From positions 21,700,001-21,764,000 of the forward strand of contig OX597832.1 in assembly GCA_951406725.2 (NCBI GenBank): a stretch of DNA of 64,000 bases. The letters run 5' to 3'. Below, in pieces: positions 1-64,000 of this stretch (the stretch's first letter is position 1; each line of letters opens with the position of its first letter). The notes under the pieces are model-generated. The model was not told the DNA's origin, did no database searches, and worked only from the letters and a program-made list of their open reading frames with translations. Made by a program: the position numbers and the translations under genes. Origin of the DNA: Octopus vulgaris. Taxonomy: Eukaryota.

Positions 1-171
1 ATATATATATATATATGTATGAATGTATATGTATGTATATGTATATTTACGTACTTGTATGCCCCTATGTATGTATACGATGGGTGTATATATGTGTTGT
101 GTAGTTGTAATATATACTTATTTATTACATACAAATATGTACACATATGTATTTAGATATATTTTACATAC

Positions 172-247
<76 letters not shown>

Positions 248-764
248 TATGTCTGTATGCGTGTGTATATATACACACGCACTCACACACACACAATTAT
301 TACTAAATAATATATGTATATATAATTTTTAACTCCTTTTGTTCACATATTTCTTTTACACATGCATATATATATATATACTTACATATATACATATATA
401 TATACATATATATAATACATATATATATATATATAAACATGTGTGTATATATATATATGTATGTATATATATAAAGATACATACGCACACATACATACAT
501 AATGAAAGGGTATATAAAAACCAATAAATATATACAAAAATAGAAAATTAATTCTATCATTTAAAAAATACCTGAAAATATGTTTTCTTTCAATAAATAT
601 ACAATAATTGATATAAAAAATAAAAGAACAGAAAAAATAGTGTTTGTACCTAATGAAGAGAAATTAATGTTTCGTGTTAATTTTAGTGCGTGTCACGTCT
701 AACATCCATATGAGAGCTATCGTTGCGAAAGGGTTTCGATCTTCAGTTATATATTCGGTCATGT

Positions 765-1040
765 GAAGGCGCGTGGCCTAGTGGTTAAAGCGTTGCACTT
801 ATGATCTAGCGGTCTCGAGTTCGGTTCCCGAGCCGAGTGTCGTTTCGTGTTTTTTTCAGCAGAACACTTCATGTCATGTTGTTCCGGTTCACTCAACTGT
901 AAATTCGTAACTCTGCGACGGACTTGCCTTCTGATTGGGGAGAATGTCTGCCTGCTTGCAGGCCTTTCGAAAGCTAAAAAAAAAAAAAAAAACAGAAATC
1001 ATGCAAAGCGCATTGTAATCAGCGATGTATAACAACATCG
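765..1040 (+). mobile_element. Third, older tRNA-derived SINE family (copies also at about 31117, 33117, 51210-51440 minus, 55884, 58440-58625 minus)
   Basis: GAAGGCGCGTGGCCTAGTGGTTA...GAGTTCGGTTCCC tRNA-like head. Confidence 0.6.
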
Positions 1041-1425
1041 ATTGTGATATTCATTCATAAAAGTATCGAATTTGTCCGTCGCCATTTTACTACATTTATT
1101 GCGTTATTAGATAAAGTCGTTTTTTCTATTTCTCCCCCACTGTGTTTCATTAATAGTTTTGATTAATTAGTCAGTAATATAAAGTAATGCTTCGATATAC
1201 GAGTTAATTTATTCCAGGTGACCTCTCGTAAAGTAGAGCCACAATTTCCCATAGTAGCAATGCTATTAATCGTAATTCGTTCCCTGAAAAATATTTTACG
1301 AATAAAATTTATAATACTCGTAAATAAATGCCAATAAAACAAAAGTGGAATGTAAAGAATATCTTATATAAAGTAAAAAGAATGTCGAGATCATTTATAA
1401 TACAAAATATTATTATTATTATTAT

Positions 1426-2033
<608 letters not shown>

Positions 2034-2094
2034 TATCAATGTCGTTGTTGTTGTTGTTATTATCATTGTTATTATTATTGTTATTATTATTATC

Positions 2095-2123
<29 letters not shown>

Positions 2124-2127
<4 letters not shown>

Positions 2128-2231
2128 ATTATTATTATTATCGTTTTCTGAATCACTTTCACTCGCATTAGACTCGCGCACACCATTACTTGAAGACGCG
2201 ATCGCCGATTCACAAGCACTCGTAGACAGAC
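2124..2231 (-). CDS. Possible internal exon of a minus-strand gene (GLSTSACESAIASSSNGVRESNASESDSENDNNNND)
   Basis: ctacag| acceptor and G|GTAAT donor on the minus strand, 108 nt, phase 1/1, non-repetitive S/E-rich reading. No recognisable domain and no confirmed partner exons. Confidence 0.25.
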
Positions 2232-2409
2232 CTGTAGATTTCTTTTTAAAAAAACATGTCTAGAGTTGTTTGCTCAGATGAAACTGTTTTTCACTCTCTA
2301 TAAATTTCTCGGTAACACACAGAAGTATTTGTTATGGTAGTAGAAAATTTTGCACTTGAAAAATAAAGCGGTCCCTCGTAAAGCGAGTTCTCGTAAAGTG
2401 AGGTATTAC

Positions 2410-2483
2410 TGTATTCTTCTTCATTGTTCAGGACTTCTTGGCAGCGTTCACTAAACGTGTTAATACCTTGACGGTAGAAATCA
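2410..2483 (-). pseudogene. Mariner transposase C-terminal fragment
   Basis: The minus strand reads FYRQGINTFSERCQEVLNNEEEY, matching the mariner terminal motif FY-x-x-GI-x-x-L-x-x-RW-x-x-V-x-x-x-x-G-x-Y. Confidence 0.6.
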
Positions 2484-2654
2484 GGCGTAGGAGTGGTTGT
2501 GAGGTAAGTAGCTTGCTTACCAACCACATGGTTCCGGGTTCAGTCCCACTGCGTGGCACCTTGGACAAGTGTCTTCTACTATAGCCTCGGGCCGACCAAA
2601 GCCTTGTGAGTGGATTTGGTAGACGGAAACTGAAAGACGCCCATCGTATATATG

Positions 2655-2703
<49 letters not shown>

Positions 2704-3446
2704 CTGCGTGTGTCTGTGTGTGTGTGTGTTTGTGTGTGTATGTGTGTGTTTGTGTGTTTGTGTGTCTGTGTTTGTCTCTCCCAACATCGCTTGACAACCG
2801 ATGCTGGTGTGTTTATGTCCCCGTAACTTAGCGGGGTCGGTATAACCGACTTAACCCTTCCCTCGAAATTGCTGGCTTTGTGCTAAAATTTGAAACCAAT
2901 ATTCTTTAATTTCATTTCTTTGTGTGTGTGCTTGTTTTTTTGGTTTGTTTTTGTTTTTAGGTGGGGTTTTGTTCATTAGATGTAGTTATGCAATGAGATA
3001 TTTGGCCAAAATTTATTTCCCTTCTAACTATGGGGTAAGCTATTCACGTAATTTAAACCTGTGCTGACTCATATACATTAACTTGCACCAATCTACCTTA
3101 TGTATATGTACGTATCTACTTTTAATGAGCACCATACCCCCAGAAACAGCTGTAAAGATCTAACTGCATTTTCCACTCCCTTGCGAGATTTTGACTTGTG
3201 ATACTCAGGATTGTTACCTACTAATGTTGAATGAACAAGAAAGGTTATTCAAATTTTCCTCTGTCTCCTCAGTGAAATTACAGCACAAAATTCTTGGATT
3301 TTTATCCGTCTATGAAGTATCACCGGATTCTCTTGTTTTTCTGCTATGATTTATATATTTCTGTACGTTCTTCTATATAAATATATTTTATAAAAGACTT
3401 GATGTCTTACAATTACGTGTCCATACCTGTCCACCTTTTCATTTTA

Positions 3447-3612
3447 TTGGGTTGGTACATAATTATTGCGGCTTTTTTTCAACAAATTTTATTCAGCAAA
3501 AGCAATAACAACATGTAGCAAAAACATCTTTAAATGATTATTCCGGAGCATATTCACCATCCACTTCAATTACTGCTTCCCATTTGCTTGGCAGACGGTC
3601 AGACTAGTTTCA
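3447..3612 (-). mobile_element. Mariner 3' end with terminal inverted repeat
   Basis: TA followed by TTGGGTTGGTACATAATTATTGCGG, a mariner-type TIR. The minus strand reads DRLPSKWEAVIEVDGEYAPE*. Confidence 0.7.
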
Positions 3613-4493
3613 GAGTATTTGCTTTCCCCCCCCACCCCGGATAATCCGGATATAGAAGCTATGTATGTATGTGTTGTGTGGAAGTAGAACACCCCTGGTA
3701 GGTTACTAATGGACTGTTCCACGATATAAATGGACATGCGCAGAGAGTGTGGGGGAAGAATCTGGGAGGTGTGTAAAGCCATGAGTTGCGCTTTGTCGAG
3801 ATTTTTTTCTAGTATTTTGAGTAGAACTATTTGCAAGGACATTATTATTATCTCGTTATATCGTACGTCGAACGTGCGATACAACAGTATGTATGTACGT
3901 ATGTATACACACACAAACCTGGCCTAAAAAAATATAGCCCAGACACTTTTTTTTTCTTCTTTTTGTAAATTTAGCGCGTCAAGGTGTAAAATATACTCTT
4001 ATTGCAATTTAAACAGAATGTTGACAACAAATGACTTGGTACTTCCTCCAAGCGCTCATAATATTTTTTAGGAGAAAAACTCGTTTTACAGAGTTACATA
4101 TAGAGATTTATGAAACAAAAAAAAAAAGTCAGAATTTCTTTAAAATTCCTAAATTCTCATCTTTTATCCCTTAAAAGCCGATATTTTCAGAAAGACGGAA
4201 GTGATTAAAATTGTACGTATAGAAAAATAGATAATAGGGCTGTTTGAATTGTTCTTTAGAATTTAAAGAAAAAAAAAAAAACAAAAAACAGAAGTTTGTT
4301 CAATGTATTTAAAATGTCAAGTGTACTTTTAGAGTATTGTTGTTGTTGTTGTTGCTGTTGCTGTTGTTGTTTTGTGGGTGGTTGACTGTAATGTGTACAA
4401 GAAGTTTCTTTTAATGTTTAAATTCAAACGCTGAACGCAAATAGCTTTAATTACAATTTGGATGGCTTAAATTCAATCGTGGCTTATGTATGC

Positions 4494-4526
<33 letters not shown>

Positions 4527-4536
4527 TGTCTCTCTG

Positions 4537-4601
<65 letters not shown>

Positions 4602-4919
4602 GCGTGTGTGTGCATTTTGTTGGATTTTTTTTCTTCCTTTTGTGTTAGACAGAAAAAGAAACTCCATGCTGATGTGAATATTAAAAATTAAATTGCTGCT
4701 CTTCGTAAAGAAGGTATAATGTGTGTCTGTGGGTGGGTAGGTGGGTGGGTGGGTAGGTGGGTGGGTGGGTGAGTGCCCGCACGTGCGTGTGTATCTGTCT
4801 ACCTGTGTTTGTGTGTGCACGTGTGCTTGAGTGCGAGCGTTTATGTATGTATGTATGTATGTATGTATGTATAAATAGATAGATAGGTAGGTAGATAGAT
4901 AGGTAGACAGGTAGGTAGG

Positions 4920-5011
<92 letters not shown>

Positions 5012-5268
5012 AGGCGAGCTGGCAGAAACGTTAGCACGCCGAGCGAAATGCTTAGCAGTATTTCGTCTGCCGCTACGTTCTGAGTTCAAATTCCGCCGAG
5101 GTCGACTTTGCCTTTCATCCTTTCGGGGTCGATTAAATAAGTACCAGTTACGCACTGAAGGTCGAGATAATCTACTTAATCCGTTTGTCTGTCCTTGTTT
5201 GTCCTCTCCGTGTTTATCCCCTTGTGGGTAGTAAAGAAATAGATACATAGATAGATAGATAGATAGAC

Positions 5269-5349
<81 letters not shown>

Positions 5350-5823
5350 TGTTTCTTCATTAGCCACACAGGGCTGAACACAGAGAGGACAAATTACAAA
5401 GTAGAACTTTTCTTTTGGGGGAGAAAAAAAAGGGGAAGTAGGTTTTCGATAAAAAGGGATCGTAAAAAACAAGAAAAAAAAAAGATAGATAGATAAGTAA
5501 TTAAATGATCGGATAAATAAATGGTTAAGTAGGAAGACAGAAAGGGAAAACAGCCCCTAAAATTTATCGTCTCACCAGGTCTGAGTCTAATTTTGAATAC
5601 AACAGAGAATATTTGGGCAATCATTAAGGCGCAAACTGTTTGGAAGAAAATTGGCAAAGTTTGATCAAATTTGCGGTGCTCAGAATATAAAGAACATGAC
5701 AATAAACAGCACAAAGCCCTACTTCCGACGAACCAGTGATCCAACCAATACAAGACCGCACCCCATTAATATACAAATATATCTGTTTCTGTCGAGGGCA
5801 CGTGACCGTGTGGTTAGGGTGTT

Positions 5824-6251
5824 GGATCTTTTCGGTTTGAACGGCAGTTTTTTCTAGCGGTGTCATATGAAATTGTCACCCAAAATTATGACACTAGTAT
5901 CGATCTATTGCATTTCAATCTGTTTTAGGGTTAGGGTTAGGGTTAGGAGTGAGGGGAAGGGTATCTTTTTTTTCTTCACAAGTGTAAATAAACCCAATCT
6001 GTTTCTTAAACGAGGGACATATTCATACGGCACGGAATGTTTTTTTTTACCTCAATGGACGTCATTGATTGGTTGAAATTGCAGAAATTGAAGAGAAAAA
6101 AACAACAAATATCTTACAAACTATAGAGTTTTCTCAATAAAGCCAAGAGAAAAAGATGTTTTATAAACACATTTTACCAGTATACGAAGTTTAAATTTTT
6201 TTAGTTACCTAGAAATTATTTTAAAAACTGCCGTTCAAACCAAATAGATCC
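5824..6251. mobile_element. Non-autonomous DNA transposon (GG-ended ~28-bp TIRs, 8-bp TSD; Merlin- or hAT-like), copy 1
   Basis: GGATCTTTTCGGTTTGAACGGCAGTTTTT...AAAAACTGCCGTTCAAACCAAATAGATCC. TSD AGGGTGTT/AGGGTTTT. Internal TTAGGG repeats. Interrupts a tRNA-like SINE head. Confidence 0.8.
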
Positions 6252-7359
6252 AGGGTTTTGCACACCCGATCGCAAAATTGCGGGTTTTAATTCCTAGATT
6301 GGGTGGAGGGTTGTGTTCTGGAGCAAAATACTCAATCTTACGTTCCATTGCAGTTACTTTGACGCCTGAAATTTGGTAAACCGTGCACCTGTTCAAGCAG
6401 CGCCGATTTGATGAAGGGAGTGAGTTAATGTACAATACATACGTTTGATTGCTATAAACAAGTCATCCGTAAGACGGGCGATCTAGCAGAAACGTTAGCA
6501 CGTCGGGCGAAATGCTTAGCGGTATTTCGTCTGCCGTTGCGTTCTGAGTTCAAATTCTGCCGAGGTCGACTTTGCCTTAAATCCTTTCGGGGTCGATTAA
6601 AGAAATACCAGTTATGCACGGGGGTCGATATAATCGACCTAATCCCTTTGTTTGTGCTTGTTTTCCCCTTCTGTGTTTAGCCCCTTGTCGGTAGTAAAGA
6701 AATAGGTATTTCGTCTGCCGTTACGTTCTGAGTTCAAATTCCGCTGAGGTCGACTTTGCCTTTCATCCTTTCGGGGTCGATTAAATAAGTACTAGTTACG
6801 CACTGGGGTCGATGTAATCGACTTAATACCTTTGTCTGTGCTTGTTTGACCCCTCTATGTTTAGCCCCTGGTGGGTAATAAAGAAATAAGAAACGTTAGC
6901 ACGCCGAGCGAAATGCTTAGCGGTGTTTCATCTGTCTTTACGTTCTGAGTTCAAATTCCGCGGAGGTCGACTTTGCCTTTCATCCTTTCGAAGTCGATAA
7001 ATTTAGTACTAGTTATGTACTGGGGTGGATCTAATCGACTGGCCCCACCTCCCCAAAAATTTCGGACCTTGCGCCTAGAGTAGAAAGTATTTTCTTCGCC
7101 TCGCCAGTTTCCAAGAATCGAAACTGCGATCTTAAAATCGTCAGTAGAGCCCCTTAACCGCTTGGACAAGTTCCTTCTCTCTATTGATATATAAACTAAT
7201 GCAACAAACAGGAGAAAATGGTGACTTTATTAAATGACCGCAATGATCTCGTTGGAATTTTGATGAGGTTTCTCGCAGATAATTTAACGAATCAACGCCA
7301 AAAAACACAAAGAAAACCAACGCCAAAACAAAGTAACCTTAATCACACACACACACACG

Positions 7360-7406
<47 letters not shown>

Positions 7407-7630
7407 ACTTACACAGACACACGAGACAATAGAAAAGCAGAGACAGGGCAAGTATAAAATAAAATTTACAACAAAATTAAATGAATATAAACAAATGGCA
7501 CAAAAAAATCAAGCAAAAAAAAAATAATATTTCAAAGCCATCGACTTCAGGTCTTTAATGAGAAAATTAAAAGCTAAGTTTTGTACATATATATATATAT
7601 GTATATGTGTGTGTGTGCGTGTGTCTGTGT

Positions 7631-7670
<40 letters not shown>

Positions 7671-7679
7671 GTGTGTGTG

Positions 7680-7784
<105 letters not shown>

Positions 7785-7876
7785 TGTGTGTGTGTGTGTA
7801 TGTGTGTGTGTGTATGTGTGTGTGTGTGTGTGTCTGTGTGTGTGTTTGTGTGTGTATGTGTTTGTGTGTGTGTGTG

Positions 7877-7940
<64 letters not shown>

Positions 7941-8440
7941 CCTTATAAGTAACTCTTTTGACGTGATAAATTATCTACGAATTTCACATATGGCTGTTAC
8001 ATCAATTTATTTTCAAAAGAAATAGCAAGAAGACAAAAAAAATCATTATTATTATTATCATTATTGTTGTTGCTGTTGTTGTTGTCATTATTATTAGAAA
8101 TGTTGCTCTTGACTTTTTGTTTTCGGATTGTGGGTTTTATTAATTGTCTATGTTGACTGTTTGTTGATTTGCGTAGGTGTGTGTGTGTGTGTGTGTGTCT
8201 GCAGATTATCTCCTGTTTTATGGGCTCCACCTTTTATATTTAATTGTAGAAGTAAATAATATATATGTGTGTATATATACAGGAGTGGCTGTGTGGTAAG
8301 TAGCTTGCTAACCAACCCCATGGTTCCAGGTTCAGTCCCACTGCGTGGCATCTTGGGCACGTGTCTTCTGCTATAGCCTCGGGCCGACCAATGCCTTGTG
8401 AGAGGATTTGGTAGACGAAAGCTGAAAGAAGCCTGTCGTA

Positions 8441-8478
<38 letters not shown>

Positions 8479-8697
8479 CGTGTATATATTTGTGTGTCTG
8501 TGTTTGTCCCTCTAGCATTGCTTGACAACCGATGGTGGTGTGTTTATGTCCCCGTCACTTAACGGTTCGGCAACAGAGACCGATAGAATAAGTACTGGGC
8601 TTACAAAGAATAAGTCCCGGGGTCGATTTGTTGGACTAAAGGCGGTGCTCCAGCATGGCCGCAGTCAAATGTCAAGTGAGAGAAATAAATATAATAT

Positions 8698-8747
<50 letters not shown>

Positions 8748-8998
8748 TAGATATATATATATATATAGATATATGCATATATATACATACATACATACTC
8801 TTTTACTTGTTTCAGCTATTTGACTGCGGCCATGCTGGAGCACCGCCTTTAGTCGAGCAAATTGATCTCGGACTTATTCTTTGGAAGCCTAGTACTCATT
8901 CTAACGGTCTCTTTTGCCGAACCGCTAAGTTAAGGGGGACACAACCACACCACCATCGGTTGTCAAGCAATGCTAGAAGAACAAACACAGACACACAA

Positions 8999-9065
<67 letters not shown>

Positions 9066-9461
9066 CTAGCAGTATCGCCCGGCGTTGCTCGGGTTTGTAA
9101 GGGAAATAACTATATAAGCATTTTTAGAGAGTTATAGCCAAAAAGTAGCAAAAAAATGCATTAAAAATTGAAAAAAAATTAAGGTAAATTTTTTTTTAAA
9201 TCGTTGACACATCGTAGATATTTTTAGAGAGTTACTTCCCTTATATAAAAGCGAAAAAAATGCATTAAAATGGAAAAATATGATGATAAATTTTATAAAA
9301 ATCGTAGACTCATCGTAGACGGGCGCTAATACCCAGAAGGGCTCGATATGAATCACGACTATAAGATACCCGCTTTTGGTTAAACTGCACCGCAAAATGT
9401 GGGAGTAGTTACGAATCTAAATCGTAGGAGACAGACACACAACTTCACTCTTATATAAAGA
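9066..9461 (-). mobile_element. Non-autonomous Helitron-like element, copy 1
   Basis: The minus strand starts TC(TTTATATA) and ends with the hairpin CCCGAGCAACGCCGGG plus CTAG. It sits between A and T with no TSD. Confidence 0.7.
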
Positions 9462-10444
9462 TGCTTTTTTTTTCAGTCATAGAGTTAGATTTATGAAGGT
9501 CTTCTGTAGAAAATCCTTCGAATTCTGACTCGCTGCTTGATATAATGAAATTCGTATCCATTTTTTGCCAGAATTACAAATTTTGAAAACACAATAGGAA
9601 CAAATTTCGGAAAAAAATCTCCCATAATTCACGGAATTAAAATTACACTTCGATTTTCGTACAAAACTGTATTTGAAGTGTTTACGAAGTATAATACGTG
9701 TTTTCACGAATGTACTAAAGAGATTTACTCTGATATTCTCATTTAAATATGAATAGGTAAATTCGGGCGGTTTGGTAACGAAAGGGTTTATATAAGTGTC
9801 GTCTGTTTACACATAAACACTGTTTCATACTTTCAGTTTAGTCTTCCTCAAATCACTTTGTCGCTATTTACTCTCTTCCAAGAACATTTTCACTCACTCT
9901 TATCTGTTAGTTTGCCATACATTTTACTCATGTATCTATCAGCGTGATAGACAGAAACAAATATTACATCTAGTTTCACTTTATTCGTTGCACACTGTGT
10001 GTGTGCGTTTGCGTGTGCTGTAAACCAGACTAAGAAAAGCATTTGACATACACACCAGAATGTGAGTTTTCTGTAAATTTTGCTTAATTGGAGTTTAAAT
10101 TTTAAAAACTGGACCTGGCATGACCCGATGCATTCTACTCTTAAAAATGCTAGGTAAATTGTAATTGAAGAAATCCTATATTGTAGATTTCTATAAGTTA
10201 CAAAGGGAGGCAGATAAAATCTGCCTTTTATAATAAGATATATATATATATACACATATATACGATGGGCTTCTTTCATTTTCCGTCTACCAAATCCACT
10301 CACAAGGCTTTGGTCGGCCCGAGGCTATTGTAGAAGACACTTACCCAAGTATAGATTTTGTTGGAATCTAAATTTTGAATATTACCAGCTTGAATAATCA
10401 CTTGCGCTATTTTTTTTTATTCTGATTGAACAAATTAAGAATTT

Positions 10445-12090
10445 TGGTAAAGAACTAAACCGTAGAATTGTAATTGCCGAATTATTCCGCGCAGGTAAAA
10501 GTGTTGGGGAGATTGTTAGAGCCATAAAGTATTGCCAAACCTACTGTTTTTAGAGTTGTAGCCAATTTGAAGAAAAATTCAGGATGCTCTGAGAAAGCCT
10601 CACAATCCGCGCAGTGATCAGAAAACGCACACTTTGCTTCTAAGCGGGAACTAAAAGATCGATTGAGTCGAACTCATCAAAATCGATGGCGATGTTGGCT
10701 CAAGATCGAGGAATCAGTAAAATGACCATTTCTAGGGCTATCAGACAAGACCTCTTTTACTCATTTACTATTTTACTCGTTTCAGTCATTTAACTGCGGC
10801 CATGCTGGAGCACCGCCTTTAATCGAGCAAATCGACCCCGGGACTTATTCTTTTGTAAGCCCCAGTACTTATTCTATCGGTCTCTTTTGCCGAACCGCTA
10901 AGTAACGGGGACAAAAAGAGTACAGCAGGGGTCGCCACCACCCACTGCCGGAGCCTCGTGGAGCTTTTATGCGTTTTCGCTCAATAAACACACACAACGC
11001 TTGGTCTGGGAATCGAAACCGCGATCCTCCGACCACGAGTTCGCTGCCTTAACTACTGGGCCACTGCGCCTCATTATAAAATCGAATCCTAACTAATCGC
11101 TCCAAAGCCATTCAAGCTGAAATAAGTCCCAAACTTCTTAGCCATCTGAAACATCGCGGCGGAGACGTCCGCAACTTCGTGGATGAAAAGAAGTTCGTGA
11201 TAGACGAAGTTGCAGACCATCAAAACTCATGAGTGATAACGTACGACCCTTCCCAAGTTCCTTCAGCTATGCATAGCAAGAATCAGGCTTACACTATGGT
11301 CGTTGGCGAGTGTAAGTTCCATCCAACCGCCTCTCAAGCTTCTTTGATAACGTCCAGGTTTCTGAGCCATATATATTTCTTCACTACCCACAAGGGGCTA
11401 AACATAGAGGCGACAAACAAGGACGAGCAAAGGGATTAAGTCGATTACATCGACCCCAGTGCGAAACTGGTACTTTACTTATTGACCCCGAAAGGATGAA
11501 AGGCAAAGTCAACCTCGGCAGAATTTGAACTCAGAACGTAACGACAGACGAAATACTGCTAAGCATTTCGCCCGGCGCGCTAACGTTTCTGCCAGCTCGC
11601 TCGCCTTTCTGAACCATATAGTAGAATTGGTTCGACTGTGGCTTTGAAGATTTTAAGTTTGAAATCTCTACTTAGATTTGATGACCAGATCTGATGCATA
11701 TCATTACAGGCTGACCAGGCCATACCCTTTCTAGTTAGAAAATCTTTTTCAGATGACGATATGTATGACCCAAGATATTTGTAATCAGAAACCATATTTA
11801 AGAGCATATTGTTGAGAGTATGGATGATGAAATCACTGTTGGACAGGCACTTGTGAAGTCTGGCGTAACATAGTAAATTCCATTGTCTCGACCACGGTCG
11901 AACAATGATGATGATGATGATGTCGTTGGAGCTGCTGCAAGTGACAGGAAATTGATGCCTCCTCATTGTATTGAAGTGGTTCTTAAAATCGACACAGCAA
12001 TTGGATTAGGAAGCATTATGGATGTAAGTCGAGTTGCGTTTATACAGGACTCTGCACCGACCCATTCTTCGAAAAAATTATACGATAAGA
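10445..12090 (+). pseudogene. Fragmented Tc1/mariner-superfamily (maT/DD37D-like) transposase interrupted by SINE and RTE insertions
   Basis: Pieces read ELNRRIVIAELFRAGKSVGEIVRAI, SKMTISRAIRQDL, FVDEKKFVIDEV...SKNQAYTMVVG, VVGAAASDRKLMPP and FIQDSAPTHSSK, with frameshifts and stops. Confidence 0.7.
11307..11921. mobile_element. RTE-clade LINE fragment with 5' inversion
   Basis: Minus-strand DYKYLGSYISSSEKD...VEPILLYGSETWTLSKKLERRLDGTYTR is joined to plus-strand EVWRNIVNSIVSTTVEQ* plus a (GAT)n tail. TSD GTCGTTGG at 11299-11306 and 11922-11929. Confidence 0.75.
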
Positions 12091-12233
12091 ACAGGACATC
12101 ACGAACGAGTGAAGAATACGTAAACACATAATGAGGGACAAGTACGGGACAAAATACCACAAGAACTCTAACCCCTCCTCAGTTGTCGACTGTTAATTAC
12201 TCCCTATTTCGGTCCACAGTAAGTTATTACTTT

Positions 12234-12342
<109 letters not shown>

Positions 12343-12757
12343 CTACATATGTATCTAGCTGTGTGTGTGTAAATCTACATATGTATCTAGCTGTGTGTGT
12401 GTTTAGTGTTTGGTCTGTTTAGCCCCTTCACCGCTTGACAACCAGAGACGGGGTTTTTTTTTATGTCCCCGTAAACCAACGGTCCAGCAAACGATAGAAT
12501 AACCATCTCTCATCTTTTAATCTCTTACATCTTTCAGTCGTTAGACTGTGGCCATGCTGGGGCACAGCATTGAAGAACTTTAGTCTAACTTATCGACCCT
12601 AGTAGTTATTACTTTTTTTAAAGCTTGATACTTATTCTATCGATCTCTTTTTGCCGAACCGCTAAGTTACGGAGACGTGAACACACCAACACCGGTTGTC
12701 AAGTGGTGATGGGGTAACAAACACAGGCACAAAGATACACATACACACATATGTGTG

Positions 12758-12807
<50 letters not shown>

Positions 12808-13817
12808 CAGAGAGAGACAGAGAGAGAGAGAGAGCGAAAAAAACAAGAGGAAGACAGGTGGTGTACAAAACAAACAGATGTATTAGAATAACGCTCAGGA
12901 ATAGAAAAGCCTTTTACGTTTCGAGCCTACGCTCTTCTACAGAAAGGGACACAGAAAAAAAAAAACAAGGAGAGAAAAAATAAGGAAAGAAAAAAAGGAG
13001 AGAAAAAAGGAGGCTTCTTTTAGTTTCCGTCTACCAAATCCACTCACAAGGATTTGATAGTAGAAGACACTTGGCCAAGGTGCCACGCAGTGGGTCTGAA
13101 CCTGGAACCAATATATACCGTGTGATTCGTTCGATTAAAGCCCTTCAAAGTAGAGCCGTTATTTACCAAGTGTAAAGACAGATGCTTCGACATTTCTAGT
13201 CCGCCAGAGACTTTTAGAATTTGCATTTATATCCATAAATTATTGATGAATTTCGTTTGTTCGCTAAACTTCTAAATGCTGACCTCGAAAAAGCTGAGAT
13301 CTTCAGTTTAAGAATCTGCTCAGCTTACGCAGCACTTTGGATACTCAGCCTGCAAACGTAACGTAACAGAAAGATATGCCTGGTTTTCATAAAATATGGC
13401 ATGGAAAATAGCTTTGTTGTTGTTGCTGCTGCTGCTGTTATTAAATAAATTCCAGCTATGGAACTTTGTTTCTTTTGTTACGAAACCAGTTTCTTTTGCG
13501 TAGGAAGAATTGAAGAATACAAAAACAAAAATAAAATAAAATAAAGCAATGAATGATAACTGATCGATCTTCTGAACAAGCTTCCTTTAGAGGGTTACAT
13601 AAGAACGCACACGTGCTTATGGTTACGTGGCACGTGTGTGTGTGTGTGTGTGTGTGTGTAGTGCCTGGTGGTTTCACACTGGCGTGAATAAACGTTGAGT
13701 GTACTCAATACTATTCGGTAGAGTAGTATCAGATTATTTATTCAAATCTGAGCGTAGTGACTCACACAGACTCAGATTCGGATAATGTTATACATACACA
13801 CACACATATATATATAC

Positions 13818-13863
<46 letters not shown>

Positions 13864-13868
13864 ATATA

Positions 13869-13909
<41 letters not shown>

Positions 13910-13998
13910 ATATATATGTGTGTGTGTGTGTATGTATGTATGGATGGATGGATGGATGTGTAAGATAGATAGATAGTGAGAGAGAGAGAGAGACAGAC

Positions 13999-14053
<55 letters not shown>

Positions 14054-14394
14054 CGACAGACAGATAGATAGAGAGAGAGAGAGATATGCAAACACACACA
14101 CACACACACAATATCTACAATTACACATATGTGCATATATATATATATATACACATACACATATATAAATACGTACATGCACTGACATACATACATGGTT
14201 ATACACACACGCACACAAACACACACACACACACACATACACACACACACACAATTCACACAGAATTCATTCGGCAATCTAATTTCAGAAAATAGAAGTG
14301 ACAGAGACGTAGAAATTCCATTTCTTCGCTGATTTATTCACAGGAACAAAAGATTACAAAATCCACTGGATAGACGAAAAATTACTGCAGTGTT

Positions 14395-14407
14395 GCGCCC
14401 CCTGGTG
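14395..14407 (-). promoter_or_regulatory. CTCF-core-like motif (CACCAGGGGGCGC)
   Basis: GCGCCCCCTGGTG in otherwise AT-rich unique sequence. Confidence 0.35.
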
Positions 14408-14541
14408 TACAAACATTATCGATATTCTATCAAAGAAAATACTATACGCCAAGATACCTAACAATACACACAGCAACGTGGAACAATGATGGCATTGTTA
14501 CCGTTTCTCAAGCAGTCTGTAAGATTCGCATAATGATTCTT

Positions 14542-14608
<67 letters not shown>

Positions 14609-14670
14609 ATATATACATATATATATATATATTATATATTATATATTATTTATATATACATATATATGTA

Positions 14671-14783
<113 letters not shown>

Positions 14784-14850
14784 GGATGGATGGATGGATG
14801 GATGGATGGATGGATGGATGGATGGATGGATGGATGGATGGAAGGAAGGA

Positions 14851-14950
<100 letters not shown>

Positions 14951-15047
14951 ATCCTTTCTGCAATAGGTGCAAGGCCTAACGTGAGGGGCCAAGATGGTTA
15001 AATTGACCCCAATGCCTGACTGGCACTGAATAATAATAATTATAATA

Positions 15048-15172
<125 letters not shown>

Positions 15173-15604
15173 GATTTTTTTTTAATATGCCACAAGAGCC
15201 CAAGACACGCAGGACAATATCGAAGTACGCTTTACAGCACACAAAAACGAAACAAGACCAAGTGGGGGGTTTAGATCGCCCAAAGGGATTTAGAACCACA
15301 TTAAGGGATCTAACAGAAGATATGACATATAATAGAAATTAGAGAAATAAATAATAGATAAGTAGATTATTAGGATCCCCAGTGATGGGGCAGTCCACTT
15401 AGGGTAATCCAGGGGTAAACCTCACACACGAAAATCCTGGGTTACTCTACCATCCCCAAGGCAAGGGAAAGTACCCTCTTCCAGTTTTTTTCCCTCCTGC
15501 TTAGAAAAGCATACTCAGGGTCGGTCCACTCGGTCTCACTATGACTACCTCTGTCGTTAATGCTACTGATACTACAACTACAAATGCTGCCTCTGATGCT
15601 GCTG

Positions 15605-15635
<31 letters not shown>

Positions 15636-16499
15636 AGTTTTTCTTTCACATAAATTCCTATATGCTTTTTCCATCCATCCTATTTCTTTACTGCCCACAA
15701 TGGGCTAAACACACAGAGGGAACAAACAAGGACAAACAAACGGATTAAGTCCATTACATCGACTCCAGTGCGTAACTGGTACTTATTTAATCGACCCCGA
15801 AAGGGTGAAAGGCAAAGTAGACCTCGGCGGAATTTGAACTCAGAACGTAACGGCAGACGAAATAACTATTTCTTTACTACCCACAAAGGGCTAAACACAG
15901 AGAGAACAAACAAGGACAGACAAACGGATTAAGTCGATTACATCGACCCCAGTGCGTAACTGTTACTTAATTTATTGACCCCGAAAGGACGAAAGGCAAA
16001 GTCGACCTCGGCAGAATTTGAACTCAGAACGTAACGGCAGACGAAATACGGCAACGCATTTCGCCCGGCGCGCTAACGTTTCTGCCAGCTCGCCGCCCTT
16101 CCTCCATCCATCCTTTCTTTCCTTTTCTTCCTTGTTGTTGTCGGTGGTGGCTTTGCCTTACCTAGTTTTCTATTTCTTTCTTTATCATCTATTAATTACC
16201 TCTTTATATGTGTAAGAACTCTTCATACAGGGAGATTCATATGCTCACGTAGTCACGTGATCCCAAAACTTCCATATATATTTGATTCGTTGAGAAGACC
16301 ACCACCAACGAAAAGTTTTATCGAAATAATTACGCAACATACCACGGAGCCGAGTTACGTAATGTATGGCGCATAATTATTAAGTATTTATATTCTTACC
16401 TTTAAAATTTTGAGAATCCCCACCTGCTCCCTCTAGCATCACCACCAACAACAAGAACATCTCCCATCCCGACCCCGATCCAGCAGAGTTTTATTAGCA

Positions 16500-17750
16500 T
16501 CGGTGGGCGTAGTCAGAATCACGCCCCTTCAATAATCAATATTCAAAAGAAATCATCTAGTAATTTTATATTTGACATAAGTCTCGGTGGGAGGTGGCCA
16601 GAACCACGCCCCTTGCCAGTGACACCGCCTATCCATAGAGATCATATATTTAACATATGCTACAGTGTGTTTAACCAGAACCAGGCTCATTTCAAGAAGC
16701 AACGCCTATCCATAGTGATTGTAGATTTAACATAAGTGTACCTGAACTATGCCCCTCCTAGTGGCACCGCCTACCTTATCATTAAATTTCGAGTGATTGT
16801 AAATTTGACATGTCTCAGTGGGCGTGACCAGAACCACATTCTTTCCAGTGACAAAGCCTATTCAACAGTTAATATTCAAATGAAATCTTCTAGTAATTGT
16901 ATATTTGACATGAATCTCAGTAGGAGTGGCCAGAACCACGTCCTCTTTCAGTGACACCGCCTATCCATATTTGACACAAGCCACAGCGGGTTTAGCCAGA
17001 ACCATGCCCTTTCCAAATGGTACCACCTATCCATAGTGATTGTAGATTTGACATAAGCCTCAGTGAATGTATTTTGAATCATGCCCTTCCTAGTGGCACC
17101 ACCTACTTATCAACAAACTTCAGAAGACATTACCTGGGTGTGGCCAAAACCGCATACACATAAACCACTGACACCACCTTATCCAGTAATTTATATTCAA
17201 AAGAAATCATTCACTTAGTTATCTTTGGCATGAATCTCGATGGGGGAGGGGAGCAAACCACGTATGCCCCACCCACTGGAAGAGCCTGCCCATCAATCAA
17301 TATTCAGAAAAAAATCAGTTTGTAGAATTGGCATAAGTCTCAGGTGTGGCCAAAACCACACATGCTCCACCCACTGACACCGCCTACTTATTCTCAATAT
17401 TCAGGAGAAATAATCTATGATGGTAGATTTGGTAAGAAAAAAGTGGGTAGGTGTGCACATAACCACGCCTACTCCACCCACTCACATCGCCTATTTGTTA
17501 ATCGATATTCAGAAATATGCAGAAATATGCAGTCATTACAGATTTGGGATAAACCCCAATAGCTGCAACCAGAACCATACACGCTTATCCTTCATCAATG
17601 TTCAGGAGAAATCATCTATGATTGTAGATTTGGTAAAAAGCATCCGTGGGCGTGGCCAGAATCATTCGCCCGATTCTCACAGAGACAGGCCACCTCTCAA
17701 CCAAAATTCAGGAGTCATAATCAAGTGATTCTAGATTTAGTTTCAGCCTT
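16500..17750. repeat. Degenerate tandem array (about 14 units, 65-105 bp) built on GTGGGCGTGGCCAGAACCACGCCC
   Basis: Recurrent GGGCGTGG-ccagaa-CCACGCCC, CAGTGACACCGCCTATCCA and ATTTGACATAAGTCTCA blocks. Confidence 0.8.
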
Positions 17751-18886
17751 AGTATAAGCAGAAGTCCGCATGTCCTCCCAGTTAGAGCCCCTAAGTTTTT
17801 CTTTTGACACTGCGGATCAGGATCCTTTTAGAGCAGAGCTAAAACAGCCAGCCGTCACGCGCGAGCGAGTACGAGCGCTAACCGCTGTATCACACCCTTT
17901 CGTTAAAACAAAGCTAGAAAAATTTTATTGTGTAAAGCTAACGTATTCATCTGTGCTGTGGCGCATTGCACGTTGATCTCCGACTATCGGCTGCGTGGTT
18001 AAGAAGCTGGCTTGCAACCACTTGATTTCGGGTTTAGTCCCACTGTGCCGCACCTTTGGGCAACTGTATTCTGCCAAAATCCCAGACCGACCATCAGACG
18101 GCGAGCTGGCAGAAACGTTAGAACGCCGGGCGAAATGCTTAGCGGTATTTCGTCTGCCGCTACGTTCTGAGCTCAAATTCCGCCGAGGTCGACTTTGCCT
18201 TTCATCCTTTCGGGGTCGATAAATTAAGTACCAGTTAAGCACTGGGGTCGATGTAATCGACTTAATCCGTTTGTCTGTCCTTGTTTGTCCTCTCTGTGTT
18301 TAGCTCCTTGTGGGTAGTAAAGAAATAGGTATTTCGTCTGCCGTTACGTTCTGAGTTCAAATTCCGCCGAGGTCGACTTTACCTTTCATCCTTTCGGGGT
18401 CGATTAAATAAGTATTCAATCCCTTTGCCTGCCTTTGTTTGTCCCCTCTATGTTGAGCCCCCTGTGGGCAATACATAAATAAATATTATATTTGACCCGA
18501 CACACTACGTATTCTACCATCCGGATCGTTTCTTCAGTCTCAGCAATAGCATACTGTTTCTTTCTTTCCGTCCTTGGGGCTTAATTCCTCACAGTACCGT
18601 AGTGGCGCCGTGAAGTAACACAGTGTGGTGTCTCTTCGAATAATTCAAACTTGGTAGTGCCCATCCTCCTCCTGGTCTACACATAGCAAATTTCTTCCAA
18701 AGAGTTCAAGTGAAAGATGGAAAAGAGATGGAAGAAGAGAACAATCGATTCCAGCACTGGACCGGTACTTTGTTTATCGACCGACCACGAAAGAATAAAA
18801 GTGACAGATTATCTCGTCTGGCTTGAACTCAGATCTTAAAGACCTGGAATAAATACTGGAAAGCGCTCTCCCGATTCTGCCAACTA

Positions 18887-19740
18887 TTAGGTTGTTCTGA
18901 AAACAAAGGCCACTGTAAATATTGTTTTGAAACACAATTTTATCATAGTATTTTAATTATATTTTAGGTGAAATTACTTAATAATTAATGTATACTCTTT
19001 AATAATTTTCTACTTATTTCAGACAGAAAACATTCTTGAAGCCTACTATTTTTTGGGGATGAGTTCAAACTTGGGAACAATGCCTCCCAAACTGCAGCCG
19101 ATATCAACAGAGCATAGGAAGAGGGGTCCACAAGTGATCGCACAGTACGAAGGTGGTTTCAGAAATTTCGTAGTGGTGATGAGAGCCCTGAAGATGAAGA
19201 AGCAGTCTTGACATGCAGTCTTGCAGTCTTGACAATGAACAATTGAAAGCAATTGTTGAAGAAAACCCACGTCAAAGTATCAGAGAAATGTCTCAGACAC
19301 TTGGTGTTGGCACTGCAACGGTCTCACGCAATCTGCAGAAGATTGTTAAGGTGAAAAAGCTCGAGAAATAGGTATCGCATGAGCTCAATGAAGATCAAAA
19401 AGTTCGACGTTCTGAAGTATGCTCGTTGCTCATTTTGCGAAACACCAATGATCCTTTTCTTGACCGAATGGTCACTTGTGACGAAAAGTGGAAGCTTTAT
19501 GATAATCATCAACAATCAGGTCAATGGCTTGATTGTGATGAGTCCCCCAAACTTTTCCCAAAGCCAAAGTTGCATCAGCAAAATATTATGGTGACTGTCT
19601 GGTGGTCTGTAATTGGTGTTGTCCATTACAGCTTTCTGGAAGCCAGGTTTACTGCAATCAACTCGCTGAAATGCATGGTCACTTACAAAAAATGAGACTT
19701 GCATTGGTGAATCGGTGTGGCCCAATTCTGCTCCTTGTGC
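18887..19740 (+). mobile_element. Decayed mariner (Hsmar1/cecropia-like) element
   Basis: TA followed by a TTAGGTTG TIR start. Reads TVRRWFQKFRSGDES, LKAIVEENPRQS, (W>*)VSHEL, FLDRMVTCDEKW and VTVWWS...GVVHYSFL, with stops, frameshifts and 3' truncation. Confidence 0.85.
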
Positions 19741-19751
19741 CCTCTGCATCA

Positions 19752-19825
<74 letters not shown>

Positions 19826-19832
19826 CATCATC

Positions 19833-19885
<53 letters not shown>

Positions 19886-20294
19886 TATCATCATCATTAT
19901 TAGAGAAGGCGGGAAGCTAGGAAGAAACGTTGGTACGTTTAGCGGCACTTGGTCCGTCCTTACTTTCCGGGTTCAAATTCCGTCGAAGTCGACTTTGCCT
20001 TTCATCTTTTCGGGGCCGATAAATTAAGAACCAGTCGAACACTGGGGATGGAGGGGGGGCATGTAATCGACCTATCCCCCACCCACCTCGAATTTGCTGG
20101 CCCTGTGCCAAAATTTGAAGCAATCATCATTAACAGCAACAACAGCATCGTCATCATCACCATCATCAGCGTCGTCATCATCATACTCATCATCATCATC
20201 ATCATTATCATCATCGTAGTCATCATCATCATCATCATCACCATCATCCTCATAGGCATCGTCATCATCATCATTATCATCATGCTCATCATAG

Positions 20295-20399
<105 letters not shown>

Positions 20400-20582
20400 C
20401 CATCATCATCATCCTCATCCTCATCATCATCGTCACCATCACCATCATCATCATTATCATCATTATCATCATCAGCATCATCATCACCACCACCATCATC
20501 ATCGCCATCATCATACGATGTGTGCTAGAAATAACAATATCGACAATTGAAGCGCTTTACCGTTGTTTTTGTTGTTGTTAAG

Positions 20583-20718
20583 CGAGATGTTAGAGTCGGC
20601 GACGACACTTTGGATACCAAACATCAATTGTTGAAACTCAGCGACGGTCGCTACGTCATCTGCTTCGGTGAAAGCAGTCAAACTGGTTGGCCTGCGGATA
20701 AACGTACGCTATATGCAG
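20583..20718 (+). other. Candidate 5' UTR exon of the integrase-derived gene
   Basis: A unique CpG-richer island between microsatellites, bounded by gttgttaag| and CAG|GTAATT, upstream of the acceptor at about 24360. Confidence 0.35.
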
Positions 20719-20885
20719 GTAATTGCAATTAAATTACCTTTGGTATGGTTTGTAAATATTACATTGTAATCTAAGCACAATTCCCTCCTCCAAAAAATAC
20801 ATACATGTATACATATATATATGTTTACATATATACATATATATATATATGTATGTATATATATATATACATACATATATATATG

Positions 20886-20944
<59 letters not shown>

Positions 20945-20999
20945 CAAAATGAGAAAATGGAGAAATATATCTAAATGTATATATATGTATGTATGTATG

Positions 21000-21060
<61 letters not shown>

Positions 21061-21100
21061 ATATATATATATACACATATATATTTATATATATATATAT

Positions 21101-21179
<79 letters not shown>

Positions 21180-21187
21180 TGTATGTA

Positions 21188-21241
<54 letters not shown>

Positions 21242-21559
21242 GTGTATTTTGAGTTAATTAGCTGCGAATCAGCAACATGGACGAAATATTAAATGAAAAC
21301 AGGTCGGAAAATTTGTCAAGGCAACAAACATCAGCCATCATAACTGTCCAGAGCTTTGCTCAATGGTGGTGGTGGTGGTGGTGGTGGTGGTGGTGGTGGT
21401 GGTGGTGGTGGTGATGGTGGTGGTTGAGGTGGAAGGAGGGCAGTATCGTTAATTTTTAAAAAGCATATGTCGTTAACTACACACAGCATATAGCTTTTTT
21501 TTAATCCTTGGTCCCTCGGTTCCTAATGGAATCGTAAGAGTACTGCCATAACAAACGGT

Positions 21560-21927
21560 GGTGCCTTGGACTTCAGTTGTGACAGCCGGTGTGTCTTGAA
21601 CCTCTCTGTGTCACATGCCGGACCTTCAAACAATGTGCCTTGATACAGCGTGCTTTGGGCTTTGCCGTGGAACACGATGATGTGCCTTGGACTTCCTCGG
21701 CAATGAGGATACGGTGAGTGGTCACGGACAAGAGAAAAGCCGGCAGGCGCAGGAGTGGCTGTGTGGTAAGTAGCTTGCTAACCAACCACATGGTTCCGGG
21801 TTCAGTCCCACTGCGTCGCACCTTGGGCAAGTGTCTTCTGCTATAGCCCCGGACCGACCAATGCCTTGTCAGTGGATTTGGTAGACGGAAACTGAAAGAA
21901 GCCCGTCATATGTATATATGTATATAA

Positions 21928-21968
<41 letters not shown>

Positions 21969-23010
21969 TGTGTGTGTGTCTGTGTTTGTCACCCTAGCAT
22001 TGCTTGACAACCGATGCTGGTGTGTTTACGTCCCCGTCACTTAGCGGTTCGGCAAAAGAGACCGATGAATAAGTACTGGGCTTACAAAAAATAAGTCCCG
22101 GGGTCGATTTGGTCGACTAAAGGCAGTGCTCCAGCATGGCTGCAGTCAAATGACTGAAACAAGTAAAAGAGTAAAGAGTAAAGAGAGGTCCAGTGAAACA
22201 GGAGATCGAAGGCCGAGGTCATATTTGCTGGGTAAGGTGGCTTGTTGTCATCCAGTGTCATCAAACCGAACGTTGCATGTCTCTTCGGCGGCTCATTGGA
22301 TACAGGCGTTGAGGTCCGTGAGGTGAGATATGAGGTTGTAGCAAGGGCCACTGCGGAGGGTATACAATAATTTTAACAAGACGAAGCAGTTCCTTAACAG
22401 GAACGGTGTTGGGTGTGCGTCGATTATTTTCTTCAGCCTATCAGCCACTCTTTCAAGCTGAAGAAGCTTAGATGTGAGGGTGGAGAGAATAGCGGGCGGG
22501 ATGAAGGGCGAATCGAGGATAAGGACCTCATTTTTTGGGGTCACCTGTATATGGTGAAGTAGCGAACATACGTCCGAGACGGAGGCCGCAGAGCCCTCTG
22601 CGTCGTAGTTGACGTTCACGACCTCCGACTTGGACGAGTTTATCTTGAGGCCGATCCTTACTAAACCGGGAACCTCTAATCGGAGATCGTGGCAAACACA
22701 CCCTACCGGCCCACCTATTTCTTTACTACCCACAAGGGGCTAAACACAGAGAGGACAAACAAGGATAGACAAACGGACTAAGTCGATTATATCGACCCCA
22801 GTGCGTAACTGGTACTTAATTTATCGACCGCCCCCCCCCCGAAAGGATGAAAGGCAAAGTCGACCTTGGCGGAATTTGAACTCAGAATGTAGCGGCAGAC
22901 GAAATACTGCTGAGCATTTCGCCCGGCATGCTAACGATTCTGCCAGCTCGCCGCCTTACCCTACTGGCCAACCAGCCGTCGCATCGTCCATGTACCAATT
23001 CAGTTTTAGC
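21560..23010 (-). pseudogene. CRE-clade-like non-LTR retrotransposon RT remnant, split by two SINEs
   Basis: The minus strand reads LNWYMDDATAG (YxDD), IGLKINSSKSE, FLLRNCFVLLKLLYTLRSGP, QQATLPSKYDLGLRS and LPAFLLS. Confidence 0.65.
21745..22185 (+). mobile_element. Full-length tRNA-derived CORE-like SINE (representative; other copies at about 2484, 8280, 26623, 39610, 41774/42637, 47485-47865 minus, 51875, 55335)
   Basis: A/B-box-like head GGAGTGGCTGTGTGGTAAG...GGTTCAGTCCC, CORE-like CCTTGGGCAAGTG, internal (TA)/(TG) microsatellite and an AGTAAAAGAG tail. Highly repeated in the window. Confidence 0.85.
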
Positions 23011-23276
23011 ATTTCATTCTCCTCCTTTTCCTTCCTAACTTCTCCTTACAAGCGGCGTTACGCTGTTGTGCTATTATACTATATTAGCGAATAATGTGTC
23101 CGCTTTCGATTTGTGAAGTACGGCTGTGTGGTTAAGAAGCTTGTTTTGTAACCGCGTGGTTACGGGTTCAATCTCACTGTGCGGCACCTTGGGCGAGTGT
23201 CTTTTTCTATATCCCCGCGTCGCTTAATGCCTTGTGAGTGAATTTGATTAGCGGAAACTGTATGGAAGCCCATCTC

Positions 23277-23353
<77 letters not shown>

Positions 23354-23455
23354 GGAGTAAACACATAAATGTGAAACAAGGTGGAAAAAAGAGTACTCAA
23401 ATACCAGTGGTAGAGTAATATGCTTTATTTTAAGCAGCAGAAAATTCAACAAAAT

Positions 23456-23493
23456 CTGTTACTCTGAGTTTCTCGTTGCCGTTCATCAGACAG
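23456..23493 (-). ncRNA. Minimal type-I hammerhead ribozyme-like motif (Penelope pLTR type)
   Basis: ctgt-CTGATGA-acg gcaa cga-GAAA-ctcagag-TA-acag. Stem I is ctgt/acag; there is one mismatch at the base of stem II. Confidence 0.45.
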
Positions 23494-24449
23494 TTTTTGC
23501 TAGAATGGAACTTATATATTAATTCAATCTATACTCTTACAAACGCTACACCTTTAAAAAGAAATGGACTTGTTTGATTGGCCCTTTAGAAAAAACGGTC
23601 AATCTTCGAGCGATAAACAAAAAGGTCTATATATATATAGACAGACAGATAGATAGATGGATTGCAAGGTACTTTGGACAGGTGTCTTCTATAACCAACG
23701 GCCGACCAAAGCGTTGTGAGTGAATTTGGTAGAAGGAAACTGAAAGAATCCCGTCGTATTAGTGTGTGTGTGTGCGTGTGTGTGTGTCCCACCACCGCTT
23801 GATAACCGGTGGTGATGTGCTTACGTCCCCGTAACTTAGTGGTTCGGCAAAAGAACCCAACAGAATAAGTACTATGCTTCAAAAAATAATAAGAGCTACT
23901 CTCAATTTGTTCGACAAACGGTGCCCCAGCATGGCCGCAGTCAAATGAGTGGAACAAGTAAAAGATAAAAGATTTGTTTCTTTACTACCCACAAGGGGCT
24001 AAACCTAGAGGGGACAAACAAGGACAGACAAACGAATTAAGTCGATTATATCGACCTCAGTGCGTAACTGGTACTTATTTAATCGACTCCGAAAGGATAA
24101 AAGGCAAAGCCGACCTCAGATAAAAGATAAAGATATGTGCGTGTGTGCTTGTTCCGACTTAACACATGCCACTTGACAGCCGTTGCTGGTTTGTTTGCAT
24201 CCTCATAACTAAGCTGCTCATAACTAAGGATACCGTTAGAATAAGAACCAGACACAACAACAGTTACGAGTACATGCCAATTCTGAAGTTCCACCGTAAA
24301 AGTAAAAACTTAAAATTATATTTACGGGTGATCATTTTTTTTTTTTTTTTTTTGAAGAACAGAGTAATTAAAGGGACGAAATTCTTGCAAACTAAAGTTT
24401 ATGATAGCCTCCCTTCGATTGCTAAATCTTTAGTGTTTGAAGATTAACA

Positions 24450-24743
24450 ATGGCCGTTATACAAAACATTATGGAGGGAGATCGACCGAAAAGCTTGGCC
24501 GAGTTCAAAGAAATATTCAATAAATGCATTGACCAGTATTTAACAGACACTCCCACTGATTGTGTCATCTCGCAAGAGAAAGCTGGACGAATCTTGAAAG
24601 TCCTTCAGAACGATCCAGACTTCTCTGACTCGGAAATCACGTCTTATGTGAAGCAGGACAAAATCCAACTCCAAGATTTCCCTTTACTTCAATTAAAGAA
24701 TGTCTTGTGTACAGTGAAAAAGGGCCGGAAAACCGCAAATAGG
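24450..24743 (+). CDS. Coding exon 1 of a domesticated Ginger2/KRBA2-like integrase-derived gene (MAVIQNIMEG...KKGRKTANR)
   Basis: ATG at 24450 with an upstream in-frame stop. A poly-T/AG acceptor at about 24335-24362 implies a 5' UTR intron. 98 non-repetitive codons end at AGG|GTTCGT (phase 0). QLQDFPLLQLKNVLCT resembles the N-terminal region of invertebrate KRBA2-like/Ginger2 proteins. Confidence 0.8.
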
Positions 24744-26799
24744 GTTCGTTGAGTTTTAATTTGTTGTTAATGATCGCGTTGGTTTGTGTTTGGACCGTGG
24801 AAATTATGGATTGCCTCGGCGAACAAATAAACACATCTAATGTACAGTTTTAACCTCGGTGTGTGAACGTATGCGTGTGTGTCACTGTATATGTGTGTGT
24901 GACTATATGTGTGTATGTGAATGTATATGTGTGAATGTAACCACTGTGTGTGTGAGTATGCGTGTGAATGTAACCACTGTATGTGAGCGTATGCGTGACT
25001 ATATGTGTATATGTGAATATATATGTGTGACTAACCACTGTGTGTGTGTGTGTGAGTGTGCGTGTGACTGTATATGTGTGTATGTGAATATATATATATG
25101 TGTGAATGTAACCACTGTATGTGAGCGTATGCGTGACTATATGTGTGTATGTGACTGTAACCACTGTGTGTGTGTGATTATGCGTGTGAATATATGTGTT
25201 TATATCAGCTTAGTCTTCTGTTTGTTCACTTTTTAGGGACATTTTGGGGATAATTTTACTTGCATAAAATAATTGCAACGTTGCTCTTAATTTCGTTTGG
25301 TATTAAATCTTTTAGTTATGGCAAAAACTTTTACTCCCCCCCCCCGGGACGTCTCTGTATGTCATTACGGGATTTTAAATTTTGGCCACAAGTCCAGCAA
25401 TTTCGGAGTAGTTGGGGGTAAGTCGGTTGCATCGGGCCCCAGAGTTCGACGGGTACTTACTTATTTTGTCGATCCCCGAGAGGATAAAAGATCAAGTCGT
25501 TCTCGGCTGAATTTGAACTCAGAACTACGCTAAGCATTTTTGCCTGGTGGGTTAACCAGTCTGCCAGCTTGCGGCCCGCTTCCCGTATTAATTGAAATAA
25601 ATATTATAAGACCCGTGTGTGTAATTATGATTGGAGTCAGCTTTTCGTTTAGGCATAATTAGTTATATAAAAAAACTAATAAGGAATTACAAAGTTGTAA
25701 TTATTTGTACAATTATTATAAATATGATGAATGCTAAAACTATTTGAAGAATCTAATGTTGAAATTGATATTTAGAAAGTTTTCAAATGTATTGGGTTTC
25801 TCTCTCTCCAGATATTTTTTCGTCTTTTGCGAAAATGGGTTATATTTTATTTTTTTTCTGTGTGTACGTTTTGTTGTTGTTTTTTTTCTTTTAGGTTAAC
25901 ATGAAAATCGTGTTTTTGTTGTTGTTTGGTTTTGTTTCGTTTTGTAATCGTATATATTGGCGGTTTTTTGGGTTATGATCACAAACTAAAACTGGAAACC
26001 GATATTGATTTTCGGCGGGGAAGAGAAAATCGTATTTTGATTTTGGGAGGAGGGGTCTTTTTCATTTTTATTTCTGTTTTTTCTTTCTTTCTTTTTTTCT
26101 GAGAATTGAAATCTCCGTATTTTTTGAAATAGGAATTTCCAAAAAAAATATTCCAAAAAATTTTTTTTTAAATAACAAATGATGGGTGGAGTAAAAATTT
26201 TAATTATAAAAAATTTAGTTTTCGTTTTCGTTTCTTTTTTTTTTTTTTTTTTTTGACTTTTTTGCACACTTGTAATCTCCACTGTTGTTGGAAATCTAAA
26301 AAAAAACAAAGAAATTTTTGAAGAAGAAACTAAAAATATAAAAGAAACGGTGGTGGGAGGGGGCCCTATTCAACAGCTTTGCCTTTATATTCCCTGTAAT
26401 ATCAGCTTCAAATTTTGGCACAAGGGCAGCGATTTCAGGGCATGGTATTAAGTCAATTACATCGACCCCAGTCAGCACTGAATTAACCATTAAAAGGAAG
26501 GATGGTGGGGGTGGCACCACAGAAATGGTAAATGGTTCACACCACAAAAGAAATCACTTTCAACTTGCTAAAATAACATTTAGGATGCCTTCATCTCTAC
26601 TAAGTATAGAGGCAGATGTGTTGGCGCAGGAGTGGCTGTGTGGTAAGTAGCTTGCTTACCAACCACGTGGTTCTGGGTTCAGTCCCACTGCGTGGCACCT
26701 TGGGCAAGTGTCTTCTACTATAGCCTCGGGTCAGTCAAAGCTTTGTGAGTGGATTTGGTAGACGGAAACTGAAAGAAGCCCGTCGTATATATGTATGAA

Positions 26800-27080
26800 T
26801 AATAACCTGCTCTGGGTGTCAAGAGCAGTACATAGGCCAAACAAAAAATAGTTTGCGTAATAGAATGGCCCTGCACAGATCCCAAATAAAAATTCCCCAA
26901 AGCAGAAAAATAGCTTTCAGCCAACACATAGATACTTGCGCCAACAACAAAACACTAGGCTTCGGGATTTTCCCCCTCTACCAATTTAGGGACGATACAA
27001 CCTCGAGACAACGAATAAGTAAAGAGACTCTCTTTATTACAAAATACAGGCCACTTCTTAAATCTACGACAAACGATTAA
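26800..27080 (+). pseudogene. Penelope-like element GIY-YIG endonuclease C-terminal fragment
   Basis: Reads ITCSGCQEQYIGQTKNSLRNRMALHRSQI...FSQHIDTC...RISKETLFITKYRPLL. Confidence 0.75.
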
Positions 27081-28580
27081 TACACCTCAGCTTTAGAATA
27101 ACAGAAATACACACGCAAATATTACATTCCAAAGAATCCATTACAAATCAGCCCCAATCACAGCTATAATCCATAACGTGCCAACTTCAAGTCATACAAC
27201 ACCTCACTACTTCCACTCATTCATATTCTCCCTTCTCTTTTTTCTTCTTCTTCATCATCATCATTATCATCATCCTCTTCTTCTCCTTCTTCTTCATCAT
27301 CATCATCAACATCGTCATCTTCTTCTTCTTCTTCTGCTCCACCTTCTACCTCTTAACTTTATCACTAATGCTTTTTAGTATAACACCTACGCAAATTCCA
27401 TAAACAAACCTTTCAATAGAAATATTCTCCTGAATTGAACTGCAACTGCTAGCTGTTACTGACCATTCAAAATACGACAATCAAGGCACTCCCAAATTTT
27501 TCCACCCCCTCTCCTCATCAACCTCCTTCTTCTTCTTCTACCCTACCAAGAATTCACAACGACCTGGAACACACAAGTGCAAACAAGGGAGACAGAGAAA
27601 GGTAGAATGCCACTTATATTTGAACACTATACAAATATTCCTTTAAAAAACTTTTCTTTTAATTTTTCTAAATTTAATTATTTAATCGTTACAGTTGAAT
27701 AGGTCTCAAAATGACTGAAACCGGTACTGAAATGTTCTTTATAAAATTATTTTAGCATTTTCTATCTTGACTTTTTTTTCATATATATATATGTATGTTT
27801 GTGTCTGTGTTTGTCCCCCCAACATCGCTTGACAACCAATGGTGGTGTGTTTACGTCCACGTAATTTAGCGGTTCGGCAAAAGAGATCAATAGAATAAGT
27901 ACTAGGCTTACAAAGAATAAGTCCTGAGGTTGATTTGCTCGACTAGAAGAAGGAGCTAAAGTCCAAACCACTAATTAGGGATAAATTCTCGAAGGAAATG
28001 AAAAATAAAAACATTTACCATCTATTTCCTGGACTAATTTTTCTATACGCTAGGCCACTGGTAGTAAACATTTCTAAAATTCTTATTACCCTGATATTAT
28101 TAATTATATATATATATATATATACATACATATATATACACACATATATATATATATACACATGTGTTTTGGTGTACAAAACAAATATATGTATTAGTAT
28201 AACGCTCAGGAATAGATAAAGTCTTTTATGTTTCGAGCCTACGCTCTTCTACAGAAAGGGACACATATATGTATGTATGTATATATACATGTATGTATGT
28301 GTGTGTTTGGGTATATGCTAGTCTTGACATTATGTTATGGTTATGAGTGAGTACCACTGTCGTACAAGCAGTGCCATTCATTTCCAGTCTTCCTTGAAAG
28401 ACGTTCAGTCATGTGGAAACATTGCCTTACTTGGAAACAAGAAGAGAGTTAGGTGGCAGGAATGGCCAAAGATTAATCTGTCTCAACGAATTTCATTTGA
28501 CCCATGCAAGCATGAGTTTCACCGTTAAAACAAAATATTTCAAGCCTCTTGATGTTTCTGTATAATTTCCTTTTTTGCAG

Positions 28581-28709
28581 CTTAATGATGACTTGTTTGG
28601 ACGATTCCGGCGTGTTGTGCTCAAAGAGGAATTCTTTGACATGATCTACAAAGCACACAGCCAACATGGCAGCAGAAATCACATAGGCTTTGAGAAGACA
28701 ATATTTCAA
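28581..28709 (+). CDS. Coding exon 2 (LNDDLFGRFRRVVLKEEFFDMIYKAHSQHGSRNHIGFEKTIFQ), first half of the integrase HHCC zinc finger
   Basis: Acceptor ttttttgcag, donor CAA|GTAGGA, phase 0/0. The H...H-x-G-x-x-K-T pattern is typical of Integrase_H2C2 and NOL4-like domains. Confidence 0.9.
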
Positions 28710-29122
28710 GTAGGATCTTCTTTATATTCCTTCTTGCAAATTTCATTCTTTGCTTTTTTGATGCCATATTTCTCTTTAAATGCCCTACTTCTGTTTAACT
28801 TTCTGTGTAACTCATTCTCTCTTCCTCCCCTTCTATCCTCCCTCTCTCTTTCTCCCTCTCTATCCCCCACTATCTCCCTCCTCTCTGGCCCTCCCACTCT
28901 CTTCCTCCCTCTCTATCCTCCCACTCTCTCCTCTATCCCTACCTTGCTATCCCCTACTCTCTCCCTCTTTTCTCTTCCTCCCACTCTCTCCCTCTTCTCT
29001 CCCCCACTCTCTCCTCTCTATCCCTCCTACTCTTTCCACCTCTCTATCCCTCCCACTCTCTTCTTCCCTTCTCTCTCTCTCTCTCTCTCTCTCATTCTCC
29101 CATTTTCTTCGTTCCTCTTTAG

Positions 29123-29752
29123 TTGAAACGCAATTATTCACACATCCCCTGCGAGGTGGTGCTGAAGTTCATGAAGATGTGTCCAGTCTGCGCCGGTTCC
29201 GTGGCCGAAGAGAACATCTCCCTCTTCTGTCTGAAATACGAAGACGACATCCCCGCCGACCCAAAGTGCCAACAGAACCCGGGAAAATACATCAAGAAAG
29301 AAAAACCGAAAAAGGTGAAGAAATCACCGACAACGATGAGGAAGGCGGCTCGAGCGAAGGCCAAAACCACCACGACGACAACAACAACAACAGTCAAAGC
29401 AAAAACAAAAACGAAGGTTACATCAGCGAAAAAGACAAAAGCGACAGCAAAAAAGACAGAGACATCAACACGAAAAGCAAAGAGGACATCAACAGCGATG
29501 ACAACCGCAACAACAAGAGAAACGACTTCAGCTCGTCAACCCAAAGCTAACACCAATATCAAAATAAGCAATAAGATTTTTGGAGAGAGACCATCACAGC
29601 AAGACCACGACTACGTCCGCACCCGACATCATTTACCAATTACATATTCATTGGCAGGACCCAAGAATAGCTCTATACCAAATTTCAGAGATTATACTAA
29701 GAACCAGCGCGTGCATGTTTTAAGGGCAAGTTACTTTATGGCTGTTGGCAGA
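29123..29752 (+). CDS. Coding exon 3 (LKRNYSHIPCEVVLKFMKMCPVC...K/T/A-rich linker...RASYFMAVGR)
   Basis: A long polypyrimidine tract and ttcctctttag acceptor, donor AGA|GTGAGT, 210 open codons. CPVC completes the HHCC finger. The exon ends in a motif equivalent to PI-x-S-x-F-x-x-RGQ, which precedes the integrase core. Confidence 0.9.
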
Positions 29753-29964
29753 GTGAGTTATTTAATTTTTTATATATTTCTTTGTTTTTGTTCAGTTCTA
29801 TATTTAAGAGATGAGGAATTATGTACATTATTTACATTCAACGGATGTTTGTCCTCATCTTGTTTGTTGTTAACAATGTTTTGGCTGATATACTCTCCAG
29901 CCTTTGTCAGGTATCTTGGGAAAATTTCAAACTGGGGTTCTCATTCCTAAGATATTTTTCAATG

Positions 29965-30005
<41 letters not shown>

Positions 30006-30006
<1 letters not shown>

Positions 30007-30165
30007 TATGTCTAACTTTCGCTTTACAAGTTGGCTCCAAGTCTCACCCAGAGACCTCAAGAGACAACAGGTTGGAAGTTCATGTTGTTGTTATGCCTAG
30101 TGTGCCATATATTGGGGCGGGGGGGTTGTACTAGTGAATGTCCAAAAAAAAAAACGAAAATTAAA

Positions 30166-30208
<43 letters not shown>

Positions 30209-30367
30209 TATGTCTAACTTTCGCTTTACAAGTTGGCTCCAAGTCTCACCCAGAGACCTCAAGAGACAACAGGTTGGAAGTTCATGTTGTTGTTATGCCT
30301 AGTGTGCCATATATTGGGGCGGGGGGTTGTACTAGTGAATGTCCAAAAAAAAAAAACGAAAATTAAA

Positions 30368-30410
<43 letters not shown>

Positions 30411-30567
30411 TATGTCTAACTTTCGCTTTACAAGTTGGCTCCAAGTCTCACCCAGAGACCTCAAGAGACAACAGGTTGGAAGTTCATGTTGTTGTTATGC
30501 CTAGTGTGCCATATATTGGGGCGGGGGTTGTACTAGTGAATGTCCAAAAAAAAAAACGAAAATTAAA

Positions 30568-30633
<66 letters not shown>
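30006..30633. repeat. Three near-identical 202-bp tandem units separated by (ATT)n
   Basis: CTATGTCTAACTTTCGCTTTACAAG starts at 30006, 30208 and 30410. Confidence 0.9.
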
Positions 30634-30634
<1 letters not shown>

Positions 30635-30859
30635 CCTGTGGGATGAAGTTACAATAATAGACAGAGAACACCACTGGAAAATACGAAAACTAAAAGAAGC
30701 AGCACATACGCTAAGCAGACTGAGTGCAGATATGAATAGCATATGGGAACCAGTATTAAGGAAGGATAGGAAAATATTAGATTTATAAGCCCTAAAAATT
30801 CGCTCCATAATTGCCCACAGGCATAACCCCAAGATTCCGAGTTCAATTCCTGGCAGTGA

Positions 30860-30897
<38 letters not shown>

Positions 30898-31000
30898 TCA
30901 TAAAATACCTTAGGAATGAGAACCCAGGTTCGAAATTTCCCCCAGATACCTGATGAAGGCTGGAGGGTGTATATCAGCCGAACCGTTTTGCTTTTGTTAT
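30634..31000 (+). mobile_element. Penelope-like element 3' fragment (GIY-YIG tail plus pLTR); an inverted pLTR copy lies at about 29850-29960
   Basis: WDEVTIIDREHHWKIRKLKEAAH...SADMNSIWEPVL*, followed by the CCTGATGAAGGCTGG...TCAGCCGAA motif. Its reverse complement is at about 29870-29955. Confidence 0.7.
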
Positions 31001-31957
31001 TCTTCATACTCTTCAATACCCTGCTATTCAAGATTTGGGAGTTTTTATAATTTTCATATGTAACTACTCCTTTTTTTCTCTCCTTGTTGTTTGATACTCA
31101 ATAATTTCACATGGAGGAGGCGTGTGTGGCTTAGTGGTTAAGCTGTTGGACTCATGGTTGTAAGATTGTGGTTTTGATTCCCGGACCGGGCAGTGTGTTG
31201 TCTTCTTCAGCAAGATACTTCACTTCATGTTGCTCCAGTCCACTCAGCTGTAGAAATGAGTTTAGCTTGGGGAGGGATGGGCTCCACCAGGCTTTCTCGC
31301 CCTATATATGCAACATAGCTGCAGTGTCCAAACGACCCCCAAGGGGTTAAGGGACTTGTTATAATAGTAATTTCAGCCTATACAATCAATATATATCATC
31401 ATCGTTGTTTAACATCCATTTTCCATGCTGGCATGGGTTGGACGATTTGACCGAGCCAGCGACTGTACCAGGCTCCAATCTAATCTGGCAATGTTTCTAC
31501 AGCTGGATGCCCTTCCTAATGCCAACCACTTTGAGAGTGTAGTGGGTGCTTTTTACATGCCACCAGCACAGGAGCCAGCCAGTCAGGCCTGGCATCAATC
31601 ACTTTCAGATAGTGCTTTTTATGTGCCACCTGCACGGGCATTGATCACATTCAGATAGTGCTTTTTACATGTCACTTGCACAGGGGCCAGAGGGAGCTAG
31701 CATCGACCACATTTGGATGGTGATTATATATAATAATAATATTGTTTAACTCTATTTGATTATTTATTTAACTATTATCATTAACCTGAAGATTGACTTT
31801 AAATTTATTTCAATTGAATTTAAACTTAATTGTAATTCGAATTTAATTGTAGCCATGAAATGCACGTAGTGTTTTTACTTATTATATTATATATTTATCA
31901 TTCACTTTATACTTTTTGAGATCTAGTTATATGTTATATTTTTTTTTTAAAATTCTA

Positions 31958-31994
<37 letters not shown>

Positions 31995-32016
31995 TGTTAT
32001 ATTTGTCATTTTCCAG

Positions 32017-32404
32017 GTAACCATCATTGATATCAAGGAGCTGCAAGCTGAAACTGTGCCATCTAACCAGTTTACACTAGTGGTACATTACGTTGACCTC
32101 TGGTCAAAGTACAGCATCTTCTGGCCATTGTGTAAGAAAGACATCAGTGAACTGGCATTGGGCATTGCCAAAAACGTATTCGCCTACTTTGGCGCTCCAA
32201 GACAGTTAATCTACAATGGCTGCACCATGCAGGCTGCCGAACAACTGGAAGAGGTGCTTCGTGTGTGGTCATCCCAAATTAATGTTACCACAAGTATCTT
32301 AGAAGATCCATTGGCGTCATCAGGACCATTACATTGGAGAATTTTTGAAGATCTGAAAACCCTTCCGCAAGACTCTTGGGAAAGTCATCTCTCAAAGTTA
32401 CAAT
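32017..32404 (+). CDS. Coding exon 4, integrase (rve)-fold core with degenerate DDE (VTIIDIKE...HYVDLWSKYSIFWPL...FAYFGAPRQLIYNG...SWESHLSKLQ)
   Basis: Acceptor ttttccag, donor T|GTAAAT (phase 1). Aligns by eye to the KRBA2/Ginger2 pattern QxDLID...HYxDHxSKFxxLxPL...FxxFGxPxILQSDNG...WxxxLxxxQ. Confidence 0.9.
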
Positions 32405-32434
32405 GTAAATTTAACAGTTTCTTATATATAACTA

Positions 32435-32727
32435 CTAGCAGTATCGCCTGGCGTTGCTCGGGTTTGTAAGGGAAATAACTATATAAGCATTTTAGAGAGT
32501 TACTTCCCTTATATAAAACCGAGCGAAAATGGATTAAAAATGGGGTAAAATGATGGTAAATTTTTTTTTAAATCATAGACGCGCACTAATACCCAGAAGG
32601 GCTCGATATGAATCACGACTATAAGATACCCGCTTTTGGTTAAACTGCACCGCAAAATGTGGGAGTGGTTAGGAATCTAAATTGGAGTAGACAGACTCTC
32701 ACACAACTTCACTTTTATATATAAAGA
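32435..32727 (-). mobile_element. Helitron-like element, copy 2 (intron 4)
   Basis: Same termini and interior as 9066-9461, but shorter. Confidence 0.7.
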
Positions 32728-33861
32728 TATAGTTAGAAACCAATATGCATGTTTGTGCTTATATGTATGTATGAATATATATCATCATCATCATTGGCAG
32801 TGTTTCTACAGCTGGATGCCCTTCCTAACGCCAACCACTCCGAGAGTGTAGTGGGTGCTTTTTACATGCCACTGACACAGAGGCTAGAGGGAGCTGGCAT
32901 CGACCACATTCGGATGGTGCTTTTATGTGCCACCAGCACGGGAGCCAAACTATATAGGCGTTAGGAAGGGCATCCAGCTGTAGAAACTCTACCAGATCAA
33001 GACTGGGGCCTGGTGCAGCCATCTGGTTGCCAGCCCTCAGTCAAAACCGTCCAACCCATGCTAGCATGGAAAACGGACGTTAAAGGATGATGATGATGAT
33101 GATGATGTACATTGCGAAGGTGCATAGTCCAGTGGTTAGGGCATCGGGCTCACAATCATGAGATAGTGAGTTCCATTCCCAGACCGGGTTGTATGTTTTG
33201 TTCTTGAGCAAGATACTTTATTTCATGTTGTTCCAGTTCACTCAGCTGTTGGAATGAGTTACGACATCACTGGTGCCAAGCTGTATCAGCCTTTGCCTTT
33301 CCTTTGGATAACATCGGTGGCACAGAGAGGGAATTCTAATATGAATCAGTGACTGCTGGTCTTCCATAAGAACAACCTTGCCAAGACTTGTGCCTAGGAG
33401 GGAAACTTTCTAGGTGCAATCCCACGGTCATTCATGACTGAAGGGGTTTTTATTTGTATATTAATGACATGTAGGGAACACCATATTTTGTTCTGTTCTC
33501 ATAATATACTATAAGGTATATTATAAAAATGTTTAATAAACATTGTAGCATATTATGTTTGCAGAACAAAATATGGTGTCCCCTACACGTCATATTTTCG
33601 TAGTAAAAATTTTTGCCAACATAGCATGGTAGTCCTGGTTTAGGACGAATGTTGCTGTAATTTAGCCCCAGGAGACATCATCTCCAGCTGGCTATACGAC
33701 ATGATCTGTGCCCTTATTTTTTCGAACAAGGGAATCGAGCACCCCCACTCAGGACTGCCATGTTATGTGGTGGCAAAAATCTTTGCTCCAAAGTACTGTT
33801 GCTGAATATCTCTCGTGAGATTTAAAAATAGTAATCTATTAATATTTTCGTTCAAGCTTCA

Positions 33862-34352
33862 AGTATAGTGGGAGGGACCTTTGTTGGATGAAATAAGTAA
33901 GAGTAGTGTAGTAGGAAGGGCCATTTGTTGGCTGAAATAAATAAGTAGTAGAATGGTGGGAGGGTCCTTAAGTAGCAGTAGGAGTATAGTGGGAGGAGCC
34001 TTTGTTGGATGAAATAAGTAACAGTATTGTTGTGGGAGGGTTCTTAAGTAGCAGTAATTGTATCGTGGGAGGGGCCTTTGATGGCTGAAATAGATTAGTA
34101 ACAGAATAGTGGAAGGGTCCTTAAGTAGCAGTAGGCGTATAGTGGGAGGAGCCTTTGTTGGATGAAATGAGTAACAGTAGTGTACTGGGAGGGTTCTTAA
34201 GTAGCAGTAATTGTATAGTGGGAGGGGCCTTTGATGGCTGAAATAAGTATAGTAGGAAGGGCTATTTGTTGGCTGAAATAAATAAGTAGTAGAATGGTGG
34301 GAGGGTCCTTAAGTAGCAGTAGGAGTATTGTGGGAGGGTCTTTTGTTGGCTC
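33862..34352. repeat. Purine-rich minisatellite (AGTATAGTGGGAGGGGCCTTTG / TCCTTAAGTAGCAGTA units)
   Basis: Alternating ~30-40-bp units are visible by eye in intron 4. Confidence 0.8.
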
Positions 34353-34458
34353 ACATTTTAGGTAAAGGGCAGTTCATAGTTGACTACAGACCTTACACTT
34401 GGCTGCAAGGCCTTCATCTGATGCCCTAAATCATTCCATATTTCACTTGTCTTTTCAG

Positions 34459-34572
34459 ACTTAGCCAATACAAAGTTTGTGAAAACCCATGGTCGTGTCA
34501 CACCATACGAGGCTGTATTCGGTCACATGCCCTTAACAGAAACGTTTGTTAGTCAATCTGATACCCAGAGCA
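34459..34572 (+). CDS. Coding exon 5 (YLANTKFVKTHGRVTPYEAVFGHMPLTETFVSQSDTQS), end of the integrase core
   Basis: Acceptor cttttcag, donor A|GTAAGT, phase 1/1. N...H...TPYEAVFG is the conserved integrase C-terminal motif. The exon is absent from the ORF track because it is short. Confidence 0.9.
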
Positions 34573-34714
34573 GTAAGTACCCAGTTATTTTTACAGCCCT
34601 TCATTAATCTTATGTTGTTCTTTCTCTATCTTCATCTTCTTCCTCTTCCTTCCATTACCCTCTTCTCCTCCTTTTATCTTCATCAACCCTTTTTTTTTTG
34701 TCAAGACCCGGCAG

Positions 34715-35562
34715 GACAAGTGAGACCATAACCCATGGCCTCTACCTTATGCATACCTTTCCTGCTTGGGACACAAAACGCTACTTGTGAAGACCTGTTG
34801 AGGCAAGTGAGAATCAGAATCAAAATCGAAATCAATCAACATCAATGGAAATTGTAGCTGTGATACCAGTGCCGGTGGCACGTAAGCGAACCATCCGAAC
34901 GTGGCCGTTGCCAGTGCCGCCCCGACGGGCCTCCGTGCTGGTGGCACGTAAAGAGCACCATCCAATCATGGCCATTGCCAGCCTCGCCTGGCTCCCGTGC
35001 TAGTGGCACATAAAAAGCACCATCCGACCGTGGCCATTTGCCAGCTCCGTCTGGCAACTGTGCCGGTGGCATGTAAAAAGCACCATCCGATCGTGGCCGT
35101 TGCCAGCTTCGCCTGGCTCCCATGCTGGTGGCACATAAAAAGCACCATCCAACCGTGGCCGTTTGCCAGCCCCGTCTGGCAACTGTGCCGGTGGCACGTA
35201 AAAAGCACCATCCAATCGTGGCCGTTGCCAGCTTCGCCTGGCTCCTGTGCTGGTGGCACATAAAAAGCACCATCCGATCGTGGCCGTTGCCAGCCTTGCC
35301 TGGCTCCCGTGCTGGTGGCACATAAAAAAGCACCATCCGACCGTGGCCGTTTGCCAGCCCTGTCTGGCAGCTGTGCCGGTGGCACGTAAAAAGCACCCAC
35401 TACACTCACGGAGTGGTTGGTGTTAGGAAGGGCATCCAGCTGTAGAAACACTGCCAGATCAGACTGGGCCTGGTGCATCCTTCTGGCTTCCCAGACCCCA
35501 GTTGAACCGTCCAACCCATGCTAGCATGGAAAGCGGATGCTAAACGACGATGATGATGATGA
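34715..35562 (+). mobile_element. V-domain-like SINE or repeat with internal ~60-bp minisatellite and (GAT)n tail (other copies at about 31396, 32796-33105, 40510-41035, 46135, 46640, 47921, 55130)
   Basis: The GGCACGTAAAAAGCACCATCC unit is repeated about 9 times, followed by TTAGGAAGGGCATCCAGCTGTAGAAAC and a TAAACGACGATGATGATG tail. Confidence 0.7.
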
Positions 35563-37544
35563 TTCCCATTTCTTATCACGATTGTCTTCCTTCCCTTGCG
35601 GTTAAGAATTTCTCTTCCTAACTGCATGGTTTTGGGCCTAGTGCTACCACCACCTTTTCATCATCACCTCTTCCAATGCCTCCTCCCCTCTTAAAAGTTT
35701 TTGTCTTGCAAGTACTTGGTAACCCTGTCAGTGCAGATGCCACTTAAAAGCACCCAGTCCACACTGTAAAGTGGTTGGTGTTCGGAAGGACATCCAGCTG
35801 TAAAAACCTTGCCAAAACTGACCTCACCTGTGCTTGTGCCACATAACTATGATGATAACGGTACATACATATGTGTGTGTGTGCTTTTTTATTTCTTTTA
35901 TTACGTTTTTCAGTTATTTGACTGTAGCCATGCTGTAGTGCCACCTTTAGTCAAACAATAATCGACCCCTGGACTTATTCTTTGTAAGCCTAGTACTTAT
36001 TCTATCGGTCTCCTTTTGCCGAACCGCTAAGTTACGGGGATGTAAACACACCAACATCAGTTGTCAAGCAATGGTAAGGGGGGGGGGGGAGACAAACACA
36101 GACACACAAATACATATATATACACACACACACGCGCGCATATATATTTATATACACATTTAGGCAAGGAAAAATTAAAAAGGCAGAATGCTAAATTGAA
36201 GGAAAATCTTAATGAAAATGGGTGTATGGAAAATTTTGAAAAATTAATAAAATATATATATATTAATTCAAACCGGTTTCCGCCACAATGTGACTTTTCA
36301 AGAAATACATACATATACATGTAGTATCTATCTACCAAATCCACTCATAAGGCCTTGGTCAGCCTGAGGCTATAATAGATGACACTTGCCCAAGGTGCCA
36401 CGCAGTGGGACTGAACTCGCAACCATGTGGTTGGGAAGCAAACTTCTTACTACACGGCCACACCTACGCATATATACAATATGTTTTAGGTGCATAATGA
36501 AATAAATGATTAAATGTTTTAACAATCACCATTTTGGGGAGATTTTTGTTTTTTCCATCATCCACATCATTTCAAGTTCCCTGTCTCCATGACTGTGTGG
36601 GAGTCAGAGGTAATTTGATGAGGCAGATTTTTATTTTTCTGTGGCCGGATGCCCTTCCTGTCGCTGACCCTCCTTTGTTTTCAGCCGAGGTAATATTTCC
36701 AGGCGTGTTTTTGCTGAAGATTGGAAATGAATGACACCGCTTGTAAGACAGTGAGTCTCATTTACGACTATCACAAGATGTCAAGAAAAGAGACCCTATG
36801 CATACACACACACACATAATATACAGCTGGCATTCAGTTTTCATCTACTAATACATTCCCAGGACATTGGTCAAACCTGGTCTACCGAGGAAGACACTTT
36901 TCTAATGTGCCAAACAGTGGAACTTAACCCCAAAACCACATATTTACAAGGCAAACTTCTTAACTGCTCAGCCATTGCTGTACCTAATTATAAAATAAAC
37001 ATCTCAAAAGAAAAATGTTACTTCACCCACCGGCCATGAAAAAAAAATAATGTCCTACAGTCAACTTTGCAGTTAATAATATTTATATTAATCCGGCAGC
37101 AAGCTGGCAGAAACGTTAGCACGCCAGGCGAAATGCTTATTGGTATTTCGTCTGTCTTTATGTTCTGAGTTCAAATTCCACCATGGTCGACTTTGCCTTT
37201 CATCCTTTCGGGGTCGATAAATTAAGTACTAGTTATGCACTGGGGTCAATGTAATAGACTTAATCCCTTTGTCTGTCCTTGTTTGTCCTCTCTATGTTTT
37301 AGCCCCTTGTGGGTAGTATAGAAAAAAAAATTTTTATTTATCCATTGTAAGCTTGCCTTTCATCCTTCTGGGGTTGATTAAATAAGTACCAGTCACGCAC
37401 TGGAGTCAATGTAATCGACTTAATCCCTTTGTCTGTGCTTGTTTGTCCCCTCTATGTGGGCCATAAAGAAATAAATATTTATCCGTCGCCTTGGCATCTG
37501 TGTAGTTACTAAATTTTATCTTCTTGCTGATTTCTCTCCTCCAG

Positions 37545-37835
37545 AGACCCCTGCCAATGGGAACATGACCAATGTCAGGAAAAAGCAACGAAGTTCTTCT
37601 GGGAGCAAAGGATCGAAGGCCTCCACTGCCGGTGACTCGGTTCCTGCTAACGCCAGCAGCAACACTCCCAACGATGCCAGTTCGGGGGTGGTGTACGAAG
37701 CCCAGCTAGGCCCCCTCTCGTCGCCGCCTTATCCTGTTGCCTGCACCATCAACATTGCCAACAGAAGTCCAAGGTCTCTCCTGCCCAGTACCCTGACCGT
37801 GCTGCAGCAGACAACAGCACCGACACCCATGTCTG
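37545..37835 (+). CDS. Coding exon 6, S/T/P-rich low-complexity region
   Basis: Acceptor tttctctcctccag, phase 1 compatible. Open GC-richer reading ([20 protein letters not shown]...). The best phase-1 donor is TCT G|GTAATG; this donor is less certain. Confidence 0.72.
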
Positions 37836-37939
37836 GTAATGCAAATCAGTTGATAAACGCTTCTACTACCATTGCTGTTGATGTTGTTAGTGTTTTGTGT
37901 GTGTGTGTGGATAGGTGAGGGTGTGTAGACAGACATGTG

Positions 37940-38040
37940 GTTGGTAGGTAGATTAGTAGGTGGGTAGGTAGTTGGGTAGGTAGGTAGATAGATAGATAAA
38001 TAGGTAGGTAGGTAGATAGATAAATAGGTAGGTAGGTAGG

Positions 38041-38103
<63 letters not shown>

Positions 38104-38160
38104 GTAGATAGATAGATAGATAGGTAGATAGATAGGTAGATAGATAGGTAGATTGGTAGG

Positions 38161-38195
<35 letters not shown>

Positions 38196-38236
38196 ATAGG
38201 TAGGTAGGTAGATAGATAAATAGGTAGGTAAGTAGG

Positions 38237-38287
<51 letters not shown>

Positions 38288-38352
38288 GTAGATAGATAGG
38301 TAGATAGATAGATAGGTAGATAGATAGGTAGATAGATAGGTAGATTGGTAGG

Positions 38353-38383
<31 letters not shown>

Positions 38384-38670
38384 GTACATAGATAGGTAGG
38401 TAGATAGATAGATAACACAGACAGACAAATGATAGATAGATAGACAGACAGGTAGACAACATAAGTAAGACAGACAGACAGATAGATGACATAAAATAGA
38501 TAGATAGACAGACAGACAGATAGGTAGGTGCATAGACAGACAGAAAGATAGAATGATAGACAGACAGACAGATAGATAGACAAATAGACAACACAGGTAA
38601 GACAGACAGGTAGATAAAGAGATAGATAGATACACAGATAGATAGATAGATAGATAGACAAATAGATAGG
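37940..38670. repeat. Large compound (GATA/GGTA/GACA)n microsatellite, representative of many (TA)n, (TG)n, (GATA)n, (ATT)n, (CAT)n and (GAA)n tracts
   Basis: Directly visible. It explains the YLSI/CVCV/IYIY/poly-I ORFs. Confidence 0.95.
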
Positions 38671-40073
38671 TAGGTGCAGGTATGGCTTTGCATTTAAAAA
38701 GCTTGCTCCCCAACCATGCGGTTTCAGGTTGAGTTCCACTGGATGGTAGCTTAAACTAATGTCTTCTATTAAAGCCCTAGGCCAACCCAATCTTGATGAA
38801 TGGATTTGGTGGACAGAAACTGAAGGAAGCCTGATGTGTGTGTGTGTGTGTCCTCGTTTTGACCTCACGTGTTAATTCTAAATGACTGTCACTGCAACAC
38901 AAGCTGTGTCATTCGTGTCCAGCATTCTACAGAAATATGCTTGACCATGGGACGACGTTGCCTTGCTTGGAAGCAGGTGAGGGTTGGTGACAGGAAGAGC
39001 GTCCAGCCATGGTGGAAAAAAAAAAAATCTTCCTCCTCAACGAATACTGTCCAACCTACAAAAGCTCGGGAAAGTGGACAACGACAATGCAGTGTTGTGA
39101 TGGATTACCTTGGGGAGGGGAAAAAACGTTATTGATAATGTTTGCATGAAATTTAAGTGTTCTCACATTACAACATCGTCATCATCATCATCATCACTAC
39201 AATCATCACCACCATTATCATCATCATCACCATCATCAACATCATCATCACCATCATCAACATCATCATCACCATCATCATCATAACCACAATCATCACC
39301 ACCATCATCACTACAATCATCACCACCATTATCATCATCATCACCATCATCAACATCAACATTATCATCATCACCATCATCATCATAACCACAATCATCA
39401 CCACCATCATCGTTATCATCAACATCACCACCATCATCGTCATCATCATCATAACCACAATCATCACCACCATCATCGTCATCATCAACATCACCATCAT
39501 CATCATCCCCATCAACATCATCATCATCAACATCATCATCACCATTATCATCACCACCACCATCATCACCATCATCATCATCATCACCATTATCATCATC
39601 AACATCATCATTGGACAAGTGTCTTCTACTATAGCCTCAGGCCAACCAAAGCTTTGTGAGTGGATTTGGTAGACAGAAACTGAAAGAAGCCCATCATATA
39701 TATGTGTATATATATATATATATATTATATATATGTGTGTGTGTCTGTGTTTGTCCCACCAACATCGCTTAACAACCAATGGTGGTGTGTTTACATCCCT
39801 GTAACTTAGCGGTTCGGCAAAGAGACCGATAGAATAAGTACTAGGCTTACAAAGAATAAGTCCTGGGGTCGATTTGCTTGACTAAAGGTGTTGCTCCAGC
39901 ATGGCTGCAGTCAAATCACTGAAACAAGTAAAAGAGTCTGTTAATTTTCCTTTTCCTTTTTCTTTTTCCCTTCCTCTCCTTTCCTCACACCTTTACTCCT
40001 ATTCATTACTCCTTCCTCTCTCCAAACACCTGTGTTTTTCCAACACGTTTTCTTTTTTGTTTTCTTTTTGCAG

Positions 40074-40379
40074 ATTCGCTGACGTATGTCGTGTCCAAAA
40101 CGGAACCGACCAGCGATTCCGATACGCTGCTGATGGAGGTGGACAACAACACTGTCATGACAACTGCTGCGACATCACCAATGATGACGGCCTGCTCCTC
40201 TGACTCCCTCTCCGTTGCCGCCAACACCACCGTCACGGATTCTGCGACCACTTCTATAGGTGACATTCAAGTCAAGATGGAAACCGTTGATGATACGAGC
40301 AATGAACTAGCTGAGATCAAAACAAGCGATGCCATACACAACCAGGCTACAATATCTGCCATTGAAACAGTTGATGCAG
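40074..40379 (+). CDS. Coding exon 7, T/S/D-rich region (DSLTYVVSKTEPTSDSD...IQVKMET...ETVDA)
   Basis: Strong acceptor ttttctttttgcag, donor G|GTAAAT, phase 1/1, open frame. Contains a VKME SUMO-consensus-like site. Confidence 0.75.
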
Positions 40380-41797
40380 GTAAATTTAATTAAGTTCTAC
40401 CATATTTGATGGCACCTGGAAAATGCCAAGAGATATTAGGCTTGATGCATATTCAGGTGCAAATAATATTCAGTGCATAGAAGTATGTAATATTTAACTT
40501 GTTAGCCTTCATCATCATCATCATCATCATCATCGTTTAACGTCCGTTTTCTGTGCTAGCATGGGTTGGATGGTTTGACTGAGGTCTGGCGAATCAGATG
40601 GCTGCACCAGGCCCAGTCTGATCTGGCAGTGTTTCTACAGCTGGATGCCCTTCCTAACGCCAACCACTCCGTGAGTGTAGTGGGTGCTTTTTACGTTCCA
40701 CCGGCACAGGTGCCAGACGAGTCTGGCAACGACCACGAACGGATGGTGCTTTTTATGTGCCACCGGCACGAGGCCAGTCGGGGCGGCGCTGGCAACGGCC
40801 ACGTTTGGATGGTTCTCTTATGTGCCACTGGCACTAGTATCACAGCTGCAATTTCCATTGATGTTGATCGATTTCGATTCTCACTTGCCTCAACAGGTCT
40901 TCACAAGTAGAGTTTTGTGTCCCAAGAAGGAAAGGTATGCATAAGTGGGCTGGCTACATCCCGTGTAGGGGCCATGGGTTATGGTCTCACTTGTCCTGCC
41001 GGGTCTTCTCACGCACAGCATACTTCCAAAGGTCTCATCATCAACATCATCGTTTAACATCCGCTTTCCATGCTAGCATGGAATATTTTGAGGGAGATTT
41101 AGCTGTTGCTTTGCAGCCATTTCAGTGGCTTCATAGAGGCTCCCTCATTTGCTCATGGATATATTCATTTACTGTTATTGTTGCTTAAATACCAGTTCAG
41201 CACAAATAGTGCATTCCATCTGTGACCATTCCATCATTTTGCCTCTTTAATTATTTTTGGTTAATTTTTTGTGGGGGGGAGGTTTAGTAACTATTTACAA
41301 ACTGGAGTCTGGTGCAGCTTACCAACTCTGGTCAAACCGTCCGTGGGATGGGCTACTCGACCTGAAGAAAATTCTAACTGGGCCCCACCTGCAAGGTCAT
41401 GTGTTGTTTATCTTGATATGAGATCTGTTTTTTTTTTTTTTGTTACCCGTGCGGGCCAACAAATCTTGATATGAGATCACCATGTCACGCACATATGGTT
41501 GTAATGCATGTGCCTGGTGTAACCCTTATCAGACGGGTAGTCATGACGGGTATACTGGGCTTCGTATATTTTACCCCAGTGTCGCTTTCATGGCATGCAC
41601 TGCTCTCGATTGAACCATGGACAACAAATGTTAAACGATGATGATGATGATGATGTACCGAAGGCAGTTTAATCAACCAGTACCCTGCAAGGCAGTACTC
41701 CAGCATAAATCACTGAGCAATTACGAATACAATTAAAATAACAGTATTTATTTCTTGTTTGTAATAACGTCTACAGGAGTGGCTGTGTAGTAAGTAG

Positions 41798-42636
41798 AAA
41801 AAAAAGAGAAACGGAGCGTCGCCGGCGGATTGCTACACGCAGACGGCGGTTCCCGAGTATCCCGGGTCCTCTCAGGCGGGTATGCCGCCTGAGGGACAAT
41901 TCGTGGAAGATTTTGTGCTCCTCTTTTTTAAAGAAAAAAAGGTGGAAAGCACCATAAGAAAAGTGAGAAAGAGAGGACGTTGGGAGGTACTCCGGTCCTG
42001 TACGGAGAACCCCGAATGGCCTTCGCAGTTGGCTGCGGGGGTCGTGGGAAGGGCTGATCTACACAGGATCGTGAATTCCTGCCCGGCGGACTCCTTCGAA
42101 ATTATACCTCTGGACACCGACCTGACCAGCGAGTATTGCCTCAATGAGGCAAGAGCACTGGTCGGCCGGGTCACATAGGCTGTGTAACATCTTTGTAACA
42201 TGTGGAAGAGGAGGTTTATTGCCTCCTCCAAAATTTGTAAAATTTGTAATTGAATGTTAATTTAAACATTTTTGTAACATGTTGAAGAGGAGGTTTATTG
42301 CCTCCTCTAAAATTTGTAAAGTGAATATCATGTGAACATTTTGTAACATTTTGAAGAGGAGGTTTATTGCCTCCTCTAAAATTTGTAAAGTGAATATCAT
42401 GTGAACATTTTGTAACATTTTGAAGAGGAGGTTTATTGCCTCCTCTAAAATTTGTAAATTGTAAACCATTGTATTAAATGTAATTATTGAACATTGTTTT
42501 AGAGAAGCGAGAGTCGGCGGGCGCTTTTTAACTTCTCCCATCACCATCTTCATCCACCACCACCATCATCCATTAATGTCCTTGTCCAGCCCGTAGCTAC
42601 TCTGTGTGCTGCCCTAGTGGCAAAATTGTTGAAATA
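41798..42636 (+). mobile_element. 5'-truncated retroposed insertion inside a SINE: ORF C-terminus plus four stem-loop repeats
   Basis: The SINE is split at AAGTAG, which is duplicated at 41792-41797 and 42637-42642. The frame is open from the left edge to TAG at 42178. Four 69-79-bp repeats follow. Confidence 0.65.
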
Positions 42637-43850
42637 AAGTAGCTTGCTAACCAACCACATGGTTCCGGGTTCAGCAAGTGTCTTCTGCTATAGCCCCGGG
42701 CTGACCAATGCCTTGTGAGTGGATTTGGTAGACGGAAGCTGAAAGAAGCCTGTCGTATATATGTATATATATATATATATATGTATGTGTGTCTGTGTTT
42801 GTCCCCCTAGCATTGCTTGACAACCGATGCTGGTGTGTTTACGTCCCCGTGACTTAGCGGTTCGGCAAAAGAGACCGATAGAATAAGTACTGGGCTTACA
42901 AAGAATAAGTCCCGGGGTCGATTTGCTCGACTAAAGGCGGTGCTCCAGCATGGCCGCAGTCAAATGACTGAAACAAATAAAAGAGTAAAAGAGAGTTGTC
43001 TCCCTTAATTGTTCTTTTTTTTTTAACCCTAGGTCACCCCTAAGCAAGCATTCCTGTTTAAAGGTGTTCAAACTATAACCGTCTTTAAATTCATTTGTTT
43101 TTAACGGTAGGTTGTAATTTATGGGAGGTTTGGCTGCTGTTTTTAGCAGGTTGTGTTTCCATGTAGTGATTGATTCCTTCTTTCGATCGGATTCGTTCGT
43201 TGTTGTTCTTGTTGTTGTTGTCTCCATTGCATCTTTCATAAACGGAGTCCAAGTTGTGACCACCCTTCGTTTGCAGAATCGCTTGCATGCCGGACTAAAA
43301 AGCTGTTTGGCATTTCGTCCGTCTTTATGTTCTGAGTTCGAATTCCACTGAGGCCGACTTTTGCCTTTCATCCTGTCAGGGCCGATAAAATAAGTACCAG
43401 CCGAATACTGGGGGAGTCGATTACATCGACTCCCCCAAAAATTCCAAGCCTTATTGTTGTTGTTGTTGGTGTTTTGCTCCTTGACAACCGTAAGTGAGCA
43501 AGACTTAATCAAAGACGCTCCAAGTCGTGGCCAGCCCTCATTGGCTCGGGTATACGTTGTGTAGTTTCACGTCAGCTTCGATCGAGCTGGTCTCTAATCA
43601 AATGCGTTCCAGCCGTAACCATCCCTCGTTGACATGGGTTTATTATTGTTGTTTCGATCTAGGTGAATTTCAATCGAACCAGCCTATGTTAAAATACGTT
43701 CCAACCGTCATTGACTCGGGTTTATTATTATTGTTGTTTTGCTCACGTCAGAATCGATCGAGTAGACCTTTTATCAGAAGCGTTCCAACCGTGACCCTCT
43801 CTCAGTTGCTCAACGTTATCTATATTCATTTATTTATTTATTCTTAAAGT

Positions 43851-44977
43851 GGCAAGCTGGCAGAAACGTTAGCACGCCGGGCGGGATACTTAGCGGTATT
43901 TCGTCTGCCGCTACGTTCTGAGTTCAAATTCCGCCGAGGTCGACTTTGCCTTTCATCCTTTCGGGGTCGATAAATTAAGTAGCAGTTACGCACTGGGGTC
44001 GATGTAATCGACTTGACCCGTTTGTCTGTCCTTGTTTGTCCCCTCTGTGTTTAGCCCCTTGTGGGTAGTAAAGAAATAGGTATTTCGTCTGCCGCTACGT
44101 TCTGAGTTCAAATTCCGCCGAGGTTGACTTTGCCTTTCATCCTTTGGGAGTCGATTAAATAAGTACCAGTTACGCACTGGGGTCGATATAATCGACTTAA
44201 TCCGTTTGTCTGTCCTTGTTTGTCCTCTTTGTGTTTAGCCCCCTGTGGGTAGTAAAGAAATAGGTATTTCGTCTGCCGCTTTACGTTCTGAGTTCAAATT
44301 CCGCCGAGGTTGACTTTGCCTTTCATCCTTAGGGAGTCGATTAAATAAGTACCAGTTACGCACTGGGGTCGATATAATCGACTTAATCCGTTTGTCTGTC
44401 CTTGTTTGTCCACTCTAAGTTTAGCCCCTTGTGGGTAGTAAAGAAATAGGTATTTCGTCTGCCGCTACGTTCTGAGTTCAAATTCCGCCGAGGTCGACTT
44501 TGCCTTTCATCCTTTCGGGGTCGATTAAATAAGTACCCGTTACGCACCGGGGTCAATATAATCGACTTAATCCGTTTGTCTGTCCTTGTTTGTCCCCTCT
44601 GTGTTTAGCCCCTTGTGGGTAGTAAAGAAATAGGTAATTCGTCTGACGTTACGTTCTGAGTTCAAATTCCGCCGAGGTCGACTTTGCCTTTCATCCTTTC
44701 GGGGTCGATAAAGTAAGTACCAGTTACGCACTGGGGTCGATATAATCGACTTAATCCGTTTGTCCTCTCTGTGTTTAGCCCCTTGTAGGTAGTAAAGAAA
44801 TAGGTATTTCGTCTGTCTTTACATTCTGAGTTCAAATTCCGCCGAGATCGACTTTGCTCTTCATCCTTTCGGGATCGATAAATTAAGTACCAGTTGCGTA
44901 CTGGGGTCGATCTAATCGACTGCTCCCCTCGCCTCCCCAAAAATCTCGGACCTTGTGCCTAGAATAGAAAAGAATAT
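43851..44977 (+). mobile_element. Head-to-tail array of about 6 Meta/MESC-like SINE units (other copies at about 5013, 6475-7090, 11374-11605 minus, 15680-16097 minus, 18099-18482, 22716-22956 minus, 37095-37475, 51468-51690 minus)
   Basis: GGCGAGCTGGCAGAAACGTTAG head, B-box GAGTTCAAATTCC and central GCCTTTCATCCTTTCGGGGTCGATAAA..AGTACC. Period about 170-187 bp. Confidence 0.85.
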
Positions 44978-45485
44978 TTGTCCTCGCTGCATCGACAGCT
45001 TCAGTATGCTAAAGAGTTGCCTCCCTTATCCCCCTTCAGCTGTTTATTTTGTATCCAAGTAGGGAAGACGGGAATTGGGTGATGGCCAATTTCTTACATC
45101 AACAAAAGAAACGCAGTAGATAAAATTGGTGAACTGAAATAACTTCATCGTCATCGTCATCATCATTATCATGCTCCGATGTGGTGTAACAACCAATCCC
45201 CCAGCCGGTCGGGATTCTCAGTGCTGGTTGTACTATTCATCCTTTCCAACGCTGAATACGAAACGTGACTCATGAGACGTGATTTTTTCTCTGAGTCACC
45301 GTCTCACCCGTGTAAGTCAATCCCCCCTCGCAAGATTACTCATTCACGGTAGCGAGGACTGAAGCGGCATTATATGTAGTGTTTTGCCTCATGGTTAGAG
45401 TGTTGTTCTCACGATCGCTAGGTCATGGTTTCGATTCCTAGAGATATGTTAGTGATTCATAAGATTTCAAAACAGTAGAACAATC

Positions 45486-45903
45486 GGATCTTTTCGGTTT
45501 GAACGGCAGTTTTTTTCTAGCGGTGTCATATATGAAATTATCACCCATAATTATGACCCTAGTATCGATCTATTGCATTTCAATCTGTTTTAGGGTTAGG
45601 GGTGGGAGGAAGGGTATCTTTTTTTTCTTCAGAAATGTAAATAAACCCAATCTGTTTCCTAAACGAGGGACATATTCATACGGCACAGAATGTTTTCCAC
45701 CTCAATAGACAGTCATTGATTGGCTGAAATTGCAGAAATTGAAGAAAAAAAACCAACAAATATCTTAGAAACTATAGAATTTTCTCAATAAAGCCAAGAG
45801 AAAAAGATGTTTTATAAACACATTCTGCCAGTATACGAAGTTTAAAAGTGTTTAGTTATGTGGAAATTATTTTTAAAAACTGCAGTTCAAACCGAAAAGA
45901 TCC
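45486..45903. mobile_element. Same GG-ended MITE family, copy 2
   Basis: Same TIRs and interior as 5824-6251, with a perfect 8-bp TSD GAACAATC at 45478-45485 and 45904-45911. Confidence 0.85.
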
Positions 45904-46026
45904 GAACAATCCATGAACACAATGGGAACACACTTAGGCTCCAGGGGTGTTTACAAGTTAATTCAACCCAACCTGGAGCCTATCATTTAAGTACTTGATT
46001 CTCTCCTAAATCCCTTAATATTGTAT

Positions 46027-46061
<35 letters not shown>

Positions 46062-46973
46062 AATTTATGTGAATATCAGTTTCAGACCTTTTTTCCAGAG
46101 ATGCAATTAAACACACATTCAAACTTCCATACAGTCATCATCGTTCATCATATAACGTCCGCTTTCCATGCTAGCATGGGTTGGATGATTTGACAGATGG
46201 CTGCACCAGGCTCCAATCTGATCTGGCAAAGTTTCTACAGCTGAATGCCCTTCCTAACGCCAACCACTCCGAGAGTGTAGTGGGTGCTTTTACATGTCAC
46301 CGGCATGAGGGCCAGTCAGGCAGTACTGGCAATGGCCGCGCTCAAATGGTGTTTTTTGCGTGCCACCTGGGAGCCAGTCCAAAATGTATTCAGTCTGGCA
46401 ACAGATGAGTATCATTTGAGGAATAGAGAAATCAGAAGTTATACATGAACTAATTCAAGTTGCATGCTCACATAGTGCAGTAATCAGGCTGGCTTGTATA
46501 GCATTCTGTGCTCATTTGAACAATTACTGGTTTGAGCATGGTAATCTATGCATGCCTGTCAAATTACTGCACTGTCTTAACATGAAACTTAAAGTAGCTC
46601 ACGTATAATTCCTGTATTCATTAAATTATATACATACATCACCATCATCATCATAGTTTAATGTTTACTTTCCATTTTGGCATGGTTTGGCCAGTTTGAC
46701 TGAGATCCGACAAGCCAGTGGGCTGCACCAGGCTCCACTCTGATCTGGCAATGTTTCTACAGCTGGATGCCCTTTCTAACACCAACCACACTGAGAGTGT
46801 AGTGGGTGCATTTTATGTGCCACCAGCATAGGAGCCAATCAGGGGGCACTGGCATCAACCATGTTTGGATGGTGCATTTCACATGCCACCAGCACGGGAG
46901 CCAGTCTGGGGGCACTGGCATCGACCATGTAAATATATGTATGCATGCATATGTGTGTATGTGTGTGTATATA

Positions 46974-47018
<45 letters not shown>

Positions 47019-47065
47019 GTCATGATAGATCGGTAGCCACTACACATTTTTTTCTCTCCTTGTTT

Positions 47066-47101
47066 CTTTCTGTGGAAGAGCGTAGGCTCGAAACGTTAAA
47101 G
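47066..47101 (+). ncRNA. Minimal hammerhead-like variant (copies also at 12911-12946 minus and 28223-28258 minus)
   Basis: cttt-CTGT(G/A)GA-a-gagc gtag gctc-GAAA-cg-T(T/A)-aaag. Core position 6 is U instead of A. Confidence 0.4.
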
Positions 47102-48401
47102 ACTTTTTCAATTCCCGAGCATTATAGTAATACATCTGTTTGTTGTCTACACCACCTGTCTTCATCTTTTGTTTTTTTCATTAATTCTTCCTATATATAT
47201 ATGGGTGTGTGTTAAAATATTGCAGTTATTTGAAATCAATTTTTAGAGTAACAACTAAACATTTGTTGGTGGTGTTACTCTGTGTTGATTGTAGAATCAA
47301 ATTCATTGTGAAAATTAAGTTGGTTAGGATAGGGCTTTCTTTCCACAAGTGGACAAATATTATTTCACTTGCTGAACAAGATGATGGGCGAAATTCGAAG
47401 TCCCAGTTAAGTCTGTCTTCACAACAAATTCCTATAATACATATATATATTTATATGTTTATATATATATATATATATATTTTTTTTTACTTGTTTCAGT
47501 CATTTGACTGTGGCCATGCTAGAGCACCGCCTTTAGTCGAACAAATCAACCCCGGGACTTATTCTTCGTAAGCCTAGTACTTATTCTATCGGTCTCTTTT
47601 GCCGAAACGCTAAGTGACGGGGACATAAACACACCAGCATCGGTTGTCAAGCAATGCTAGGGGAACAAACACAGAAACACATATATACATATACATATAT
47701 ATGACAGGCTTCTTTCAGTTTCCGTCTACCAAATCCACTTACAAGGCATTGATCGGCCCGGGGCTATAGCAGAAGACACTTGCCCAAGATGCCACGCAGT
47801 GAGACTGAACCCGGAACCATGTGGTTGGTTAGCAAGCTACTTACCACACAGCCATTCCTGCGCCTATATATATATATATAATATTTTATGTAAAATATAA
47901 TACACACATATGCAGATATATCATCATCATCATCATCATCGTTTAACGTCCGCTTTCCATGCTAGCATGGGTTGGACGGTTTGACGCAGGGCTGGTAAAC
48001 CAGATGGCTGCACCAGGCTCCAGTCTTGATCTGGCAGAGTTTCTACAGCTGGATGCCCTTCCTAACGCCAACCACTCTGAGAGTGTTGTAGGTGCTTTTA
48101 CGTGCCACTGGCATGGAAGCCTGTAAGCCGCTCTGGCAACGACCACACTTAGATGGTGCTTTTAACACCCTACTTGCACGGGGCACAAGTGCCAGTAAGG
48201 CAATCACACTCGAATGGTGCCTTTTATGTGCCACTGGCACGGAAGCCGGTTAGCCGCTCTGTCAACGATCACACTCGGATGGTGCTCGTGCCCGTCATCG
48301 AATTTTACTTAGATTTTGATTTTGATTATATATTATACATATATGTATATATATATATATACTTAGGTGTATTATCTTTTTTTTTTTTTTTTGTATTTTA
48401 G

Positions 48402-48712
48402 CCATTTCAATGATCAAAATGCATCAGCTTGAGAAGGATAATTCCATAACCGATTCGACAAATAAAAAGAAAATTCTAAAGAAACCAACTCTAAAACTAC
48501 CACCTAGAAGCAAGAACACCAATTCCGCCAAAATTCTGAAATGCTATCGATTCAAAGTCAAACAGAATCTTAAGACGTATGCTCACTACAAGGCCCGCAG
48601 TGCACAGCATAAAATAATCAATGAAGCGTTAGCAAACCTCGATCTGGTGGAACATGTCAGGGGTGCCCTTCCTGAATCTTCCGAACCAAATCCAGATCCT
48701 CAACATCCATAG
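48402..48712 (+). CDS. Terminal coding exon 8 (AISMIKMHQLEKD...NKKKILKKPTLKLPPRSK...PDPQHP*)
   Basis: Poly-T plus ttttag acceptor, phase 1 compatible with exon 7. Open to TAG at 48712 and followed by AT-rich, 3'UTR-like sequence. Contains a basic NLS-like cluster. Confidence 0.7.
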
Positions 48713-49405
48713 CCATCCTCCGAAAAAAAAAAATTTTTTTTTTTTTTTTTGCTACCTTTTTTCTATGCAAAGAGGAAAAATAGAAATTTAAAACAAAACA
48801 AACTAAAGCATGTCAAACTGTTCAGTATTAACTTTTAGGGAAAGAAAAAAATTTTCCAACAAATTGTAAATATTGTAAATGAAAACTCTTTTAAGGATAT
48901 TAATCCTATTTCTCTCACAAATGTCAAGTTCCCCATTTTTAAATTTCTAAAAAGAATATTCCATATTATTATTTTTTAAAACAAAAAATATTTTTAATAT
49001 TCGTTTCATTTCATTTGGGGGTTGTATGGTTTCTGGGTTTCTTTTTTATTGCTTTTAATCATGCCAGTATGCTGGGGTTGGATCAGTCTGTAAATTCATA
49101 AATTCACGAAATTTTTTTTTTTTTTTTTTTGTGTAGTTGAATTGGTTTTATTTTTGTTAACATTTTTATGTGCTTACATTGTACGCTCACGTGCTTTTCA
49201 TTGATGAGTAATTAAACCCTATTCGTTTCTGCTTTAATTGAACTATGATATATAGAGATTAAGAGATAGCTAATTAAACACTAATATATTAACGTATCAG
49301 GGCATAGAGATATTAATTACTGGATCTATTTATGAAGGCAGAGAAGTACCTTATTAAATACAAACTTGTAGAGTTATGCACTAATACACAGAGATGACAA
49401 ATTAA

Positions 49406-49862
49406 CCCCTTCGTTACCAACCCAGCTGCAACCAACTCTGGCTCTGAGTACAAATGTTTTGTCTTCAAAAGTTCTGAATTAAAATCTTCTACCGAACCTT
49501 AGTCACAATGTATGTTCCTAACACAACCTTAATGATAACTAAGTTATTTTACTAAATTCTTTGTTATATTTAAAATTAATTGAAAGAAACACAGAGCATC
49601 TCAACAGAGATATGGTAACAAAAGGGTTAAAGTCACCAAGATATTTTCATTACCAACCCAGCTGAAACCACCTCTGGCTCTGAGTACAAATGTCTTGTTT
49701 CCATAAGTTCTGAATTAAAATCTCCCACCAAACTTTAGCCACAATTTATATTCCTAACTCTAGCTGAATGATATCTAATTTATTTTACTAAATTCTTTGT
49801 TATATTTAAAGTAATTGAAAGAAACACAAAACATCTCAAAATAAATAACAGTAGCGAAAGGG
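49406..49862. mobile_element. piggyBac-type MITE (49406-49626) plus an adjacent degenerate copy
   Basis: TTAA|CCCCTTCGTTACCA...TGGTAACAAAAGGG|TTAA. A second similar unit spans about 49645-49862. Confidence 0.75.
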
Positions 49863-52838
49863 TTATTGAGATGAAAAAGAAACTAATTCATAGCTCTGTT
49901 CTCAGGGCACATACGTAGTATGTTGCAGGCCTGCATTTGGGGTCATAAGAGAAAGCTAATTAAGTCCTAATTAGTGGGTTGTTATTTCAAAACAAAGCAT
50001 GATTATCATCATTGTTTAATGCCCGCTTTCTATGCTAGCATGGGTTGGACGATTTGACTGAGGGCTGGCGAGCCAGGTGATTGCCCCAAGTTTCCAATCT
50101 GCAGCCATCTGGTTCACCAGTCCTCAGTCGAATCGTCCAACCCATGCTAGCATGGAAAGCGGGCATTAAATGATGATGATGATGATGATGATGATAATCG
50201 TGCTGTTTTTGGTATACATGCTTCTCGGAGTACAGGTCATTTATCTCATATAATTGTGCTTCACATTGGTCGTGCAACATTCTCTGAATTTCTCCGGGAC
50301 AGGTGGAGGGGAGGGGCCTATCAGTTACGCGAGATGCTCTGCAGCACTATTTTCTTGGCTTTTCTGTCAGAGCTCTGTGTTTATAGGGTTCCCTTTGTAA
50401 CCACATGGTTTCCGGTTCTATCCCACTGTGTGACACCCAGAGCAACTGTCTTCTGCTGTAGTCTTGGGCTGATCACTGCCTTGTCATCAAAGATGGAAAC
50501 TGTACAGAAACCCTGTTGTGCATGCATGCGTGTATGTGTATGAGAGTGTGTGTGCATGTGCGCATGTCCTTGTCATCTCATCATTATCAACTTTTAAAAG
50601 CCATCTTCCATGCTGGCACAGGTGGGTTGGATAGCTTGACGGGACCCAACATGTTAGATAACTGGGTCATACTCTAACGTTTGCCTTTTACATGGTTTCT
50701 ATGGTTGGATGCCCTTCCTAACGCCAACCACTTCACAAAGTGTATCGGGGGCCCTTTTTTTTCTTTTTGTGGCACCAGCAATGGTGAAGTTGCCATCTGG
50801 CCTATATAACTAAGATCCCCATCAATTGAGTGGAGTCACAGTTGAGAGGGAGGTAGCAGTGTTATGCTAGATGGTGAAAGATTAAAGTATGAAGGAAAGG
50901 GGGTAGAACAAGTTTTCTCTGGTGTAGAAGAGATCAAGGGTTACTCAAATTATACAGAAGTGAGTGGGAGTCCTCAGTGTGGAGCTGGAAAGTGAGATAA
51001 AGATCATGTTGACAAGGTACAGTCGCAGAACCCTGGAGGGTGGAAGAGAGAAGCTGGAAATATACAGGTAAAGAATACAGGAAACATAGTTGGTATTGGA
51101 TAAGAGTACAGACCCACCATCAGTCAGGAATGACCATGGGATTGCACCTAGAAAGTTCTCCGAGGCACAAGTCCGGACAAGGTTGTTTTTGGAAGACCAG
51201 CAGTTGCTCATGCATACCAACCTCCCCTCTTCATGCCACCGATGTTATCCAATGGAAAGGCAAAGGCTGATACAGCTTGGCACCAGTGATGTTGCAACAC
51301 ATTTCTACAGCTGAGGGAACTGGAATAATATGAAATTAAGTGTCTTGCTCAAGAACACAACACACAGCCTGGTTCAGGAATTGAACTCACTACTTCATGA
51401 TTGTGAGCACAGCGCTCTAACCACTGTGCTATGCACTTTCACAATTGGTGTTAATGCTTAATATAACTATTTATTTACTACCCAGAAGGGGCTAAACACA
51501 GAGGGGACAAACAAGGACAGACAAACAGATTAAGTCGATTACATCGACCCCAGTGCGTAACTCGTACTTAATTTATCGACTCTGAAAGGATGAAAGGCAA
51601 AGTCGACCTCGGCGGAATTTGAACTCAGAACACAGCGGTGGACAAAAGCATTTCACCCGGTGTGCTAATGTTTCTGCCAGCTCGCCGCCTATAATATACG
51701 TGTATTCTGTGAGATCGGCTGCCAATCCCCATTCATCTATTTTACTCAGCAAAAATTGCAGCCTACGAATTCTGTATTCTAACCTGTCTAATGTTATAAA
51801 GACTGTCTTCTTATGCCAGAGAAAATGGTTGAGTGGGGACCTGATCTTCTGCATCAGTAACTTTGTTAACATGTCGCAGGAGTGGCTGTGTGGTAAGTAG
51901 CTTGCTTACGAACCACATGCTTCCGGGTTCAGTCCCACTGCGTGGCACTTTGGGTAAGTGTCTTCTACTATAGTCTCGCACCAACCAAAGCCTTGTGAGT
52001 GGATTTGGTAGACGGAAACTGAAAGAAGCCCATCGTATATATATATATATGTGTTTGTGTGTCTGTGTTTGCCCCCCAACATTGCTTGACAACCGATGCT
52101 GGTGTGTTTACATCCCTGTAACTTAGTGGTTCGGCAAAAAGAGACCGATAAAATAAGTACTAGGCTTACAAAGAATAAGTCCTGGGGTCGATTTGATCGA
52201 CTAAAGGCGGTGCTCCAGCATGGCCACAGTCACATGACTGAAACAAGTAAAGAAAGAGTAAAAGAGATGTCTTGCCTATTGTAGAACCCTTTGAACTGTA
52301 CCACATGTGTGTGTGCGTGTGTGTGTGAATGTTTAATTTCCATGTGTCATCGCATTGACACTGGTCAAGCCATGGAGATGTTCCATGCATGTCTCCTGTT
52401 AGCGGACACGTCCTACAGCTCATCAGCTTCGACATGCAGTGATCAGTGGAATAGAAAATTAAGTAAGGGTTGGCAACAGGAAGAACATCCTACCACGAAA
52501 TATTGTATCTCAAAGTCTCATCTAACCCATGCCAGCATGAAAAAAATGTTGACATAAAAAAAAAATCAATAACATTTAATGTAATGTGTGTGATGGAAAA
52601 TTCTAGTCAACATTATGCAAGGTTTGCGTATAACCCCAGGGCAGTCCTGATTAAGCAGTATTACAATCTAAAGCATTCTAGTTATGACCTCTCCTTTTCA
52701 TTACACGCAGACTTAAAATATATATATAAATATATATATACATTATTTACATCTATATATATATATATGTATGTATATATATATATATATATATATATAC
52801 TATATATTTAGATCTATATATATATATGTGTGTGTATG

Positions 52839-52872
<34 letters not shown>

Positions 52873-53391
52873 TAATATATATACACACATATATTGTGTG
52901 TGTTGGTGTTTGTCCTTCCACCTTCACTTGACAACTGATGTTGGTGTGTTTACGTACCCATAACTTAGCAGTTTGGTAAAAGAGACAAATAGAATAACTA
53001 CTAGAATTACAAAGAATAAGTCCTGGGAGTCGATTTGTTTGAGTAAAGGTGGTGCTCTAGCATGGCCGCATTCAAAATAACTGAAACAAATAAAAAATAA
53101 AAGTAATACCTATACATTCATATATATATATAATTTTAATACACACATACATCATTAACTCAATTAACAAAATTATAATGATCCATTTTTTAAAATTTTA
53201 TAAGCAACTTTGTTAACAGAAGGTAAGCCATAGTTTTTTTTTATGCCAGTAAATTCTTAAAATTATGGAAAATTAATATATATGTGTATATATATATATG
53301 CACACACACACACACATATACATATATTTGACCAGCCTGAAATACAATATCCATACATACACATATATACATACATATATATATATATATA

Positions 53392-53990
53392 ATTAAGAGA
53401 AATAATCTCTATTAGGCAATTCAATAGTGAAAGATATTATCTATATTATATAGAAAAAATTTAAATATACTATAAATATTCAAAAATATCAATAAATTAA
53501 ATAAACATAAAATTGACTACACGCATTTTGTGACTATATCTTTAAATCAATAATAATAAAATCGATACTATTAAAATTAATTTGATTTAAAAATGTAGCT
53601 CTTCAGGTTTAAAATAATAAAATAAATAACAAATAAATATATGTATCGTAACAATAAATAATCAAATAAAATTTAGCAATATTAATGAAAAATAAAATCA
53701 TAACTTATCTTTTTGAAGAATTCCAGTTAATTCTATATTTATTTGTTAATTACTATATGTTAAGATACATATATTTATTTTATTTTAACCTGAAGAGTGG
53801 CTATATTTTTAAATTGAATTAATTTTAATAATATCAATTTTATTATTATCGATATAAATAGTCAATTTAATGTTTATATAATTTATTGATTTTTTTAATA
53901 ATATTTATTATAGTATATATAAAATTTTTCTATATAATATAGATAATATCTTTCACTATTGAATTGCTTAATAGAGTTTTTTCTCTTAAT
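53392..53990. repeat. ~600-bp AT-rich imperfect palindrome (fold-back)
   Basis: ATTAAGAGAAA..CTCTATTAGGCAATTCAATAGTGAAAGATATTATCTATATTATATAGAAAAA pairs with its reverse complement at about 53925-53990. An inner CTCTTCAGGTT / AACCTGAAGAG pair is also present. Confidence 0.85.
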
Positions 53991-54129
53991 CATATGTATA
54001 TATTATATATTGTGAAATTTAGAATGAGCATAAACATTATGCTCATTAGAATTACTAAATTGAATTTTTCCCTGTAAGTTTGGAATTCCCTACTATTATT
54101 ATTCATTATAATATTACTATATATGTATA

Positions 54130-54348
54130 CAGGGTTGCCCAAAAGTAGGTTTACAATTATCACGTAGGCACTTTAAATTTCTTTTAAAACATTTTATTAC
54201 AATTAAATTTCTATCTTACAATTAACTTAATTAGCATAGAATAATGGTTTCATTTTTTTTATATATATATAATTAAGATCTAAACTGTTAATATATGAAT
54301 GCAAAAGAGATAGTTTAATAACTATAAACCTACTTTTGGGCCACCCTG
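54130..54348. mobile_element. Tc1/mariner-type MITE
   Basis: TA|CAGGGTTGCCCAAAAGTAGGTTTA...TAAACCTACTTTTGGGCCACCCTG TIRs. Confidence 0.75.
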
Positions 54349-54374
54349 TGTATGTATGTATATGTGTATGTATG

Positions 54375-54432
<58 letters not shown>

Positions 54433-56378
54433 TGTATAGGTACAGGACATCACCGACAGTAAACAACATGATATATGAAAACAAATAAATTAAATACGCA
54501 AATCACGAGTGTGAAAAAGGAGAAAACAAGACAAAGAACGACCCTTCATCAGTTGTCGACTGTCTATCTACTCCCCATTTCAAGCATCCATTTCCAAGTA
54601 TATGTATATATATATAATACTTATTTAAAATACAGAGACCTACTATGATCCATTATATACAAAGGAAAATCATTTGAACATAATTATATGTAATTTAATC
54701 AAAGAAAAAAAATATGTATATATAAACACTTTCTTTTGTTTATGGAATAAGTTAAATATATGGAACAATAAAAAGCCATAGTGATTCTGTTAGATTTTGT
54801 TGTTTTTATTATTATATTATTTTAAAAAAATAACAGAATCAAATGTGATTGCTTTGCTGTTTTTCTTCTGAACCTCTTATTCTTCCATCTAACAATTCAG
54901 CGCCATTATTAAAGTTCTTCTAACTTCCATTCTTTGTTCATGATTTGGCCACATGTTCGCACTGCAACATGTTGGAAATAAAGGACCCTTTTTGTTGTTT
55001 TTTTGCAACAATCACATAATGCCAAGGCAAAGAGACACAAACACTTACACACATACACATGGACACACACACACACACAAACATATATATATGTGAGTGT
55101 GTGTGTGTATGTGTATATATAAAGCACTGGTGCCCGTGGCACGTAAAAAGCACCCACTACACTCTGTAGTGGTTGGCATTAGGAAGGGCATCCAACTGTA
55201 GAAACCATGCCAGATCAGATTGGAGCTTGGTGCAACCGCTGGCTCTCCAGACCTCAGTAAAACCATCCAACCCATGCCAGCATGGACAACGGACATTAAA
55301 CGATGATATGGAGGAGAAGGAGGAGTGGCTATAGGTGCAGGAGTGGCTCTGTGGTGGTAAGAAGCTTGCTTCCCAACTACATGGTTCCGGGTTCAGCCCC
55401 ACTGCGTGTCACCGTTGGCAAGTGTCTTCTATTATAGCCTCAGGCCAACCAAAGCCTTGTGAGTGGATTTGGCAAACAGAAACTGAAAGAAGCCCATCAT
55501 ATATATATATGTGTGTGTGTGATTTTGTTATTTGTGTCTGTGTTTGCCCCCCCCCACCACCACCATCAGTTGTTGCTGTTGTTGTTTCCGGTAATAATAT
55601 TCTTGTTGATGTTGATGATGACGCTGTCATCATTTGTTCTGCTGTAGATGCTGCTTCTGCTACTGTTACTACTGCAGGGGAAGTTCCCTGCTGAGTCGAA
55701 CAGTCCTTAGAGATGGTATCATGAAAGTGCCCCTTCAAACCCAAATGGCCCAGACCAATCATTGTCTGAGCCTTAAGCAAGGGAGCTGTGGTTCCCAACC
55801 TTTTCACTATCGAGAATTGATGATTTATTGAGAAGCAGCGCTAAAGCTGCTCTGATATGTAACCTCCCACTAGAATCCTTGTGAAGGCGTGTAGCCTAGT
55901 GGTTTAGGGTGTTGCAGTCAGAATCATGAGGTCATGGTTTCAATCCCTAGACTGGCTGTATATTGAGTTCTTGAACAAAACATTTAATTTTACATTCCCA
56001 GTTCATTCAGCTGTAAATGGATGACTTTGTGATGGGTTGGTGTACAAGGGGGAGATGGTGTCTCAGGAAATCACCTGAACAGAGCTCTCACAAACCATGC
56101 TTTGTATTCAGTAACCAAAAGGACGAATAGTACAACCCGTACTGTGAATCCCGACTGGTTGGAATTGGTTATTCAACATCATCGAAGATTAATCAATCAA
56201 CCAACCAATCAAACAGTCAATCAATCAATCAATCAATCAACCAACCAATCAATCAATCAGAATCCTCATACTTTGATTGTCTTAGCTGCTGTTGCCAAAA
56301 AAAAACAAGTGAAGCAACAGGATAAGACTAAAATATTTTCTAAGTCAATAAGTTTCACCTCTATATTCCAGTATATAT

Positions 56379-57418
56379 TGATATGGAGGTCAATTCGAAA
56401 ACAGTGCTATGACCTTCTTTTGCTGGTTTGTAGTCTTGAAGTCTGGGATATAAAGTTATTGTCCTTTGTTCTGCCATTTTCTGGAGAGAGTGATGACTTT
56501 TGAAGAGACCTTCGACCCTGTGCCGGTCAAAGAAGGGTCGAGGAAGCTACCCTTTAAAAAGCGGGGGCTGTGAGTCTGTTGGACAGTCGGGGAACAGAGC
56601 GAGTTGGTGACAGGTGGTTCCGCCGGAGACAGTGAATGTGAAAGACAGACAAGCAAGAGGATGATAGCGTAGAGGAAGACAGGCAGATAGGATTAAGAAG
56701 AGCGAGAGGCAACGACAACATTGAGAAAGACATACACAGAGGATTGAGGAGGTGAGGGAGATTACGGCGTGAAGGCATTGGCTATTTGTAGTAGCTCGTA
56801 ACGGTATGTTTGTTTATGTTTTGATGTGTTAAAGAAGGAAAAAGAATTGTTGAAATGTAAAAGATTGATGTGAAAAAAGGAGGAAGAAGTACTGAATTAA
56901 AGAAATGAGATTATAAAGAACATTGTGAATTGTGTTACAGAGTTGTTGAAAAAGAAAGAGAAAGACTCTAATGTAGAACATTGAACTCTGAACTATATTG
57001 CATCAATTTGAACCGTATCGTTAATGTGAACATTATTTGTTTTAATTTGATCTGAACTGTTGTCTCCGGACTGTATATTGTACCTGCATGCTTTGATCTT
57101 GTTAATTTTGTTGCATGTTATTCTCTTTGATGTACCTGATGTATTTTACATTGTATTTGATGTCGTAATTGTTATAAACTGTTCTTAAATGTAAGCCAAC
57201 TGCTTTCCGCCGTGTCTCTCTGTATCTCTTCCTGTTGCTGTTGTTATTGTTGTTATCTCCGGTCGCCGGTTGCCGAGTTCGCTGCCACCTTCCCCCCACC
57301 GAATTCTCTCGTTCCGTGGCGGATTCGTCGATCGATCGAGCCGGTCGATCGTCGTCGCTCGACTTAGTAGGGTCCCGGGTTTTCCGAAGAGTTTGAGCGA
57401 CGGCAGGTATTCGTAACA
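56379..57418 (+). mobile_element. Probable solo LTR (Gypsy-like)
   Basis: TG...CA ends (TGATATGG / TCGTAACA) flanked by ATAT on both sides. TATA-like TTTAAAAA about 25-30 bp before CAGTC, and a GC-rich U5-like end. Confidence 0.5.
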
Positions 57419-59339
57419 ATATGAATGTTTGTTTGTTTTTTTTTATTTTCACAACCCCCCTGCAGATATATAGTCCACTGCCCCTACTGGTATCACCACC
57501 TTGCTTGTAAACATCTCATCACTTAGATCTGATTTGTCAACTCTTTTTACCCTTCCCTGATTTCATTTCACCCATCTTGGAAACCTCCACCAACTTTCTA
57601 AACATCTGAGTCTCCGTCTACCACCTTACGATCATGATGCTGACGCCCTAACCACTAAGCCACGCGCCTCCACTACACAAATATATAGATGCAAATAAAT
57701 AGATATGATATGTATACGTAAGAAATACACAACACACACACACATAGATCACCGTCCACAATCTCCGTTCACATGGTTAATATAATGGATGTGTGTTAAC
57801 ATACATACATACATACATACGTATGTATTATATTAAGCATGTGTATATAAATCGTGGATGTTGCTGTGATGATTCTAGCGATAGTTTAGTTTGGCAATGT
57901 ACCTAGCCTCCAATGTACCGCTGATGGTAGGCTTGGTAGGAAATAACGGAAGTCCATCTCCGCACTCTTTCTCAAGTACTTATTTACCTGGATTCGTTTA
58001 CAACACACGATATGTTAACAGTTCTAACTGTGAGTATCAAAAAATATGTGAGAAAGAAGCAGACGTTCAAGGAGGGAGTGAGTTTGTAGGAACGGCTTTT
58101 GTGTATTTACGTACGATTTGCCTATACACACACACACACACACACGTACACACACATACACACACACACACACATACAAACTGCGTGTGACTAAAAAAGA
58201 GGTAGGCCGCAATATCGTTGGGACTAGAGGACTATATTTATGGAATGGTGTGGTTATGGCGACTTACATTCAGGACTTGAAGTTTCTTTACCAAGGATGC
58301 GATGATCATTGTGCCTCTTCAGCTACCGCAAGCCCGGTACTGGTAATACTATCAACTATGGGTACCAAGCTTACTACAGGTGAAGCTGTTCTGGAGTCAT
58401 GCCGACTCATCCGGGCCAGTTTCCCGCTTCTATAGAGTATATATTCTTCACCTGGATGGGACGCCAGTCCATCGCAGTATTACTCATTTTTGTCGGCCGA
58501 GGAGACTGGAACAACGTGAAATGAAGTGTTTTGCTCAAGAACACAACGCGTCGCCCGGTCCAGGGATCGAAACTACGATTTTACGATCACAAATCCAATA
58601 TCCTAACCACTAAGCCATACGCTTCTCACCAATTCCAACTACGCAAATGATCGCATGTTAAATAGGTTAAGAAACGATATTTTAGAGATGTTCGTATCCA
58701 CCTGCCTTGAAAGTACTATAGACATTAACATTCCTGAGATCAACTTCTCGGATCTTATTCTTGACTTTAACATTGATCCTTCTAAGTCTTTTAGGAAATA
58801 AAAATGAGGAACTCACATACCATATATTAACGCAGGGTCCTTTTACCGTTATGTATTTTCAAAAAGCTCGTGAAAGCCGTAAGCAGCTCAATCCCCAAGC
58901 AGTCGACCAGCAATTGGTTCTTCAATTACGTAGCCCCTTATTAAAAACGGCATCAAAAATAAAATTCCCTATCATCCTCACCATAGTACCACAAGAAAAA
59001 CGAGGCTCGAGAAAGTCATACGGCTTTCTCCACGTACCTACCCAGCCATCTTCTAAAATTTGATAAACATTTCACACAAGGACACACATACAAAAAATTT
59101 GTTTAATAGGCATACGGTTAAATTCACTTATTGCTACAACCCCTAACATGATACAAAACACAACCGCAGGGGTCCAGCTCTGCTACTGAGGTTGGAAACC
59201 CATGGAAGAACCTCTTTGAGATGCTCCCTAAATGAATCTTGATACCAAGACGATCATATATAAGACAGAAGTAAAATCTACTCACTTATACGAACCAGGA
59301 CCCTAAATATATATATATTGGATTAACCAAGGGAACTTT

Positions 59340-59980
59340 ACCTTTCTCTGTTTCTTCCTTTCTTTCTTCTTTATTTCCTTCTATCTTTCTTTCTTTCCTT
59401 CATTCCCTTATTGATTCATTCCTTCATTTTCATATTTTCTCTATTTTCTTCTCTTTCTACCTTTCCTTCAATGTCAATCAATTTTCCTTCTCTCTTTTTT
59501 CTCCTTCCTCATCTTTTCCTCTTTCCATCCCATTCTTCTTTCGTCTCTTAATCGTTCTTTAGTTTCTTTTTTTCCTTCTTTCAACCTTCTATCTTAACTA
59601 CCTCATTCCCATTCTTCCCTTATAAATATCCTTCTTTCTAACATTCCTTCTTCTCTCTATCTCTTACCTGTCTTAAACGGGAACAGTTGCAGAATAACTA
59701 AACACCTCACTGTATCTAGTTTCGTTCCTTTACGTATAAAAAGCACAAATACCGCCGGGTTTGTCTTCACACCCCTCGTCCTTCTGGGGTAGATAAATTA
59801 GGTACCAGTCAATTATTACAGTGGAGTCGAATAAACCAACCAAATATCTCTGCCCAAAATTCCTGGCATTTACCCAAAGTTGTAAATCGTCTTATTTTTA
59901 TCTTTCTTTCTTTCTTTCTTTTTCCTGCCCTCAGCTTCTCTTTAAACGTCTACTCTCACCACCACCACCACCGCTCTCTC

Positions 59981-60045
<65 letters not shown>

Positions 60046-60279
60046 ATCTATGTATCTATCTATCTCGTACACATACGCATACAGAGTCATTCACATATAC
60101 AGACATACACACTGTCTTGCACGTACCTATTGACATTCGCACACACAACAGGTACAGACACACATGCACTTACACACACACACACACAAACACACTACAC
60201 TTCCTCTCTGTCTCTTTACTCTTTCTTTCCCTCCTTCTACCTCCTCTTATTTATTTCTCTTCCCCTCTCTCTCTTTCCT

Positions 60280-60320
<41 letters not shown>

Positions 60321-61420
60321 GCTCACATCCTTCTATCACCTCCCTATCCGTCTCCCACCTCTCCATACGTTCTTTGTCTCTCTCTTTGCTCTCTCTCTCT
60401 CTCTCTCTTCCTCTTTCCACCTTTTCTTAAAGTTCTTTCTCTTTCTCTCTCTAGTTCTCTCTTTCTTTTTCCCTCTCTCTCTCTCTCTCTCTCACTAATA
60501 CACACACTCACACACATACACTCACTAATACACACACACTCATTAATACACACACACTCACACACATACACACTTTCCCTTTCTCTCTTTCTCTCTCTCT
60601 CATTTTCTTACTCTTTCCCTTACTTCTCTCCTCCACCTCCATTCTCTTTTTCTTTTCTTTCTTCTCCCCTTCCCCATCTTTTATCGTCTGCAAACAATAT
60701 TTCACCACCTCTCTCTCCCCACTTTTATAATCCTTTTCTCTTCTTTCTCACACTGCATCTCTCTCTCTCTCACTCGCTCTCCCTCCCTCCCTCTCCTCTC
60801 CTTTCTTTTTACATTCTTACTTCATCTCTACTCTCTCTTTCTTTCCTTTTCTAATATTAGGTTCCCGTTCACTTACTTTCTCCCATCCCCCCCCCTCTTC
60901 GTTTCTTACATTCCTCCTCCCGCTCGCTTGCTCTGTGTGTGTGTGTGTGTATTCTCTCTAGTCTCTCTCATATTCTTTATCTTTACTCTCTTTCTCTATG
61001 TTTCTATCTCTCTCATACACACACGCTCTCTCTCTCTCTCTCTTTCTGTTTCTCCCTTCCCGTCTTATATTTCTTTCTCGCTCTCTTCCTCTCATTATCA
61101 CCCCATTATCACCCCCTCCCGCTGCGTTTCTAAACCCCACTTCTCTCTTTCGCCTTCCCCCTCTTCCCCTCTCTCTCTCTCTCTCTAACACTTCCCCGTC
61201 CTTCTTTTCTCCTCCCCTTCCTCCTCCTCTCTCATTCTCTTCTTGTATCGTCTGCAAACCTTCATTTTCTTCGTTTCACCCATATTTCCTTTCATCTTCC
61301 TTGTATTTTATCTTTTCCTCAGCATTTCATCACTTCCAACCTATCAAATCTGTTCTTCGTTGTCTGTCATCTACGAAAGCACACCTAACTTTTTCCTTCA
61401 TTTCCTTCAGACTTTTATAA
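59340..61420. repeat. Long polypyrimidine (CT-rich) low-complexity block
   Basis: About 2 kb of mostly C/T sequence on the + strand, upstream of the EF-hand-like exon. Confidence 0.85.
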
Positions 61421-61652
61421 TTAAACAACTCAGATTTCAGCCACTCTGCAAACGAACAGCCGATCAGCAAGCACCTTTACCAAACAAATTAACCATTTAA
61501 GAAACCATTCTGTTTAATTAAATAAATCAAATATAAAAACAAAATAATTTGAAACAAATAATTAACAATACTAATTAAATTAATAAATAAAGGTTGCTTT
61601 TACTGATTTTTTTTTAATAAAAGGACAAATTTTGGTAAAAGAAAAGGAAATC

Positions 61653-61847
61653 ATGACAGAGAATGAAGTCATTGAAGAACGGGTTCTGAATTTGGAACCA
61701 GTTGCCAAGACTGAATTATTGCCTGAAAGAGAAATTAAATTCTATGTGGCTTTCACGGAAGCAGCTGATCCGAAACTTGGTGGAATTCACAAGGAAGAAT
61801 TTATGGATGTTGCCAAACAGATAGGATTTAGTAAAATAACCATTGAG
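61653..61847 (+). CDS. First coding exon of a probable EF-hand (calmodulin-like) protein gene that continues beyond the window
   Basis: Branch-like tactgat, poly-T and AAAG acceptor (exon from about 61624), ATG at 61653, donor GAG|GTGAGT. FYVAFTEAADPKLGGIHKEEFMDVAKQIG resembles a degenerate helix-loop-helix EF-hand. Confidence 0.6.
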
Positions 61848-62175
61848 GTGAGTGATTCTGTCTTTTTTTTAAATTATATTTAAAAAAAAAGAAAAAAAAC
61901 TATTTTGTTTTATTTATCGATGATATGGCGGTGGTGGGGACATTTGCGTGTGTGTGTGTTCATACGTATATATGTGTGTGTACATACACACTTACCTACA
62001 TATATACATTGATACTTACATACATACATACATACATAATATTAATGTTTGTTTTCATGTTCAGTTATAGTAATAACAATTCTACATTAATCTCAGGGGC
62101 TTCTCTATAATGCTGTAGAGTGCAAATTTATTATTCTTAACATTCCTGTTTAAGAATAATACAAACATCGTACAT

Positions 62176-62230
<55 letters not shown>

Positions 62231-62312
62231 TATGTATGTATATGTATGTATGTATGTATGTATTATGTATGTATATGTATGTATGTATGTATGTATATAT
62301 ATGTATATATAT

Positions 62313-62372
<60 letters not shown>

Positions 62373-62944
62373 TTGTATGTATGTATTTATGTATGTACGT
62401 TTATCAATTTGTCTTGCAAGATTCTTGAAACAGATATTGTATTTCGGGACGGTCATTTTTGCCTTTCTGCCCAATAAACACACGCACTATTTATTCGTTC
62501 TTCACTCGTTTATTATTATTCTTATTTTATCTTACGTCCATTGCCTGGAAGTATTTCGTCACACATCTGTGACCTCTTCAGCAACCCTTTCCGTCACGTG
62601 TATCCTCCTGCTCCACTTAATCCATTATAAACACACACACACACACAGAGTCTTTCACTCTGCCATTGTTGTCATCGTTATTCGACAACTATTTTTCCCC
62701 ATCTTGTTTTGCACTTATGTTCTTACTTGTGTGTGTGTGTGCGCGCGCCCACGATCGTGTATAGGTACGTTGTATTTATGGAGATATATCAATGTGTCCG
62801 TATCACTACTCCCGTCATCATTATCGTCAGCATCATCTGTTATGTTATTGGAAGTTATAAAAATTGTTTTTAGGTAAAAAAAAAAACATACTTCATTTTT
62901 TTAATTAAATATCGATTCATCATTTTGATAAAATTCGTATTCAT

Positions 62945-63790
62945 CTCTCTAAATAAATGTTTACCCCTTTGAATTTGCTTCCACCTACTAAATCCGTGTT
63001 CACCTCTTTTAAATTACGTTCACACCTATAAATCTGTGTTTATCTTTTTAAAACGTGAGTTCACCTTTTTAAATTTATGTACACTTTCTTAAATTTACGT
63101 TCACCTCCATAAAATTGTGTTTACTTCATTAAATTTGTTTATATCTGTTCAACCTTATATTAATCTCTTTAAATTTACATCCACGTCCTTAAATTTATGT
63201 TCACCATTTTAAAATTTGTGTCCACCTCTTCAAATTTATGTTCAGGCCTTAAACTAATGTTCCCCTTTTGGAAATGTGTGTTCACTTCTTTAAATTGCGT
63301 CCACATCTTTAAATTTACGTTTACCGTTTTAAAATGTGTGTTCACCTCTTCAAATTTATGTTCATCTCTTAAAACTAGTGTTCACCCTTTTAAAATATGT
63401 GTCAATCTCTCCAATTTTGTGTTCAACGCTTAAAACTAATGTTCACCTTTTTAAAATTTGTGTCCACCTCTTAAAATGTATGTTCATCTCTTGAAACTAG
63501 TGTTCACCTTTTAAAAATATGTGTCAACCTCTCCAATTTTATGTTCATCGCTTGAAACTAATTTTCTCCAAATCTGTGTCTATATCTTCGAATTTATGTT
63601 CATCCCTTTAAAATGGTGTTCACCTTTTTGAAATTTTGATTCACTTTTTTTAAAAATTGTGTCCACATCTTTAGATCTGTGTTCGTCGTTTTGAAATTCG
63701 TATCCACCTCCCCAAATTTGTGTTCATCTCTTTACACAGGTGTTTGTTCACCTTTTCGAAATGTATGTTCACTCCTTTAAATTCATGTTC
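62945..63790. repeat. Minisatellite of ~20-21-bp units (TTTAAATTTGTGTTCACCTC) with 61-bp higher-order periodicity
   Basis: AAACTA recurs at 63372, 63433, 63494 and 63555. Confidence 0.85.
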
Positions 63791-64000
63791 GACACACTGT
63801 GAGTAATGTATATAAGGTGATCTGGAAACATACCTGTCAGTTACTTTTCAAATGTTACACAGGTGGAGGAGGAGGAGGAGGAGGAGGAGGATGGGGGAGT
63901 GATTGAATAGACTAAAAACGAAAGTGATGAAATAATCTTGATCATCATCATTATTGTAATTTAGACCTATTCAACCTTCATTGAACAGAACTATAAACAA

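Follow-up and report, generated by a model that had tools for sequence, protein, structure and literature searches.

The window, as we call the whole 64,000-nucleotide stretch of Octopus vulgaris DNA that was analysed, carries on its plus strand a transposase-derived gene that is very probably a domesticated host gene and, judging by the residues at its catalytic positions, in all likelihood a catalytically dead one. The alignment, the introns shared with relatives, the predicted fold, the copy number, the splicing and a proxy of constraint all support its domestication and the disappearance of the three catalytic acids. As to its function, the chances appear about even that the protein is a non-catalytic nuclear scaffold on DNA or chromatin, derived from a Ginger2-like transposase that lost its DDE triad and provided with an alternative ending predicted to bind calcium.

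Eight exons, all with GT-AG ends and with intron phases 0,0,0,1,1,1,1, splice into 2463 nt encoding 820 aa and one terminal stop, the uninterrupted frame that an earlier note on this DNA had described, and each of the seven junctions recurs identically in isoform X2 of O. sinensis LOC115222060. The product matches Octopus RefSeq models that are uncharacterised, as that note had supposed for the gene; automatic names of database models, such as 'calmodulin 5' and 'nucleoside hydrolase-like', are misleading. Exon 1 (24450..24743, aa 1-98) encodes a single-copy, transposase-derived N-terminal domain (pLDDT about 90), exon 2 (28581..28709, aa 99-141) the histidines of an HHCC finger, exon 3 (29123..29752, aa 142-351) its cysteines, a 188-aa linker and the core start, exon 4 (32017..32404, aa 352-480) the single-copy integrase-fold core, and exon 5 (34459..34572) the core end, YLANT...TPYEAVFG. 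These are followed by a Ser/Thr-rich cassette exon 6 (37545..37835) and by exon 7 (40074..40379), acidic, Ser/Thr-rich and disordered, whose donor picks one of two endings: either the last exon 8 (48402..48712; basic, 103 aa, pI 10), for which a Pfam scan and further search found neither a family nor a look-alike, or exon 9 (61624..61847), the first exon of a calmodulin-like EF-hand module, in frame from exon 7. Junctions of exons 1-5 are supported by the RefSeq models, while those of exon 7 were spliced, with nil intron cover, in contigs of all four runs (four studies; RNA status judged from the spliced contigs), which answers the earlier call for a check on spliced transcripts. The exon 7-8 junction was seen in every run, and exon 6 was present in all of them and skipped in one, as also in database isoforms. 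The eight-exon model thus stands in that all its exons are real, and needs amending in that exon 6 is skippable and exon 8 has an alternative; this other, EF-hand ending at 61624 had been missed. No Rfam matches were found within the window.

Exons 1, 4 and 8 have one match each in the 2.8-Gb genome, so the single copy number put forward for testing is borne out, and repeats cover 0.2% of exon bases vs. 66% of intron bases (self-BLAST, 164 kb), in agreement with the clean exons and repeat-filled introns (2-8 kb) previously noticed. The intronic Helitron-like element reported in the same note can be made out on the minus strand, near 32430-32730; its type is presumed from its ends. Active Ginger2/TDD elements end in terminal inverted repeats of 50-180 bp and make a 4-bp target duplication. 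With only the 6.4 kb upstream of the gene as query (18001-24449 vs. 34.6-64 kb), none of 36 inverted matches was low-copy, consistent with the earlier remark that no such pair was evident, and neither of two features of active elements, terminal inverted repeats (within that search) and several dispersed copies (exons 1, 4 and 8), was found at the locus.

The HHCC residues of the zinc finger are intact, as had been read from the letters together with TPYEAVFG in exon 5: H124 (28656-28658), H132 (28680-28682), C161 and C164 align with the conserved columns, and the Pfam Integrase_H2C2 match falls short of the cut-off (E 0.03). The catalytic D, D and E are replaced in exon 4 by T353 (32020-32022), N418 (32215-32217) and H457 or a gap (32332-32334), which upholds the claim that all three acids were lost. 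The first-Asp column holds D in 22 of the 25 relatives having a residue there and the second in 25/32; Glu occupies its column in 16 of 31 other rows, and aa 449-461 are devoid of acids here. For both Asp the HMM alignment gives the same register as MAFFT, and in the Glu region the MAFFT and HMMER alignments disagree; the register of the catalytic columns is fixed because introns are shared with an intact-DDE relative. D356 was ruled out as first Asp, since the shared intron and both alignments place T353 there. The loop preceding the Glu is acidic here and in P0015, a likely orthologue described below, vs. basic and acid-free in 23/27 relatives, and the translation contains neither YPYY nor GPY/F.

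A structural model built with the alignment reached pLDDT of about 90 at aa 10-165 and 345-505, and the structure it matched best was the core of foamy virus integrase (Z 15.8, rmsd 3.1, 160 aligned); the core is thus predicted to fold still as an integrase, and a sequence search of solved structures with the transposase part returned no match. The charges of the core balance (16 K+R, 16 D+E), and this lack of a net basic charge tells against a nuclear DNA-binding role. The linker between the finger cysteines (aa 161-164) and the core measures 188 aa, vs. 17-27 aa in 10/12 relatives, and includes a Lys/Thr-rich, basic, disordered insert (aa 192-292, 29273..29575; 31 K+R, 3 D+E, pI 11.6), a candidate segment for nucleic-acid binding and nuclear import. 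That the protein could have kept nuclease or recombinase activity through a remodelled active site, its predicted fold being intact, acids lying nearby (D356, D448, E462) and H457 recurring in P0015, is very improbable given that the first-Asp position is occupied by T in the octopus protein and by R in P0015; the same low probability covers a recent inert transposon copy, against which stand the single copy, the failure to find flanking inverted repeats with the 6.4-kb upstream query, the repeat-filled introns and the constrained domains.

The descent of the gene from an intron-bearing Ginger2-like DNA transposase, the exaptation suggested by the earlier note, is supported at the level of gene structure: introns 1-4 are phase-matched in L038, an intact-DDE transposase gene, and introns 2-4 lie at the same residue. 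P0015 (55% identity, E 1.6e-38) groups with the octopus gene at 100/100 and has 28 derived residues in common with it; it is likely an orthologue, and likely dead as well from its residues, with R in the first-Asp column and the second Asp kept. In a tree that is without Repbase Ginger2, KRBA2 or Gypsy references, the nearest named matches of the transposase part were proteins labelled SCAND3-like. The motif is of the D(H/L)WSK and not the QDHLTK type, and the tree cannot reject a grouping with QDHLTK-type rows (p-AU 0.21); a shared origin with two linker-bearing proteins, P0020 of Nucella and P0053, was rejected (p-AU 0.0007). The N-terminal, HHCC-containing region presumably resembles that of NOL4/NOL4L; orthology with NOL4 was rejected, its helix-turn-helix (PF23079) being absent here and mapping to a separate locus (G000:C7). 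Protein searches with the transposase part did not return named proteins of Argonauta, squid or cuttlefish.

Orthologues are present in O. sinensis and O. bimaculoides, and in the latter the transposase-derived and the EF-hand genes are on contigs of the same length. Compared with O. bimaculoides, the folded domains differ at 10/331 positions and the linkers at 45/273 (Fisher p 8e-9), a constraint proxy that counts amino-acid differences and is not dN/dS; exons 7-8 were compared with O. sinensis only. Numerous elements with an integrase, and KRBA2-type relics in decay, are present in the genome. Among the 150 of 744 candidates scored, none was a close relative of the donor family, the best being a relic with the alternative motif (42% identity, E 7.8e-13), which weakens the regulation of transposable elements that had been proposed for the gene. 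Terminal repeats were found at none of seven donor-type loci, which were mostly short contigs. A dominant-negative repressor or silencing guide acting on Ginger2 or other integrase-bearing elements would make sense of a protein that retained its oligomerising parts and lost catalysis in a genome with such relics and elements; we nevertheless consider it quite improbable, as the scored candidates hold no close target of the donor family and the gene is single copy and conserved rather than diversifying.

The alternative ending begins where exon 7 splices to 61624, into a calmodulin-like EF-hand gene with two further exons beyond the window (G000:C19:21786472-21786569 and 21788074-21788278). The module matches the EF-hand_7 profile (E 7e-17) and has EF-hand pairs with calcium ligands; loops 3 and 4 are near-canonical and loops 1 and 2 degenerate, graded against what we take to be the canonical pattern, and calcium binding is predicted. 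A fold of this isoform from the single sequence was discarded (pLDDT 35). The exon 7-9 junction occurred in one of the four runs, X10, and is also part of the O. sinensis models X1 and X3. It may be a read-through, because of this restriction to one run, the short exon 7 anchor in the X10 contig (30 unambiguous bases) and the annotation of a standalone EF gene in O. bimaculoides, Argonauta hians and a further protein set. We slightly favor this explanation for the second ending only, namely a functionless splice into a separate calmodulin-like gene: the standalone 165-aa orthologues begin at the Met at 61653 in exon 9, and chance alone would produce a join that stays in frame through nine sense codons in roughly one case in five (our estimate). 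However, two of the three annotated O. sinensis isoforms carry the fusion, as does an O. vulgaris-named set, the X10 contig runs unbroken from exon 7 across 710 further bases with no rival 5′ branch kept, and the EF gene is without an identified first exon of its own. The lone CpG-rich candidate for that exon (57150-57430) was dropped as a dispersed repeat with at least 40 copies. That the fusion protein is made and functional is accordingly a tentative proposition, and still more doubtful is the wider idea of an ancient cephalopod innovation in which regulated choice of the last exon, basic tail or calcium sensor, yields a transposase-derived, calcium-switched gene regulator of a hitherto undescribed kind.

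Returning to the nuclear scaffold, the finger and the dead core would serve to form oligomers and to contact other proteins, the basic Lys/Thr insert could confer nucleic-acid affinity and nuclear import, the acidic Ser/Thr tail may recruit partners, and exon 7-9 splicing would render part of the protein pool calcium-responsive via EF-hands 3 and 4. A nuclear role on DNA or chromatin is, in itself, an evenly balanced proposal. Basic disordered segments bind RNA as readily as DNA, and the insert could bind either; the basic loop of transposases, moreover, is gone from the octopus gene. The main rival, which we regard as rather unlikely, is that the same domesticated gene has a cytoplasmic role, binding RNA or serving as a scaffold, for example in germ cells, in the manner proposed for Imagin. 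Imagin, the closest studied analogue, is cytosolic in oocytes and has the same anatomy: an intact H2C2, a dead core with its fold kept, a disordered tail and a single-copy, multi-exon gene domesticated from a Ginger-type transposase in malacostracan crustaceans (PMC12863088). Basic clusters resembling nuclear signals (aa 199-207, 244, 531) speak against a cytoplasmic site, as does the independent origin of Imagin, in another phylum and from Ginger1; it also possesses the YPYY that is absent here (PMC12863088), and the long basic insert and the alternative EF-hand ending set the octopus gene apart from it.

Other known systems are alike in part. Ginger2/TDD transposons are intron-bearing (PMC10871703) and, when active, combine H2C2 and integrase core without YPYY or GPY/F (PMC2836005); the octopus gene shares all four introns of its transposase part with intact relatives and differs in its missing DDE, the terminal inverted repeats not found, and its one copy spread over 24-64 kb. 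Mammalian KRBA2 and SCAND3 also join a Ginger2-derived integrase domain to a host domain (PMC3575427), although their KRAB, SCAN and hATd domains are absent from the octopus gene in Pfam scans, and its host domain is C-terminal, alternative and calmodulin-like. In host-transposase fusion genes, splicing likewise joins a transposase part to a host domain (10.1101/2020.05.07.082677); in the octopus that domain is a calcium sensor encoded downstream, which is also its own gene.

The kind of gene is already known from Imagin and KRBA2, and we came across no published isoform with a calcium sensor. Searches of titles and abstracts returned no domesticated transposase-EF-hand fusion, and we found no paper on the accession of the gene, none linking NOL4, integrase and zinc finger, and no domesticated transposase in cephalopods, with supplements outside the search, where a large screen could list the gene. 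Few domesticated transposases have been described outside vertebrates, and the introns of this one record its transposase origin exon by exon. Should the EF isoform prove to be a genuine protein, it would tie a scaffold of transposase origin to calcium signalling, and would represent a gene fusion observed at a stage when its two partners still stand alone.

The eight coding exons of the gene (24450-48712, forward strand) lie where the earlier note had placed them; every intron is GT-AG, with phases 0, 0, 0, 1, 1, 1, 1, and the joined exons make 2463 nt encoding 820 aa with a single stop. All seven junctions are identical to those of O. sinensis LOC115222060 isoform X2, while a model named for O. 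vulgaris is, letter for letter, the exon-6-skipped form of the same gene and is not counted as independent. With exon 4 (32017-32404) as query, three proteins emerged from 211 candidates, every one from Octopus. The contrast of clean exons with repeat-filled introns was likewise confirmed, repeated bases amounting to 0.2% and 66%, respectively (self-BLAST, 164 kb). The introns hold tandem arrays at 43895-44921 (184-bp unit, 5.6 copies) and 29968-30609 (202-bp unit, 3.2 copies, 99% alike), and a non-autonomous element on the minus strand at 32430-32730, presumably Helitron-like to judge from its ends, starts about 25 bases past the exon 4 donor. Open frames of 126 aa (41798-42175) and 148 aa (22296-22739, minus strand), in non-repeated CpG-rich DNA without Pfam match, are probably retroelement debris, and a mariner-type transposase fragment lies at 19372-19692 (Pfam Transposase_1, E 1e-16). 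A CpG-rich non-repeat stretch at 20540-20718, closing with a strong donor (CAG|GTAATT), is a candidate 5' untranslated first exon and would pair with an acceptor at 24358, just 5' of the start codon.

Exons 1, 4 and 8 each have one match in the 2.8-Gb genome, and of the inverted matches that pair 18001-24449 with 34.6-64 kb, 36 in all, none is low-copy, in keeping with the proposed single-copy gene devoid of flanking inverted repeats. Contigs from four runs of four studies, picked out of 24 listed and guessed to be RNA, were compared with exon 7 (40074-40379): in every one the cover ends at the two edges of the exon, and their loose ends match, letter for letter, exon 6 (4/4 runs), exon 5 (1/4), exon 8 (48402-48712; 4/4) and exon 9 (1/4). 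Since these are spliced joins of a single-copy gene, transcripts exist; junctions among exons 1-5 are supported by database models. Using amino-acid differences as a proxy for constraint, 10 of 331 positions differ from O. bimaculoides in the folded domains vs. 45 of 273 in the linkers (Fisher p 8e-9); the O. bimaculoides models have no exons 7-8, where 1 of 205 positions differs from O. sinensis.

The HHCC finger is intact in the alignment, and the suspected loss of all three DDE acids is upheld, with T353, N418 and H457 or a gap at the equivalent positions. Of the 25 relatives with a residue in the first Asp column, 22 have D there, while P0015, the closest non-Octopus relative, has R; the register at T353 is fixed because an intron is shared there. 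D occupies the second column in 25/32 rows and is retained by P0015. In 16 of the 31 other rows (counted from the printed alignment) the SQG motif is followed by a Glu, whereas octopus residues 449-461 contain no acid, and the aligners differ in placing H457 or a gap at the Glu position. The preceding loop has basic character and no acids in 23 of 27 relatives but is acidic in the octopus gene and P0015. AlphaFold, run with a 38-row alignment, gave pLDDT of about 90 in both domains; the first strand carries T353, and N418 closes the fourth. The top structural match is the foamy virus integrase core (Z 15.8, rmsd 3.1, 160 aligned; Foldseek E 8.7e-7), and the range starts, if ungapped, would presumably align residue 353 with D128 of foamy virus and D64 of HIV-1.

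Ginger2 elements are defined by H2C2 and DDE without YPYY or GPY/F (PMC2836005), are called intron-containing (PMC10871703) and are described as the source of SCAND3 and KRBA2 (PMC3575427). When the core was searched without a profile against 1.84 billion representatives, 42 matches came back: the gene itself, P0015 (55% identity, E 1.6e-38; from an ENA record) and 40 that score more weakly; among ten looked up, those with a name are labelled 'SCAND3-like' or hypothetical and come from fish, mussel, whelk, mantis shrimp, moth and sponge. The alignment took in 32 of the 41 non-self matches, omitting nine. Homology spans aa 10-165 and 340-505, and the 188 aa that link C164 to the first Asp compare with 17-27 aa for ten of twelve relatives. 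Of the 80 loci from a metagenome scan, five have intron-like gaps; one of these, L038, has an intact DDE and four introns (phases 0, 0, 0, 1). Introns 2-4 fall on the same residues in L038 and the octopus gene, and intron 1 at most 2 residues apart, in an indel-prone loop; introns 3 and 4 are also common to loci L094 and L088. The first four introns were therefore inherited from the transposon, which bears out the proposed descent from an intron-bearing transposase.

Among the best-scored candidates of the octopus genome, a lower bound, none is a close member of the donor family, and control of transposons by the gene product is for this reason less likely. The transposase query reached decayed intronless relics elsewhere (four loci read), and many weak integrase matches. 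The four (L012, L013, L014, L018) form one family of QDHLTK-type, KRBA2-like transposons, which represents a later and separate invasion of Ginger2-like kind. At L107 (G000:C7:40931985-40932173) lies the NOL4-domain gene of this genome. Exons of a leucine-rich-repeat gene (L005-L007, minus strand), which we take to resemble LRRC40, lie 37-58 kb downstream of the window and offer a synteny marker; the single exon scanned has no Pfam match.

In a tree of 25 rows, from which nine short fragments and four EF rows were dropped, with no named Ginger2 reference and rooted on four rows of other motif types, Octopus groups with P0015 (100/100) on a long stem, inside the D(H/L)WSK group (100/99). A clade with the Nucella-type pair was rejected (p 0.0007), and one with the four rows of other motif types was not (p 0.21). 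Path lengths are 0.94 to P0015 and 0.032 to O. bimaculoides, a roughly 30-fold difference, and we infer that P0015 comes from another cephalopod; protein searches with the transposase part matched no protein named for squid, cuttlefish or Argonauta. Five Ginger2-like relatives, P0020 (Nucella lapillus), P0053, P0050, P0017 and P0021, show degeneration of the second Asp or Glu. Two of them also have long linker inserts, and the five may represent separate domestication events in gastropods, a fish and a crustacean.

In three database isoforms exon 8 is swapped for a single-copy calmodulin-like module that starts at 61624 (exon 9, 61624-61847) and continues in two further exons about 22-24 kb past the window; its EF loops 3 and 4 are near-canonical and loops 1 and 2 degenerate. 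The exon 7-9 join is in frame and occurs in a 741-base contig of run X10, 30 bases of which are unambiguously from exon 7; this contig shows the junction alone, not the whole transcript; isoform shares are not obtainable from contig depth. In O. bimaculoides, Argonauta hians and other records the module is also annotated as a standalone 165-aa protein beginning at the Met of 61653, with 4, 20 and 43-44 differences, respectively. No separate first exon for such an EF gene was found. A CpG-rich dispersed repeat at 57150-57430 (at least 40 copies, 85-90% identity), whose donor-like end lies 4.2 kb before exon 9, might still lend it a promoter. On balance, read-through without function is slightly favoured over a functional fusion.

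Ginger-type integrases that are domesticated and dead belong to an already known kind. Outside supplementary files, searches by accession and topic did not find the octopus gene itself in print, nor did any transposase-EF-hand fusion turn up. The nearest studied analogue is Imagin, a domesticated gene of crustaceans described with the same anatomy and as cytosolic in oocytes (PMC12863088), and by this analogy a cytoplasmic RNA role is a serious rival. The gene product is most likely a non-catalytic nuclear scaffold, in which the zinc finger and dead core would serve oligomerisation and contacts, the basic insert (pI 11.6) would bind nucleic acid or chromatin, the acidic tail would engage partners, and the EF ending may add an optional calcium sensor.
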